In this document: piece after piece, positions 1-56,096 of the stretch
Numbering within the stretch: the stretch's first letter is position 1
Layout: each line of letters opens with the position of its first letter
NCBI RefSeq assembly: GCF_044368995.1
Contig: NZ_JBIPMS010000001.1
Span: 1-56,096 of the forward strand
Length of the DNA: 56,096 bases
Reading direction: 5' to 3'
Source of the DNA: Flavobacterium sp.
GTDB taxonomy: Bacteria; Bacteroidota; Bacteroidia; Flavobacteriales; Flavobacteriaceae
The notes under the pieces: generated by a model
Databases searched by the model: none
What the model was told of the DNA's origin: nothing
What the model saw: only the letters and a program-made list of their open reading frames with translations
Translations under genes and position numbers: made by a program

Positions 1-2
1 CA

Positions 3-1379
3 GGTCCTCAAGGTTTAGCAGGTTCCAACGGAACAAACGGAATAAACGGTCTTAATGGCGCAGTTGGTCCTCAAGGTTTAGCCGGCACAAACGGCACAAA
101 CGGTCTTGATGGCGCAGTTGGTCCTCAAGGTCCAATAGGATTAACAGGTGCAACAGGTCCTCAAGGTTTAGCTGGAACAAACGGCACAAACGGTCTTAAT
201 GGCGCAGTTGGTCCTCAGGGATTACAAGGACCACAAGGTATAGCAGGGACAAATGGTCTTGACGGAGCAGTTGGTCCACAAGGGCCAATAGGATTAACAG
301 GAGCTACGGGGTCACAAGGTATTCCAGGAATTCAGGGAGTAGCTGGACCTACAGGTGCAACAGGTCTTCAAGGTTTAGCTGGCACAAATGGACTTAATGG
401 ACTTAATGGCGCAGTTGGTCCTCAAGGTTTAGCGGGCACAAACGGCACAAACGGTCTTGATGGCGCAGTTGGTCCTCAGGGGCCAATAGGATTAACAGGT
501 GCAACAGGTCCTCAAGGTTTAGCAGGTTCCAACGGAACAAACGGAATAAACGGTCTTAATGGCGCAGTTGGTCCTCAAGGTTTAGCCGGCACAAACGGCA
601 CAAACGGTCTTGATGGCGCAGTTGGTCCTCAGGGGCCAATAGGATTAACAGGTGCAACAGGTCCTCAAGGTTTAGCAGGTTCCAACGGAACAAACGGAAC
701 AAACGGAATAAACGGAATAAACGGTCTTAATGGCGCAGTTGGTCCTCAGGGGTTACAAGGCATTCAAGGTCTTGACGGTGCAGTTGGTCCACAAGGTATT
801 CAAGGTATTCAAGGTATAGCAGGAATTAACGGTGTCGATGGTGCAGTTGGACCTCAAGGAATACAAGGCGAAATGGGCCCTCAAGGAGATATTGGACAAC
901 AAGGTCCAGCAGGAATTGACGGAATTAACGGAATTAACGGTGTCGATGGTGCAGTTGGTCTTCAAGGGATACAAGGCGAAATGGGACCTCAGGGACCTCA
1001 AGGAGAAATGGGACCTCAGGGCCCAGCAGGAATTGACGGTGCAACTGGTGCTAATGGCGAAGTTGGCCCACAAGGAATACAAGGAGAAATGGGACCTCAG
1101 GGAATACAAGGAGAAATTGGACAACAAGGCCCAGCAGGAATTGACGGAATGAATGGTGTTAATGGTGCACAAGGCCCACAAGGAGAAATGGGACCTCAGG
1201 GACCTCAAGGAGATATTGGACAACAAGGCCCAGCAGGAATTGACGGAGCAACTGGTGCTAATGGCGAAGTTGGCCCACAAGGAATACAAGGAGAAATGGG
1301 ACCTCAGGGCCCAGCAGGAATTGACGGAACTAATGGCGCTGATGGCGCACAGGGACCTCAAGGACCAGCTGGAAGTGAC
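3..1379 (+). repeat. Collagen Gly-X-Y tract 1 (>=153 uninterrupted triplets) with nested DNA repeats
   Basis: Gly falls at every third codon from 3 to 1371. The block at 1-127 recurs at 505-631. Confidence 0.95.
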
Positions 1380-4300
1380 GCTACTGTTACCGTAGGCGCA
1401 ATAAGTTCTACTTCAAATTCAAATGGTGCTACTATAGCTGCAGGCGAATTAAAACTTGCACCAGCCGATGCTTCTTATGGAGGTATTGTTACCACGGCAG
1501 ACCAAACTTTTACGGGTAATAAAACCTTTAATTCTAATTTAAATGGAAACGGATTAATTACTGGATTTGGTTTTGAAGCATATAGAATTCAAAATTCAAG
1601 CGGTTACTTTTCAGGGTATAATACAGATGGATCTACAAATACAGGATACCTACAATTTAATAGTGGTAATGATGTTACTTTAAGAGCGGAACAAAATAAT
1701 GCTCTTAAATTAGGTGCTGCGGGTCAAAATACATTAACGCTTGGAGCAGATCAAAAAGCGACTTTAAATGGAGCAATGGATATTTATGGAAATGCAACTA
1801 TTTATGGAAATACAACTGTAGGCGGCAATACTACTACTAATGGCAACACTAGTTCAAATGGATTAATTACTGGATTTAGTTTTGAAGCATATAGAATTCA
1901 AAATTCAAGCGGTTACTTTTCAGGGTTTAATACAGACGGAACTACAAGAACAGGATACCTACAATTTAATAGTGGTAATGATGTTACTTTAAAAGCGGAA
2001 CAAAATAATGCTCTTAACTTAGGTGCTGCGGGTCAAAATACATTAACGCTTGGAGCAGATCAAAAAGCGACTTTAAATGGAGCAATGGATATTTATGGAA
2101 ATGCAACTATTTATGGCAATACAACTGTAAGCGGCAATACTACTACTAATGGCAACACTAGTTCAAATGGATTAATTACTGGATTTAGTTCTGAAGCATA
2201 TAGAATTCAAAATTCAAGCGGATGGTTTTCAGGGTATAATACAGATGGATCTACAAGAACAGGATACTTACAATTTAATAGTGGTAATGATATTACTTTA
2301 AGAGCGGAACAAAATAATGCTCTTAACTTAGGTGCTGCGGGTCAAAATACATTAACGCTTGGAGCAGATCAAAAAGCGACTTTAAATGGAGCAATGGATA
2401 TTAATGGAAACACAACTATTAATGGAAACACAACTTCTAACTCATTTATAAAACAAAACGGTCTTTCAACTCAATATTTAATGGCTGATGGTTCGGTATC
2501 TAATGGTGCGGCAATGGGACTTCAAGGGTTACAAGGCGAAATGGGAATTCCGGGAGCTCCAGGAGAAATTGGACCACAAGGCCCAGCTGGAATTGACGGA
2601 GCAACTGGTGCAGTTGGACCTCAAGGAGAAATGGGACCTCAAGGGATACAAGGAGAAATGGGACCTCAAGGAATACAAGGAGAAATGGGACCTCAAGGAG
2701 AAATTGGACAACAAGGCCCTGCAGGAGTTGACGGAATGAATGGTGTTGATGGACCTCAAGGGGTACAAGGCCCACAAGGAGAAATTGGACAACAAGGTCC
2801 AGCAGGAATTGACGGAGCAACTGGTGCAGTTGGACCTCAAGGAGAAATGGGACCTCAAGGAATACAAGGAGAAATGGGACCTCAAGGAATACAAGGAGAA
2901 ATTGGACCACAAGGCCCAGCAGGAGTTGACGGAATGAATGGTGTTGATGGACCTCAAGGGGTACAAGGCCCACAAGGAGAAATTGGACAACAAGGTCCAG
3001 CAGGAATTGACGGAGCAACTGGTGCTAATGGCGAAGTTGGACCTCAAGGAATACAAGGAGAAATTGGACCACAAGGCCCAGCAGGAATTGACGGAATGAA
3101 TGGTGTTGATGGACCTCAAGGGGTACAAGGCCCACAAGGAGAAATTGGCCCACAAGGTCCAGCAGGAATTGACGGAGCAACTGGTGCTGATGGTGCAGTT
3201 GGACCTCAAGGCGAAATGGGACCTCAAGGCGAAATGGGACCACAAGGCCCAGCTGGAATTGATGGAACAAATGGTGTCGATGGTGCACAAGGACCACAAG
3301 GCCCAACGGCAGATCTTACAGGGTATGCAACTACATCTGATCTGAACATGTTGCAGTCTGATGTAATGTATAATCAGTCTCAGATATCAATGTTGCAGAA
3401 TGATGTATGGAACAACCAAATGATGTGGAATAATTATTATCAATCAGATATATCTATATTGCAGAGTGATGTATCGATGTTACAGTCTCAAATATCAATG
3501 TTGCAGTATGACATATGGAACAACCAAATGATGTGGAATAGTTATTATCAATCAGATATATATATGTTGCAGAGTGATGTATCGATGTTACAGAATCAGA
3601 TATCAACGTTGCAGTCGAATGTTTCTTCGAAAGAAGATGCGGCAAACAAATCTATTGATGTAACTTTGTCTGACACTACAAATGTTAAGTTTCCAACGGA
3701 ATTAGCAGTAAAAACCTATGTGGATGCTCAAATTGCTTCAGGGACTGTTACTGTAGGCGCAATAAATTCTTCTTCAAATTCATTTGGTGCTTCTATTACC
3801 GAAGGCGAGTTAAATCTTGCTCCAGCTGATGCAACTTATGGTGGTATTGTTACCATAGAAGACCAAACTTTTGCAGGAAATAAATCGTTTGTTTCGGATA
3901 TTACTGTAAACGGAATCAAAGTAGGAGCTGGAGGAACTGATTCATCAGCTTACGAAAATGTTGCTGTTGGAATTAGCTCACTAACGGCAAATACTTCCGG
4001 AAATCGTAATTCTGCTTTTGGACAAGAATCACTGTCTTTAAATACAATAGGAAACGAAAACACAGCTTATGGAGCGTATTCCTTACAATATAACACTTTG
4101 GGTTCTGAAAATAACGCCCTAGGAAAGTCGGCATTAGCAAATAATAGTTTGGGTAGTTATAATACATCAATCGGTGCTAATGCCCTTTATTTAAACACCT
4201 TAGGAAATAAAAATACTGCTATTGGTAATTATGCTTTATTTTCTAATGAAGTAGGTAATAATAACGTAGCAATTGGAAACGACTCAGGATTTGGTAATAC

Positions 4301-4814
4301 AGGTTATAATAATACATTTTTAGGAAACAATTCCAATTCTAATGGATTAATTTCAAATGCAACTGCCATTGGTTATCAAGCAATTGTTGTTGCGGATAAC
4401 ACCATTCAATTAGGAAATACAGATGTTACGGATGTTAAAACTAGTGGATCAGTAACGGCTAAATCCATAATTTCTTCTGGTAGAATGGTAATGAGTACAG
4501 CAACTATTGAATACTCTGAATTGAATAATTATGATGTTTCTAATGTTTCCATTCTTTTTGTAAGACCAGATTCAAGTTGGACAAGTATTTATGGTTTATC
4601 AGGGGGTGTTTTGGGTCAAGTTATTCATATTTATTCAGTTAATGATCAAACATTAAACTGTTGTACTGGTTTGTCGCTACATAATTTTAATAGCTCGAAT
4701 ACAGGCATACAAAAATTTGTGGCTCCAGGAGATATTAATATTGATTCGAATAAAAATACTACTTTGGTTTTTGACGGAACTTACTGGAGAGTTTCTAAAT
4801 TTGGGGGAATGTAA
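3..4814 (+). CDS. Giant collagen-like / tail-fibre-like surface protein, 5'-truncated (>=1603 aa visible)
   Basis: The frame of ORF 873..4814 is open from position 3 (GPQGLAGSNGTNGINGLN...) with no stop, so the true start lies upstream of the window. It contains Gly-X-Y tracts at 3-1379 and 2517-3308, 3x103-aa repeats, a heptad segment, N-x-A-x-G beta-roll-like repeats and a C-terminal globular domain. Confidence 0.9.
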   Translation, partial: GPQGLAGSNGTNGINGLNGAVGPQGLAGTNGTNGLDGAVGPQGPIGLTGATGPQGLAGTNGTNGLNGAVGPQGLQGPQGIAGTNGLDGAVGPQGPIGLTGATGSQGIPGIQGVAGPTGATGLQGLAGTNGLNGLNGAVGPQGLAGTNGTNGLDGAVGPQGPIGLTGATGPQGLAGSNGTNGINGLNGAVGPQGLAGTNGTNGLDGAVGPQGPIGLTGATGPQGLAGSNGTNGTNGINGINGLNGAVGPQGLQGIQGLDGAVGPQGIQGIQGIAGINGVDGAVGPQGIQGEMGPQGDIGQQGPAGIDGINGINGVDGAVGLQGIQGEMGPQGPQGEMGPQGPAGIDGATGANGEVGPQGIQGEMGPQGIQGEIGQQGPAGIDGMNGVNGAQGPQGEMGPQGPQGDIGQQGPAGIDGATGANGEVGPQGIQGEMGPQGPAGIDGTNGADGAQGPQGPAGSDATVTVGAISSTSNSNGATIAAGELKLAPADASYGGIVTTADQTFTGNKTFNSNLNGNGLITGFGFEAYRIQNSSGYFSGYNTDGSTNTGYLQFNSGNDVTLRAEQNNALKLGAAGQNTLTLGADQKATLNGAMDIYGNATIYGNTTVGGNTTTNGNTSSNGLITGFSFEAYRIQNSSGYFSGFNTDGTTRTGYLQFNSGNDVTLKAEQNNALNLGAAGQNTLTLGADQKATLNGAMDIYGNATIYGNTTVSGNTTTNGNTSSNGLITGFSSEAYRIQNSSGWFSGYNTDGSTRTGYLQFNSGNDITLRAEQNNALNLGAAGQNTLTLGADQKATLNGAMDINGNTTINGNTTSNSFIKQNGLSTQYLMADGSVSNGAAMGLQGLQGEMGIPGAPGEIGPQGPAGIDGATGAVGPQGEMGPQGIQGEMGPQGIQGEMGPQGEIGQQGPAGVDGMNGVDGPQGVQGPQGEIGQQGPAGIDGATGAVGPQGEMGPQGIQGEMGPQGIQGEIGPQGPAGVDGMNGVDGPQGVQGPQGEIGQQGPAGIDGATGANGEVGPQGIQGEIGPQGPAGIDGMNGVDGPQGVQGPQGEIGPQGPAGIDGATGADGAVGPQGEMGPQGEMGPQGPAGIDGTNGVDGAQGPQGPTADLTGYATTSDLNMLQSDVMYNQSQISMLQNDVWNNQMMWNNYYQSDISILQSDVSMLQSQISMLQYDIWNNQMMWNSYYQSDIYMLQSDVSMLQNQISTLQSNVSSKEDAANKSIDVTLSDTTNVKFPTELAVKTYVDAQIASGTVTVGAINSSSNSFGASITEGELNLAPADATYGGIVTIEDQTFAGNKSFVSDITVNGIKVGAGGTDSSAYENVAVGISSLTANTSGNRNSAFGQESLSLNTIGNENTAYGAYSLQYNTLGSENNALGKSALANNSLGSYNTSIGANALYLNTLGNKNTAIGNYALFSNEVGNNNVAIGNDSGFGNTGYNNTFLGNNSNSNGLISNATAIGYQAIVVADNTIQLGNTDVTDVKTSGSVTAKSIISSGRMVMSTATIEYSELNNYDVSNVSILFVRPDSSWTSIYGLSGGVLGQVIHIYSVNDQTLNCCTGLSLHNFNSSNTGIQKFVAPGDINIDSNKNTTLVFDGTYWRVSKFGGM
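1551..2402 (+). repeat. Three tandem 309-bp (103-aa) repeats, third one partial
   Basis: GGATTAATTACTGGATTT starts at 1551, 1860 and 2169. The unit reads GLITGF.FEAYRIQNSSGYFSGYNTDG...GYLQFNSGNDVTL.AEQNNAL.LGAAGQNTLTLGADQKATLNGAMDI. Confidence 0.95.
2517..3308 (+). repeat. Collagen Gly-X-Y tract 2 (88 triplets)
   Basis: Continuous GXY (GEM/GEI/GPQ/GID/GPA) from 2517 to 3308, with near-identical DNA blocks starting at 2721, 2919 and 3081. Confidence 0.95.
3375..3615 (+). repeat. 108-bp (36-aa) tandem repeat in coiled-coil-like stalk
   Basis: ATGGAACAACCAAATGATGTGGAATA occurs at 3407 and 3515. LQSDVSM/LQSQISM heptads surround WNNQMMWN.YYQ. Confidence 0.85.
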
Positions 4815-4870
4815 TTTCTTTTTTAAGAATAGTATTTTAGTTCAAATTGAAATATTTTTTTAATCATTAT

Positions 4871-4900
4871 AAAAAGGTTCAACTTTAGTTGAACCTTTTT
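4871..4900 (+). terminator. Intrinsic terminator after collagen-like gene
   Basis: AAAAAGGTTCAAC-TTTA-GTTGAACCTTTTT, a perfect hairpin with T tail. Confidence 0.85.
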
Positions 4901-5081
4901 ATATACAATTTATGATTTTTAACTTATTAATTTCAGAACAACCAAAAAAACCAGTAGCTAAAATAAGTTAATTTCTAGAATTAGAAGCTTTAGTAAAGCA
5001 AATAAAACACTCAATATATTAAGTGTTTTATAAAAAAAGGGAATATTATTTAATTAGTTGGTTTTTAATCAGTTATATTTA

Positions 5082-5089
5082 TATATTTG
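5082..5089 (+). promoter_or_regulatory. Bacteroidetes -7 promoter element
   Basis: TATATTTG matches TAnnTTTG, about 30 nt before ATG 5120. Confidence 0.6.
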
Positions 5090-5119
5090 ACTTTCTTTAT
5101 TAATTTAAATCTTAAAAAA

Positions 5120-5638
5120 ATGAAAAAAACAATTTCCCTTATAGCTTTAGTTGGGTTGCTAGTTATCTCTTGTAAAAAAGAAGGAACGGCTTCAACTGTA
5201 GAAGGTAAAAATCCAGATCAAATTGGTGTAACGGTTAGTAAATCAGCCAATATTGAAATGGTAAAAAAATTGACTGCTATGGCTGAAAATTCTGACTTCC
5301 CAAATTTTAAAGCCAACTTCGCACCAAAAGCCGTTATTCATGATAATATGAATGATATAAGTATTGACGAAAACATTAAAATGTTAGAAGATATTAAAGC
5401 AAATGGGATGACAATTTCATTAAGTAAAAAACCGCTTATTTGGGAAATTATTAATGATAAAGCAAATGAAAAAACAGGTGTTAAAAATTACGTGTTTACC
5501 TATTATGACGCTACTTTTTCAAGAGGAGGAAAATCAGTTGTAATCAATTACAATATGATTTTCGCTATCAAAGACGGAAAAGTTGTTGAAGAATGGGACA
5601 TCTATGATTCTGCACCAATTTTGAACTTATTAAAATAA
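5120..5638 (+). CDS. SnoaL/NTF2-like lipoprotein
   Basis: Start moved to ATG 5120 (MKKTISL...LLVISC lipobox). C-terminal 'FAIKDGKVVEEWDIYD' is typical of the NTF2/SnoaL fold. Confidence 0.7.
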   Translation: MKKTISLIALVGLLVISCKKEGTASTVEGKNPDQIGVTVSKSANIEMVKKLTAMAENSDFPNFKANFAPKAVIHDNMNDISIDENIKMLEDIKANGMTISLSKKPLIWEIINDKANEKTGVKNYVFTYYDATFSRGGKSVVINYNMIFAIKDGKVVEEWDIYDSAPILNLLK

Positions 5639-5666
5639 TTATCCAAAATTTTAATCATTCTATATT

Positions 5667-6152
5667 ATGAAAAAATCTATTGTAGTTATTGCATTAACAA
5701 GCTTACTGTGTGTAAGTTGTAAAAATGAAAGTGCCGAAAGAGAGAAAGTAGCTCAAGCCAACATCGATTCCTATTCTAAAACATGGGAATTAGTTGTAAA
5801 TGAAGGTAAAGTAAATGTATTAGACACTGCTTACGCACCAGAAATTGTATTACATACAGTACCAGAAATTAAAGGAATAGCAGGCGCAAAAGCTTATTAT
5901 GCTAATTTTGTAACTGGATTCTCAAACAGAAAATTTATTGTGAAAGAGATGTATGCTAGTGGTGACAAAGTAACAAAATACTGGCAATTTAAAGGAACGC
6001 ACACAGGTAATTTTATGGGAATTCCTGCAACTGGAAAAACAGTAGACATTGAAGGTTGTACCATTGCAAAAATGGTAAACGGAAAAATTGTTGAAGAAAG
6101 AGATTTTATGGACAACATGAGTTTCTTAACACAACTAGGGGTGCTTAAATAA
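5667..6152 (+). CDS. Ester cyclase / SnoaL-like lipoprotein
   Basis: Lipobox CVSC and motif 'GTHTGNFMGIPATGK.V...G....GKIVEERDFMD'. Confidence 0.85.
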   Translation: MKKSIVVIALTSLLCVSCKNESAEREKVAQANIDSYSKTWELVVNEGKVNVLDTAYAPEIVLHTVPEIKGIAGAKAYYANFVTGFSNRKFIVKEMYASGDKVTKYWQFKGTHTGNFMGIPATGKTVDIEGCTIAKMVNGKIVEERDFMDNMSFLTQLGVLK

Positions 6153-6164
6153 AAACAAATTCAC

Positions 6165-6194
6165 AAAAAATCCCGAGATTATCGGGATTTTTTT
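6165..6194. terminator. Bidirectional terminator between convergent genes
   Basis: AAAAAATCCCGA-GATTA-TCGGGATTTTTTT. Confidence 0.85.
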
Positions 6195-6195
6195 G

Positions 6196-7215
6196 TTATA
6201 AGCTAGACTTAAATTGTTCTAAGAAACGAACATCGTTTTCATAAAACATTCTAATATCACCAATTTGGTATAATAACATGGCAATTCTTTCAATTCCCAT
6301 TCCAAAAGCGTATCCGGTATATTCGTTTGAGTCAATACCACAGTTTTTCAACACATTTGGGTCTACCATTCCGCAACCCATAATTTCTAACCAGCCTGTT
6401 CCTTTTGTAATTCGGTAATCAGTTTCGGTTTTCAATCCCCAATAAATATCTACTTCCGCACTGGGTTCTGTAAATGGAAAATAAGACGGACGCAATCTGA
6501 TTTTAGATTTTCCGAACATTTCTTTAGTAAAATATAAAAGCGTTTGTTTTAAATCGGCAAACGACACATTTTTATCAATATACAACCCTTCTACTTGGTG
6601 GAAAATACAATGCGAACGAGACGAAATAGCTTCGTTACGGAAAACCCTTCCAGGAGAAATGGTTCTAATAGGCGGTTGGTTGTTTTCCATATATCTCACT
6701 TGCACAGATGAGGTATGTGTTCGCAATAAAACATCTGGATTGGTTTGTATAAAAAACGTATCCTGCATGTCACGAGCGGGATGGTATTCCGGTAAATTTA
6801 ATGCGGTGAAATTATGCCAATCATCTTCAATTTCTGGCCCTTCAGAAACGTTAAACCCAATGGTTGAAAAAACATCTAAAATTTGATTTTTAACTAGAGA
6901 AATAGGGTGACGAGAACCAATATGAATTGGACTTCCAGGGCGAGACAAATCTCCAAATAGGCTTATAGTTTCCGTTTTATTTTCAAGAAGTTCCTGAATG
7001 GTTTTTACTTTTTCTTCTGCCGTGTTTTTTAACTCGTTTATTACCTGACCAAATTCTTTCTTTTGTTCGTTAGGAACGTTTTTAAATTCGGCAAAAAAAT
7101 CTTTCAATAAACCTTTACTTCCTAAGTATTTAATACGAAATTCTTCTAAAGTACTTTTGTCTTCAGTTTGGAAAGCTTTAGCTTCTTCAATATGTTGTTT
7201 TATCTTGTGTATCAT
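6196..7215 (-). CDS. pheS: Phenylalanine--tRNA ligase alpha subunit
   Basis: Motifs HPARDMQDTF, LLRTHTS, FHQVEGL, YFPFTEPS, GYAFGMGIERIAML. Confidence 0.98.
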   Translation of the reverse strand: MIHKIKQHIEEAKAFQTEDKSTLEEFRIKYLGSKGLLKDFFAEFKNVPNEQKKEFGQVINELKNTAEEKVKTIQELLENKTETISLFGDLSRPGSPIHIGSRHPISLVKNQILDVFSTIGFNVSEGPEIEDDWHNFTALNLPEYHPARDMQDTFFIQTNPDVLLRTHTSSVQVRYMENNQPPIRTISPGRVFRNEAISSRSHCIFHQVEGLYIDKNVSFADLKQTLLYFTKEMFGKSKIRLRPSYFPFTEPSAEVDIYWGLKTETDYRITKGTGWLEIMGCGMVDPNVLKNCGIDSNEYTGYAFGMGIERIAMLLYQIGDIRMFYENDVRFLEQFKSSL

Positions 7216-7270
7216 TATAAAAAGGTAATAGTCTGTAAATTTATGTATTTTTTAGCGATTAGTCTATAAA

Positions 7271-7357
7271 AAAGTAATTAGTGAAAAGTAAAAAGTGATT
7301 AGCAAGTTTAATTTAAAGGTTTTCACTATTGACTTTTTACTTACCACTAGTTACTCA
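7271..7357. repeat. Inverted 7-bp-period array (hairpin)
   Basis: Left arm AAAGTAA TTAGTGA AAAGTAA AAAGTGA TTAGCAA (7271-7305). Right arm TCACTAT TGACTTT TTACTTA CCACTAG TTACTCA (7323-7357) is an approximate reverse complement. Confidence 0.75.
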
Positions 7358-7707
7358 ATAATCTCTTTTTCTAAAAAATAATTCACGATGGCTTCTTTCA
7401 TTAAAACCGATTGCTCTCCTGCTTTTAGTGGTGGAAGTTCTTTTACAACTTTATAATGTGGCCAGCCATCTTTATCAAAAAATTCAAATTCGTAATATCC
7501 GTAAGGTTCTAATAGTTTACAAATGGCAATGTGCATCAGGTTTACTTTTTCGTCTTTTTTAAATTCCATATTTATTTTCCCTAATTCTTGCACGCCAATT
7601 AAATAAATAATGGCATCTAAATCCAACACTTCACCATCGGCAAATTTTTCAGATAAAAAAGCCACTACTTTTTCCCAGCGTTCTTTTAATTGTATATCTC
7701 TAGACAT
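7351..7707 (-). CDS. Conserved-looking hypothetical protein (118 aa)
   Basis: Clean ORF with ATG, a TATCTTTG promoter on the minus strand at 7725-7732, and a 'IYLIGVQELG...DGWPHY' core. Function not recognised. Confidence 0.75.
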   Translation of the reverse strand: MSRDIQLKERWEKVVAFLSEKFADGEVLDLDAIIYLIGVQELGKINMEFKKDEKVNLMHIAICKLLEPYGYYEFEFFDKDGWPHYKVVKELPPLKAGEQSVLMKEAIVNYFLEKEIIE

Positions 7708-7784
7708 TTATATTTTGTTTTTTACAAAGATAGTATTTGAGGTTTGCATTTTGTAGTTTTGTTTTTATAAAATATATATAATTT

Positions 7785-8318
7785 ATGGAATTTATTGATA
7801 TTGTTTTTGCCGTCTTATTAGGGTACAGTATATATAATGGGTTAAAAAACGGTCTTTTTGTAGAAATAGCTTCTTTTAGTTCTTTAATTGTAGGGATATT
7901 TGTAGCTATAAAATTTTCGCATATTGTTAGATTGACTTTAGAAGAAAAAATAAAAACCAATCCAAAATACATTGAAATTATTGCTTTTGCCATTACTTTT
8001 ATTTTAGTGCTTATTGGCATTCATTTATTGGCAAAATTTTTTACAAAGATAGTAAGTTTTGCCTATTTAGGTTGGCTAAATAAATTAGGAGGCGCTATTT
8101 TTAGTATGCTAAAAACCATTTTAATGTTAGGTGTTTTAATAAGTTTGCTTCAAAGAATAAATAGTAATGGGATGTTGGTAAAACAAGAAACACTAAACCA
8201 ATCTTTATTTTATCAACCTGTCCAAGAAGTTTCTAAATTTATATTACCAAACTTGGGGAAATGGTACGAAGAAGTAAAAGAACGAACAAAAGAAAAACCG
8301 GAGAACAAAAACAAATAA
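7785..8318 (+). CDS. cvpA: CvpA family (colicin V production) membrane protein
   Basis: Hydrophobic, with 'IDI....L..SIYNGLKNGLF.E' and 'LNKLGGAIFS.LK'. TAGTTTTG promoter at 7754-7761. Confidence 0.85.
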   Translation: MEFIDIVFAVLLGYSIYNGLKNGLFVEIASFSSLIVGIFVAIKFSHIVRLTLEEKIKTNPKYIEIIAFAITFILVLIGIHLLAKFFTKIVSFAYLGWLNKLGGAIFSMLKTILMLGVLISLLQRINSNGMLVKQETLNQSLFYQPVQEVSKFILPNLGKWYEEVKERTKEKPENKNK

Positions 8319-8437
8319 TTAATAAAAATTAATCATTAACATCTCATTAACACAATAAATAGCGTGGAGTAACAACATTAATTAAAAAAATAAATACATT
8401 TGTACTATTAATAATAACTAATTTAAATATAATAATT

Positions 8438-8890
8438 ATGAAAACAGTAAAATTACTTGCATTTGCTTTATTAATGAGCTCAATTTCATTTGCTCAAACT
8501 CCCGCGCCAGCTGCTGTTGCTGTTCCAGCTTCACCGCAAACACCATCTCAAATGAAATGGGAAAAAGAAACGCACGAATTTGGGACTATTGAACAAGGGA
8601 AACCAGTTTCTTACGAGTTTACTTTTACCAACTCTACTAACAAAGATGTTACTTTAAAGGATGTAAAAGCATCTTGTGGATGTACAGCAACTAATTACAC
8701 AAAAACTGCGATCAAACCAGGTGAAAAAGGAACAGTAACAGCTACTTATAACGCAGCTGCAGGCGGTGCTTTTCACAAAACGGTTACAGTAACCACAAGC
8801 GAAGAAAATGCTATGCCAAAAACAATAACAATCAAAGGAACTGTTAAAGTTAATGAAGCACCAGCAGTAGCTGCTCCGGCTTCAAAATAA
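8438..8890 (+). CDS. DUF1573 domain secreted protein
   Basis: Signal peptide and 'HEFGTI...F.FTN...V.ASCGCT....IKPGE.G' motif. TACATTTG promoter at 8395-8402. Confidence 0.85.
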   Translation: MKTVKLLAFALLMSSISFAQTPAPAAVAVPASPQTPSQMKWEKETHEFGTIEQGKPVSYEFTFTNSTNKDVTLKDVKASCGCTATNYTKTAIKPGEKGTVTATYNAAAGGAFHKTVTVTTSEENAMPKTITIKGTVKVNEAPAVAAPASK

Positions 8891-8907
8891 TTTTATCTCT
8901 AATATTT

Positions 8908-8945
8908 AAAAACCCGATAAAATACTTTTTATCGGGGTTTTTTTA
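8908..8945 (+). terminator. Intrinsic terminator
   Basis: AAAAACCCGATAAAA-TACT-TTTTATCGGGGTTTTTTTT. Confidence 0.8.
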
Positions 8946-9030
8946 TGGAAACTAAATTATACAATAGCATTTTAATAATTTATTCCTCATATTTATTAGA
9001 AAATTCAGATTATATCTAGTATTATTTTAC

Positions 9031-9058
9031 AAAAAAAGAGTCCTACTAGAACCCTTTT
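9031..9058 (-). terminator. Probable terminator of S8 peptidase gene
   Basis: Minus strand reads AAAAGGGTTCT-AGT-AGGACTCTTTTTTT, with G-U pairs. Confidence 0.55.
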
Positions 9059-9065
9059 AATTTGA

Positions 9066-12023
9066 TTATCTTGTTAAAACAATTTTCTTGGTTGTTTTAG
9101 AACTTCCGTTTTCTATGGTGATTAAATATACCCCATCAGATAAATTAGAAATATTGATATTGTCTATAGTACTAATCATTTCTTTAGTTGAAATTATTCT
9201 GCCTTGTATATCATATAGTTTTACTATTGAATTACTTTCTAAATTTTGATTACCCAAATCAATATTTACAATTCCAGTAGTTGGATTAGGATATATTTTT
9301 AAGTTAGAAAAAGCAGTATCTTCAATTGCAAGCGGTACCTGGATGCTACAAATTTGAAGTTTCACAGAATTGATTGTTCCGCCATCGCCATTTTCTCCAT
9401 CAGAAACAATTAAATTCCAAGTACCGTCAGCTGGTAATCCATTTAAATCAGTAAGCGTTTGTTGCGGTTGAACAGTTCCAGAAATAGCCGGATTTGTACC
9501 ACAAACTAAAGGCGTGCCACTATCATCAACAATACAATTTATATTATCATTTCCAACACAAACACCATTAAATAAGGTAATCATTGGACTTCCAATACTT
9601 ACAGGTCCTTGAAGTCTTACATTTGCTTCTTCTACATAGGTATGAGAGATATCTAATTGAATATTAATATCTCCAATAGTTAATCCACCAGTTACTATGA
9701 TAGGAACTATTGCTAAGGCAGTATTAGTGGTATTTATAATATTATTTGAAAAGTCGGTTGCTATAAATTCGTTTCCACAAGATAAAACGCCTGTTTGGAA
9801 CGTATTAACTGTACCTGAAGATGTTGGCGCACCACCACATCGGTTTAAAGGCAAAACTCTCCAGTAATAGTAAGTTTCTTGACTTAAATTTGAAACTACA
9901 AATGAGTTTCCAGTTGTATTAACGTCGGTAATTAATGTTGTGAAATTTGGTGAAGTTGAAAGTTGAACATTATATATTTCAGCGTTTTCACTAGTGTTCC
10001 AAGTTAAATTAACTGTAGTTGCAACCGTATTTTGATTATTTACCGGAGTGTTTAATACAATTGGGCTAAATGCACTATTATAAACTTTTAATCCTTTAAA
10101 ACGCGTTTCAGTTTCCGTTCCATTATTACCAATAATTCCTACATTGTAGGTACCAGGAACTACATTAGATAAATTAGAAACGGTCATAGTAACTGGACCA
10201 TTTGAATTTCTAGAAGTTGGGGAGAAAACTACATTTGCGCCACTTGGCAATCCTACTGCACTAAAGTTAGTTGTTGTTGCACTAGATTGAGAATAATTGA
10301 ATGTGTAAACTGCGGCTTGATTGGCACAAACTTCAAGATCATTAGAAGTAGAAATAATTGCAAATCCAGAAGTAACACCTGTAATAATTAATGAAAAATC
10401 TTGTTTGTTAGTTTCAAGGGTTCCTTTGTGAGTAACTGTTATTACATAATCTCCGGCAGGCGGAGCATCTATTTTTACTTGCTCTACGTTGTCGATATTA
10501 TTATCTCCAACTCTAGTTGCATCAAGAGTTGGGTCTGAATCTAATTTCCATGGATAATAAGTAGTTCCGTTTCTTGTGATTCTAACATCTAAATCGTTTA
10601 CAAGTGCGCGAGTTAAATCGTTTGCTGCTCTTTCACCATTATTGGCATCACCAGGAATATCCGTCCAACAAGCAGTAGCCATTAAAGGAGTTGTTCCTAA
10701 AGACTTAACTGTAATTGTGTAAGTTTGTCCTTGATTTAGTCTTTCTTCAGAAATCCAAGAATTTAGACCATTTGATGATATGGCTTGAGCCGCAGCTTTT
10801 GCATTTAATAAACCCCAACCAAAAATTGCATCTGGTCCTACGTTTCCAGAATCATCAGCTGTATGACAAGCTAAACCTTTTAAAGTGGAAGCTTTCATGA
10901 AATTATTGGTTATATTTTTATAATGTTGTTGTAATAATAATAAAGTTCCAGCTACATTTGGCGAAGACATTGATGTTCCAGATGATACATAGGTTAAGCT
11001 ATTACTTGAACCACTTGTAGATGTTAAAAATGTCCCGTTCCCTGTTAAATCCGGTTTTATTCTTCTATCATCAGTCGGTCCTTGGCTACTTGAACTATTA
11101 ATTAACAATGGAGTAGTTAAATTTCCCGCTTCATCAATTTCTGCATCTTGAGCATTAGCAATAACTAAATTGTTTTTAGCTGTTTTATTTCCAGTTAATT
11201 TATCATAACCAAAATAAATAGGCTCGGCATTATTTTGATCAGTACCTGAATTTCCTGCTGAAGCAACCATTAAATAGTAGGGTGATAAATAGGCTATTTC
11301 ATCCCAGTTTCTTGCGTCAGAATCATACGTTCCGATATACCAAGCTGGCAACGTTACAAACGGAGGATTTTGATTTGTCACAGGCACACCATAAGAATGG
11401 TTTGAAATCAACATCCCTAATAAAACTTCTGATAGCACTTCGTTTTCATCATCATTCCAATCGAAAGTTCTTCCTGTAGCCTCATAAGCCATACCTCTAA
11501 TAGTAGGAGATCCATTTGCTAAAACAGTACCCGTTACGTGTGATGCATGAGAAGAATAAGAAGTTCCGCTTGGGTCATCCACACTTTCAACTCTACCACC
11601 ATAATGATTATGCTGTGTTCTAACTTTTCCTCCATCCCATACTCGTGCTACCATTCCTTGTCCATTTAAAGTAAGGCCAAGTGATCCATTTGTATTCAAA
11701 TGAATAGCTCTAGTTGATCTTGCCGCATCTTGGTTTTCTGTTGCATAGTACAAAGGATGCCCGTCTGAAGTCAATCTCATTAATTGATGAAAATTTCCTT
11801 TTTTATCAGTATAACTTAATGGAATGTTATTTTCTAGAGCATATTTATAAGCTCTTGTTCTTTCTTTTTCTTCTAAAATTTTGAATTCCTTGGCCTTACT
11901 TTTAATTAGTGCAACATCGTAATCTTTAGTGATATTTATAATGTCTTTTTCAGATTGGCTATATGCAAAAAGACTTGTAAAGTATAGAGATAATATAAAT
12001 ATTTTATTTTTCATTTTTTTCAT
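9066..12023 (-). CDS. S8 (subtilisin) serine peptidase with P-domain and T9SS type A C-terminal domain
   Basis: Catalytic motifs VWDGG, HASHVTGT and SGTSMSSPNV. A proprotein-convertase-like P domain follows. The CTD reads 'IYPNPT...YDIQGR...LSDGVYLI...KKIV'. TATATTTG promoter at 12046-12053 (minus). Confidence 0.92.
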   Translation of the reverse strand: MKKMKNKIFILSLYFTSLFAYSQSEKDIINITKDYDVALIKSKAKEFKILEEKERTRAYKYALENNIPLSYTDKKGNFHQLMRLTSDGHPLYYATENQDAARSTRAIHLNTNGSLGLTLNGQGMVARVWDGGKVRTQHNHYGGRVESVDDPSGTSYSSHASHVTGTVLANGSPTIRGMAYEATGRTFDWNDDENEVLSEVLLGMLISNHSYGVPVTNQNPPFVTLPAWYIGTYDSDARNWDEIAYLSPYYLMVASAGNSGTDQNNAEPIYFGYDKLTGNKTAKNNLVIANAQDAEIDEAGNLTTPLLINSSSSQGPTDDRRIKPDLTGNGTFLTSTSGSSNSLTYVSSGTSMSSPNVAGTLLLLQQHYKNITNNFMKASTLKGLACHTADDSGNVGPDAIFGWGLLNAKAAAQAISSNGLNSWISEERLNQGQTYTITVKSLGTTPLMATACWTDIPGDANNGERAANDLTRALVNDLDVRITRNGTTYYPWKLDSDPTLDATRVGDNNIDNVEQVKIDAPPAGDYVITVTHKGTLETNKQDFSLIITGVTSGFAIISTSNDLEVCANQAAVYTFNYSQSSATTTNFSAVGLPSGANVVFSPTSRNSNGPVTMTVSNLSNVVPGTYNVGIIGNNGTETETRFKGLKVYNSAFSPIVLNTPVNNQNTVATTVNLTWNTSENAEIYNVQLSTSPNFTTLITDVNTTGNSFVVSNLSQETYYYWRVLPLNRCGGAPTSSGTVNTFQTGVLSCGNEFIATDFSNNIINTTNTALAIVPIIVTGGLTIGDINIQLDISHTYVEEANVRLQGPVSIGSPMITLFNGVCVGNDNINCIVDDSGTPLVCGTNPAISGTVQPQQTLTDLNGLPADGTWNLIVSDGENGDGGTINSVKLQICSIQVPLAIEDTAFSNLKIYPNPTTGIVNIDLGNQNLESNSIVKLYDIQGRIISTKEMISTIDNINISNLSDGVYLITIENGSSKTTKKIVLTR

Positions 12024-12145
12024 TTTTTTAGTAAATTTTGGTAAGCAAATATATTAATTTAAGTTTTAATAACAATATCATGTTTTTAAATTATCGAACT
12101 TTAACATTTGTTATCTAATCTATTAATTTACTTTTTTGATGTTAT

Positions 12146-13747
12146 TTACAAATTAGCAAAAAAATCATTTCCTTTGTCATCGGTAATGATAAATGCAGGA
12201 AAGTCTTTTACAGTGATTTTACGAACGGCTTCCATACCTAATTCTTCAAAGTCAACAACTTCTACAGATAATATATTTTCTTTTGCTAAAATGGCAGCAG
12301 GACCTCCAATTGAACCCAAATAGAAACCACCATATTTATGACAAGCATTCATTACATCTTTACTTCGGTTTCCTTTGGCTAACATGATCATACTTCCGCC
12401 AGTGGCTTGGAATTCATCCACATAAACATCCATTCTTCCTGCGGTTGTAGGACCGAAACTCCCTGAAGGCATGCCATCTGGGGTTTTTGCAGGCCCTGCA
12501 TAATAAACAGGATGGTTTTTGAAATAGTCAGGCATGGGTTTTCCTGCGTCTAATAATTCTTTAATTTTTGCATGTGCAATGTCACGAGCTACAATTAAAG
12601 TACCATTTAATTTTAAACGGGTTTTAATTGGGTATTTCGATAATTCTGCTAAAATTTCCGACATAGGTTTATTCAAATCTATAGCAACAGCGGGTTCTAA
12701 ATGAGGCGCTGTTGCTGGTAAAAACTGACTCGGATTGGTTTCTAATTGTTCTAAGAAAATACCTTCTTTTGTAATTTTTCCTTTGATATTTCTATCTGCT
12801 GAACAAGAAACGCCCATTCCTACCGGACAAGAAGCCGCATGACGAGGCAAACGAATGACACGAACATCGTGCGTTAAATATTTTCCGCCAAACTGCGCAC
12901 CAATTTGACTTTCTTGACAAATGATTTGTACTCTTTTTTCCCATTCTAAATCGCGAAATGCTTGACCAGACATGTTACCAGTGGTTGGTAAATTATCATA
13001 ATAACCTGCTGATGCTTTTTTGACAGTTGCTAAATTCGCTTCGGCAGAAGTGCCACCAATTACTAAAGCCAAATGGTAGGGCGGACAAGCCGCTGTTCCT
13101 AAATCCATAATGCGCTCACGAACAAATTCTTCTAAAGATTTGTCATTTAATAACGATTTTGTTTTTTGGTACAAGAAGGTTTTATTGGCTGAACCACCAC
13201 CTTTTGTTAAAAACAAAAATTCGTAAGTAGCGCCTTTTTTGGCATAAATATCAATTTGAGCGGGAAGATTTGAACCCGAATTCTTTTCTTCAAACATCGA
13301 AATAGGTACAATTTGCGAATAACGAAGGTTTTTATTTTGGTACGTATTGTAAATCCCTTTAGATAACCATTCGCCATCTTCCTCACCGGTGTAAACATTT
13401 TCTCCTTTTTTAGCTACAACAATAGCCGTTCCAGTATCTTGACAGGAAGGCAATTGACCTTCAACTGCAACCGCAGCATTTTGTAATAAATTATATGCCA
13501 CAAATCTGTCATTGTCAGTGGCTTCGGGGTCTTCAATTATGTTTCGTAATTTTTGTAAATGTGATGAACGTAACATAAATGATACATCGTCCATGGCTTC
13601 TTGAGCCAATAATTCTAATCCTTTTGGGTCCACCACTAAGATTTCCCTATCGCCATGTTGTTCTATTTTTACAAAATCTGAAGTTAATTTTTTGTATTGC
13701 GTATCGTCTTTTAAAATTGGATACGGGTCTTGATATATAAAGTCCAT
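12146..13747 (-). CDS. Fumarate hydratase class I (Fe-S)
   Basis: Motifs [44 protein letters not shown]. Confidence 0.95.
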
Positions 13748-13810
13748 TTGTTTGAATTTTGAAGCGTAAAGTTACGGATATCACACAAGCTTTCCAAAAG
13801 TTTTCTGTTT

Positions 13811-13843
13811 CACCTGCAAGGTCTTTTTTTGACCTTGTAGGTG
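13811..13843 (+). repeat. REP-like palindrome (left of RAYT gene)
   Basis: CACCTGCAAGGTC-TTTTTTT-GACCTTGTAGGTG, a 13-bp stem with one G.T pair. Confidence 0.85.
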
Positions 13844-13913
13844 TTTATCTATACCTTGAAGGATTATTTCGTATTTTGTTATTTAATAGCTATTTATGTT
13901 TAAAACAATTTTT

Positions 13914-14462
13914 TTATTCTAGCTTTTGCTTTTCAGATAATATTTCATTTTTAAAATCGTGACAATAAATAAAATTGTCTATATTTTCAAATAAATGAAC
14001 CACTTCATTTCTTAATAAGTGAGTTGGTTTATCTGAAAGAATTGCTTTGTAGGAAGAAAAAGAAAAGCTTTTATAATCTATGTCCAAGTGATGTTTTGGA
14101 TTTAGATGAATATACTGAATTACATTTTTTAAATATTCTTCATTTTCAATTTGTATTCTTTTGAAATGTTTTTCAAATAAACTTCCAGTTCTATTATTTT
14201 GTTTGTTAAATGCTTTTGCATAAGCGTTAAATAAATTCGATAGTGCTTGTGTCACTTCTTTTTCATTATTAATTTGAAACACAAAATGAAAATGATTATC
14301 CATTAAGCAATAGGCAAAAGTTTCTACTTTACGTTCTAAATATTTCAAATATAGTTTTAGAAAGTAGCGTTTATTTTCATCAGTATTGAAAATAGTTTCA
14401 CCATTAATACCTCTGTTATAGATGTGATAAACTTTGTCTTTTTCTAAAATTTCAAGTTTCAT
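13914..14462 (-). CDS. REP-associated tyrosine transposase-like protein (Y1_Tnp / HUH superfamily)
   Basis: N-terminal YHIYNRG, 'AYCLMDNHFH' (HUH motif), 'RTGSLFE..FK' and catalytic Tyr in 'YIHLNP'. ATG start at 14462 is preferred. Confidence 0.9.
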   Translation of the reverse strand: MKLEILEKDKVYHIYNRGINGETIFNTDENKRYFLKLYLKYLERKVETFAYCLMDNHFHFVFQINNEKEVTQALSNLFNAYAKAFNKQNNRTGSLFEKHFKRIQIENEEYLKNVIQYIHLNPKHHLDIDYKSFSFSSYKAILSDKPTHLLRNEVVHLFENIDNFIYCHDFKNEILSEKQKLE

Positions 14463-14542
14463 TTGGCGTTTATTTTTCAACTATAAGGTTTCAATAACCT
14501 TTTTGGTCTTGCTTATTATTGGTTTATTTTTATAATTTTATA

Positions 14543-14569
14543 CCTACAAGGTTTTGGAAACCTTGCAGG
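14543..14569 (-). repeat. REP-like palindrome (right of RAYT gene), inverted relative to left copy
   Basis: Plus strand CCTACAAGGTTT-TGG-AAACCTTGCAGG. The minus strand reads CCTGCAAGGT...ACCTTGTAGG, like the left copy. Confidence 0.85.
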
Positions 14570-14587
14570 AATTTGGAGATCCACCCT

Positions 14588-16027
14588 CTAAAAAAACCAA
14601 CTCGCCACAGCAATTGCGGCAATTACACAAATTAAATCTACCAAAAGCATAATTCCTAAAGTGTATCGGGTGTTTTTTACATGAATGCTTCCAAAATATA
14701 CCGCAATTACATAAAAAGTAGTTTCTGCACTGCATTGAAAAATAGTACTCAATCTCCCGGTTAATGAATCTACTCCAAAGGTATTCATGGCGTCAATCAT
14801 AAATCCTCGCGAACCACTTGAACTGAAAGGGCGTAACATAGCAACAGGTAAGGAATCGGTAATTTGTTTGCTTACACCAATATTTGAAAATACAAAAGAA
14901 ATACCGTTGCTCATAATTTCAAACAAACCACTATTTCTAAAAAATGAAATGGCCACTAACATTCCCATTACATAAGGAAAAATAGTTACACCAGTAGTTA
15001 AACCGTTTTTGGCACCAGACACAAAAGCGTCAAAAATCGTGGTTTTTTGCTCCCCAAATTTCTTTTCTTTAGTGAAAGCATAAACTAATGTAATCCCAAT
15101 AATTGCAATTAACATTAAACCCGATAAATTAGAGGTAAAAAAGTTTTTTTCTACTAAATTTAATCCGTTAACGTAAAATAATAAACCAGTAATTGCAGCA
15201 ATTATAGTCATTAATCCAACGATTAAAGTGGCGCTTTTAAAGTTTATTTTCTGTTTGATGCCGACAATTAATAGGGCAGCAATGGTCCCTATAAATGAGG
15301 TGATGATACAAGGCAACATTACATCTGCAGGATTTTCTGCATTTGCTGCTGCACGATAGCCAATAATAGAGGTTGGAATTAAAGTTAAACCCGCGGCGTG
15401 TAAACACATAAACATAATTTGGGCATCGCTGGCTTTGTCTTTGTCTGGATTTAGTGTTTGTAAACTTTCCATAGCTTTTAATCCGAAAGGCGTCGCGGCA
15501 GAATCTAACCCTAAGAAATTAGCTGCAAAATTTAACGTCATGTAGGAAACCGATTCGTGATTTTTAGGCACGGAAGGAAATATTTGTGCGAAAAACGGAC
15601 TTAATTTTTTGGCTAATTTTTCGGATGCGCCAGAAATAATTAATAGTTCCATTAATCCGCAAAAGAAAGCCAAATAGGCCATAAGTGGTAAAATAATATC
15701 AAACAAACTGGTTTTACAAGTGGGCAATAAACCATCCGATTTTTGTTTGCCACTATATATTTTTACCGTTTGGTTTTTATAAACGTATGTAGTATCTGGA
15801 TTTAAGGTATCTCTATTGATAGTAAATGTTTTTTCCGACGATTTTTGAATACTATCTTTAATAAAAGCAGGAATTTCTTTTAAAAACTTTTCCGAAATTA
15901 AAATAGGATCATCTTTTTTTCCATTTAACACATAATCTACGGAATAGGTGTTACTTGCAAATAAACTTACTATAATAAACACTATAGAAGAAATAAAAAT
16001 AGTCAACCAAAATCTACTTAATACCAT
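14588..16027 (-). CDS. Nucleoside-recognition (Gate) domain membrane protein, SpmA/SpmB fusion
   Basis: SpmA-like 'NFAANFLGLDSAATPFGLKAMESLQ' and SpmB-like 'LRPFSSSGSRG...ETTFYVIAVYFGS'. Confidence 0.88.
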   Translation of the reverse strand: MVLSRFWLTIFISSIVFIIVSLFASNTYSVDYVLNGKKDDPILISEKFLKEIPAFIKDSIQKSSEKTFTINRDTLNPDTTYVYKNQTVKIYSGKQKSDGLLPTCKTSLFDIILPLMAYLAFFCGLMELLIISGASEKLAKKLSPFFAQIFPSVPKNHESVSYMTLNFAANFLGLDSAATPFGLKAMESLQTLNPDKDKASDAQIMFMCLHAAGLTLIPTSIIGYRAAANAENPADVMLPCIITSFIGTIAALLIVGIKQKINFKSATLIVGLMTIIAAITGLLFYVNGLNLVEKNFFTSNLSGLMLIAIIGITLVYAFTKEKKFGEQKTTIFDAFVSGAKNGLTTGVTIFPYVMGMLVAISFFRNSGLFEIMSNGISFVFSNIGVSKQITDSLPVAMLRPFSSSGSRGFMIDAMNTFGVDSLTGRLSTIFQCSAETTFYVIAVYFGSIHVKNTRYTLGIMLLVDLICVIAAIAVASWFF

Positions 16028-16064
16028 ATTGTATTTTTTTGTAAATGTATGATTTTATAAGATA

Positions 16065-16100
16065 AAAAAAAACCGTTCCAAAATGAATTGGAACGGTTTT
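16065..16100 (-). terminator. Intrinsic terminator of TonB-dependent receptor gene
   Basis: AAAAAAAACCGTTCCAA-AATGAA-TTGGAACGGTTTT. Confidence 0.85.
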
Positions 16101-16122
16101 AGCATTTTAAATTTCTAAAGAA

Positions 16123-18939
16123 TTAGAATTTGTAGGTAACTGTAAAGTTTGATGTTCTACCAAATCCAAAGAATACTTGGTTTGAAGTATCAATACCATT
16201 GTACGTTTGTGTGTTGATATAGTTATTATATAACGTTTCGGTAGCAAAGTCTGCTTGCGTTTTTGTTAAAATATTTGTTCTAGATTCAGCAATGTAAATA
16301 GTGTTTAAAACATTATTCATGTTAAATCTGAAGTTTAAAGAATTTTCTTTGTTTTTACCTACCAACATTTTGTAAGAAAAACCTAAATCCATTAAACCGT
16401 AAGATGGTAACTCTAATGAGCCTAAATCGTTAGCAGCTTGTGTTTTAAAGTTTACAGGGTCAATTGCAGCATATAATCTGTCAATATATCTGTAATTAGC
16501 ATCTAATCTTACTCTTGTTAACACTTCGTAAGAAAATCCTAAAGCAGCAGTTGTTTGAGCCGCATCACCCACTTTTAACCCATCAGTATATAAAGTTTCT
16601 TTAAAAGCTTCATTAGTGGTTGGATTTGTAATAACTACATTGTTATCATCTTGGTAACTTGCTGTTACATTACTTCCATATCTCCAGTCTCCGTATGAGA
16701 ACATACCATTAATATCTAATTTCTTGAATGGCTTGAATACGAAATCTAACTCAGTACCCATGTGAATTTGCTCTACACCTTCTAAGAAGGCAGAACCAGG
16801 AATTGTTGGAGTTGTGGCATTCAAATCATGATTAATATTAGCAGTTAATCTAATAAATCTATCTTTCCAAGTAGTTCTGTATACATTTACATTAGCAGAA
16901 AATAGTTTAGATTTGAAACCATAACCGGCTTCTAATCCCATGATTTTCTCATTAGTTAAGTTTTCATTTATAACAGATGCATTATTGATAAAAACTGCAT
17001 TAAAGAAAGGTTGTTTAGAATAATAACCTGCATTCACATACACATTGTTTTTTTCGTCAATGTTATAGTTTGCACCCCCTTTTACATTTCCACCTAAAAT
17101 ATTTTTATAGTCAGTTGACGACAATGGATTAGATGATAAATATTTATAATAATCTACTCTTTTGAAACCTTGTTGAGAAACCGCAGCTTGTAAAAACAAT
17201 GTCAATTTTTCTGTAGAGTATTCTAATTGTGTAAAGGCTCCAAGCCAATTAACTAAACCATCATTATTATAGTTAATCGCTTTTTGGTAATCTGTATTCC
17301 ATAAAGGATTTAAGTTAGGTTCTGTAGCATATTGGAAATTTGAAACGGTGTTTAAGTTGTTTGCATCACCTGCTAAGTTGTTAAAACTTGTAGAACCCAA
17401 TAAATCGTTTAATACTTGATAGTGAATTCCTCTATAGGTTCTTGCATCAACACCAAAATCTAACGTTAATTTATCAGTAAGTTTTGTGTTTAAGTTTACA
17501 ATACCTCCATACCAGTTATGCGAGTTGATAGATGAAATTTTAGAAATACCATTAGTAGTATTAGTTGCAGTTCCATTATTATTTTGGAATTGTCCAGACG
17601 TTAAACCTCTTGTAGATGTCCCTGTTGTTCCAGGAATAGAAACAGCTTGTCCTGAGTTCCAAGATTGAATTAAATCTACGTTTATAGTCCCATCTGCTTT
17701 TCTTAAATTATCTGCGAAAAATCTATTACCTCTAATCGCTCCAGTTCCGTTAGAACCTCCACCACGACCCCAAGAGGCATAAACAACAGTAGATAATTTC
17801 ATTTTATCAGAAATTTTATAATCCCAGTTTAATGACGCTACAGGTTTATGATAAAAGTTAGTTCTAAAACTATATTCTTCCCCATTTAACATTCCCCAAT
17901 CAGAATTGTATCTAATGTTTGGATCCATCTCTGCAGGATTACCATATTTAATATATTGTGCAATTGTTGGAGCAGCACTACGTTGGTTGTGCCATTGTGG
18001 TGCGCCGGTAAATACAAATTGAAAATCATGTTTGTCATTTAATTGGTATCCTAAACCAATAAAATAATTTCCACCTTCAAATTTTGTACCATCAACATAT
18101 CCATCTCCAGTTGTTCTTGACATTAAAAACGAAGCGGATAAACCATTTTTCATTTTACCAGTATTGTAAGACAATTGGTTTTTAAAATAGTCGTCATTAC
18201 CAAAAGAAGAAGCATATACTCCGCCTTCTTTTTGGTCTGCTGTTTTTGTAACTACATTTATAGTTCCACCCACAGAAGAAATAGCTAATTTAGAAGACCC
18301 TAAACCTCTTTGTACTTGCATAGCGCTAGTTACATCAGAAAGACCAGCCCAGTTACTCCAGTATACTGCACTATTTTCCATATCATTAACAGGAACCCCA
18401 TTAATTAATACTGCAATGTTGTTTTGGTTAAATCCACGAATGTTTACTCTTGAATCTCCAAATCCACCACCAGATTTGGTAGCATACACAGAAGGGGTGT
18501 TATTTAACATTTCAGGAAATTCTTGATTTCCTAATTTTGCTTGAATTTCAGAAGCTTTGATTGTAGAAACCGCTACAGGAGTTTTTCTGCTTTTAGCGAT
18601 ATCAACTGTTGTAGATTTTACCACTACTTCTTCAATTTCTGAACTACTTAATACTAAAGCAATAGTTCCTAAGTTTTGATTTCCAGCAAATGAAACTTTT
18701 GAAGATTCAAATCCAAGAAAAGAAATAACAACTGTTCCAGCATTTTCTTTTGAAACAATTTTAAAACTTCCATCTTCTGAAGTTTTTACTGTAGATGCAT
18801 TTCCTTTAACACTCACAATAGCATTTGCTAGAGGATTGTTAGAGTTGTCAGTTACTTTACCAGTTACGGTTGACTGAGCAAAAACCATTGATGAAGACAT
18901 CAATAATAAGGTTAAAAACCAATAAATGTTCTTTTTCAT
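16123..18939 (-). CDS. TonB-dependent receptor with N-terminal carboxypeptidase-regulatory-like domain
   Basis: Signal peptide, plug 'NIRGF...VLINGVP...QVQRG', beta-barrel, C-terminal Phe. TATTTTTG promoter at 18964-18971 (minus). Confidence 0.92.
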   Translation of the reverse strand: MKKNIYWFLTLLLMSSSMVFAQSTVTGKVTDNSNNPLANAIVSVKGNASTVKTSEDGSFKIVSKENAGTVVISFLGFESSKVSFAGNQNLGTIALVLSSSEIEEVVVKSTTVDIAKSRKTPVAVSTIKASEIQAKLGNQEFPEMLNNTPSVYATKSGGGFGDSRVNIRGFNQNNIAVLINGVPVNDMENSAVYWSNWAGLSDVTSAMQVQRGLGSSKLAISSVGGTINVVTKTADQKEGGVYASSFGNDDYFKNQLSYNTGKMKNGLSASFLMSRTTGDGYVDGTKFEGGNYFIGLGYQLNDKHDFQFVFTGAPQWHNQRSAAPTIAQYIKYGNPAEMDPNIRYNSDWGMLNGEEYSFRTNFYHKPVASLNWDYKISDKMKLSTVVYASWGRGGGSNGTGAIRGNRFFADNLRKADGTINVDLIQSWNSGQAVSIPGTTGTSTRGLTSGQFQNNNGTATNTTNGISKISSINSHNWYGGIVNLNTKLTDKLTLDFGVDARTYRGIHYQVLNDLLGSTSFNNLAGDANNLNTVSNFQYATEPNLNPLWNTDYQKAINYNNDGLVNWLGAFTQLEYSTEKLTLFLQAAVSQQGFKRVDYYKYLSSNPLSSTDYKNILGGNVKGGANYNIDEKNNVYVNAGYYSKQPFFNAVFINNASVINENLTNEKIMGLEAGYGFKSKLFSANVNVYRTTWKDRFIRLTANINHDLNATTPTIPGSAFLEGVEQIHMGTELDFVFKPFKKLDINGMFSYGDWRYGSNVTASYQDDNNVVITNPTTNEAFKETLYTDGLKVGDAAQTTAALGFSYEVLTRVRLDANYRYIDRLYAAIDPVNFKTQAANDLGSLELPSYGLMDLGFSYKMLVGKNKENSLNFRFNMNNVLNTIYIAESRTNILTKTQADFATETLYNNYINTQTYNGIDTSNQVFFGFGRTSNFTVTYKF

Positions 18940-19032
18940 GTTTTGTTAGTTAAATATTTTATACAAAAATAAAAAAAATTTAAGGAATAACATTAAGAAA
19001 ACATTAACATTTATTTATTTTATTAACATTTT

Positions 19033-20670
19033 TTAGCTAATAAATTTACTTAATAGCTTAGTTGTTGAACTATCATGGTTTTTGATGGTTCCGTTTTCTA
19101 TTTCGCTTAAAATAGAATTGGCCAATTGTTTTCCTAGTTCAACACCCCATTGGTCATAACTATAGATGTTCCAAATAATGCCTTGTACAAAAATTTTGTG
19201 TTCATACATGGCTACTAATGCGCCTAAACTTTCTGGAGTTAATTTTTTTATTAATAAAGTATTGGTAGGCTTGTTTCCTTCAAAAACTTTAAATGGGATC
19301 AAATGTGCTACTTCGGTTTCTGTTTTACCTTGAGCTACAAATTCTGAAAGCACTTGTTCACGAGATTTACCTTTTAATAAGGCTTCAGTTTGCGCAAAAA
19401 AGTTAGACATTAATTTGTTATGATGGTCTTTTTCACCATAAAGCGGTTCAATAAAACCAATAAAATCTGTTGGAATTAGTTTTGTTCCTTGATGAATTAA
19501 TTGAAAAAACGCGTGTTGCGAATTGGTTCCTGGCTCGCCCCAAACAATCGTTCCTGTTTGGTAATTTACAGGTTTTCCGTTTCTAGCAATAGATTTTCCG
19601 TTGCTTTCCATGATACCTTGTTGTAAATAAGGCGCCAATTTTTGTAAATATTGCGTATAAGGAATCAATGCTTCGGTTTCGGCGCCAAAGAAATTATTAT
19701 GCCAAATACTTAACAACGCTAAAACTACTGGAATGTTATTTTCAAAAGGCGTATTTGCAAAATGCACATCCATTTTATTCGCCCCTTTTAATAATTGATT
19801 AAAATTTTCGTATCCAACGGCTAAACTAATAGTTAAACCAACGGCACTCCATAATGAAAATCTGCCGCCAACCCAATCCCACATTGGAAAAATGTTTTCG
19901 GGAGCGATACCAAAGTTGGTTACGTTTTGCAAATTAGTGGAAACGGCTACAAAATGTTTAGCAATATCTTTTTCTGTAGCCTGTTGCAAAAACCATTTTT
20001 TTACAGTTTCCGAATTGGTTAAGGTTTCCTGAGTAGTAAATGTTTTAGAAACGATAACGAATAAAGTAGTTTTTGGATTTAATTTTTTTAGTATTTCTTG
20101 TACATGGTCGCCATCTACATTAGAAATAAAGTGGGTGTTTAAATCATTTTTATAAAATTGTAAGGCTTCCACAATCATTGCAGGACCTAGATCCGAACCA
20201 CCAATTCCAATATTCACCACATCAGTAAATGATTTTCCAGAATATCCTTTTGCTTCTCCAGAAACAATTTTATTTGTAAACTCTTTTATTTTATTTTTCG
20301 TGTCATAAATTTCAGGCATTACGTTTTCGCCTTCAAACAAAACCACATCGTTTTCATTGGCACGTAATGCCGTGTGAAGCACTGCTCTGTTTTCGGTTTC
20401 GTTTATTTTTTCTCCCGAGAAATATTTTGAAATGGCGTCTTTTAATCCTACTTCATTGGCCAACTCAATAAGTAAGTTTAGGGTTTCTTTCGTCCAATTA
20501 TTTTTAGAAAAATCCACATAAAAATCATGCCATTCAATATTGAATTTTTCTGCTCGTTTGGCATCATTTTGAAACAAATCTTGAATAGAATGTTGTTCAA
20601 TTTCTGAAAAATGAGTTTTTAATTTTTGCCAAGCAATTGTTTCTGTTGGATTGATATGTTGTAATTTCAT
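19033..20670 (-). CDS. pgi: Glucose-6-phosphate isomerase
   Basis: Motifs [39 protein letters not shown]. Confidence 0.98.
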
Positions 20671-20681
20671 AATAAAATTGT

Positions 20682-21914
20682 TTATTCTTTAAATGTTTTT
20701 GTGGTGGTTTCGTCTAATTCTTTTTTTAGCGGTGCAATGGCAGCTAAATATTTTGTTTTTTGTTTTTTTGTCATGGGTTCCGAAGTAGGCAATTTTAACC
20801 GCAAAGGATCTACTTGTACTCCATTTTTCCAAAAACGATAACACACATGCGGACCAGTTGATAAACCAGTGCTTCCAACTTTTCCAATGACTTGTCCTTG
20901 CGTTACAGATTGTCCTCTACGGACTAAAATTTTCGACATGTGCAGGTATTGTGTGGCGTATTTTCCGTTGTGTTTTACTTTCACAAAATTTCCGTTTCCG
21001 GAAGTGTATCCCGTGGCTTCTACAACTCCAGAAGCGGTTGTTTTTATTGGCGTTCCGTGAGGCGCGGCATAATCCGTTCCGTTATGTGCTTTCCAAGTAA
21101 ATTGTACCGGATGAAACCGTCTGGTTGTAAATTTTGAGGTTAATTTGAAAAAGGACAAAGGGGCTTTTAAAAACATACTTTTTGCTCCCGAAGCCTTTTC
21201 GTCATAATATTCAACTTTTTTTTGGTTTTCATTTAATTTATAAGGGAAAGCGTATATTTTTTTTCCTTTGTATTCAAAATAAGACGCTTCTACTTCATCT
21301 ACTCCTAAATATTCCCCGTTTTCAAAATATTTTTCTTTGATGGAAACGGCAAACTTATCCCCTTTTTTTAGCTTAAAAAAGTCAATGGAATATTTATAAA
21401 TTTGTGCCAATTCGTTTGCTAAATCAGCACTAATGCCTTTTCTAGATAAGGTTTCTGATAACGATCCGTCCAACTCTGCTGCAATAGTTCTTCTTTTTAC
21501 AATGGTAGGACGTTTTTTAATTATTACACGGATAGAGTCTCTTAAATCGACTACCAAAAAGCTAGTTTTGTCTTGCACATAAACCAAAGCTTTTAAGTTT
21601 TTCTTATTTTTTTTGTCGGAAAAAGTCAAAAAAGTTTTACCCGCTCGGATGGTTTTTATATTGAAAGAGTCTTTTATTTTTTCTGTAACATCAAATGTTT
21701 TTATACTATCGGGTAGCGTATACGCTTCTAAAATTGTGCTAAAAGTATCGCCAGATTGTAAGGTGTCTTCTACCACAGAAAAATCATTAAAAGTAAATCC
21801 GTATTTTTTAATTATGGGGATTTTTTTAGCGATTTTATCTGCCGTTTTTTTGTCATTTTCATTGTTATGACAAGAAAACGTGAGTAGTAATATAGCGTAT
21901 AAGATGTACTTCAA
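20682..21914 (-). CDS. M23 peptidoglycan DD-endopeptidase lipoprotein (MepM-like)
   Basis: Lipobox TFSC, 'HNGTDYAA' (HxxxD), YLHMS and TGPHV. TTG start. Confidence 0.92.
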
Positions 21915-21928
21915 ATCTTGGTTTTTAA

Positions 21929-22849
21929 TTATTCTCCCCAGTTTTTTAATTCTTCAACGCTCCAAAGTTCTGGAAAGAAAATTCTTTTTTGGTATTTTGG
22001 CAGCATGTATTTTTTCCAATCACTTCCGCCGGTAGCTTCATGATTTCCTGGAACGCTTTCAATATATTTTTTTGCAGCATTAAAATGTCCCATTACCCAA
22101 GTAATATTTACAGTTTTGTCATAATGACGCATAGCGGCTATTAATTCTGGGTTTTTTTGATCGTTTTCTGGTAATTGTTTAAATTTTTGCCAAAGATTTA
22201 TGGTGTTGTATTCTTCCATAAAAGATAAAAATTCTTTTTTATATTTTCGTTCAAATTCGCTTAACAAATATGATTTTTCTCCTGTTTGATGATCTTTTCC
22301 TGCGGCTTGCCAATATAAATGTTCTAAAGCGTGTGTGTAAGATGTGTCTCTGTCAATAGTTGCTCTAAAACGTAAATCGATTAAATTAATCAAATCTGTT
22401 GATGCAAATTCAATCATTCTGTATTGGGCACTTTGAAAACCACTTGCAGGCGTTAAGGTGTTTCTAAATTTTAAATATTGTTCGGGTTCCATGCCTTCTT
22501 TCATGATATCAAAAGAAGTGGTTAACATATCAAAATAACGGCTAATTCTATTTAATCTTTCTGTGAAAAATTCGGTACTTGGCGCGGTATTATGACACAC
22601 TTGATCCATTTCCCAAAGTATCATTTTAAATAATAATTCATTTACTTGATGATACATGATAAACACCATTTCATCTGGTAAAGTAGAACGTTGAATTTGT
22701 AAATTTAAAAGCGCATCGGTTTGAATATAATCCCAATAAGTAATTGGTTTTGCCCAAAGCAATCCTTCTAAATGAGTTTCTGTTTTTTGATTTATTTTTT
22801 CGAACTTTTCATCTAATTGTTCGATTTTTGTTGAAATAGTTTCTTGCAA
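21929..22849 (-). CDS. kynA: Tryptophan 2,3-dioxygenase family protein
   Basis: 'YWDYI...LL.LQ', 'DEMVFIMYHQVNELLFK', 'PASGFQSAQYR', 'TGGSDW..Y', 'FFPELW'. TTG start is uncertain. Confidence 0.88.
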   Translation of the reverse strand: MQETISTKIEQLDEKFEKINQKTETHLEGLLWAKPITYWDYIQTDALLNLQIQRSTLPDEMVFIMYHQVNELLFKMILWEMDQVCHNTAPSTEFFTERLNRISRYFDMLTTSFDIMKEGMEPEQYLKFRNTLTPASGFQSAQYRMIEFASTDLINLIDLRFRATIDRDTSYTHALEHLYWQAAGKDHQTGEKSYLLSEFERKYKKEFLSFMEEYNTINLWQKFKQLPENDQKNPELIAAMRHYDKTVNITWVMGHFNAAKKYIESVPGNHEATGGSDWKKYMLPKYQKRIFFPELWSVEELKNWGE

Positions 22850-22857
22850 AATAAGTA

Positions 22858-23628
22858 TTATTTAAAATTTATCGGATGTTTCAATCCTTTGTATTGATCA
22901 ATGTCTGCTTTTATAGAACCAACTGCTAAACTGGCCTTTACTCTGATGGGAATTTTGTTATCATCGTCCGATATCCAAACCGTAAGACTTTCTTCTTCCT
23001 TAAAAACACGCCCTGCTTGAACTAATGGTTTAAAAATCATGCAGTTTATTTCTCCAAATTTAGAGTTTATATTTTCTTTACCAACAAATTTTAGTTTAAA
23101 TTTTGTAGTTTCTTCATCAAAAAACATATCTATTGTTATGGACTCGCCCACAGCTAACTTATCAATCTTAGGGTGGTTTCTTAGGTAATAGAAAGAAGAA
23201 ACGATATCTTGAATATCTTCAGGGACATTAAATGTTTTTTCAGTTTTATTCTTGAAGTCTTTTACTAAAACGGTATTGTTGTTTTGGTTGAAATAGCCTT
23301 GTTGATTTTTTGTGTAACCACCTTCGTTTATGTTTCTAATAAACACATAAGGTTTGTTGGTTTCTTTGTTAAAGTAACTTTCATAGTTGTCCATTACTTT
23401 AAACATTATTTTTGTCATACCAGTTGTGTATCCTTTTCCAACAACATGGTGCATTTTTTTACCGTTTAGTTCGGCATCTTTAACTTCTAAAGTGGCATAA
23501 CCAGCATTTATTATTCCGTAATGTATTTTTAATTTGAAAAATTCACCAATGGTATAAGCATCTATTTCCTCAGTATTAAAAGAGTTGAAGAGTACAAACA
23601 CCGTTAAAAGTAAAATTATTCTTTTCAT
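22858..23628 (-). CDS. DUF3108 domain secreted protein
   Basis: Signal peptide from MKRIILL (23628), 'GE...KIHYG..NAG.ATL' and 'VWISDD.NKIPIR'. TAACTTTG promoter at 23666-23673 (minus). Confidence 0.85.
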   Translation of the reverse strand: MKRIILLLTVFVLFNSFNTEEIDAYTIGEFFKLKIHYGIINAGYATLEVKDAELNGKKMHHVVGKGYTTGMTKIMFKVMDNYESYFNKETNKPYVFIRNINEGGYTKNQQGYFNQNNNTVLVKDFKNKTEKTFNVPEDIQDIVSSFYYLRNHPKIDKLAVGESITIDMFFDEETTKFKLKFVGKENINSKFGEINCMIFKPLVQAGRVFKEEESLTVWISDDDNKIPIRVKASLAVGSIKADIDQYKGLKHPINFK

Positions 23629-23681
23629 TTTATAAGGTTTTCTTTGCAGCATACAATTATTGTTCCAAAGTTACAAAAAAC

Positions 23682-23787
23682 AAAAAACCCAGTCAAATGA
23701 ATTAACTGAGTTTTTATGTTTAACCAACCAAAAAACTATAAATTATGAAAACTTATACACAATATGAGTCTACTACCTCTCAAATGC
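23682..23787 (-). ncRNA. Candidate ~105-nt small RNA
   Basis: A minus-strand TATCTTTG promoter at 23792-23799 is followed about 75 nt later by terminator AAAAACTCAGTTAA...TTGACTGGGTTTTTT (23682-23715), with no substantial minus-strand ORF between. Confidence 0.5.
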
Positions 23788-23949
23788 CCTGCAAAGATAT
23801 GTTAAGGTTTTATGTTTTATTTAATTAAAAATCAAGTTTAACACTTTTAACAGAAAAAAACACAAGAAAAGCGGTTAAAATTTAACAAAACCAAAAAATA
23901 ACCAACTTTTTTTAAGTATTTGATAATATTGTTATTAACTAATAGGTTT

Positions 23950-25110
23950 TTATAATGTTCCTCTTTTGGCTTGTTCTCTTTCGATAGACTCAAAAAGCGC
24001 TTTAAAGTTTCCTGCTCCAAAACCTCTAGCTCCCATTCTTTGAATAACTTCGAAGAAAAGAGTAGGTCGGTCTTCAATTGGTTTGGTAAAAATTTGTAAC
24101 AAATACCCTTCTTCATCCGCATCAATCATAATACCTAATTTTTGAAGTTCGTTGATGTCTTCTTTAAATTTCGACATGTGATCTTTCAATCTTTCTGGAA
24201 TGGCATCATAATAAGCTTGTGGCGGTGTGCTTAAAAATTCAATTCCACGAGAACGCATATCAGCAACTGTTGTAATAATATCATCCGTAGCAACTGCAAT
24301 ATGTTGCACGCCTTCGCCTTCATAGAAATCTAAATATTCTTCAATTTGAGAACGTTTTTTTCCTTCAGCGGGTTCGTTAATTGGAAATTTAATTCTTCCA
24401 TTGCCATTACTCATTACTTTCGACATCAATGCCGAATAATCTGTAGTAATTTGTTTGTCGTCAAAAGAAAGAAAATTAACAAATCCCATTACATCTTCAA
24501 ACCATTTTACAGCTTCATTCATTCTGTTCCAGCCCGTATTTCCAACCATGTGGTCAATAAACTTTAAACCAACTGGTTTTGGATTATAATCAGATTTCCA
24601 TTCTTGATAACCAGGCATGAAAATTCCGTTGTAATTTTTTCGTTCTACAAAAACAAACACCGTTTCTCCATAGGCACCATAAATTCCTGCACGAACTACT
24701 TCGCCATCTTCGTCTTTTTCAACAACTGGCTCAAAATAAGATTTTGCTCCACGTTTTGTGGTTTCTTCAAATGATTTTCTGGCATCTTCTACCCAAAGTG
24801 CGATAACTTTTACACCATCACCATGTTTTTTTACGTGTTCGCCAATGGGTGAATTGCTGTTTAAAGCCGTTGTTAATACTAAACGTATTTTGTCTTGTTT
24901 CAATACATAAGACGCTCTGTCTCTTACGCCAGTTTCTAATCCGGCATAAGCCAATGATTGAAAACCGAAAGCTGTTTTGTAAAAATGAGCAGCTTGTTTA
25001 GCATTACCCACATAAATTTCCACGTAATCTGTTCCTAATAAAGGCAAGAAATCTTGTGCGCCTTCAAATATTTTTTCTAAGCCGTATTCGACTGATTTTA
25101 AATCTTTCAT
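23950..25110 (-). CDS. hppD: 4-hydroxyphenylpyruvate dioxygenase
   Basis: Motifs IDHMVGN, FPINEP, SQIEEYL, GVQHIA, LLQIFTKP, FFEVIQR, GFGAGNFKALFESIE. Confidence 0.97.
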   Translation of the reverse strand: MKDLKSVEYGLEKIFEGAQDFLPLLGTDYVEIYVGNAKQAAHFYKTAFGFQSLAYAGLETGVRDRASYVLKQDKIRLVLTTALNSNSPIGEHVKKHGDGVKVIALWVEDARKSFEETTKRGAKSYFEPVVEKDEDGEVVRAGIYGAYGETVFVFVERKNYNGIFMPGYQEWKSDYNPKPVGLKFIDHMVGNTGWNRMNEAVKWFEDVMGFVNFLSFDDKQITTDYSALMSKVMSNGNGRIKFPINEPAEGKKRSQIEEYLDFYEGEGVQHIAVATDDIITTVADMRSRGIEFLSTPPQAYYDAIPERLKDHMSKFKEDINELQKLGIMIDADEEGYLLQIFTKPIEDRPTLFFEVIQRMGARGFGAGNFKALFESIEREQAKRGTL

Positions 25111-25126
25111 ATTAATTTGTGATTTT

Positions 25127-25140
25127 AATAATTAGCGAAT
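25127..25140. repeat. Inverted-repeat arm downstream of four-helix-bundle gene
   Basis: AATAATTAGCGAAT is the exact reverse complement of ATTCGCTAATTATT at 25614-25627. Confidence 0.8.
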
Positions 25141-25167
25141 AGAAAATTGGTTTGTACTTGCTAATTT

Positions 25168-25542
25168 CTATGTTCGTATATTATTTTTCGTTGTGCTTAT
25201 TATTTTGTTTAACATTTTTATTATTCCATTTAATTTATCAATTAACCCTTCCGGATTAGGATAATTTTCTAAATTTTCACACAGAAAAAGCCAGTATTCT
25301 GTTTCGTCAGCTTCTTTTAATGAAACTTTAAGTTTGTGAACAAAATCAGCTTTGCTTTCTGCATTTTGAGCTTCTTTGATATTTGCACCAACAGATGTTC
25401 CAGAACGAACTAATTGTTTTGCTATTATATATTTTCTTTTTTCATCAAGCAATTCGGCATATTTTATTACCATTAACGCAAACTCAAAAGATTCTTTCAA
25501 GATAGGGTTGTTTTGATATTTTGAACTGTTTGTGAATTTCAT
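25168..25542 (-). CDS. Four-helix-bundle protein (23S rRNA-IVS protein / Avd-like family)
   Basis: Family signature 'QLVRSGTSVGANIKEAQ.AESKADFVHKLKVSLKEADETEYWL'. 124 aa. Confidence 0.92.
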   Translation of the reverse strand: MKFTNSSKYQNNPILKESFEFALMVIKYAELLDEKRKYIIAKQLVRSGTSVGANIKEAQNAESKADFVHKLKVSLKEADETEYWLFLCENLENYPNPEGLIDKLNGIIKMLNKIISTTKNNIRT

Positions 25543-25548
25543 TTAAAA

Positions 25549-25628
25549 AATTAGTTAATAAACGGTTTAGTTAATTATCGAATTAAATCATTCGCTAATT
25601 CGCTCAATTATAAATTCGCTAATTATTC
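25549..25628. repeat. 8-bp-period degenerate array filling the hmgA / four-helix gene gap
   Basis: AATTAGTT AATAAACG GTTTAGTT AATTATCG AATTAAAT CATTCGCT AATTCGCT CAATTATA AATTCGCT AATTATTC. Confidence 0.75.
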
Positions 25629-26780
25629 CACCCAAGATTTATAATATTTCCCATCATCTAATCCCATTGCAGCTTCTGTAACCATTAATGGACGGAACGT
25701 GTCAACCATAACTGCTAATTCTTTAGTTTCGGTATGGCCAATGCTTCTTTCCATAGCGCCTGGTGCTGGTCCGTGAGGAATTCCTTTTGGATGTAAAGTG
25801 ATGTGACCTTGTTCGATGTTGTTTCTACTCATGAAATCCCCATCAACATAATACAACACTTCATCAGAATCAATATTGCTATGATTATATGGAGCAGGTA
25901 TTGATTTTGGATGATAATCGTATAATCTTGGCACAAAAGAACATACTACAAATGTTGCTGTTTCAAAAGTTTGGTGAATAGGTGGCGGCAAATGTACACG
26001 ACCTGTAATGGGTTCAAAATTGTGAATTGAAAATCCGTACGGAAAATTGTAACCGTCCCAACCGATAACATCAAAAGGATGAGTGGCATAAACCACTTCG
26101 TGCATCATACCTTCTTTTTTGATTTTGATTAAGAAATCACCTTTTTCGTCATGCGTTTCTATTTCAGAGGGTAATTTAAAATCCCTTTCACAAAATGGCG
26201 CATGTTCTAAATGCTGCCCGGAATCATTTTTATATCTTTTTGGGGTATAAAAAGGTGTATAAGATTCTACATAAAATAAGCGATTGTCTTCAGAATTGAA
26301 ATCAATTTGATAAATCATTCCGCGTGGAATAATTAAGTAATCGCCATATTCAAAATCTATATTTCCCATCATGGTTCTAAGTTTTCCAGAACCTTTATGG
26401 ATAAATATCATTTCGTCTGCATCGGCGTTTTTATAAAAATAATTACGCAATGATTTTTTTGGTGCAGCTAATCCGATAATACAATCTTTATTAACAAGCA
26501 TATCTTTTCTGCTTTCTAAAAAATCGTCGGCGGGTTGTAATTCAAAACCTTTTAATAATAGTGATTTTATGTTTTTACCAATGGCTATTTTTGGTTCAAC
26601 AGAATAAGATTTGGTAATTTCTTTAACCTGTGTTGGTCTATGAACATGGTATAATAGTGAAGAATGTCCATGAAAACCTTCAGTACCAAAAAGTTGTTCG
26701 TAGTATAACCCGCCGTTTGGGTTTTCAAACTGGATATGTCGTTTGTGAGGGATTTCTCCTAATTTATGATATATTGGCAT
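25623..26780 (-). CDS. hmgA: Homogentisate 1,2-dioxygenase
   Basis: Motifs NADADE, HPFDVIGWDG, HLPPPIH, PYNHSNIDSDE, TLHPKGIPHGP, ELAVMVDTF. Confidence 0.95.
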   Translation of the reverse strand: MPIYHKLGEIPHKRHIQFENPNGGLYYEQLFGTEGFHGHSSLLYHVHRPTQVKEITKSYSVEPKIAIGKNIKSLLLKGFELQPADDFLESRKDMLVNKDCIIGLAAPKKSLRNYFYKNADADEMIFIHKGSGKLRTMMGNIDFEYGDYLIIPRGMIYQIDFNSEDNRLFYVESYTPFYTPKRYKNDSGQHLEHAPFCERDFKLPSEIETHDEKGDFLIKIKKEGMMHEVVYATHPFDVIGWDGYNFPYGFSIHNFEPITGRVHLPPPIHQTFETATFVVCSFVPRLYDYHPKSIPAPYNHSNIDSDEVLYYVDGDFMSRNNIEQGHITLHPKGIPHGPAPGAMERSIGHTETKELAVMVDTFRPLMVTEAAMGLDDGKYYKSWVE

Positions 26781-26788
26781 TTTTTTTT

Positions 26789-26851
26789 AATTAGATAATT
26801 AGACAATAAAATAATTAGTTAATTTGCAAATTACATATTATATAATTAGCA
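26789..26851. repeat. 8-bp-period array immediately upstream of hmgA ATG
   Basis: AATTAGAT AATTAGAC AATAAAAT AATTAGTT AATTTGCA AATTACAT ... AATTAGCA. Confidence 0.75.
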
Positions 26852-26862
26852 CATAAAACTAC

Positions 26863-26925
26863 TCACTCAGGATTTCTCTTGATGAGGAATTTTAAGTGGG
26901 CTAATAATCCGTTCCAGTTTTCCAT
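26863..26925 (-). other. Candidate leaderless uORF / leader peptide MENWNGLLAHLKFLIKRNPE
   Basis: ATG 26925 lies 5 nt after a -7-like GACATTTG (26930-26937, minus). 20 codons, then TGA. No other support. Confidence 0.3.
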
Positions 26926-26952
26926 ATCACAAATGTCGGAAAAATATATTAT

Positions 26953-26984
26953 AAAAAAAAACGACTTCAATTGAAGTCGTTTTT
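26953..26984 (-). terminator. Intrinsic terminator of permease gene
   Basis: AAAAAAAAAACGACTTC-AATT-GAAGTCGTTTTT. Confidence 0.85.
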
Positions 26985-26988
26985 AATA

Positions 26989-28452
26989 TTATTCTTGTTT
27001 GTTATTTAGTTTTGAATTTCGTTTACCGTATAAGAAATATACTAAAACTCCAATTGCTAACCATCCTAAAGATAGTAATTGTGCGTCATGACTTAAGTTA
27101 AACATTAAATAGGTATTAATTAAAATACCACAAACTGCAATTACTGGTAAAGCAGGAACTTTAAAAGTACGCTCTAAACCTGGTTGTTTTACTCTTAAAA
27201 TCCAAACTGCAATACAAACCATAGTGAAGGCAAATAAAGTACCAAAACTGGTCATATCGGCTAATTTGTTAATAGGGGTAAAGGCGGCTACAACAGCAAT
27301 AAATCCTCCTAATATCATTAAGTTGTTTTTTGGTGTTCCAGATAATGGATTAATTTTTGAGAAAACAGAAGGAATTAATCCATCTTTAGACATTCCTAAG
27401 AAAATTCTAGATTGTCCCATAATCATTACCATTAATACTGAAATTAAACCAATAGTTGCAGCAATAGTTATTATGTAACCCGCCCAAGCTTGTCCAGCGA
27501 TATCAAAAGCGTAAGCTACTGGAGCTTTAATTGCTTCAGGATATTTTCCAAGCGGATTGAAGTCTTGGTAGCTCATCATTCCAGTTAATACTAATGACAC
27601 TAATATATAAAGTACCGTACAAACTAATAACGATGCGATAATTGCAAAAGGCACATCTTTTTTGGGATTAATAGCTTCACCTGCTTGAGTTGAAACCGCA
27701 TCGAAACCTACATAAGCAAAGAAAATTGCAGCAGCTCCAGAAACAACCCCACCAAAACCATAAGCTTGATGTGTTCCCGCTTTGTCAACTATCTGAGTTG
27801 CTTCAGGAATAAAAGGGGTCCAGTTATCCACATTAATAAAGAATGCACCGGCAACAATTACAAATATAACGGCAGAAACTTTTAAAATTACAATGAAATT
27901 ATTTGCTGTAGCGGCACTTTTAGTTCCTTTAATAAGGATTGAAATCACAAAAAGAACGATTAAAAGTGCTGGTAAATTCATAGAAAACCCTTCACCAGTA
28001 TAACTTGCAGGATCTGTAGTTAGCCAATCGGGTAGTTTTATACCAAACATTTTGAGCATTTTGTTAAAATATCCAGACCAAGAAACAGCTACCGTCATGG
28101 AGCCCATGGCATATTCTAAAATTAATCCCCAACCAATAATCCATGCAAAAACTTCACCAATTGTACCGTATGCATACGCATAAGCAGAACCTTCTACAGG
28201 TAAAATTGAAGCAAATTCAGAATAACATAAAGCGGCAAATACACATGCGATACCCGCAATAATAAAAGAAATGGCTAATGCTGGTCCAGCGTGATAGTAA
28301 GCTCCTGTTCCTGTAAGTACAAAAATACCTCCACCAATAATTGCTCCAATACCAATGGCTGTTAAGCTCCATTTACCTAAAACTCTTTTTAACTCACTTT
28401 TTTTCATATCAGCCTCAAAGGCGGATACAGGTTTAACTCTCCAAATAGACAT
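26989..28452 (-). CDS. APC-family amino acid permease (CAT-like)
   Basis: 'GIGAIIGGGIFVLTG', 'CYSEFAS..P..GSAYAY', 'FFAYVGFDAVST'. ATG 28452 is preferred because TATATTTG lies at 28477-28484. Confidence 0.95.
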   Translation of the reverse strand: MSIWRVKPVSAFEADMKKSELKRVLGKWSLTAIGIGAIIGGGIFVLTGTGAYYHAGPALAISFIIAGIACVFAALCYSEFASILPVEGSAYAYAYGTIGEVFAWIIGWGLILEYAMGSMTVAVSWSGYFNKMLKMFGIKLPDWLTTDPASYTGEGFSMNLPALLIVLFVISILIKGTKSAATANNFIVILKVSAVIFVIVAGAFFINVDNWTPFIPEATQIVDKAGTHQAYGFGGVVSGAAAIFFAYVGFDAVSTQAGEAINPKKDVPFAIIASLLVCTVLYILVSLVLTGMMSYQDFNPLGKYPEAIKAPVAYAFDIAGQAWAGYIITIAATIGLISVLMVMIMGQSRIFLGMSKDGLIPSVFSKINPLSGTPKNNLMILGGFIAVVAAFTPINKLADMTSFGTLFAFTMVCIAVWILRVKQPGLERTFKVPALPVIAVCGILINTYLMFNLSHDAQLLSLGWLAIGVLVYFLYGKRNSKLNNKQE

Positions 28453-28522
28453 AAAGAAATAATTTTTTAGTTGCTTCAAATATAGGATATTTTCAATTAA
28501 ATATCCAAATCAAAAAAAATAT

Positions 28523-30772
28523 TTAAAAAACGAATCCTAAATTCACCCAAAAAGCGGAAAAATTGGATTCAGGAGACCAAGTATATTTCATTTCAATTGG
28601 CCCTATTAATGTTTCTAATCCGTAACCCAATCCAAATCCGGTATTTGAGGGTTTGTTAAACCATGTTTTTGTGGCATTAAAAATAAAATCGCCCACAATT
28701 GAAGCGTTATAGGTTAAGTTAATGTGATTTTTTTTGTAAAATTCGTAATCAAAAGTCGCACTACTTTTAATATAGGAATTTCCACTTATACTTAAAAAAT
28801 CATATCCGTAAAAAGGGATGATATTAGCACTGTCTTTGAATCCAGTTCCTCCTAAAGCAAAATCAAAATAGGGCAATGTAGAATGACCTATTTTAAAACC
28901 AATTTCGTTTTTAAAGACTACAGAGAAGTTTTTTATTGGAGCAACAGCAATTCCTAAATCTGTTTTAGAGATAGAAAATTTTGAAAATTGATTGTTATAA
29001 TCTGACGAACTAAAATAATAATTAAAGTTACTCTTTAAATACCAACCTTTTTTCGGAAAATATTTATCATCAAAAGTATCATAATTAAGAAAACCAACTA
29101 ACGAAAAATAGTTACTGTTTTCGATTACTTTATTGGCTTTTGACAAATTTTCTGATTTTAAAAAGAGGTTTTGAAATTCTAATCCGCCACCGATATTAAA
29201 TTTTCTTAAGAAAATAGTTTGTAGAAACACTTTGGTGTTGACACTTGAATAATCTAAATTTATCTTATCAAACGCGTTGCTTAGATAACTTTGAATTCCA
29301 AATGCTGTATTTACATTTTTATTAAAATTATTTAAACTGGAGTTAATTCCGAAGCTAAAATTATAACCATTATCTATCAAGTAATTGAAATCATACCTGA
29401 AATTATCGCCTAAAATTAAATCTAAAGAAACCATGTCGTTTTTTGAGATTATTTTTTTTTGAGAGATATTAATTAATGCGGCACTTTTATACAATTCATC
29501 ATAATGAAGTGCGAATTTTAAATAAGTATTTATCTTATTTTCCCTTAAACTAATAAAAATATCTTTTTCGTTAAATTGATATTTTAATGAACTAAAGTTT
29601 TGTGTGTTGCTTAAATTTTGAATACCGTTTTGAAAATCTTCAAAGCTTACTTTTGAGTTGGGTTTAAATCTTAATTTTCCTAAAACATAAGCGCGGGTAT
29701 AATTTTTTAATTCTGTAAAAGCAATATTTCCGATAAAAATGGAATCTTTAACAAGCTTTAACTTAGGTTTTTGATATGCTTTGTTTTCAAATTTTAGTAA
29801 TTCTGATAAAAAATTTCTCGTAGCATACTCCCCATTTTGAATGATTTTTTTTCCATTTTCGAAGGATAGAACAGAATACCCTTTTATTTCAGGTTTGATA
29901 TAAATATTAGTAAGTTGGCGCTTACTTTTCATTTGAGATTGTGTATAGAAATTAGAAATTTGTCCAAAAATAGTAGTAATACCTTGCAACTCATTTCGGT
30001 CTTTCAATTCCTCTTGTACATCAACACCTATAATAAATTCGGCACCCAATTCTTTAAGTCTTTCAATAGGATAATTATTTGTAACACCGCCATCAACTAA
30101 TAGTTTTCCTTCAATTTCAATGGGATAAAAAATACTTGGAACAGAACTACTTGCTATTAATGCTTGTGGAAAAATTCCTTTATTTAATAAGATTTCTTCG
30201 CCAGTTTCGATATCTGTAGCCATACAGAAAAACGGAATTGGCAATTTTTTAAAATCTCGTGTGTTTCTAACGTGATAAGTTATTTTTGATAAAAAATTGT
30301 AATTGTAAAACCCTTTTGAAAGGGCATTTGGCGTTTCGAGCTTTAATTTTTTAAAGGGTAGAGACAAAGCATAAATATCATCATTTCTTTTATTGAAAAG
30401 TAACTTAGATTTTCGGGGGATGTTATCTTGTACTAAATCGTCAAATTCTAATGTTTTAAATATAGAATCTAATTGTTTACCTGTATATCCAGAAGCGTAT
30501 AATCCACCTACAATAGCGCCCATACTGGTACCTCCAATGTAATCTATTTTTATACCTAAAGAATCAATTACTTTTAGAACACCAATATGTGACAATCCTT
30601 TTGCGCCTCCACCAGAAAGCACCAATCCTATTTTAGGCTTTTGGATACTGTCTTGAGCAATTGTGTAAGCAGGCAAAAGTAAGCAGGCAAAAGTAAAAAG
30701 TATAAAACAAGAAAATGTACCACGAATGTGATTCACTTTGCTTTTTTTACTTTTTACTTGTTTCTTTATCAC
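28523..30772 (-). CDS. Patatin-like phospholipase with C-terminal beta-barrel (PlpD-like)
   Basis: LSGGGAKG, GTSMG nucleophile and DGG motifs, then a POTRA/Omp85-like C-terminus ending in Phe. GTG start. Confidence 0.9.
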   Translation of the reverse strand: MIKKQVKSKKSKVNHIRGTFSCFILFTFACLLLPAYTIAQDSIQKPKIGLVLSGGGAKGLSHIGVLKVIDSLGIKIDYIGGTSMGAIVGGLYASGYTGKQLDSIFKTLEFDDLVQDNIPRKSKLLFNKRNDDIYALSLPFKKLKLETPNALSKGFYNYNFLSKITYHVRNTRDFKKLPIPFFCMATDIETGEEILLNKGIFPQALIASSSVPSIFYPIEIEGKLLVDGGVTNNYPIERLKELGAEFIIGVDVQEELKDRNELQGITTIFGQISNFYTQSQMKSKRQLTNIYIKPEIKGYSVLSFENGKKIIQNGEYATRNFLSELLKFENKAYQKPKLKLVKDSIFIGNIAFTELKNYTRAYVLGKLRFKPNSKVSFEDFQNGIQNLSNTQNFSSLKYQFNEKDIFISLRENKINTYLKFALHYDELYKSAALINISQKKIISKNDMVSLDLILGDNFRYDFNYLIDNGYNFSFGINSSLNNFNKNVNTAFGIQSYLSNAFDKINLDYSSVNTKVFLQTIFLRKFNIGGGLEFQNLFLKSENLSKANKVIENSNYFSLVGFLNYDTFDDKYFPKKGWYLKSNFNYYFSSSDYNNQFSKFSISKTDLGIAVAPIKNFSVVFKNEIGFKIGHSTLPYFDFALGGTGFKDSANIIPFYGYDFLSISGNSYIKSSATFDYEFYKKNHINLTYNASIVGDFIFNATKTWFNKPSNTGFGLGYGLETLIGPIEMKYTWSPESNFSAFWVNLGFVF
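30665..30766. repeat. Inverted 7-bp-period array inside patatin signal-peptide coding region
   Basis: GTAAGCAGGCAAAA x2, GTAAAAA, GTATAAA (30665-30706) versus TTCACTT TGCTTTT TTTACTT TTTACTT GTTTCTT (30732-30766). Confidence 0.75.
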
Positions 30773-30775
30773 GAG

Positions 30776-32563
30776 TTATTCTTTTTTGTAAAAGTCGGAA
30801 ATTTTTTTTGCTTTTGAAAGGCCAATTACTGAAGAAATTTCAGATTCAGTTGCTTCTTTTACTCTTTTTACGCTTTTAAAGTGCGAAATTAAGGCTATCA
30901 TAGTTTTTTCTCCAATGCCAGGAATACTTTCTACGGAAGAATTTAATGCCGATTTACTTCTTTTGTCGCGATGATGAGTAATTCCGAAGCGGTGCGCTTC
31001 GTTTCGTAATTGTTGAATAATTTTTAGCGTTTCCGATTTTTTATCCAAATATAAAGGAATAGGATCGTCCGGATAAAACAATTCTTCTAATCGTTTTGCA
31101 ATACCAATAATGGCGATTTTACCACGCAAACCTAAATCTTCTAAACTTTTTAATGCAGATGATAATTGCCCTTTTCCTCCATCAATAATAATAAGTTGGG
31201 GTAACGATTCATTTTCGTCTAGTAATCTTTTATATCTTCTATACACTACTTCTTCCATTGAAGCAAAATCATTTGGGCCTTCAACGGTTTTAATATTGAA
31301 ATGTCTGTAGTCTTTTTTACTGGCTTTTCCATCTTTAAATACCACACATGCTGCTACTGGATTTGTTCCTTGAATATTAGAGTTGTCAAAACATTCAATA
31401 TGTCTAGGTTCCATAGAAAGGCGTAAATCCTTTTGCATTTGCGCCATAATTCTGTTGGTATGCCGCTCTGGATCTACAATTTTAATTTGTTTTAATTGGT
31501 CGAATCTGTAATATTTTGCATTGCGTTCAGATAAGTTTAAAATCTCTTTTTTATCTCCTAATTTAGGAACAGTAATTCTGATTTTATCCCCTAAATCAAC
31601 TTCAAAAGGCACTATAATTTCTGTTGAAGTTAAAAAGAAACGCGCCCTGATTTCTACAATTGCTAATTCTAATAATTCTTGATTGGTTTCATCTAATTTT
31701 TTCTTTAACTCTAAAGTGTGCGAGCGAATTATAGCTCCGTGAGAAATCTGTAAAAAATTAACATACGCCATCGTTTCGTCTGAAATAATGGAAAACACAT
31801 CAATATTGGTAATTTTAGGATTTATTATTGTTGATTTCGCTTGATAGTTTTCTAAAACTTCAATTTTATCTTTAATTTTTTGGGCTTCTTCAAACTTCAT
31901 TTCTGAGGCCAAATGTTGCATGTGATTTTTGAAATCTTTTAGACTTTCTTTGAAATTTCCTTTTAAAATTTCTCGTATAGCCGTAATTTGTTTTTGGTAA
32001 TTTTCTTGCGTTTCGTATCCTTCACAGCCGCCCTTACAATTTCCAATATGGTATTCTAAACATACTTTATATTTTTCTGCTCGGATGTTTGATAGCGATA
32101 AATCAAAATTACAAGTTCGTAAAGAATATAATTCTCTAATTAATTCTAATAACGTGTTTACGGTTTTAAAACTGGTGTAGGGCCCAAAATATTCCGAGCC
32201 GTCTTTTATCATTTTCCGAGTAGAAAATACCCTCGAGAACGTTTCTTTTTTAATACAAATCCAAGGATAGGTTTTATCATCACGAAGCAGAACATTGTAT
32301 CTGGGCTGTAGTGTTTTAATAAGACTGTTTTCTAACAATAACGCATCGGTTTCTGTAGGAACAACAATATGTTTAATAGTAACAATTTTTTTTACAAGCA
32401 CAGAGGTTTTGTAATTCTCGTGGTTTTTTGTAAAATAGGATTGCACCCGTTTTTTTAAATTTTTTGCTTTCCCAACATACAAAATCTTATTTTCTTTGTC
32501 ATAATACTGGTATACACCAGGATTTTCAGGTAAGGTTTGAATTTGTAGTTCTAGTGGTGTCAT
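30776..32563 (-). CDS. uvrC: Excinuclease ABC subunit C
   Basis: GIY-YIG (PGVY...YVGKAKNLKKRV), IECFDNSN, IIDGGKGQL and a C-terminal HhH. Confidence 0.98.
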   Translation of the reverse strand: MTPLELQIQTLPENPGVYQYYDKENKILYVGKAKNLKKRVQSYFTKNHENYKTSVLVKKIVTIKHIVVPTETDALLLENSLIKTLQPRYNVLLRDDKTYPWICIKKETFSRVFSTRKMIKDGSEYFGPYTSFKTVNTLLELIRELYSLRTCNFDLSLSNIRAEKYKVCLEYHIGNCKGGCEGYETQENYQKQITAIREILKGNFKESLKDFKNHMQHLASEMKFEEAQKIKDKIEVLENYQAKSTIINPKITNIDVFSIISDETMAYVNFLQISHGAIIRSHTLELKKKLDETNQELLELAIVEIRARFFLTSTEIIVPFEVDLGDKIRITVPKLGDKKEILNLSERNAKYYRFDQLKQIKIVDPERHTNRIMAQMQKDLRLSMEPRHIECFDNSNIQGTNPVAACVVFKDGKASKKDYRHFNIKTVEGPNDFASMEEVVYRRYKRLLDENESLPQLIIIDGGKGQLSSALKSLEDLGLRGKIAIIGIAKRLEELFYPDDPIPLYLDKKSETLKIIQQLRNEAHRFGITHHRDKRSKSALNSSVESIPGIGEKTMIALISHFKSVKRVKEATESEISSVIGLSKAKKISDFYKKE

Positions 32564-32598
32564 TTTTAGTATGCAGTGTTCAGTTTTTAGTATTCAGT
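32564..32598 (-). repeat. Five 7-bp units abutting uvrC start codon
   Basis: Sense strand: ACTGAAT ACTAAAA ACTGAAC ACTGCAT ACTAAAA ATG. Confidence 0.75.
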
Positions 32599-32694
32599 AA
32601 TTTAACTTGAGAAAGCCTCACAAAAATAGCGAAAAACAATTGGATTTAGCATAAAGTAATTTTTTATTACTTTAGCCAAAAAGTAAAACACGTA

Positions 32695-33657
32695 ATGCAC
32701 AAGGAAATTACTATTTTTAACGAAACTATTTTGCCAGGAAAAAGTAAAACCATCAATATGCAAATTGGGAAATTGCATACGATGACCGATTTACACATTC
32801 CAATTATTGTAGAAAGAAGTAATAAAGAAGGTCCGGTAGTGTTGTTAACTGCTGGTTTACATGGCGACGAGATTAACGGAACTGAAATTGTAAGGGAATT
32901 AATTGTAAAAAAAATTAACAAACCAAAACGAGGTACTATTATCTGTATTCCTGTAATTAATATTTTTGGATTTGTCAATCAAACTAGAGAATTTCCAGAT
33001 GGTAGAGATTTAAACCGAATTTTTCCTGGAAGCAAAACAGGCTCTTTAGCGAGTCAATTTGCTTATTATATTTTAAAAGAAATTATACCAAATATAGATT
33101 ATGCAATAGATTTTCATGCTGGTGGCGCCCAAAGATTTAATGCGCCACAAATACGAATTGTTCCTAATAACGATGAGTTAAAAACACTTTCAGATGTATT
33201 TGGTGCTCCGTTTACATTATATTCTAATAATATTTCTGGTTCGTTTAGAAGCTCATGTGATAAAATGAATGTAAAAATGTTATTATTTGAAGGAGGAAAA
33301 TCGGTTGATATTAATAATGCAGTTACTAAAGAAGCTGTAGAAGGAACCAAACGGGTTTTGGCCCATTTTGGGATGCTAAAGACGAAACACGAAATTTCAA
33401 AACCGCACCAAACTATATATATTGAAAAGTCGGATTGGATTCGGGCTAATTTTTCTGGGATGTTTCATGGGATAAAACAAATTGGAAGTTTTGTAACAAA
33501 AGGCGAATTGTTAGCCACAATTTCAGATCCTTTTGGAAAGGTGAGTCATAAATTAAAAGCACCACATGCAGGCTATTTAATAAATGTAAATGATGCCCCA
33601 ATTGTTTATCAAGGCGATGCCGTTTTTCATATTTCAAAAACCTTAGAAGATGAATAA
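32695..33657 (+). CDS. Succinylglutamate desuccinylase/aspartoacylase (M14) family protein
   Basis: Motifs GLHGDEING, DLNRIFPG, IDFHAG, LFEGG. Confidence 0.9.
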   Translation: MHKEITIFNETILPGKSKTINMQIGKLHTMTDLHIPIIVERSNKEGPVVLLTAGLHGDEINGTEIVRELIVKKINKPKRGTIICIPVINIFGFVNQTREFPDGRDLNRIFPGSKTGSLASQFAYYILKEIIPNIDYAIDFHAGGAQRFNAPQIRIVPNNDELKTLSDVFGAPFTLYSNNISGSFRSSCDKMNVKMLLFEGGKSVDINNAVTKEAVEGTKRVLAHFGMLKTKHEISKPHQTIYIEKSDWIRANFSGMFHGIKQIGSFVTKGELLATISDPFGKVSHKLKAPHAGYLINVNDAPIVYQGDAVFHISKTLEDE

Positions 33658-34213
33658 GAAAGCGTTACGACAAAAGTATAGCGCATTAAGAGCTAATTTA
33701 TCAGACCATGAAATAGATGAAATGTCTTTGCTAATTGCTAATCATATCATCCATTTAGATATTTGGCAACACAGTTTTTACCAACTTTTTTTATCTATTG
33801 AAAGCAAAAAAGAGGTAAATACAGAATATATTTTGCAAGTTTTGGCTGGAAAAGATAAAAACATTGTCCTTTCCGTAAGTGATTTTTCAACTCAAGAAAT
33901 GACCCATTTTCTTTTAACAGACACAACCAAAATTAAGAAAAATAACCACGATATTCCCGAACCTGTTGACGGTTTAGAAGTTCCTGTTTCTAAAATTAAT
34001 GTGGTTTTTGTCCCCTTATTAGCTTTTGATGAAAAAGGGAATAGGGTGGGTTACGGAAAAGGATTTTACGACCAGTTTTTATCAAAATGTAATTCAAAAA
34101 CACTTAAAATAGGGGTCTCTTTTTATGAGGCTGAAACAATAATTTCTGATACGTCAACCACTGATATTCAATTAGATTATTGTGTAACGCCAACTAAAGT
34201 TTACAATTTTTAA
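33650..34213 (+). CDS. 5-formyltetrahydrofolate cyclo-ligase
   Basis: 'VFVPLLAFD..GNRVGYGKGFYD' and 'DIQLDYCVTP'. Overlaps the upstream stop by 8 nt. Confidence 0.92.
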   Translation: MNKKALRQKYSALRANLSDHEIDEMSLLIANHIIHLDIWQHSFYQLFLSIESKKEVNTEYILQVLAGKDKNIVLSVSDFSTQEMTHFLLTDTTKIKKNNHDIPEPVDGLEVPVSKINVVFVPLLAFDEKGNRVGYGKGFYDQFLSKCNSKTLKIGVSFYEAETIISDTSTTDIQLDYCVTPTKVYNF

Positions 34214-34278
34214 TATATATTTAAATAGGAATTCCATATATTTTATTATATTTGAAATTATTACTAAAAAAATAAACT

Positions 34279-34695
34279 ATGTTACAATCTATTCATTCTT
34301 CATTAGCTTATGCAGTTTTAGCGGTATTAGTTTTAGCTATTATCAATGCTTTTTCAGGGCTATCAGCAAAAAGAAATTTTACTTCAAAAGATAGAAGTAT
34401 TTCTTTAATTGCGTTAATTTTTAGTCATATACAATTAGTAGTTGGAATCGTGCTTTGGATAGAATCTCCTATAGGAAAAGCAGCTTTAAGCCAAATGTCA
34501 AATTCGGCCATGCGATTAACTGCTTTGGAGCATCCTTTAATCAATATCATTGCAATTGTTATAATTACAATTGGTTGGAGCAAACATAAAAAAGAAGAAA
34601 GCAGTAATGGGAAGTTTAAAAAAATAGGAATATTTTTTACTATAGGACTGCTATTAATTTTATCAAGAATTCCTTGGACGAATTGGTTGGCATAA
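34279..34695 (+). CDS. Four-TM membrane protein, possibly cytochrome-b-like
   Basis: Hydrophobic helices with His in or near the membrane (IHS, SHIQ, EHP) and a C-terminal RIPW. Haem binding is a guess. Confidence 0.65.
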   Translation: MLQSIHSSLAYAVLAVLVLAIINAFSGLSAKRNFTSKDRSISLIALIFSHIQLVVGIVLWIESPIGKAALSQMSNSAMRLTALEHPLINIIAIVIITIGWSKHKKEESSNGKFKKIGIFFTIGLLLILSRIPWTNWLA

Positions 34696-34720
34696 TTAGT
34701 GTCAAATCAATGAAAATATA

Positions 34721-34752
34721 AAGAGAAGTAAGTGAAAATTTACTTCTTTTTT
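34721..34752 (+). terminator. Probable intrinsic terminator
   Basis: AAGAGAAGTAAG-TGAAAA-TTTACTTCTTTTTT. Confidence 0.55.
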
Positions 34753-34765
34753 AATCTTATATTAT

Positions 34766-35227
34766 ATGAAGATGAAAAAATTTATATACATATTACCGCT
34801 TTTAGTAGTGCTTTTTTTTCAGAAGGAAAACATAAAATTACCGCTTTCTCAAGATAAACCAAAACTAAAAGTTACTGATACAATAAAGAAAAAAGACAGT
34901 TTAGCCAAGCCTGTTGAAAAATTAGAAATGTATCATGAATCGGCACACGCTTCCTATTATGCAAATAAATTTAATGGTAGAAGAACCGCAAGCGGAACCA
35001 GATTTAATAATAATGACATGACTTGCGCACACCGAAAACTTCCATTTGGCACAAAATTAAAAGTTACAGGTATAAAAACTAAAAAAGTAGTTTACGTTAC
35101 CGTTACTGATAGAGGGCCATTTCATAAAAACAGACATATTGATTTATCGAGAGCCGCATTTTGGAAAATAAGGCCTTCAAATTATGGCGGACATATTGAT
35201 GTAAATATTGAGATTGTAAAGAAATAA
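34766..35227 (+). CDS. rlpA: RlpA-family (DPBB) lytic transglycosylase
   Basis: 'ASYYANKFNGRRTASG', 'TCAHRKLPFGT', 'VTDRGPF...IDLS.AAF'. Confidence 0.9.
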   Translation: MKMKKFIYILPLLVVLFFQKENIKLPLSQDKPKLKVTDTIKKKDSLAKPVEKLEMYHESAHASYYANKFNGRRTASGTRFNNNDMTCAHRKLPFGTKLKVTGIKTKKVVYVTVTDRGPFHKNRHIDLSRAAFWKIRPSNYGGHIDVNIEIVKK

Positions 35228-35237
35228 AAAAATCCTT

Positions 35238-35705
35238 TTACCAAGTAGTAAAAGAATTTTTGCTTAAATAAGCATTATAATATTTTTCTTCGCCAGTAAC
35301 TTCTTCCGCTAGCCAATTTGGTTTTTCAAAGGGTTCATTGGCGTCGGAAAGTTCAATTTCAGCAACAATCAATCCTTTATTTTCCCCTTCAAAAATATCA
35401 ACTTCAAATGTGTGATTTCCTTTTTTGATTATATACCTGGTTTTAACAATTACGCCGGTTTCGCATAATTTTAATAAAGCTTCTGCTTCGTATAACTCAA
35501 TTTCTTTTTCCCATTCAAAACGTGTAGTACCTGTTTCGTCGCCTTGGCCTTTAATCGTAATAAATCCTTTTTTATCTTTAATTCTGATTCTGACAGTTCG
35601 TTCAGGTGTAGAATTTAGATAACCTTGCGCAATTTTTTCAAATTGGACAGCTTCCATCATAAAATCTAAAGATTGGACTAAAAATTTGCGTTCTATTTCT
35701 TGCAT
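35238..35705 (-). CDS. CYTH domain protein (triphosphate tunnel metalloenzyme)
   Basis: Motifs EIERKF, QGYL, VRIRI, RFEWE, AEIEL. ATG 35705. Confidence 0.92.
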   Translation of the reverse strand: MQEIERKFLVQSLDFMMEAVQFEKIAQGYLNSTPERTVRIRIKDKKGFITIKGQGDETGTTRFEWEKEIELYEAEALLKLCETGVIVKTRYIIKKGNHTFEVDIFEGENKGLIVAEIELSDANEPFEKPNWLAEEVTGEEKYYNAYLSKNSFTTW

Positions 35706-35884
35706 AATTTTCAAAATATTAAGAATCAAAATTACAATATTTAAATATATAAGTCATATAAGTTTTATCATTCTTTTTGTTTCAAGTTGGTTGAGGTTTT
35801 TAAAGCTAGCGTAATTTAAATTGGTAAAAATCTGTGAAATCTGTGTTCGATCAACCGTATTTTTTTCATTACTTTGTTTATCTT

Positions 35885-36961
35885 ATGGAAATCATACAAC
35901 GAAAAATAATTCACATTGACATGGATGCCTTTTATGCGTCTGTGGAGCAATTGGACAATCCTGATTTAAAAGGGAAACCTGTTGCTGTAGGGGGAAACGA
36001 AATTCGTGGTGTAGTAAGTGCCGCTAGTTATGAAGCCAGAAAACATGGTGTCCGAAGCGCAATGAGTGGAGCTCAAGCTGCTCGATTATGTCCTGATTTA
36101 ATATTTGTAAAACCAAATTTTGAACGATACAAAGAAGTTTCTAAACAAATTAGAAAAATATTTTATGAATATACAGATTTGGTAGAACCACTTTCCCTAG
36201 ATGAAGCATATTTAGATGTTACGGAAAATAAAAAAGGAAATCTTAGTGCGACATTAATTGCTAAAGAAATCCGACAAAAAATATTTGAAGCAACTGGTTT
36301 AACAGCTTCTGCAGGTATTTCTGTAAATAAATTTGTTGCTAAAATTGCTAGTGATTTTAATAAGCCAAACGGACAAAAAACTGTAAATCCGGACGAGGTG
36401 GAAGCGTTTATTGAAGTATTAGACGTAAAAAAATTCTACGGAATTGGAAAAGTTACCGCTGAAAAAATGTATCAACTGGGTATTTATTCCGGAACAGATT
36501 TAAAATCTAAATCGTTAGAATATCTAGAAAAACACTTTGGAAATAGCGGCAAATCGTACTTTAATTTATCTCGAGGGATAAGTTTTAGTCAAGTTAAATC
36601 CAATAGAGAAATGAAATCTGTTGGAGCAGAACGCACTTTTGATAAAAATTTATCTTCGGAAATTTACATGGAAGAACGTTTAAAAAACATTGCGGAAGAA
36701 ATGGAACGTCGTATTAAAAAATACAAAATAGCAGGAAAAACAATTACTTTAAAAATAAAATATTCTGATTTTTCACAACAAACCAGAAGTAAAACGGTAC
36801 AGTATTTTATTTCCGATAAAAATTTGATTTTTGAAACCGCAAAAGAATTATTATATCAAGAAAAATTGAAAAATTCTGTACGATTATTGGGGATTTCCTT
36901 GAATAATTTAAACACCCATCAGAAAAAATCTGTGGTGTGTCAATTGAAGATTGAGTTTTAG
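35885..36961 (+). CDS. dinB: DNA polymerase IV
   Basis: Motifs IIHIDMDAFYASVE, SYEAR, SLDEAYLD, KIASD.NKPNG. ATG 35885. Confidence 0.97.
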   Translation: MEIIQRKIIHIDMDAFYASVEQLDNPDLKGKPVAVGGNEIRGVVSAASYEARKHGVRSAMSGAQAARLCPDLIFVKPNFERYKEVSKQIRKIFYEYTDLVEPLSLDEAYLDVTENKKGNLSATLIAKEIRQKIFEATGLTASAGISVNKFVAKIASDFNKPNGQKTVNPDEVEAFIEVLDVKKFYGIGKVTAEKMYQLGIYSGTDLKSKSLEYLEKHFGNSGKSYFNLSRGISFSQVKSNREMKSVGAERTFDKNLSSEIYMEERLKNIAEEMERRIKKYKIAGKTITLKIKYSDFSQQTRSKTVQYFISDKNLIFETAKELLYQEKLKNSVRLLGISLNNLNTHQKKSVVCQLKIEF

Positions 36962-37096
36962 TAAGTTATTCCTAAATTATTCTTTTTCAAAACCGCATAA
37001 TTAGCCTACATTTGTAGATTATAAAACGAATTAAAACAATTTTAGTTTCAATATTTTATTGATTTTTGAAATTGTTATTGAATTTTGAAATTGAAT

Positions 37097-38893
37097 ATGA
37101 AACACATTAGAAATTTTTGCATAATTGCACATATTGACCACGGGAAAAGCACTTTAGCTGACCGCCTTTTGGGCGCGACACAGACCGTTACTGCTAGAGA
37201 AGAAAAAGCGCAATTGTTAGATAATATGGATTTGGAGCGCGAGCGTGGGATTACCATTAAAAGTCACGCGATTCAAATGGAATATACGTACCAAGGCGTG
37301 GAATATATTTTAAATTTAATTGACACACCGGGTCACGTAGATTTTTCTTACGAAGTGTCTCGAAGTATTGCCGCCTGCGAAGGCGCTTTATTAATTGTTG
37401 ATGCCGCACAAAGCATTCAAGCACAAACCATTTCTAATTTATATTTAGCTTTAGATAACGACTTGGAAATTATTCCTGTTTTAAATAAAGTAGATTTGCC
37501 GTCTGCCAATCCGGAAGAAGTTTCAGATGATATTATCGATTTATTAGGATGCAAATTAGAAGATATTATTCACGCCTCTGGTAAAACAGGGTTTGGGGTA
37601 GAAAATATTTTAGCAGCCATTATTGAAAAAATTCCACATCCAAAAGGCACTAAAGACGAACCTTTACAAGCTTTGATTTTTGACTCACATTATAATCCTT
37701 TTAGAGGAATTGAAGTAATTTTTCGTGTTGTAAACGGTGAAATTAAAAAAGGGCAGAAAATTAAATTCATGGCAACCGGTAAAGAATATTTTGCCGATGA
37801 GGTGGGGACTTTAAAATTAAATCAGGTTCCAAAAAATGTAATTTCTACAGGAGATGTGGGCTATTTAATTTCTGGAATAAAAGAAGCAAAAGAAGTAAAA
37901 GTTGGTGATACCGTTACAGATGCAAAGGAGCCCACAACCAATATGATTAACGGTTTTGAAGACGTTAAACCAATGGTTTTTGCCGGAATTTATCCTGTAG
38001 ACACAGAAGATTATGAAGATTTACGTTCTTCCATGGAAAAACTACAATTAAACGACGCGTCTTTGGTGTTTTTACCAGAAAGTTCTGCCGCTTTAGGATT
38101 TGGTTTCCGATGCGGATTCTTAGGAATGTTACATATGGAAATTATTCAAGAACGATTAGAACGGGAGTTTGATATGACCGTTATTACAACGGTACCTAAC
38201 GTTTCGTATTTGGCTTATACAAAGAAAGAACCAGAAGTTGGTTTTATAATCAATAATCCATCAGATTTACCAGAGCCAAGTAAGCTTGACCGCGTTGAAG
38301 AACCATTTATTAAAGCAACTATCATTACAAAATCAGATTATGTTGGAAATGTAATGAGTTTGTGTATTGAAAAGCGAGGTTTAATTACCAATCAAACTTA
38401 CCTAACAACCGAACGTGTAGAATTAAATTTTGATATGCCATTAGCAGAAATAGTATTTGATTTCTACGACCGATTAAAAACAGTTTCTAAAGGATATGCT
38501 TCTTTTGATTATCATCCAATAGGAATGAGAACTTCAAAATTAGTAAGACTAGATGTTTTATTAAATGCCACTTCTGTAGATGCACTTTCGGCGCTTATCC
38601 ATGAAGACAATGCGTACAATATAGGTAAAAAAATGTGCGAAAAATTACGCGAATTAATTCCACGTCAGCAATTTGATATTCCAATTCAAGCAGCTATTGG
38701 AGCAAAAATAATTGCACGCGAAACTATAAAAGCACTTCGTAAAGATGTTACTGCAAAATGTTATGGAGGAGATATTTCTCGTAAACGTAAATTACTAGAA
38801 AAACAGAAAAAAGGTAAAAAACGAATGCGCCAAGTAGGAAATGTAGAAATTCCACAAGAGGCATTTATGGCCGTTTTAAAGCTTAACGATTAA
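37097..38893 (+). CDS. lepA: Elongation factor 4
   Basis: Motifs [47 protein letters not shown]. Confidence 0.99.
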
Positions 38894-38908
38894 ATAAATA
38901 AACCAACA

Positions 38909-38940
38909 AAAAAGTATATTATAGATAATATGCTTTTTTG
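38909..38940 (+). terminator. Probable lepA terminator
   Basis: AAAAAGTATATTAT-AG-ATAATATGCTTTTTT, AT-rich stem. Confidence 0.5.
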
Positions 38941-38992
38941 TTTTTAAATTATTTCTTAAATTTATATACTAATTAAAAACTATACTAATAAT

Positions 38993-41900
38993 ATGAATTT
39001 GAAGCCCCTTTATATTTTAATATTAGCAATAAGTTCTAGTGTGTTTTCGCAGACCATAACAATAGACAACACCACCAATACTCCTGCTCAGCTTGTAGAT
39101 TTACTACTCTTAAATTCTTGTGTTTCTGTTTCAAATATTTCAATTTCCTCTAACCAATCTGTTGCCTATTTTAATAAAAACGGATCTGCTTTTCCCATAA
39201 ATGAAGGGATTATTATTAGAAATGGGGTGGCGTTAAATACACAAGGTAATTATATTAATGATGCTACTTTAAGTTCACAAATTAATACCAATACGGATGC
39301 TTATTTACAAACCATAAGCAACAGTACGGGACAATCTTCTACAATAACCGATGTGGCTTTTTTAGAATTCGATTTTACGTCCGTTTCAAACAGTTTTAGT
39401 TTTGATTTCTTATTTGCGTCTAATGAATATGGTGAATACCAATGTGCTTTTAGTGACGTATTTGCATTTGTTTTAACCAATTTAAATACAGGTGTTTCAA
39501 CCAATTTAGCAGTTATTCCAGGAACAAGTATGCCGGTTACGGTTAAAGACATTAGAAATAAATTATATAATACCAATTGCGAATCGGCGAATTCTAATTT
39601 TTTTAGCACATACAATCCAACTAATATTCCAGCTTCTACATTAAATATGAGAGGACATACTGTAGTTATGAATGCGGCTTCGGCAGTAATTCCAAATGTT
39701 CCCTATAAAATACGATTGGTAATTGGGGATTATAATAATTCAGGATATGATTCTGCAGTATTTATTTCTGGAGGAAGTTTTACAACCACATTAGATTTAG
39801 GTCCAGATCAAACAATTTGTTCTGGAAATCCCATACAATTAAATGCTCAGTTAGATAATACATATACTTATCAGTGGCTTCAAAACGGAAATCCAGTTGG
39901 AGGAAATACATCGTCTTATACTGTAAACACGCCAGGAACTTATTCTGTTGAAATTACTAAAGGATCATGTTTTCTTACCGATACTGTAATTGTTAATAAT
40001 TTAGCAGTTTCTAATCCAATTAATTTACAAACTTGTAATATAGGCGCAGCAAGCTATACTTTTGATTTAACAACAAATAACGAATCCCAATTAGGTATAG
40101 ACAATACAACATATGATTTGTTTTATTATGCCTCAATGGCCGATATAACTGCAAACAATCCAATTGCGGGAACAACAAATTTTTCTACAACTTCAGGGCA
40201 AACTATTTATGTTAAAATTTTTAATACAATATCAAACTCGTTTTGTAATGCCATATATCAATTTGATTTAGTGATAAATCCTGTTGTTAATGCTACTCAA
40301 CCCGTTGATGTACAATTGTGTGAAGCGCCTACTGCAACAACATATTTTTTAGCTAATTTAAATCTTCAAGTATTAAACGGATTAACAGGTTATAGCGTTT
40401 TATATTTTTCTAATCAGGCAGATGCTGTTGCAGGAAATACTGGTGTGATTTCTTCAGTTGCCATACCTAATGGAACAACAACAGTAACTATTTGGATTAG
40501 AATGCAAAATAGTTCTAATCCCTCTTGTTTTGATGTTACAAGTGTAGATATTAATGTAAATCCATTACCTCTTGTTGATGATTTAGCCGATGTGGTTGCT
40601 TGTAGTAATTATGTTTTACCTGTTTTAACAAATGGAAATTATTTTACAGGGCCATCGGGTTCTGGTACAGCACTATTTGCAGGAAATATAATTGATGAAA
40701 GTGCTATGTATTTTATATATTATGGACCTGATGTTAATGGTTGTTTCAACGAATCTTCTTTTTTAGCCTATTTTGTTGATGAATATAGCCCGCTTTTAGA
40801 CAATTGTGGCTCTTTTACTATACCTTCAATACCATATAATATTGGGGCTTTTTATACCGCGCCAGGAGGGCCAACTGGCACTGGCACTTTAATTCCTACC
40901 GGAACAGTTTTTCAAAATATAACACAGCTGAATATTATTCAACCAATTTATTATTATGCTGAAGTAAATGGCGTTTTTTGTAGAGATGAATTATTTAATA
41001 TTAACATTCACCCACTACCGTTAATTGATACTTTGCCAGATGTAACTTATTGTAATTCGTATGTATTACCAGCATTAACTAATGGGAATTATTTTTCTCA
41101 ACCAGGAGGAACGGGAATGCCTTATTTTGCTGGGAATAGTATAACTGCTACTCAAATAATGTACATATATAATAGCACTACTTTTATTAATGCAAATGGA
41201 AATCCAGGGAGGTGTGCTTTAGAAACGGATTTTCAAATTAACATAATTGACACAAATTTGTTTACTACAATACCTGCATGTAATAGTTATACATTACCAG
41301 CTATTTCTTTCGGCGGCTATTATACCGCTCCTTTAGGAGGAGGTTCTGTTGTTGATCCCAATATTCCAATAACAACTTCTCAAGTAATATATTATTATGC
41401 CAATACAACATTATTACCAAACTGTTCAGACAATTTAAATTATAACATTATTATTAATCCCTTGCCTTTGGTTGATGCAATTTCTAGTGGCTTGTATTGT
41501 GGTGAATTTGTTTTGCCTATATTAACAAATGGTTCTTATTATGCCTTATCAGGAGGCCCTACTACATTAGGGCAAATTCCACTTTTTGCTGGAAATATTA
41601 TTGATTTATCTGGAATTAGATTAAATCCAGGAACCTACTATGTATTTAACGGCCCCGATGCGAATGGTTGTTCGAACGAGTTATCGTTTACCATAAGCTT
41701 AAACCCATTTCCACCCACTGATGGTGTTTTAGATAGATTTGAATGCACACCTTATTCTATTGCTCAACCGGTTAATGGCACAATATATACCGCGCCAGGG
41801 GGGCCAATTGGAGGCGGTACTGTAGTGTTGCCAACAACTATTTTTTCTGCTACGCAAACCTTTTATTTATATAATATTGACACGGTAACCAATTGTACAA

Positions 41901-43204
41901 TTAATAAACCTTTTACAGTAACGTACAGCGGAACTAACTTACCAATTTACACCAATGTTTTTGTATGCGAATCTCAAAATTATACTTTACCAGCTTTAAC
42001 GCATGTGCCCCCCACTCCAGAAAACTATACTATAGGTTATTTTTATGATCAAGCTGGTTCATTACCCGTTGCAAATGGATTAGTATTTAATGTTCCAAAT
42101 ACCACTACAACCATCTGGGTAGTAGCATCAAATGGCGATAGAATAATTTGTAATGCTCAAGATAGTTTTGATATTATTGTATCCGAAACCCCAAATTTAG
42201 CTGCCTTAGCGTTAGTGTTTGATACAGAAGAATGCGGAACATATACCTTACCTACTTTACCTTCAGTAGGTTTCACTTTAAATTATTATTCGCAACCAGG
42301 AGGAAATATTTCTAATTTAATAACAAATTTAAATATTTCTGTCCCTGGCACGTATACCTATTATGTATTTGCATCCGCATTGAATAATCTAAATTGTAAT
42401 GCGGAACAGTCGTTTACTTTTACAGTTCATCCTTTATTAAATATTACTTTACCTCAAGGGATTATTTGTGTAGACCCTGTTACAAATACTTTAATTAGTC
42501 CTTATACGATTCAAACGGGTTTAAATCCTGCAGGGTATACAGTAAGTTGGTTTTTAAATGGGACTTTATTAGGTACAGGACCTAATTTTACCGCAACGCA
42601 AGCAGGGGTGTATAATGTTACGTTTATTAAGCTCACTCCAGATGTTGGTTCGGCTTGTAATTATTATAACACAACAGTTACCATTATACAATCAAGTCCT
42701 GCAAAAGCTAATTTTACTGTAAGCCCAGAATTTGATACCGACGGGACTTTTATTTCTGTAAATATAACAGATGGGTACGGAAATTACACGTATCAATTAG
42801 AGTATCCAAACGGAACGTTAAGCCCAATTCAACCGAGCAATACCTTTACTGACTTAATTACAGGGGTTTATTTTGTATCTATTTATGATACATTAGGAAA
42901 TTGTTCTCCTACAAGAATTGGCCCTATTTATATCATTAATTATCCAAATTATTTTACTCCAAATGGAGATGGGTTTCACGACACTTGGAATATTTTTGAT
43001 TTGGCACAACAACCTAAAAGTATAATTTCTATTTTTGATAGATATGGAAAACTTTTAAAACAAATATCTCCTGCTAGTTCTGGCTGGGACGGAAAATATG
43101 ACGGGAAAGATTTACCCTCAACAGATTATTGGTTTTCAGTAGAATTCATTACACAAAGTAAGCAAAAAGGGATTTTTAAATCACATTTTAGTTTAAAACG
43201 ATAG
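38993..43204 (+). CDS. Large T9SS type B CTD (gliding-motility-associated C-terminal domain) surface protein with choice-of-anchor L-like domain
   Basis: Signal peptide and 'LEFDF...F.FLFASNEY...DVFAF...NLAVIP...DSAVFI'. Repeated Cys-containing modules follow. CTD 'YFTPNGDGFHDTW...IFDRYGK...GWDG...DYWF...HFSLKR'. Confidence 0.92.
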   Translation: MNLKPLYILILAISSSVFSQTITIDNTTNTPAQLVDLLLLNSCVSVSNISISSNQSVAYFNKNGSAFPINEGIIIRNGVALNTQGNYINDATLSSQINTNTDAYLQTISNSTGQSSTITDVAFLEFDFTSVSNSFSFDFLFASNEYGEYQCAFSDVFAFVLTNLNTGVSTNLAVIPGTSMPVTVKDIRNKLYNTNCESANSNFFSTYNPTNIPASTLNMRGHTVVMNAASAVIPNVPYKIRLVIGDYNNSGYDSAVFISGGSFTTTLDLGPDQTICSGNPIQLNAQLDNTYTYQWLQNGNPVGGNTSSYTVNTPGTYSVEITKGSCFLTDTVIVNNLAVSNPINLQTCNIGAASYTFDLTTNNESQLGIDNTTYDLFYYASMADITANNPIAGTTNFSTTSGQTIYVKIFNTISNSFCNAIYQFDLVINPVVNATQPVDVQLCEAPTATTYFLANLNLQVLNGLTGYSVLYFSNQADAVAGNTGVISSVAIPNGTTTVTIWIRMQNSSNPSCFDVTSVDINVNPLPLVDDLADVVACSNYVLPVLTNGNYFTGPSGSGTALFAGNIIDESAMYFIYYGPDVNGCFNESSFLAYFVDEYSPLLDNCGSFTIPSIPYNIGAFYTAPGGPTGTGTLIPTGTVFQNITQLNIIQPIYYYAEVNGVFCRDELFNINIHPLPLIDTLPDVTYCNSYVLPALTNGNYFSQPGGTGMPYFAGNSITATQIMYIYNSTTFINANGNPGRCALETDFQINIIDTNLFTTIPACNSYTLPAISFGGYYTAPLGGGSVVDPNIPITTSQVIYYYANTTLLPNCSDNLNYNIIINPLPLVDAISSGLYCGEFVLPILTNGSYYALSGGPTTLGQIPLFAGNIIDLSGIRLNPGTYYVFNGPDANGCSNELSFTISLNPFPPTDGVLDRFECTPYSIAQPVNGTIYTAPGGPIGGGTVVLPTTIFSATQTFYLYNIDTVTNCTINKPFTVTYSGTNLPIYTNVFVCESQNYTLPALTHVPPTPENYTIGYFYDQAGSLPVANGLVFNVPNTTTTIWVVASNGDRIICNAQDSFDIIVSETPNLAALALVFDTEECGTYTLPTLPSVGFTLNYYSQPGGNISNLITNLNISVPGTYTYYVFASALNNLNCNAEQSFTFTVHPLLNITLPQGIICVDPVTNTLISPYTIQTGLNPAGYTVSWFLNGTLLGTGPNFTATQAGVYNVTFIKLTPDVGSACNYYNTTVTIIQSSPAKANFTVSPEFDTDGTFISVNITDGYGNYTYQLEYPNGTLSPIQPSNTFTDLITGVYFVSIYDTLGNCSPTRIGPIYIINYPNYFTPNGDGFHDTWNIFDLAQQPKSIISIFDRYGKLLKQISPASSGWDGKYDGKDLPSTDYWFSVEFITQSKQKGIFKSHFSLKR

Positions 43205-43215
43205 TAAAAAGGCAT

Positions 43216-43253
43216 AAAAAAATCCCAATTTCTTAAATGATTTTGGGATTTTA
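43216..43253. terminator. Bidirectional terminator
   Basis: AAAAAAATCCCAA...TTGGGATTTT between convergent genes. Confidence 0.7.
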
Positions 43254-43270
43254 TATTTTAAATCGTTTTG

Positions 43271-44701
43271 TTATTCAATCTCAGAAATTCTTAAGGTATT
43301 TACCATTCCTTTATTAGCAATTGGCATAGAAGCTAAGTTAACAACCATATCACCTTGTTTTACATATTTCTTTTCTTTACATATTTTGTTGATATCATCA
43401 ATGGTATCATCAGTACTTGTAAATTTATCATAGAAAAAGGCCCTTACACCCCAAAGTAAATTTAATTGGGTTAAAATTCTTTTGTTTGAGGTAAATACTA
43501 AAATATGTGCGTGTGGTCTCCAAGCTGAAATTTGAAAAGCAGTATAACCACTATTTGTTAATGTTGTAACAGCTTTCGCATCTATAGTATCTGCCATGGC
43601 CGCTGCATTAAAACAAATAGATTTAGTGATGTATCTATCATTTCTTTTTGTAGGCGCAATATGAGGTACATTAATAAGTGGAGAATCTTCTACGCTTTCG
43701 ATAATACTTGTCATGGTTTCAATAACTTGTACTGGATAATTTCCAACAGAAGTTTCTCCTGAAAGCATTACGGCATCCGCACCATCCATTACTGAATTGG
43801 CTACATCGTTTACCTCTGCTCTTGTAGGTGTCAAACTAGTAATCATCGTTTCCATCATCTGAGTAGCTACAATTACTGGAATTCGGGCTAATTTTGCTTT
43901 TAAAATTAGTTTTTTCTGAATCAAAGGCACTTCTTGCGCAGGCACTTCAACACCTAAATCACCACGAGCCACCATTAAACCATCACAGGCAACAACAATT
44001 TCGTCTATATTTTCAACTGCTTCTGGTTTTTCAATTTTTGCTACAATTGGTATTTTGTGTTCAGAATGTTGTGCAATTAAATCTTGTAGGTCTTTTATAT
44101 CTTCTTTAGTTCTAACAAAAGATAGCGCCATCCAATCTACTTTGTTTTCACAAGCAAAAATGGCGTCTTTAATATCTTTTACTGTTAATGCAGGAAGCGA
44201 TACTTTTGTGTTAGGTAAATTTACTCCTTTTTTAGATTTTAAGGGGCCACCTTGAATCACTTTACAAACTACTTCGTCTACTCTATTGGTTTCAATAGCT
44301 TCAAACATTAGTTTTCCATCATCTAAAAGGATTCTTTCTCCAGGATTAACATCTTTCGGAAATTCTTTATAGTTCATGTAAACTCTTTCAGCCGTTCCAG
44401 GAATATCTTCTGAGGTTTGAAAGGTAATAATATCTCCAGGATTTACTAATACATCTTCCTTCATAACACCTACGCGTAATTTTGGGCCTTGTAAATCGGC
44501 TAAAATAGAAGTGGTATAACCAAATTCATCATTTAATTCGCGGATGATATCTACTTTTTCTTTTACATCTGTATAATCTGCATGCGAAAAATTAATTCTA
44601 AAAACATTAACTCCGGCGTCAATCATTTTTTTAATTACTTCTTTACTGCTACAAGCTGGGCCTAATGTGGCAACAATTTTTGTTTTTTTGGTTGTATGCA
44701 T
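43271..44701 (-). CDS. pyk: Pyruvate kinase
   Basis: Motifs KTKIVATLGPA, DLQGPKLR, MVARGDLGVE, ATQMMETM, DAVMLSGET. Confidence 0.98.
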   Translation of the reverse strand: MHTTKKTKIVATLGPACSSKEVIKKMIDAGVNVFRINFSHADYTDVKEKVDIIRELNDEFGYTTSILADLQGPKLRVGVMKEDVLVNPGDIITFQTSEDIPGTAERVYMNYKEFPKDVNPGERILLDDGKLMFEAIETNRVDEVVCKVIQGGPLKSKKGVNLPNTKVSLPALTVKDIKDAIFACENKVDWMALSFVRTKEDIKDLQDLIAQHSEHKIPIVAKIEKPEAVENIDEIVVACDGLMVARGDLGVEVPAQEVPLIQKKLILKAKLARIPVIVATQMMETMITSLTPTRAEVNDVANSVMDGADAVMLSGETSVGNYPVQVIETMTSIIESVEDSPLINVPHIAPTKRNDRYITKSICFNAAAMADTIDAKAVTTLTNSGYTAFQISAWRPHAHILVFTSNKRILTQLNLLWGVRAFFYDKFTSTDDTIDDINKICKEKKYVKQGDMVVNLASMPIANKGMVNTLRISEIE

Positions 44702-44703
44702 CT

Positions 44704-45174
44704 TTAAAAAATTAAATTGTTTATCGATTTTAAATTACTTGTATCTACTTTATAAATAGTAGACACATTTTGTATGGTATTTATTTTTTGTATGACTTCT
44801 GTGCTTTTAAATTTGGAATCTATATTGTCTATTTTTAATAAATAATCAGCTGTTTTTAATTCTGGAATTAAATTTAATGTAATATTATTTTCAGAAAAGA
44901 AACCTGTATTGTTTTGATTCGAATTAAAATTCGTTTGATTTTTAATGAGTTCCCAAGTAATATCTTGGTTCAAATCGTCATAACTAAATCTAGAAAATTT
45001 TCCCGTTCCTTCAGAGGTTTTTATTGAAATTTCGTTTTCATTTTTTGCCATCAAAACATTTAACTTTAAATTGATTAAAAACGTTAATTTAAAATCTTTT
45101 AAATTAGAGTGAATCGCAAGTAACTCAAAATCATTTGATTCAAAATCGTCGAATGTAAGTTTAAGATTAGCCAT
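44704..45174 (-). CDS. IPExxxVDY family protein
   Basis: 'LIPELKTADYLL' motif, lying between rnc and pyk. Confidence 0.8.
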   Translation of the reverse strand: MANLKLTFDDFESNDFELLAIHSNLKDFKLTFLINLKLNVLMAKNENEISIKTSEGTGKFSRFSYDDLNQDITWELIKNQTNFNSNQNNTGFFSENNITLNLIPELKTADYLLKIDNIDSKFKSTEVIQKINTIQNVSTIYKVDTSNLKSINNLIF

Positions 45175-45283
45175 TTATTTTTTTAATAATCGTAAAGATA
45201 GGAGTAAAAATTATTAAATTGCAGTAAAATAGGTTTCTAAACTATTAAATTTTTAATTCAAACGTTGTAGTTGATAAAATAAT

Positions 45284-46033
45284 TTAGGATTTGTTTTCAA
45301 TTTTATCTTGTAAAGCAAAAAAAGCTCTTTTTGCAGCTGTTTCTTCTGCTTTTTTCTTCGAAGTGGCTCTGGCTTTGCTAATTACCTGATTGTCCATTAC
45401 TAATTTTACGCCAAAGTATTTTACGCCTTCTTTACCATCATCTTCAAAAATATCAAATTTGAAAGTAATTTTTTCTTTCTGACACCATTCAATAATTACA
45501 CTTTTATAGCTAATTACTTTTCCTTCTAAGCGCTCAATATCTATATATTGTTTGATGATTTTCTCCTGAATAAATTTTTCGCAATAGGTATAACCTTTAT
45601 CTAAGTAAATAGCCCCAATAAAAGCTTCGCATAAATTTCCATGTATATTATCCCCAAAATGGGAAGGACTTACTTTACTTTCGATAAATTGGACTAAGTT
45701 GAAATCTTTACCTAACTCATTTAAATGCTCTCTACTTACAATTTTAGATCTCATTTTCGTTAAGTAACCTTCGTCGCCTGTTGGAACTTTTCTGTATAAA
45801 TGAGCAGCAATTACACTACCTAACATAGCGTCGCCTAAAAACTCTAAACGTTCATAACTAATTGGGAATCCGTTTTCATCTGTTTGGTTAGAGGAACGAT
45901 GTGTGAAAGCATGTTTGTAATAAATTTCTGTATTGGGTTTAAATCCTAATATTTTGGTAATTTTTTCAAAAAAAACCCCGTCTTGATTAGAAGAAGGGGG
46001 TTTGTTCAATATTTTATTTAAAATGCGACGCAT
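45284..46033 (-). CDS. rnc: Ribonuclease III
   Basis: Signature ERLEFLGDA, EAFIGAIYLDKG and a dsRBD ending 'SKKKAEETAA'. Confidence 0.96.
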   Translation of the reverse strand: MRRILNKILNKPPSSNQDGVFFEKITKILGFKPNTEIYYKHAFTHRSSNQTDENGFPISYERLEFLGDAMLGSVIAAHLYRKVPTGDEGYLTKMRSKIVSREHLNELGKDFNLVQFIESKVSPSHFGDNIHGNLCEAFIGAIYLDKGYTYCEKFIQEKIIKQYIDIERLEGKVISYKSVIIEWCQKEKITFKFDIFEDDGKEGVKYFGVKLVMDNQVISKARATSKKKAEETAAKRAFFALQDKIENKS

Positions 46034-46037
46034 GAAG

Positions 46038-47291
46038 TTATTCTTCTAATTTTTTGAAAAGCACACAAGCATTATGTCCGCCAAATCCAAAAGTATTACT
46101 CATTGCTACTTTTATTTCTCTTTTTTGTGGCGTGTTTAATGTCAAGTTTAATGATGGATCAATATTTTCATCTACTGTGGTGTGGTTTATTGTTGGAGGA
46201 ACAAGACTGTGTTTCATTGCTAATATCGAAGCAATCGCTTCAATCGCTCCAGCAGCACCTAACAAATGCCCTGTCATAGATTTTGTAGAATTGATATTTA
46301 TATTTTTAGCGTGTGCACCAAAAACATGGCTTATTGCTTTTAATTCTGCAACATCCCCCAAGGGTGTTGAAGTTCCGTGCGTATTAATGTGATCTACTTC
46401 TTCGGGTTTCATACCTGCATCGCGTAATGTATTTTCCATTACTGCAATAACTCCAATTCCTTCGGGATGGGGTGCTGTTAAGTGATAGGCATCAGATGAC
46501 ATTCCGCCACCACCAACTTCACAATATATTTTTGCACCACGTGCTTTTGCATGTTCATATTCTTCAAAAACTAAGGCGCCTGCACCTTCGCCCAAAACAA
46601 ACCCATCTCTGTTAGCATCAAACGGTCTAGAAGCCGTTTCTGGCGAATCGTTTCTTGTAGACAACGCTTGCATAGAGTTAAAACCACCCATTCCGGCAAT
46701 GGTTACTGCTGCTTCCGAACCTCCAGATACAATTACATCACACATTCCTAAACGTATGTAGTTAAAAGCGTCAATCATAGCATTTGCAGAAGAAGCACAA
46801 GCGGAAACTGTTGTATAGTTTGGACCCATAAAGCCATTTCTCATAGAAATATGAGCGGGGGCAATGTCGGCAATCATTTTAGGAATAAAAAACGGATTAA
46901 AACGAGGTGTTCCGTCTCCTTTAGCATAACTTAGTACTTCTTCTTGGAAAGTTTCCAAACCACCAATTCCTGCACCCCAAATTACACCTACTCTTTGTTT
47001 ATTTACGTTTGAATCTAAAATACCTGCGTCTGCAATGGCTTGTTCACCAGCCACAATGGCATATTGTGCAAATTTATCCATTCGTCTTGCTTCTTTTCTA
47101 TCGATAAATTCTTCGATATTGAAGTTTTTTACTTCACAAGCAAATTTCGTTTTATGTTTTTCAGTGTCATAATAAGTAATTGGCGCAGCACCGCTTTTTC
47201 CACTAATTAAGGCATTCCAATATTCTTGAATGTTGTTTCCAATTGGAGTTAGTGCTCCAAGCCCTGTAACCACTACACGTTTTAATTGCAT
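46038..47291 (-). CDS. fabF: 3-oxoacyl-ACP synthase II
   Basis: Motifs RVVVTGLG, SACASS, HGTSTPLGD, KSMTGHLLGA, NTFGFGGHN. Confidence 0.97.
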   Translation of the reverse strand: MQLKRVVVTGLGALTPIGNNIQEYWNALISGKSGAAPITYYDTEKHKTKFACEVKNFNIEEFIDRKEARRMDKFAQYAIVAGEQAIADAGILDSNVNKQRVGVIWGAGIGGLETFQEEVLSYAKGDGTPRFNPFFIPKMIADIAPAHISMRNGFMGPNYTTVSACASSANAMIDAFNYIRLGMCDVIVSGGSEAAVTIAGMGGFNSMQALSTRNDSPETASRPFDANRDGFVLGEGAGALVFEEYEHAKARGAKIYCEVGGGGMSSDAYHLTAPHPEGIGVIAVMENTLRDAGMKPEEVDHINTHGTSTPLGDVAELKAISHVFGAHAKNININSTKSMTGHLLGAAGAIEAIASILAMKHSLVPPTINHTTVDENIDPSLNLTLNTPQKREIKVAMSNTFGFGGHNACVLFKKLEE

Positions 47292-47444
47292 AAATTATTT
47301 TTTAGTTATATAGAAAAACCCAATGTGCATATTTTAAATATTAACATTGGGTATTACATAAATGTCTTATGTGAATGATTGTAATACAATCAATGTTTTT
47401 ACAAATCTAAACAAAGATTTTTAAAAACAGAAACAAAAAATAAC

Positions 47445-47478
47445 AACATCCGTATAAAAAAATTCATACGGATGATTG
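47445..47478 (-). terminator. Terminator/attenuator after acpP
   Basis: CATCCGTAT...ATACGGATG stem, with A-rich run on the plus strand (U tail on minus). Confidence 0.65.
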
Positions 47479-47482
47479 GTTA

Positions 47483-47719
47483 TTATTTCTTAGCTTCTTC
47501 GATGTAAGAAATTGCTTGACCTACAGTAGCAATGTTTTCAGCTTGGTCGTCTGGAATTTGGATGTCAAATTCTTTTTCGAATTCCATGATAAGCTCTACA
47601 GTGTCTAATGAATCAGCACCTAAATCGTTAGTGAAGCTTGCTTCTGTTACTACTTCGTTTTCGTCAACACCTAATTTGTCCACGATAATCGCTTTTACTC
47701 TTGATGCAATGTCTGACAT
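47483..47719 (-). CDS. acpP: Acyl carrier protein
   Basis: [14 protein letters not shown] phosphopantetheine site. 78 aa, acidic. Confidence 0.99.
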
Positions 47720-47963
47720 AATTTTTAATTTTTAATTTATTTGTTTGCAAAAATAAAAAACTTTATTTTAAAACAACATTTTTGTTAGTAAATATAACAA
47801 CGAATGTATAAAAAAAACTTAAAATACCCTAATTCTCTATGCTTTTCATTTAAAATAATTTTTAATTTCTTTTAATTTTTGCCATTAAACCTAAATGAAT
47901 TTATACTTTTGTGTGATATTTATATGATTTATTGCTTCAATAAGTTTAAAAAAACAGAATGAA

Positions 47964-48527
47964 ATGAAGAAGATTGTGCTTTTTGCTTCTGGAAACGGTT
48001 CTAATGCCGAAAATATTATGGCATATTTTGACATGTCTAATGCAGTTTCAGTTGTTGGTGTATTTTCGAACAATTCTGAAGCTAAAGTAATTGAAAGAGC
48101 TAAAAAATTTAAAATCCCAACTTTTGTTTTCAATAAAAAGGAACTTTCAGAGAATACGGTTTTAAGCCAGCTGAAGCAATTGCAACCAGATTTAATTGTG
48201 TTAGCAGGTTTTTTATTAAAGTTTCCCATTCATATTATTAACGAATTTCCAAGTAAAGTGATTAATATTCATCCAGCTTTGTTGCCTAATTATGGCGGAA
48301 AAGGCATGTTTGGCATAAACGTACACAACGCGGTATTAAAAAATAAAGAAAAAGAAACAGGAATTACTATACACTATGTAAACGAACATTTTGACGAAGG
48401 CGAATTTATTTTTCAAGCCAATGTAACTATTGAAAATTGTACAACTGCAGATGAAATCGCAAAAAAAATTCACGAATTGGAAATGGAACATTTTCCGAAA
48501 GTTATTGAGAGATTTTTAGAAGGTTAG
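47964..48527 (+). CDS. purN: Phosphoribosylglycinamide formyltransferase
   Basis: Motifs FASGNGSN, LAGFL, INIHPALLP, GITIHYV...DEG. Confidence 0.95.
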   Translation: MKKIVLFASGNGSNAENIMAYFDMSNAVSVVGVFSNNSEAKVIERAKKFKIPTFVFNKKELSENTVLSQLKQLQPDLIVLAGFLLKFPIHIINEFPSKVINIHPALLPNYGGKGMFGINVHNAVLKNKEKETGITIHYVNEHFDEGEFIFQANVTIENCTTADEIAKKIHELEMEHFPKVIERFLEG

Positions 48528-48602
48528 ACTTCATAGTTAGTCAAACCGCAATATTTTCTTAATTTCAACATCTAAAAATCTAACCTTCTAACAATCTAAT
48601 TA
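48510..48602. repeat. Inverted 8-bp-period (TTAGA/TCTAA) array spanning purN stop to rnhA start
   Basis: TTAGAAGGTTAGA (48516-48528) is the reverse complement of TCTAACCTTCTAA (48579-48591). AGATTTTTAGA (48510-48520) is the reverse complement of TCTAAAAATCT (48571-48581). Confidence 0.8.
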
Positions 48603-48609
48603 ATCAAAA

Positions 48610-49089
48610 ATGCCCTACCAAGTTCACATTTATACAGATGGCGCTGCCAAAGGAAATCCAGGCCCTGGCGGTTATGGTGTGGTAATGGAAATGGTAGGTT
48701 CGCCTTATAAAAAAGAATTTTTTGAAGGATTTAGGCATACTACTAATAACAGAATGGAATTATTAGCTGTAATTGTAGGTTTAGAAAAATTGAAAACGCC
48801 TAAAACCACTGTTTTGGTAGTTTCAGACTCTAAATATGTTGTAGATTCAGTAGAAAAAGGTTGGGTGTTTGGATGGGAGAAAAAATACTTCAAAGACAAA
48901 AAAAACCCCGATTTATGGATGCGCTTTTTAAAAATTTATAGGCAACATCAAGTGAAATTCATGTGGATTAAAGGCCATAACAACCATCCTCAAAACGAAC
49001 GCTGCGACCAATTAGCCGTGATGGCCTCGCAACAAAAAAAATTAAATATTGATACCTTTTACGAAACGGAAGAACAGAAATTGTTATAA
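48610..49089 (+). CDS. rnhA: Ribonuclease HI
   Basis: Motifs IYTDGA.KGNPGPGG, TTNNRMEL, SDSKY, KNPDLW, WIKGH, NERCDQLA. Confidence 0.97.
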   Translation: MPYQVHIYTDGAAKGNPGPGGYGVVMEMVGSPYKKEFFEGFRHTTNNRMELLAVIVGLEKLKTPKTTVLVVSDSKYVVDSVEKGWVFGWEKKYFKDKKNPDLWMRFLKIYRQHQVKFMWIKGHNNHPQNERCDQLAVMASQQKKLNIDTFYETEEQKLL

Positions 49090-49108
49090 AATACTTTTTA
49101 AACTAATT

Positions 49109-50158
49109 TTATTCTTCGTTTATAGCATTCCAGCCTCTGGCTTTTAGTTCAATTTTTGTGTTGGCACGAGTCACCAAATGCATGCCTTCGCTTTCTGCAA
49201 CCATATGACCAATAATGGTAAAATTTGGATTGTGTTTTATTTTTTCAAAATCTTCCATTTTAATGGTAAAAAGCAATTCGTAATCTTCTCCTCCATTTAA
49301 GGCAATAGTTGTAATATCTACATTAAATTCTTCACACACATTAATTAATTGTGGATCTACCGGAATTTTTTCTTCATATACATTACACCCTAATTTACTT
49401 TGCTTACAAATGTGCATAATTTCAGAGGACAATCCGTCTGAAATATCAATCATAGCTGTGGGTTTTACTTCTAATTTTTCCAATAATTCTTTCACGTCAT
49501 TTCTAGCTTCTGGCTTCAATTGACGTTCAATTAAATAAGTATAATCGTCTAAAACAGGTTGGTTGTTTGGGTTGACTTGAAACACTTGTTTTTCTCTTTC
49601 CAAAACTTGTAACCCCATATAAGCCGCGCCTAAATCGCCAGAAACAACCAATAAATCAGTTTGTTGTGCGCCATTTCGGTAGGTAATTTCTTCTAAATTC
49701 GACTCGCCAATAGCCGTAATACTAATAATTAATCCTTTTTGAGAAGAGGTGGTGTCGCCACCAATTACATCTACATTATAAGCGTTGGCTGCTAAAGTAA
49801 TTCCTGCAAAAAGTTCTTCCATAGCTTCTAACGGAAAACGATTAGAAACCGCCACCGAAATGGCAACCTGTGTTGGCACTGCATTCATCGCACAGATGTC
49901 TGAAATAGTAGACACAATTGCTTTGTATCCCAAATGTTTTAAAGGCATGTAACTTAAATCAAAATGTACGCCTTCTACTAATAAATCGGTAGAAATTACT
50001 ACTTTTTTGTCTTTAAAATCTAAAACAGCGGCATCGTCACCAATACTTTTAAGCGTACTTTCTTGATTAATTTTGAAATGTTTGGTTAAATGTTCAATTA
50101 ATCCGAATTCACCTAAACTGGCAATGCTCGTTGTTTTTTGATCTTTATTTTCTAACAT
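49109..50158 (-). CDS. thiL: Thiamine-monophosphate kinase
   Basis: Motifs GEFGLI, IGDDAAV, EGVHF, SDICAM, GGDT, DISDGL, GGEDYEL. TATCTTTG promoter at 50175-50182 (minus). Confidence 0.96.
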   Translation of the reverse strand: MLENKDQKTTSIASLGEFGLIEHLTKHFKINQESTLKSIGDDAAVLDFKDKKVVISTDLLVEGVHFDLSYMPLKHLGYKAIVSTISDICAMNAVPTQVAISVAVSNRFPLEAMEELFAGITLAANAYNVDVIGGDTTSSQKGLIISITAIGESNLEEITYRNGAQQTDLLVVSGDLGAAYMGLQVLEREKQVFQVNPNNQPVLDDYTYLIERQLKPEARNDVKELLEKLEVKPTAMIDISDGLSSEIMHICKQSKLGCNVYEEKIPVDPQLINVCEEFNVDITTIALNGGEDYELLFTIKMEDFEKIKHNPNFTIIGHMVAESEGMHLVTRANTKIELKARGWNAINEE

Positions 50159-50189
50159 GATGGATTATTTTTTGCAAAGATAGGAAATT

Positions 50190-50277
50190 AATGCGCCAAT
50201 TGATTAATGTGTCAATGTGCCAATTAGATAATTATTCTTAATGGCAAATTGAAAATTGGCTAATTATCTAGTTGCTT
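50190..50277. repeat. Inverted 8-bp-period array overlapping recX stop
   Basis: AATGCGCC AATTGATT AATGTGTC AATGTGCC AATTAGAT AATTATTC ... AATTGGCT AATTATCT. CAATTAGATAATTA (50221-50234) and TAATTATCTAGTTG (50261-50274) form a 13/14 inverted match. Confidence 0.8.
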
Positions 50278-50739
50278 AAGTTTTTCAAAAATCAAACTGG
50301 TTTCGTATCCTTTTCGGAGTAAAAAATCTACAAATTTTTTATTTTTCTTTTGTCCTTTTCGTTCCTTAATTGCGTTCCAATTTTTTTCTGCAAGGGCATG
50401 AAAATTAGCCAAATAAATATCGTTTGGTAGTTCCAATAAAGCTAAATCGATGTTTCTTTTGGAGATATCTCTAAATTTTAATTCTTGAACAATTCGGTTT
50501 TTACCCCAACCTTTATAATTGTGTTTTCCTCTTGTGAAACTTTTAGAAAAACGTTCCTCATCGATATATTTATTTTCGATAAGATGTACAATAATTTGTT
50601 CCTTTAATTCCGGAAGTAAGGTAAAACTTCGTAATTTTTGTTCCACTTCTTTATGACAACGATCTTGGTAAGAGCAGTAATACTCTAATTTGCTGATGAT
50701 TTCGTTGGTTGTAAGTGTGGTTTTTTTTGGAGATTCCAA
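50260..50739 (-). CDS. recX: Regulatory protein RecX
   Basis: 'YCSYQDRC..EV..KL', 'YIDEERF', 'WGKNRI..EL', 'FLLRKGY'. TTG start is uncertain. Confidence 0.9.
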   Translation of the reverse strand: MESPKKTTLTTNEIISKLEYYCSYQDRCHKEVEQKLRSFTLLPELKEQIIVHLIENKYIDEERFSKSFTRGKHNYKGWGKNRIVQELKFRDISKRNIDLALLELPNDIYLANFHALAEKNWNAIKERKGQKKNKKFVDFLLRKGYETSLIFEKLKQLDN

Positions 50740-50908
50740 ATTTGTAAAACGATAAATTAATAGTCATTCAAAATTACTATAAAAAATAACTTTTACAAAA
50801 GTATAAATGGGATTCTTTTAACGAAATATTTTTATTACTAAAATTAGTCTAACATTTTTAATCTTCAAACGGAATAACTATCTTTGCAGCTTATTAAAAT
50901 CAAAGTAA

Positions 50909-51832
50909 ATGAGTAAATTATTAATTGTAGGAACGGTAGCATTTGATGCCATTGAAACACCTTTTGGAAAAACAGATAAAATTTTAGGCGGCGCAGCAAC
51001 ATATATTGGTTTATCGGCTTCTTTTTTTAATGTTGACGCTGCAATAGTTTCTGTTGTAGGGGAAGATTTTCCTCAAGTACATTTAGATTTATTATCAGAA
51101 AGAAATATAAACATTGAAGGAATTGAAATTGTAAAAGGCGGAAAAACCTTCTTTTGGAGTGGAAAATACCATAATGATATGAATTCTCGTGATACATTGG
51201 CTACTGAGTTAAATGTATTAGCAGATTTTAATCCAGTAGTGCCACAAGCATATAAAGACGCATCGGTTGTTATGTTGGGTAATTTACACCCAATTGTACA
51301 ATCGTCCGTTTTAAATCAAATGACAACCCAACCAAAATTAGTAGTTTTAGATACTATGAACTTTTGGATGGATTGTGCTTTACCAGAATTATTAGAAGTT
51401 ATAAAACGTGTAGACGTGATTACCATCAACGATGAAGAAGCCCGTCAATTATCTGGAGAATATTCTTTAGTAAAAGCCGCAGCAAAAATTCATACCATGG
51501 GGCCTAAGTACGTTGTGATTAAAAAAGGGGAACACGGAGCATTAATTTTCCATAATAAAGATGTTTTCTTTGCACCAGCTTTACCTTTAGAAGAGGTTTT
51601 TGATCCAACAGGAGCAGGCGATACATTTGCTGGAGGATTTTCAGGATATCTTTCGCAATCGGAAGACATATCTTTTGAAAATATGAAAAACGCTATTATT
51701 CATGGTTCAAATTTGGCTTCTTTCTGTGTAGAAAAATTTGGAACCGAAAGAATGGTAAACTTAAACAAAGAAGAAGTTTATGCTCGTTTACAACAATTTA
51801 AAGCGTTAACACAATTTGATATCCAATTATAA
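50909..51832 (+). CDS. PfkB family carbohydrate/nucleoside kinase
   Basis: Motifs LGGAA, INDEEA, KKGEHG, DPTGAGDTFAGG. TATCTTTG promoter at 50879-50886. Confidence 0.93.
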   Translation: MSKLLIVGTVAFDAIETPFGKTDKILGGAATYIGLSASFFNVDAAIVSVVGEDFPQVHLDLLSERNINIEGIEIVKGGKTFFWSGKYHNDMNSRDTLATELNVLADFNPVVPQAYKDASVVMLGNLHPIVQSSVLNQMTTQPKLVVLDTMNFWMDCALPELLEVIKRVDVITINDEEARQLSGEYSLVKAAAKIHTMGPKYVVIKKGEHGALIFHNKDVFFAPALPLEEVFDPTGAGDTFAGGFSGYLSQSEDISFENMKNAIIHGSNLASFCVEKFGTERMVNLNKEEVYARLQQFKALTQFDIQL

Positions 51833-51841
51833 GACCAAACT

Positions 51842-51867
51842 ATGCCTCGAAATTTCGGGGCATTTTT
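51842..51867 (+). terminator. Intrinsic terminator
   Basis: ATGCCTCGA-AATT-TCGGGGCATTTTT. Confidence 0.7.
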
Positions 51868-51924
51868 AATAGAAAATTATATAAATCCGTTTAGGTATTA
51901 CATTTAGAATAAACACCAACAACT

Positions 51925-53823
51925 ATGAGCGACGCTATTAAACACGAATGTGGAATTGCCTTACTTAGACTTTTAAAACCATTAGAATACTATAGAGAAA
52001 AATATGGTACGGCTTTTTACGGGGTAGAAAAAATGTACCTTTTAATGGAAAAACAACACAATCGCGGACAAGATGGTGCAGGTTTTGCCAGTATTAAATT
52101 AGATGTAGAACCAGGTCAAAGATATATTAGTAGAATTCGGTCTAATCAAGCACAACCTATTCAGGATATTTTCGGACAAATAAACACCAGAATTTCAGAG
52201 GAATTAGCTAAAAATCCGTCGTATCAAAATAATGTAGCGTTGCAAAAAGAAAACATTCCATATGTAGGCGAATTGTTTTTAGGTCACGTTCGATATGGAA
52301 CTTTTGGAAAAAATAGCATCGAAAGTGTGCATCCTTTTTTACGTCAAAACAATTGGATGCACAGAAATTTATTAGTTGCTGGAAATTTTAATATGACCAA
52401 TGTTAAAGAATTATTTCAAGATTTAGTAGATGTGGGACAACATCCAAAACTACTAGCTGATACGGTAACAGTTATGGAAAAAATCGGTCATTTTTTAGAT
52501 GATGAAATCACACAATTATATTTGGATTGCAAAAACGAAGGACTGACTAAATTGGAAGCATCACCCGTAATTGTAGAGCGATTAAATATTGGAAGAATTT
52601 TAAAAAGAGCCTCTAAAAACTTTGATGGCGGCTACGCTATGGCAGGACTTTTAGGCCACGGAGATGCTTTTGTGGTTAGAGATCCAAACGGAATTCGACC
52701 AGCCTATTATTATCATGATGATGAAATTGTAGTAGTAGCTTCAGAACGTCCAGTAATTCAAACTGTTTTTAATGTAGCCTTTGAGGATGTGAAAGAATTA
52801 GAAGCTGGAGATGCCATTATTGTTAAGAAAAACGGAAATGTACTTTTCGAAAACATTAGAGAATGTACGGATAAAAAAGCCTGTTCCTTCGAAAGAATTT
52901 ATTTTTCTCGCGGAAGCGATGCCGAAATATATCAAGAAAGAAAATTATTAGGAAAATATGTTTTTCCAAGTGTGTTGAAAGAAATTGAAAACGACATTCA
53001 TAATTCGGTATTTTCATTTATACCAAACACAGCAGAAACATCATTTTATGGTATGGCTGAAGCCGCACAAAAATTCTTAGACGAACAAAAAGTTAAGGAT
53101 ATTATTGCGCAAAAAGACACTTTAAATGAAAAAGGGTTAAATGAAATTTTAGCCGAAAAAGTTCGCACTGAAAAAATAGCCATTAAAGATGTCAAACTTC
53201 GTACTTTTATTACGGAAGACAGTAGTAGAGATGAAATGGTTGCACATGTTTACGACATCACTTACGGTGTAGTAAAACCAACAGATAATCTGGTAATTAT
53301 TGACGACAGTATTGTTCGTGGTACTACATTAAAACAAAGTATCATTAAAATTTTAGACCGATTACATCCTAAGAAAATTGTAGTAGTTTCTTCGGCTCCT
53401 CAAATTAGATATCCTGATTGTTATGGAATTGATATGAGTACATTAGAAGGTTTTATCGCTTTTAAAGCGGCATTGGAACTTTTAAAGGAAACCAATCAGT
53501 ATAAAATTGTAGAAGACGTTTATAAAAAATGTAAAGCACAGCAAGGCCTTAAAGACAATGAAGTGGTCAATCATGTAAAAGAAATTTACAATCCGTTTAC
53601 AGAGGAACAAATTTCAGATAAAATGGCTCAAATGCTAACTACTAGTGAAGTGAAAGCAAAAGTGAAAATTATTTTTCAAAAAGTTGAAGATTTACACAAA
53701 GCGTGTCCTAAAAATTTAGGCGATTGGTATTTTACTGGAAATTATCCAACACCTGGAGGAAACCGTGTTGTAAATACCGCTTTTATTAACTTTTATGAAG
53801 GAAATGGAGCACGTGCTTATTAA
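51925..53823 (+). CDS. purF: Amidophosphoribosyltransferase (Bacteroidetes long form)
   Basis: Propeptide MSDAIKHE before the catalytic Cys (CGI), then HNRGQDGAG, GHVRYGT and IIDDSIVRGTT (PRPP loop). Confidence 0.93.
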   Translation: MSDAIKHECGIALLRLLKPLEYYREKYGTAFYGVEKMYLLMEKQHNRGQDGAGFASIKLDVEPGQRYISRIRSNQAQPIQDIFGQINTRISEELAKNPSYQNNVALQKENIPYVGELFLGHVRYGTFGKNSIESVHPFLRQNNWMHRNLLVAGNFNMTNVKELFQDLVDVGQHPKLLADTVTVMEKIGHFLDDEITQLYLDCKNEGLTKLEASPVIVERLNIGRILKRASKNFDGGYAMAGLLGHGDAFVVRDPNGIRPAYYYHDDEIVVVASERPVIQTVFNVAFEDVKELEAGDAIIVKKNGNVLFENIRECTDKKACSFERIYFSRGSDAEIYQERKLLGKYVFPSVLKEIENDIHNSVFSFIPNTAETSFYGMAEAAQKFLDEQKVKDIIAQKDTLNEKGLNEILAEKVRTEKIAIKDVKLRTFITEDSSRDEMVAHVYDITYGVVKPTDNLVIIDDSIVRGTTLKQSIIKILDRLHPKKIVVVSSAPQIRYPDCYGIDMSTLEGFIAFKAALELLKETNQYKIVEDVYKKCKAQQGLKDNEVVNHVKEIYNPFTEEQISDKMAQMLTTSEVKAKVKIIFQKVEDLHKACPKNLGDWYFTGNYPTPGGNRVVNTAFINFYEGNGARAY

Positions 53824-53899
53824 AAAAGCGCATTTCATCGAAAATATTAACCATACAACAATTATTTTATTTTAATGAAATAACTTACTATACTTTTAA

Positions 53900-53980
53900 C
53901 TCACCAGAAAATTAGTAGGTTAAGTTTTATGGTAGATTTGGGGCAAAAAGGGTGAAACGAAAGTTTCGCCTTTTTTATTT
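53900..53980 (+). ncRNA. Candidate ~80-nt small RNA downstream of purF
   Basis: A promoter-like TACTTTTA at 53891-53898 is followed by a G-rich structured segment and the hairpin GGTGAAAC-GAAA-GTTTCGCC-TTTTTT. Confidence 0.4.
53946..53976 (+). terminator. GNRA-capped intrinsic terminator
   Basis: AAAAGGGTGAAAC-GAAA-GTTTCGCCTTTTTT. Confidence 0.85.
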
Positions 53981-54071
53981 TATATAGTTTCCAGTGAAAT
54001 CTTTTTTATTTCTTTACTTTTTGTTTTTGAATTTACTAAATTCGCTAATGGAAACTTAAATTTTCCTAAAA

Positions 54072-54698
54072 ATGAAAAACACACTCCAAAACACGTATAA
54101 TTTTATTTTTGAAGAAAATTTGATCAACGAAATTTTAGAGGTTTCTAAAATTCATGATTTTAAAGAAGGCGATATTATTATAGACTTTAATGAAAACATT
54201 AAAAATATGCCATTAATGTTGAACGGAGCCATTAAAATATTACGTGAAGATTTTGACGAAGGGGAATTACTTTTATATTTTATAGAAAAAGGGGATACTT
54301 GTGCCATGTCTATGCAGTGCTGCTTAGGAAATGCTAAAAGTGAAATTCGCGCCATTGCAGAAACTGACGGACAACTAATTTTAATTCCAGTAGCTAAAAT
54401 GAACGAATGGCTCGGAAAATATGCCACTTGGAGAAATTTTGTATTTAACAGCTATAACAATCGATTGAAAGAAATGCTAACCACAATTGATCATTTAGCA
54501 TTTATGAATATGGACGAAAGAGTATTAAATTATCTTTTAGAAAAATCTAAAATTAATACGTCCAACCAAATTAATAAAACTCATCAAGAAATTGCTTACG
54601 ATTTAAATACGTCAAGAGTCGTAATTTCTCGAATTTTAAAAGCTTTAGAAAACAAAGGAAAAATTAAATTGAATAGAGCGTATATTGAGTTGTTGTAG
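54072..54698 (+). CDS. Crp/Fnr family transcriptional regulator
   Basis: cNMP-binding-like domain (GAIKI...GELLLYFI..GDTCAMS) and HTH 'THQEIAYDLNTSRVVISRILK'. Confidence 0.93.
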   Translation: MKNTLQNTYNFIFEENLINEILEVSKIHDFKEGDIIIDFNENIKNMPLMLNGAIKILREDFDEGELLLYFIEKGDTCAMSMQCCLGNAKSEIRAIAETDGQLILIPVAKMNEWLGKYATWRNFVFNSYNNRLKEMLTTIDHLAFMNMDERVLNYLLEKSKINTSNQINKTHQEIAYDLNTSRVVISRILKALENKGKIKLNRAYIELL

Positions 54699-54713
54699 AT
54701 AATTTCACACCTC

Positions 54714-54758
54714 TGTAACACTTGTTACTGTACACTATTTTTTATGCGTTTACATTTG
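54714..54758 (+). promoter_or_regulatory. Crp/Fnr-like palindrome plus -7 promoter of TolC operon
   Basis: GTAACA-CT-TGTTAC (54715-54728), centred about 41 nt before the start site expected from TACATTTG (54751-54758). Confidence 0.65.
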
Positions 54759-54778
54759 CCTCATAATTAATTAGAATT

Positions 54779-56092
54779 ATGAGAAAATTTAAACAAACTA
54801 TTCTTATTTCAACTTTATTGTTTTCAGTTTTTGGCTTGGCGCAAGACACACTTCCCGTTTCTAAAAACGATATTTCTAAAAAAATATTAGAAAATAATTT
54901 ACAAGTTAAAATTGCTGAAAAAAACTATCAATCAGCAAAAGCAGATTACAACCAATCTAAAGCGGTTTTTTTGCCAAATATTAATGTTTCACATACTGGA
55001 ATTTCAACTACAAATCCTTTAATGGCTTTTGGTTCTAAATTAAACCAGGAAATTTTAACTGCTTCTGATTTTAATCCAGCTTTATTAAACGATCCTGCAA
55101 AAACACAAAATTTTGCTACGAAATTTGAAATTCAACAACCGTTAATTAATGTTGATGGTTTGTATGGAAGACAAGCTGCTAAATCCAAAATGGAGGCGTT
55201 TCAACTACAAACCGAACGCACCAAAGAATACCTTGAATTAGAGGTTTCAAAAGCATATATGCAATTGCAATTGGCCTATAAAGCAGTAAAAGTTTTAGAA
55301 AAAGCAAATACAACCGGAAAAGCCAATTTGAAATTAGTAGAAAATTATTTCAAACAAGGCATGCTACAAAAAACCGATTTGTTAAACGTGCAAGTTCGTG
55401 TAAATGAAATTGCCAATCAGTTGCAATATGCAAAAAGTAATGTGCAAAATGCTTCAGATTATTTAGGGTTTTTAATAAACGAAGACACGCAAGGTAAAGT
55501 CTATAAACCAACAGAAGCGTTGGAAAATACAATTTCCATCGAAGCAATAAATACTACTTTATCTGAGAATAGAAAAGACATTCAAGCGATGCACAAATCT
55601 TCGGAAGCGTATGCAAAAATGTTACAATCTTCAAAAATGACGTTTTTACCAAGATTAAATGCTTTTGGAAGTTATGAAATGTACGACGCAACCATTTTAG
55701 GAACATCGGCAAAAGGCTATTTAGTTGGCGCCCAATTATCTTGGAATGTTTTTGATGGTAATAAAACTGTTGGGAAATATCAGAAAGCTAAGGCAGAATC
55801 TCAAAAAGCCGATGTAGAAAAAGACCAATATACCAAGCAAAGTCAACTGGAATTAAACAAAACCAATCGCCAATTAAAAGACGCAGAAAACAAAGTGAAT
55901 TTATCGCAATTAGCTTTCGAACAATCGCAAGAAGCGTATAGAATTCGTCAAAACAGATTTGCACAAGGGTTAGAAAAAACTACTGATTTATTGCAATCTG
56001 AAACACAAATGATTCAAAAAGAATTAGAGCAATTACAAGCGGTTTTTGAATATAATTTTACTAAACAATATTTACAGTTTTTAACGAAGTAA
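54779..56092 (+). CDS. TolC family outer membrane efflux protein
   Basis: Signal peptide and two OEP-like helical repeats ('NNLQVK...FLPNI', 'FLPRL...LSWNVFDG', 'G....TDLL'). Confidence 0.92.
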   Translation: MRKFKQTILISTLLFSVFGLAQDTLPVSKNDISKKILENNLQVKIAEKNYQSAKADYNQSKAVFLPNINVSHTGISTTNPLMAFGSKLNQEILTASDFNPALLNDPAKTQNFATKFEIQQPLINVDGLYGRQAAKSKMEAFQLQTERTKEYLELEVSKAYMQLQLAYKAVKVLEKANTTGKANLKLVENYFKQGMLQKTDLLNVQVRVNEIANQLQYAKSNVQNASDYLGFLINEDTQGKVYKPTEALENTISIEAINTTLSENRKDIQAMHKSSEAYAKMLQSSKMTFLPRLNAFGSYEMYDATILGTSAKGYLVGAQLSWNVFDGNKTVGKYQKAKAESQKADVEKDQYTKQSQLELNKTNRQLKDAENKVNLSQLAFEQSQEAYRIRQNRFAQGLEKTTDLLQSETQMIQKELEQLQAVFEYNFTKQYLQFLTK

Positions 56093-56096
56093 ATTT

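Follow-up and report, generated by a model that had tools for sequence, protein, structure and literature searches.

Period-7 and period-8 repeat arrays in Flavobacterium form many families, each matched to its own clade of four-helix-bundle proteins

In a 56,096-nt stretch of Flavobacterium sp. DNA (the window), and in the genome to which it belongs, degenerate tandem repeats with a period of 7 or 8 nt occur beside and within genes. A preliminary description of this DNA had proposed a single dispersed family tied to four-helix-bundle genes. The tie was confirmed, as all eight such genes in the genome (8/8) have inverted period-7/8 arms, but the repeats fall into many families rather than one, every family with its own matching protein clade. 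The genes reside in cassettes composed of a G-rich arm of 7- or 8-base units, the four-helix-bundle gene and a C-rich mirror arm. We consider it somewhat probable that the arrays are gene-less copies of such arms, spread by the matching ring protein via host recombination into tolerant sites.

All eight tracts of the preliminary description were found where it had placed them. They are listed below with the genes concerned; a simple ORF caller supplied the gene starts, so array-to-ATG distances are approximate.

25168..25542, minus strand: filled cassette, four-helix-bundle gene (124 aa) between hmgA and hpd; TIGR02436 / PF05635 23S_rRNA_IVP
25549..25628, minus strand: cassette upstream array, period 8, AATTAGCG type; hmgA stop inside, four-helix ATG 6 nt beyond
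25127..25166, minus strand: cassette downstream array, period-8 two-armed hairpin (z -5.8); precedes hpd
7271..7357, minus strand: gene-less two-armed period-7 array, AAGTAAA/TTTTCAC type; stop of a 118-aa gene inside, upstream of pheS; hairpin z -5.7
26789..26851, minus strand: gene-less period-8 array, AATTATCT type; hmgA ATG 8 nt beyond; weak folding
28523..30772, minus strand: patatin/Omp85 outer-membrane protein gene (Pfam Patatin and Omp85_2) with array-coded N-terminus
30665..30766, minus strand: two-armed period-7 array within the patatin/Omp85 ORF; hairpin z -3.7; 63 10-mers common with a cassette flank of relative G034
32564..32598, minus strand: C arm alone, of ACTGAAC type, directly adjoining the uvrC ATG (0 nt); in one family with the C173 cassette flanks of this genome, with 22 common 10-mers
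48510..48602, plus strand: gene-less two-armed period-8 array, TTAGA/TCTAA type; rnhA ATG 7 nt beyond; hairpin z -6.0
50190..50277, minus strand: gene-less two-armed period-8 array, AATTAGCC/TTGGCACA type; recX stop inside; C11 cassette family, 19 10-mers common with C11 flanks

As had been described, four arrays contain the stop codon of the upstream gene (the 118-aa gene, hmgA, purN and recX), four stand at the distances listed from the ATG of the four-helix gene, hmgA, uvrC and rnhA, and the G-rich arm lies on the 5' side with the C-rich arm on the 3' side. The arms are degenerate, carry no terminal tag and were read by eye; because of this degeneracy a strict autocorrelation scan (22 of 30) detected only three of the eight arrays and was abandoned.

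Genome-wide, 141 segments have period 7 and 71 have period 8, against 5-25 at periods 4, 5, 10, 11 and 13, and many period-7/8 families coexist. Period-7 arrays lie in 91 of 1185 intergenic regions and period-8 arrays in 56 of 1185, compared with 2-6 and 1-7, respectively, in five dinucleotide shuffles. The proposed placement near stop or start codons is enriched (68/96 arrays; null 51), but it is not restricted to gene junctions, since arrays also occur in coding sequence, and they are found beside or inside housekeeping genes. They are rare between divergent genes (12/219 versus 127/966), and the polarity of their arms, G-rich then C-rich, is fixed on both strands. The suggestion that arrays are harmless because they supply stops fared less well: the composition of the units leans in its favour (a stop triplet in 20 of 26 stop-overlapping units versus 52 of 92 elsewhere; p 0.07), but stop positions adjoining arrays show no excess of shifts between sister genomes (2/63 versus 28/420 elsewhere). 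Rewriting of stop codons as a general effect was rejected for this lack of enrichment; purN does show rewriting, across three species. Nor do stops cycle through all frames as a general rule, since arrays 25127 and 30665 each have a stop-free frame, and stop-free units enter genes in frame.

The four-helix protein of the window matches TIGR02436 (97.2 bits, cut-off 24; E 6e-28) and PF05635 (82.1 bits, cut-off 33.8; E 4e-23), and is homologous to PDB 2RLD (E 2.5e-25), a structure with five chains. Its structure model contains four helices (pLDDT 95.4) and resembles, in Foldseek, 2RLD and 2GSC (TM about 0.8) and, more weakly, Avd 4DWL/8UB7 (TM 0.64-0.71, E 0.19-0.35; 11% identity). By analogy with the five-chain 2RLD and 2GSC, and from PMC4990558, the protein is predicted to form a homopentamer. 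The four-helix gene is not accompanied by any nuclease, transposase or reverse transcriptase; reverse transcriptase (PF00078) has no match in the about 91% (90.7%)-complete assembly, which leaves its absence from the organism unproven. The window has no Rfam match, and its cassette lies between the protein-coding genes hmgA and hpd, outside rRNA genes.

Cassettes reach up to 16 copies per genome, and their median arm length is 4.5 units. The best flank period is 7 or 8 in 105 of 129 Flavobacterium cassettes, period 8 being present beside 68 of 80 relatives of the window gene. Upstream and downstream flanks pair better with each other than with stranger flanks in 122 of 128 cassettes, and inverted repeats pair around the ORF with z < -2 in 85 of 128; in the window cassette this pairing reaches only z -1.2, and a hairpin is present on either side.

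The match between repeat family and protein clade was examined in 151 Flavobacterium genomes for two of the roughly 25 families, an array being scored as present at five or more matches. Of the 31 genomes that have clade A, 24 hold AGTCRAA arrays, as do 23 of the 120 that lack it (odds ratio 14.5), and TAGARWA arrays occur in 18 of 25 genomes with clade B and in 17 of 126 without it (odds ratio 16.5), while crossed pairs give an odds ratio of 1.0; the cut-offs (five matches; 76% identity for clade B) were chosen after the data had been seen, and the p-values are overstated, the genomes being related. The matches are largely remote from the gene: at least three further TAGARWA sites lie away from it in 13 of 14 listed clade-B genomes, and at most two AGTCRAA matches lie at the cassette itself in eight listed clade-A genomes. 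With cassettes masked, two sister genomes differ in the predicted direction (AGTCGAA 21 versus 5, TAGAAAA 8 versus 19); several families with a private gene are equal between them. The expected correlation with four-helix genes holds for the cognate clade, which predicts arrays strongly; the total gene count predicts array count only weakly (rho 0.22). Repeat type goes with the protein rather than with the site: among 48 pairs from different sites whose proteins are at least 65% identical, mean profile similarity is 0.33, among 82 pairs from one site with identity below 65% it is about 0.10, and the background is 0.03.

A Mantel test of protein against repeat over all pairs was null (rho 0.037); the link is confined to shallow clades, and linkage alone could produce it. 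This favours an alternative in which horizontal transfer and homologous recombination bring in cassettes that then lose their gene, slippage lengthens the arms, gene conversion spreads them, and the protein does not read the repeat at all. The same reading would account for arrays without a cognate gene, such as the abundant AAATTCC (28 arrays) and ATTTACG (20), for which none was found in the genome. These arrays speak against spread by a matching protein, as does the presence of clade-A arrays in roughly one in five of the genomes that lack clade A. The alternative also agrees with the slippage visible in long perfect runs, with the frequency of broken four-helix genes, with short mosaic swaps being common without arrays, and with the dominance of one old site: 43 of the 81 loci of the window clade lie at hmgA-hpd, which fits descent, loss and ordinary gene exchange. 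In favour of spread by the protein, on the other hand, these 81 loci cover about 20 neighbour pairs. We regard the passive alternative as unlikely; tens of sites in trans track one gene copy, and further evidence against it comes from single arms that change family and from mnmE.

Five of the six gene-less window arrays have 19-63 10-mers in common with flanks from a single cassette clade; for the sixth the number is 11. Array 7271-7357 has 33 10-mers in common with G034 cassette flanks and at most two with any cassette of its own assembly. Array 48510-48602, which encodes the final purN codons and stop, belongs to the C61 cassette family (51 10-mers common with C61 flanks); different elements and C-termini occupy this site in G034 and G025. 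Other repeat families are found in relatives at the site of array 26789-26851, sister genome G056 has a different family, of period 7, at the site of array 50190-50277, and G034 has no array at the latter site or at that of 32564-32598.

As the preliminary description had anticipated, filled and empty alleles exist at orthologous loci among relatives, and there are swapped ones as well. Positional enrichment, correlation with four-helix genes and filled-versus-empty alleles, whose absence would have refuted its proposal, were all observed. Its picture of clean insertion has to be abandoned: at the sites inspected, arrays replace sequence, and neither target-site duplication nor fixed ends were seen by eye at the gain site C60:28744 or in the leuS loop. 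Array sites turn over fast: block replacement affects 41 of 86 array-bearing intergenic regions and 45 of 335 others. Single arms also change family in place with their flanks intact, which argues against passive loss and slippage; these switches rest on cases read by eye, the automated count (19/58) containing at least one false call. In one contig among four DNA contig sets a single joint skips 25106-25673; at 88% likeness the contig probably represents another species and was not counted.

Arrays also lie in frame within coding sequence, which the preliminary description had missed. Array 30665-30766, about 10 nt from the uvrC stop as described, is not the junction array it was taken for: it lies inside the patatin/Omp85 ORF, which starts with GTG at 30772 (ATG at that place in G034). 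The N-termini of 30 orthologues were compared. The array codes a predicted signal peptide, whose Lys-rich n-region comes from the G arm and whose hydrophobic h-region comes from the C arm. Compared with orthologues, arrays also recode loops of LeuRS and MnmE in frame, and further in-frame cases were seen in this genome only; the long LeuRS insertions were ruled out as four-helix domains. In MnmE, matched arms of at least four families flank conserved host coding sequence, and none of 30 orthologues showed a four-helix gene, which speaks against loss of a gene from passively transferred cassettes. A genome's own arms pair no better than same-family arms of other genomes; the match is at the level of the family, and exact template-switch copying between the arms was ruled out. 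The only donor found for the mnmE block is the close relative G112 (94%; next best 57%); the tree of the inner segment (75 nt) is too short to resolve. This sharp swap proves nothing alone, because sharp-edged blocks in this genome pair mostly lack arrays (53/55). After a first scan that was too strict (three blocks, mnmE missed), a relaxed scan found 55 such blocks in 999 genes, two of them with arrays (control 3/491), and arm-directed block exchange was rejected as a genome-wide rule.

Five of the eight window arrays (7271, 25127, 30665, 48510 and 50190) form significant sense-strand hairpins (z -3.1 to -6.0); two fold weakly (z -1.7 and -1.8) and the single arm 32564-32598 shows no fold. 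Such hairpins, together with the depletion of arrays between divergent genes, would suit a ring that, bound to its repeat in mRNA hairpins where cistrons meet, protects, processes or couples these, much as RNase III excises rRNA intervening sequences, with the arrays kept by selection as binding sites. Avd is described as binding an RNA stem-loop (bioRxiv 2023.10.23.563531), and the stem of the Coxiella IVS as being cleaved by RNase III at heptamer repeats (PMC4990558). We find this quite improbable, however: the antisense strand folds about equally well, single arms are common, the MnmE arms pair equally with same-family arms of other genomes, the targets have no common function and turn over between sister genomes, and cleavage within leuS or mnmE would destroy essential mRNAs.

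The fixed polarity of the arms also invites the idea that repeats are written in place, the protein and a host polymerase adding units to 3' DNA ends at breaks in a telomerase-like manner, so that both arms would be G-rich when read from the flanks inward, with a spacer, host DNA or the gene between them. Degenerate units, single arms rewritten independently, the lack of target duplication or fixed ends at inspected sites and the family-level complementarity around MnmE host sequence would all follow, and the homologue Avd is a polymerase cofactor. On the other hand, no polymerase partner was found, the MnmE swap is explicable by ordinary short-tract recombination, and higher-order arm patterns are common to distant loci (the C61 flanks and array 48510), a sign that a long donor was copied. 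We hold such writing to be very unlikely.

The positions of the repeats and the rRNA cassette have already been published; no description of the protein-repeat link was found in the open-access literature, supplements being outside the search. For the 23S rRNA IVS of Coxiella burnetii, Warrier et al. (2016, PMC4990558) note that the ORF is preceded by a variable number of tandem heptamers (GACAGAT). Such ORF-bearing intervening sequences likewise hold the S23p/PF05635 family inside inverted repeats, whereas Flavobacterium cassettes lie between protein-coding genes in many copies, have clade-specific units and are accompanied by many gene-less and in-frame copies. Orphan heptamers are known as GGGAATC and GGGGA(C/T)T in Xanthomonas and Nostoc (Rehm et al. 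2015, PMC4692102) and as TAACTGA in Beggiatoaceae, Cyanobacteria and Bacteroidetes (MacGregor 2015, PMC4679880). The orphan heptamers share several features with our arrays: they have period 7, their G strand directly follows stops and their C strand directly precedes starts, they overlap stop codons, carry stops in every frame, form convergent pairs and are scarce between divergent genes. Those studies consider a single unit per genome, not many clade-tied 7- and 8-base families. MacGregor sees no evident mechanism, and her text contains neither "four helix" nor "intervening"; Rehm et al. report no general link to mobile elements.

REP/RAYT systems (REPtron; Di Nocera et al. 2013, PMC3733652) similarly comprise a gene flanked by its own repeats, many gene-less copies at extragenic and some intragenic sites, and repeat-specific gene variants. 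A trait expected of such systems, gene-less copies that track the cognate gene across genomes, is seen here in the two families examined. REP/RAYT systems differ in possessing a GTAG/CGTC tag, fixed short palindromes instead of degenerate tandem arms, and an HUH transposase in place of a TIGR02436 helical ring without a recognised catalytic site. The window also contains a RAYT-like gene (13914-14480), whose palindromes are different from the arrays. Rickettsia palindromic elements and other bacterial MITEs (Delihas 2008, PMC2229807) also place palindromic DNA in frame in conserved proteins and sometimes supply part of a signal peptide; our arrays, unlike these, lack a fixed length and a terminal motif, showed no target duplication, replace loop codons and have arms that can bracket host coding sequence. 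Phase-variable simple sequence repeats are near-perfect, of single orientation and tied to surface genes, in contrast to these degenerate inverted pairs beside or inside housekeeping genes. Elhai et al. reportedly dealt with cyanobacterial dispersed repeats in 2008.

We return to the reading that we favour, in which gene-less arm copies are spread by the matching protein. The predicted five-part ring would recognise the single-stranded form of its own repeat by binding it and would favour replacement-type copying of arms, host enzymes presumably carrying out the strand exchange. Direct binding is suggested by the homologue Avd of diversity-generating retroelements, a pentamer whose five protomers read flipped-out RNA bases between them (bioRxiv 10.1101/2023.10.23.563531 and PMC10053308), and by a period of 7-8 that is out of phase with the double helix, together with the median arm length. 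The fold is related to that of Avd, but identity is low, no reverse transcriptase was found in the assembly and the cassette has no template/variable repeat pair. In this scheme the protein would be the cause of repeat spread, and the bias towards stops, starts, loops and signal peptides would mostly reflect selection for harmless landings. A bolder and doubtful generalisation, which we offer tentatively, is that four-helix-bundle (IVS/Avd-like) proteins are sequence-specific drivers of transposase-free selfish DNA, the 7- or 8-base word of each clade being written or copied as a mirror image at both edges of host DNA and recoding gene ends, loops and signal peptides.

These results join two old puzzles, heptamers as the commonest long simple repeats in bacteria and the role of the rRNA-intervening-sequence protein. 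Four-helix genes probably spread their own repeats, which makes them a candidate, testable cause of the long-unexplained heptamer repeats, and the pairs of clade and word (clade A with AGTCRAA, clade B with TAGARWA and the window clade with period-8 AATTAGC) are available for binding assays and knock-out evolution. Should the bolder generalisation be true, heptamer repeats would be explained and a natural set of small rings with differing nucleic-acid specificities would be at hand. If the protein does drive the spread, this would be a mobile-DNA system without a recognised transposase, reshaping essential proteins and signal peptides between sister species.

The window, contig C161, forms part of a 1.9-Mb assembly that is 90.7% complete, and its DNA is contained in lake metagenomes. 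The gene labels of the preliminary description agree with NCBIfam and Pfam, and all eight short-period tracts reported there are present, in the claimed relation to stop and start codons. The tract at 30665-30766 is real, but it lies within a patatin/Omp85 reading frame and not between genes. A degenerate 6/7-base array (TTGAAAT type) at 37037-37093 (+), ending directly before the lepA ATG, is probably a ninth member that had been overlooked.

Genome-wide, 141 period-7 and 71 period-8 segments were detected, compared with 5-25 at other periods not divisible by three. Period-7 arrays occur in 91 and period-8 arrays in 56 of 1185 intergenic regions, where shuffles give 1-7. The proposed enrichment at stops and starts was borne out: among 96 arrays in 40-400 nt regions between co-directional genes (according to ORF calls made in this analysis), 68 begin no more than 10 nt from a stop codon or finish no more than 12 nt from a start codon, a number reached in 0 of 2000 random placements (51.0 +/- 4.0). 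Units near stops are G-rich (17 with G>C, 5 with C>G, n=31) and those near starts C-rich (13 with C>G, 3 with G>C, n=23), divergent intergenic regions are poor in arrays (12/219 vs 127/966), and the median arm length, subject to detection bias, is 4.5 units (interquartile range 3.5-5.3). The idea that arrays are tolerated by supplying stop codons survives as no more than a weak filter effect (p 0.07); stop shifts are no commoner by arrays (2/63 vs 28/420).

The genome carries eight TIGR02436 four-helix-bundle genes (one with an early stop). By eye, each either lies between a G-rich upstream arm and its C-rich mirror downstream or has two-armed hairpins on both sides, and the repeat unit differs from paralogue to paralogue. 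Among 129 non-redundant near-full-length proteins, out of 159 Flavobacterium loci, the best flank period was 7 in 59 and 8 in 46; a different period was best in 7, and 17 showed none. The flank units sort by protein clade. In 122/128 cases, pairing between a cassette's own upstream and downstream flanks exceeds the average obtained with about 20 stranger flanks; z < -2 holds in 85/128, and in this genome in 3/8 only. In the clade of the window's protein, which occupies about 20 neighbour pairs (hmgA-hpd in 43 of 81 loci), period-8 flanks were found at 68/80 GTDB loci vs 11/80 control windows. The gene-less arrays of the window compare with such cassettes as follows:

Array 48510: matches the cassette flanks on contig C61 (51 shared 10-mers)
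Array 32564: matches the cassette flanks on contig C173 (22 shared 10-mers)
Array 50190: matches the cassette flanks on contig C11 (19 shared 10-mers)
Array 7271: matches a cassette clade present in the relative G034, not found in this assembly (33 shared 10-mers)
Array 30665: matches this same G034 cassette clade, not found in this assembly (63 shared 10-mers)
Array 26789: weak match to the period-8 clade (11 shared 10-mers)

Two protein clades were followed across 151 related genomes of the genus, with cut-offs set after inspection of the data. At least five matches to the clade-A pattern AGTCRAAAGTCRAAAGTC were present in 24/31 genomes with clade A vs 23/120 without it, and at least five to the clade-B pattern ATAGARWATAGARWATAGA in 18/25 vs 17/126, while the crossed odds ratios (pattern of one clade, protein of the other) equal 1.0. 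The anticipated dependence of array number on four-helix genes holds, for these two families, with the repeat's own clade, but total gene count adds little (rho 0.22). To keep the cassette's own arms out of the count, match positions were listed in 14 of 18 positive genomes with clade B, and 13 of these have at least three sites away from the gene; in a fifteenth (G067) every match is at the gene, and in each of eight listed clade-A genomes the cassette holds at most two matches. Repeat similarity is 0.33 at different sites where proteins are at least 65% identical (n=48 pairs) and about 0.10 at one site where they are more distant (n=82 pairs); a protein-repeat Mantel test across all pairs was null. 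Some abundant array families are without any cognate gene found in this assembly, and here the view that arrays are passive debris has to be weighed; beside the clade-specific counts it appears unlikely. Extreme single-family expansions were observed in G027 (247 AGTCRAA matches, with cognate clade A) and G123 (273 TAGARWA matches, with cognate clade B, whose gene match has an internal stop), and both genomes are good candidates for an active system.

As had been predicted, orthologous loci exist in filled and empty form. At hmgA-hpd, where 30 of 141 matches were taken as loci, a four-helix gene flanked by period-8 arms is present in 4 of the 29 closest relatives listed, and many others carry unrelated palindromes; in two relatives whose HmgA is 99% identical, the junction measures 57 nt and is free of arrays. 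The recX-thiL junction harbours a period-8 family in this genome, a period-7 family in its sister G056 (~93% identical) and none in G034. The two sister genomes were compared over 760 paired intergenic regions (1.64 Mb of the ~2.0 Mb of G056); in the length-matched subset, block replacement affects 41/86 array-bearing regions vs 45/335 others, with slippage within arrays contributing. By eye, single arms have switched family between intact flanks at C60:21513, C59:500 and C64:341, and at C60:28744 a two-armed array was gained between a stop and a start codon, with no target duplication. Across the 999 genes shared by this pair, 55 short divergent blocks with sharp edges were counted, suggesting that short-tract recombination is frequent. 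In leuS (C74:7498-10596 vs C5 of G056) identity is ~81%, compared with ~93% elsewhere, length differences accounting for part.

Coding sequences contain 26 period-7 segments, some by chance. Among 30 LeuRS orthologues (best 30 of 99 matches), one loop varies: some keep it short and free of arrays, and in others it holds at least six array families, with one arm or two. In MnmE (best 30 of 96 matches), the G arm and the C arm occupy two loops ~45 codons apart that flank the conserved NKxD segment; arms within one genome belong to the same family, with at least four families over the 30 genomes. Own arms pair with a score of 12.9 vs 9.1 for crossed ones (0/10000 permutations), and strangers of the same family pair equally well. 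The arm-to-arm block of ~195 nt is ~50% identical between the sister genomes, its flanks being nearly identical. Since 53 of the 55 sharp blocks lack arrays, ordinary short-tract exchange can carry this block, but it does not explain the repeated writing of both loops in matching families. In patatin orthologues, a period-7 run lies within the 75 nt coding for the hydrophobic leader in 9/30 (one partly masked; control windows 1/300), in at least five different units, and others retain a short MKK-type leader; the signal peptide is predicted from charge and hydropathy only. Telomerase-like writing of repeats seems to us very improbable.

The leuS loop and hmgA-hpd are landing spots common to several unrelated small palindromic elements: palindromes of GTCATTGCGAG or GTCATCCTGAG type occur in both (L185 and L210, in frame; L016, L021, L025 and L028, respectively). 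In nine relatives (L302-L310: G049, G070, G007, G042, G058, G039, G053, G080, G050), the LeuRS loop contains an in-frame insertion of 128-236 aa, mostly bracketed by C-rich/G-rich palindromes, whose domain we take to resemble a DUF559/very-short-patch-repair nuclease; L314 has palindromes without the domain. This looks like a parallel filled/empty element system within an essential gene. Three GxxExxY (TIGR04256) genes (C27:3575, C31:2249, C39:1690), the first two with short inverted repeats of ~9 bases in their flanks (by eye), possibly represent a sister system of period 9; gene-less two-armed arrays of period ~9 occur at hmgA-hpd in two relatives (L035, L036). The window also contains:

13914-14480 (-): gene resembling a REP-associated tyrosine transposase (match to NF047646 below cut-off), with CCTACAAGGT...ACCTTG(C/T)AGG palindromes on its flanks and not in the aligned G056 region
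~26850-26925 (-): short ORF (MENWNGLLAHLKFLIKRNPE) upstream of hmgA, kept in many relatives, which may encode a leader or small peptide
1-4814 (+): one or more large ORFs for collagen-like Gly-X-Y repeats, in which the DNA repeats every 9, 54, 81 and 309 bases, unrelated to the arrays

Repeats spaced 7-8 bases apart do not keep in phase with the DNA double helix. The predicted fold of the window protein is a four-helix bundle that resembles 2RLD and 2GSC, each an entry with five chains, Avd being more distant. According to a preprint on a DGR structure, all five Avd protomers touch an RNA stem-loop, with flipped-out bases inserted between protomers (bioRxiv 10.1101/2023.10.23.563531). An RNA-level regulon, in which the arrays would act within transcripts, is in our opinion quite unlikely. 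The reading that we narrowly favour is that each clade's putative ring would recognise a 7-8-base word of its own in single-stranded nucleic acid, that its binding would promote copying of the arms, with or without the gene, via replacement-type recombination by host enzymes, and that selection would retain copies whose landing is harmless.

Several known systems share features with this one. Orphan heptamers (Rehm 2015, PMC4692102; MacGregor 2015, PMC4679880) have the same positions and polarity as the arrays. ORF-bearing rRNA intervening sequences have a similar cassette, and Coxiella heptamers adjoin the ORF (PMC4990558), but the present cassette lies outside rRNA. REP/RAYT elements (PMC3733652) follow a similar gene-plus-repeat logic, but here there is no transposase and no tag; RPE (PMC2229807) are alike in their in-frame copies. 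Assignment to MITEs fails, as no duplication was seen at the sites inspected, and to DGRs, as no RT was found in the 90.7%-complete assembly. In the open-access library searched, we found no paper linking the four-helix family to dispersed heptamer/octamer arrays; the present analysis tested the double dissociation in trans, the turnover between sister genomes, the matching of arms on either side of host coding sequence and the repeated recoding of one leader peptide. The arrays are real and, with their genes, constitute a putative variant of gene-plus-cognate-repeat selfish DNA. In a bolder and rather doubtful reading, the four-helix proteins might be sequence-specific drivers of transposase-free selfish DNA.

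Follow-up and report, generated by a model that had tools for sequence, protein, structure and literature searches.

The four-helix proteins of the PF05635 family are very common and include two solved structures, with no function assigned to them, and the papers that deal with the family, as far as their text is accessible, place it in the inserts of CPR rRNA genes (PMC11270868) and relate it to Avd, the accessory protein of DGRs (PMC10053308). In Coxiella's intervening sequence (IVS), according to the available portion of PMC4990558, tandem heptamers in variable number (GACAGAT, two to three units) lie in the 5' arm of a 28-bp stem that RNase III cuts at the first repeat, and the enclosed ORF is seemingly unexpressed and decaying; excision of such rRNA IVSs proceeds without ligation (accessible text of PMC4990558 and PMC11270868). 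The Avd pentamer, as described in the part of bioRxiv 2023.10.23.563531 that is available, binds a stem-loop with bases flipped into crevices between protomers. Elsewhere such four-helix genes are merely listed, at least in the accessible sections of PMC5524665 and PMC8700078.

A second body of work concerns intergenic heptamer arrays, an old puzzle for which the available texts offer no mechanism. The accessible parts of PMC4692102 report gene-less heptamer arrays, with the same stop/start polarity as described below, in Xanthomonas and Nostoc, a preference for four units in Xanthomonas, inverted pairing of 70 of the 186 GGGAATC sets of Xcc, and a discussion that ascribes heptamer repeats to polymerase slippage. 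One of these sets (number 15, four units) overlaps the start of xcc0516, where the available table lists it uncommented and with no inverted partner. TAACTGA arrays are found in Beggiatoaceae, cyanobacteria and Bacteroidetes, and a translational role was proposed for them (PMC4679880, accessible portion); in Flavobacterium, structure and upstream adenines tune initiation (PMC6847099, accessible portion). No paper linking the PF05635 family to periodic arms outside rRNA was found in the open literature, in which subscription journals are mostly missing.

Here we consider a PF05635 gene enclosed by inverted octamer arrays in the spacer between hmgA and hppD of a Flavobacterium sp. The original prediction, made from the sequence, had seen in it an mRNA intervening sequence or a transposase-less mobile cassette, perhaps the gene-carrying form of the empty periodic hairpins across the window, and a candidate for an undescribed system. 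We lean towards the view that the gene and its arrays form a mobile cassette without an enzyme of its own, the predicted ring of its product likely binding its own repeat arms.

The cassette and its protein

The window, that is, the whole analysed stretch of 56,096 nt, belongs to a 1.9-Mb genome that is 90.7% complete and whose nearest named relatives are freshwater Flavobacterium genomes; its features are collected in Table 1. The 14-nt inverted repeat around the gene is exact, the upstream copy ending one base earlier than first proposed (25628), and the 14-mer has just these two copies in the whole genome. The hmgA stop codon lies within the upstream copy and the downstream copy stops 16 nt short of the hppD ATG, both as predicted, and the predicted 8-nt periodicity at the upstream copy is present in degenerate form (4.4 copies, 65% matches). 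The inner reverse copy and the forward remnant listed in Table 1 had escaped the original prediction. Of 614 control genes from this genome, 1.6% equal or exceed the inverted-arm score of the cassette gene, a shared-6-mer test of the arms gives p=0.015, and the arm duplex amounts to -20.5 kcal/mol versus -9.8+/-2.9 for shuffles. Folded as a 541-nt segment the cassette is modestly better than shuffles (z -2.1), with the arms paired with each other in MFE and centroid alike. The stem of the arms is AU-rich and has 14 bp plus 5 bp.

Table 1. Features of the window, with positions in window coordinates
Feature	Position	Strand	Remarks
hmgA, homogentisate dioxygenase, divergent form	25623-26780	-	Upstream host gene; stop codon inside 5' arm
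5' arm on mRNA	25567-25627	-	Degenerate 8-nt array, AATTAGCG-type, about 4 copies; exact 14-mer 25614-25627, reverse complement of AATAATTAGCGAAT
Inner reverse copy	25567-25584	-	Within upstream flank, after 5' array
124-aa four-helix-bundle ORF	25168-25542	-	PF05635 / TIGR02436; purifying selection (from dN/dS)
3' arm on mRNA	25127-25167	-	Forward remnant 25156-25167, then reverse-complement arm with exact 14-mer AATAATTAGCGAAT at 25127-25140 (+)
hppD, 4-hydroxyphenylpyruvate dioxygenase	23950-25110	-	Downstream host gene; ATG at 25110
Lone array, same octamer family	26788-26849	-	3'-arm orientation, just before hmgA start codon
Gene-less hairpin, same octamer family	50206-50273	.	Forward array then reverse array; strand unassigned
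Gene-less hairpins or single arrays, other words	7215-7350, 30690-30790, 32555-32700, 48520-48615		AGTAA, TCAGT and TTAGA types
Y1 (IS200-like / RAYT-like) transposase gene	13914-14480		PF01797, 34.5 bits
Collagen-like (Gly-X-Y) repeat gene, long	1-4814		Three 309-nt internal repeats
RNase III gene	45548-45919		Single match in genome

DNA runs from other studies contain near-identical contigs spanning each of the cassette junctions (X2 record 4; X3 records 12 and 13), so the locus is no assembly chimera. In a near-identical strain (run X5) the 3' flank carries a 24-nt (3x8) tandem duplication at window position 25112, an expansion of the array in phase with its period. The hppD product scores above the TIGR01263 (4HPPD) cut-off; HmgA is above the cut-off for HgmA_N but reaches 70 bits against a cut-off of 511 for TIGR01015, which marks it as a divergent form. 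Searches found no long dispersed repeat within 24900-25900, no Rfam match in the window and no terminator-like site in the arms, and matches to sigma-70-type promoters in the cassette, or to a Bacteroidetes promoter pattern at this locus, were at chance level.

The 124-aa product matches PF05635 (82.1 bits, cut-off 33.8) and TIGR02436 (97.2 bits, cut-off 24) and is predicted with a pLDDT of 95 to form four long helices (residues 13-34, 38-59, 64-90 and 98-120). The family assignment and the Avd-like fold of the original prediction are borne out by these scores and by structural matches of the predicted fold to 2RLD (TM 0.78), 2GSC (TM 0.80) and Avd itself (4DWL, TM 0.64, E 0.2), the closest solved relative being BT_0352 (2RLD, five chains; E 2.5e-25, 43% identity). 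A four-copy model scored 0.68, against 0.00 for the best control; the mark applied to this score is attained by 20 of 30 solved pairs and by 1 of 23 single chains. Runs agreed in at least 97% of contacts at a pLDDT of at least 86; four copies rather than five were modelled, and the score was likely helped by memory of 2RLD. At the level of such models, self-association of the protein is supported. Values of dN/dS between 0.04 and 0.12 in eight of nine cassette-gene pairs (the ninth being saturated) show, as far as substitution patterns tell, a gene under purifying selection; Q43, S50, E57 and E80 hardly vary, whether in the window's clade or beyond it, and the predicted pI is 8.9.

PF05635 exceeds its cut-off in all 15 Flavobacterium genomes and in 33 of the 41 Bacteroidota genomes searched. 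The family member described here is the single ORF of the cassette, so that no transposase is encoded by the element. Nor was a catalytic partner identified in the 90.7%-complete genome: a PF00078 search returned no reverse transcriptase, be it one acting in trans, and three Y1 transposase genes lie elsewhere, two of them with flanks that are palindromic and non-periodic.

Filled and empty alleles of the spacer

HppD was found in 183 of 200 relatives within the genus, and 80 junctions were fetched (the 20 closest, the rest chosen mostly for long contigs), which do not form a random sample. In all 80 of these Flavobacterium relatives hmgA lies upstream of hppD, the junction holding the cassette in 11 (three of them frameshifted), another gene in a further 11 and no ORF in 58, among which L016 and L049 carry a gene-less octamer hairpin. 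The gene is accordingly not fixed at this locus, filled alleles being scattered over the HppD tree (a quick tree, as are all HppD trees used here) and missing from the two nearest relatives. A role in tyrosine catabolism is given low weight because 69 of the 80 relatives do without the gene.

The junction is a hot spot for unrelated inserts. Across L009-L088 it holds, in labels assigned by eye, a cysteine-rich membrane-protein gene in 11 of the 80 relatives, along with REP-like palindromes, 9-nt CGCAAAG-type hairpins and CCCCCTTTGGGGG-type hairpins. HmgA of the same loci forms one group near 70% and one near 90% identity, a division out of step with HppD similarity that suggests recombination across the junction. 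Given such a hot spot, ordinary recombination could explain the swapping of cassettes with no role for the protein.

The nearest relative of the window, L009, is empty and differs from it by 1.1% of the DNA in hppD and 3.4% in hmgA. The filled L011 is at 8.6% and 7.6%, respectively, in these flanks and at 5.0% in the cassette gene, for which dS is 0.23 as compared with 0.54 for hppD. An old spacer of 55-57 nt is common to L009, L010 and L012 and recognisable in more distant species too; by eye it has been replaced, not interrupted, and has left no remnant in the filled allele. Window and L011 have in common the cassette and an hppD start one codon shorter than in the nearest empty relatives, while at hmgA positions -16, -19 and -22 the window agrees with L009 and L010 and not with L011, so that, for an L011-like donor, the exchange would have its left boundary among the final 15 nt of hmgA and its right boundary within about 85 nt of hppD. 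A search of the flanks for a tract co-converted from a donor like L011 was negative, 43 of 44 informative hppD sites grouping the window with the empty L009.

These comparisons show that at the hmgA-hppD junction the whole stop-to-start spacer was exchanged, not added to. The simplest history has the cassette gained once on the branch leading to the window; the empty allele may instead have been restored repeatedly. Over 43 filled loci the cassette tree conflicts with the HppD tree, and one nine-member HppD clade holds two cassette lineages (AU p=3e-46 for a group picked after both trees had been seen).

Arms, arm words and gene-less hairpins

The source genome has eight PF05635 genes, and inspection by eye finds short-period arrays upstream and their reverse complements downstream of all eight, each with a word of its own; by an ungapped arm score five of the eight stand out (group p=2e-4 for inverted and 0.33 for direct matches) and three are not distinct. 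The survey was widened to 116 loci, comprising these eight, 57 from profile searches (mostly the best per genome), 40 more that were fetched and 11 from the hmgA-hppD junctions. Inverted arms at p<=0.01 flank 64 of the 116, as opposed to 4 of 155 operon-internal control genes, with 55 of 89 loci inside the genus and 9 of 27 outside it; at p<=0.05 the count rises to 86, so that 52 loci miss the stricter threshold and 30 the laxer one. Direct matches at p<=0.01 occur at 16 loci and 6 controls, and at p<=0.05 at 27 loci. Related loci in this set are not independent, and automatic boundaries are wrong at some of them, so the inverted-arm counts are probably lower bounds. The expectation that flanks of paralogues would carry inverted arrays is in this way upheld, and together with the absence of fixation at hmgA-hppD it supports a mobile cassette without its own transposase. 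Neighbours on both sides are co-oriented with the gene at 108 of the 116 loci; for ten loci with odd neighbours an Rfam search gave no match and hence no rRNA context.

Among the nearest relatives of the cassette protein in GTDB (the best 80 of 360), the arms have period 8 in 76, are inverted at p<=0.01 in 45 and give a direct-repeat signal in 20, while 41 sit at hmgA|hppD, across families. A model of circle integration, with the gene between two complete hairpins, suits a minority of loci, as the direct-repeat signal is confined to 16 of 116 and 20 of these 80. In the octamer clade the arms follow the register AATKWGNN with 5.5 and 5.1 bits, compared with 2.2-2.3 for shuffled units (68 upstream and 69 downstream arms of 76 loci, namely those that passed a score floor), and this register is shown to be constant throughout the clade, two of its positions changing in concert in the upstream and downstream arms. 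The median number of copies per arm is 4.8-4.9 (IQR 4.4-6.3), near five in a distribution that is broad and subject to the score floor. Heptamer arms have a weaker T-N-A-G core (2.9 and 2.7 bits against 2.2-2.3). No constant distance between the register and stop or start codons was found, the offsets being spread with modes at -2 and 3.

Arms of the same locus pair better on average than swapped ones (-25.7 versus -19.8 kcal/mol, p 1e-4, 33 non-redundant of 43 loci), the own arm being the best partner in just 4 of the 33 and the window ranking 11th. In 12 Flavobacterium loci own arms were never the best partner, and concerted change of the arms, invisible there, was seen solely in the wider set of 33.

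The 104 intact family genes occupy 57 sites. Arm words are common to 11 of 13 different-site pairs with at least 70% protein identity, as against about 1% of pairs below 55%; they follow the protein tree (Mantel r 0.19, p 0.001 for arm-word and protein similarity), and the mean arm similarity of paralogues in the same genome, 0.05, is near that of unrelated pairs (0.04). Gene and arm word are thereby shown to travel together between sites and lineages, and the gene-plus-arms unit to be exchanged at one site and found at many, the copy at hmgA-hppD being one instance of a general design.

In the source genome inverted 9-nt arrays of the same design also flank a gene of another protein family (contig C31:2218-2599), which we take to be GxxExxY-like. 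At another locus that by eye is type I restriction-like (L141), the arms enclose two genes, a forward heptamer array standing upstream of the preceding gene and a reverse array after the four-helix gene.

Hairpins of this kind also occur without a gene. A periodic hairpin is present in 72 of the 874 spacers that do not adjoin a PF05635 gene, where 4.3 are expected (44 versus 0 with a stricter score), and many of these bear words of the PF05635 paralogues of the source genome. An octamer profile finds 65 arrays in the genome and 13 in shuffles. Its pairs run forward-then-reverse in nine cases, at seven places, and never reverse-then-forward, and its arrays respect the reading direction, 21 forward arrays following stops and 10 reverse ones preceding starts as compared with 4 and 1 the other way round. 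With the octamer hairpins of L016 and L049 at the junction itself, this genome-wide abundance supports the idea that the cassette is the gene-carrying form of the empty hairpins.

The abundance of the same words without any gene could instead mean that slippage or another element has produced the arms as common repeats of the whole genome, and that four-helix genes survive in such spacers as passengers, their protein not recognising them. Polymerase slippage has been invoked for heptamer repeats (PMC4692102, accessible part), the in-phase expansion in the X5 strain would suit it, and the 9-mer arrays around the presumed GxxExxY-like gene indicate that an unrelated protein can occupy the same kind of setting. 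Against it, period and word follow the protein clade across sites and genomes and not the genome in which they lie, 76 of the best 80 relatives keep period 8, the register is fixed, and such arms are rare (4 of 155) around other operon-internal genes. We hold this account to be quite improbable.

The polarity of the arrays and the number of spacers with hairpins speak for a different reading, host post-transcriptional control, in which each paralogue would bind its own hairpin family in operon spacers and set translation or stability downstream, its own operon included, with exchange as a secondary matter. It can draw on the strong purifying selection, on the 41 of the best 80 relatives at one junction, and on the published roles of structure and upstream adenines in Flavobacterium initiation (PMC6847099) and of TAACTGA arrays in translation (PMC4679880, proposed), each as given in the accessible text. 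An operon without the gene in 69 of 80 relatives and with a frameshifted one in 3 of 11 filled alleles sits badly with such control, as do host operons with no common function and a single site taken by different cassette lineages with different words; copies inside coding frames and in rRNA make little sense as regulators. We regard it as unlikely. Persistence of the clade at hmgA|hppD (41 of the best 80) does fit a local function as well, and this persistence, together with the many unrelated inserts at the junction, keeps both the regulator and the passenger alive as readings.

Probable read-through, proposed transfer and comparison with known systems

Of 24 listed runs, 8 were examined, four being metatranscriptomes and four DNA, all of them as contigs from which ends, strand and level are unreadable. 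The RNA library X21 contains contigs that cover the cassette gene and its two arms and stem from a relative about 91% alike; one of them extends 33 nt into hmgA. This shows presence in an RNA library and is not proof of a transcript; low cover over the cassette gene in X19 and X20 has no evidential weight. A joint that skips the cassette (25104->25623) occurs in the RNA runs X20 and X22 and equally in the DNA run X5, so it represents the empty allele, and splicing as an explanation of these reads was rejected.

A different window on removal is opened by copies that lie within genes. In another Bacteroidota genome a PF05635 cassette with heptamer arms is nested in another frame of a DNA-methylase gene (PF01555; L122:1130-3316, minus strand), and nested copies are found at the same site in methylase genes of two divergent lineages (L122, L266, L267, L273 and L278). 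The methylase has homologues in 14 of 251 genomes searched, four nested with the host frame open, five empty and five unscorable; between two anchors two nested copies have 153 and 159 residues, compared with 16 in the five empty homologues, and one of the four nested genes is broken by a stop. Since the host frame stays open across the nested cassette, and an open alternative frame is seen in none of 178 other family genes, the cassette is, at least at those loci, translated through and not removed.

A true mRNA intervening sequence, whose stem would be cut out and its flanks re-joined or bypassed by the ribosome so that the operon message is restored, is very improbable in this light. The skipping joint in X5 matches empty alleles, the four stop-free host frames point to read-through translation, rRNA IVSs are excised without ligation, and the stem of the window has 14 bp plus 5 bp where that of Coxiella has 28 bp (both precedents from the accessible text of the papers cited above). 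This part of the original prediction, removal from the mRNA with re-joining, consequently finds no support. RNase III cleavage of the AU-rich 14+5-bp stem is uncertain, and cleavage without re-joining is compatible with the mobile-cassette explanation. The available portions of the B. thetaiotaomicron transcriptome papers, PMC10994844 among them, hold no processing data for BT_0352.

Under the preferred explanation, a mobile cassette without its own enzyme, spread between strains at an occupied site would take place as short-tract allele replacement by host recombination, through short stretches of homology, either in the flanks or between arms that share a word. The cassette might reach new sites by recombining into gene-less hairpins that carry its word, and an empty hairpin would remain where the loop is lost. 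By analogy with stem-loop binding and flipped bases in Avd, a pentamer may bind about five repeat units, one per subunit, and its binding to the arms could promote or protect transfer. On the mRNA, pairing of the arms would extrude the gene as a loop and set the stop codon of the upstream gene close to the start of the downstream one, keeping the cost low with no splicing, and the paired stem would overlap the region that tunes initiation in Flavobacterium (PMC6847099, accessible part). ORF-bearing rRNA IVSs might then be the case in which such a cassette landed in an rRNA helix.

A more far-reaching proposal, tentative and in our estimate somewhat doubtful, is that four-helix proteins stand to periodic 7-9-nt intergenic hairpins as RAYT does to REPs, with each five-membered ring recognising its own word with about one unit per subunit and driving the copying of gene-carrying and gene-less hairpins alike into stop-to-start spacers, coding loops and rRNA helices. 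If true, it would define a class of mobile element without its own nuclease or polymerase and would account for the IVS protein, known for 30 years, as well as for the heptamer and octamer arrays of Bacteroidota, Xanthomonas, cyanobacteria and Beggiatoaceae. The tie between clade and word names a candidate ligand (AATKWGNN in about five copies), for which the words of the paralogues are built-in negative controls, and a single junction offers natural filled, hairpin-only and empty alleles.

The claim of an undescribed system holds in part. Heptamers in the arm of the Coxiella IVS and gene-less heptamer hairpins in Xanthomonas are already in print, as the accessible portions of the papers cited above show, while a link between family and arms was not found in print. 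This analysis contributes the tight limits of the tract replaced between sister genomes, the constancy of the register and the observation that a row of the published Xanthomonas table touches xcc0516.

RAYT proteins are Y1/HUH nucleases, and REPs are short palindromes. The REP/BIME system with its RAYT resembles the cassette in that one gene is flanked by small repeats that are also scattered gene-less through intergenic DNA; in the window the protein is without a recognised catalytic fold and the arms are periodic arrays. DGRs also replace their target by a short tract. With their Avd (PDB 4DWL, 8UB7) the cassette has in common a four-helix fold, a pentamer in relatives and a gene beside a structured RNA, as far as the accessible sources describe them, but its neighbours are hmgA and hppD, no reverse transcriptase was found in the 90.7%-complete genome, no long dispersed repeat that might serve as template or variable repeat was found within 24900-25900, and identity to Avd is 11%. 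BT_0352 (2RLD) and Xcc0516 (2GSC), the closest solved relatives, are five-chain structures with no nucleic acid by their titles. The intergenic heptamer arrays of PMC4692102 and PMC4679880 stand after stops and before starts, as here, with no mechanism known; in the available text GGGAATC and TAACTGA arrays are read as G-quadruplexes or regulator sites and are not linked to four-helix genes. The ORF-bearing IVSs of 23S rRNA (the S23p IVS of Coxiella burnetii, and Leptospira), in so far as their descriptions are accessible, enclose a gene of this protein family in a loop closed by a terminal stem, with tandem short repeats in the 5' arm and a sporadic, horizontally acquired distribution. The cassette differs from them in its setting in an mRNA spacer instead of an rRNA gene, its period of 8, its 14+5-bp stem, the purifying selection on its gene and the many paralogues and gene-less hairpins around it. 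The cassette is, then, like an IVS in architecture and spread, but it is no rRNA IVS, DGR or IS.
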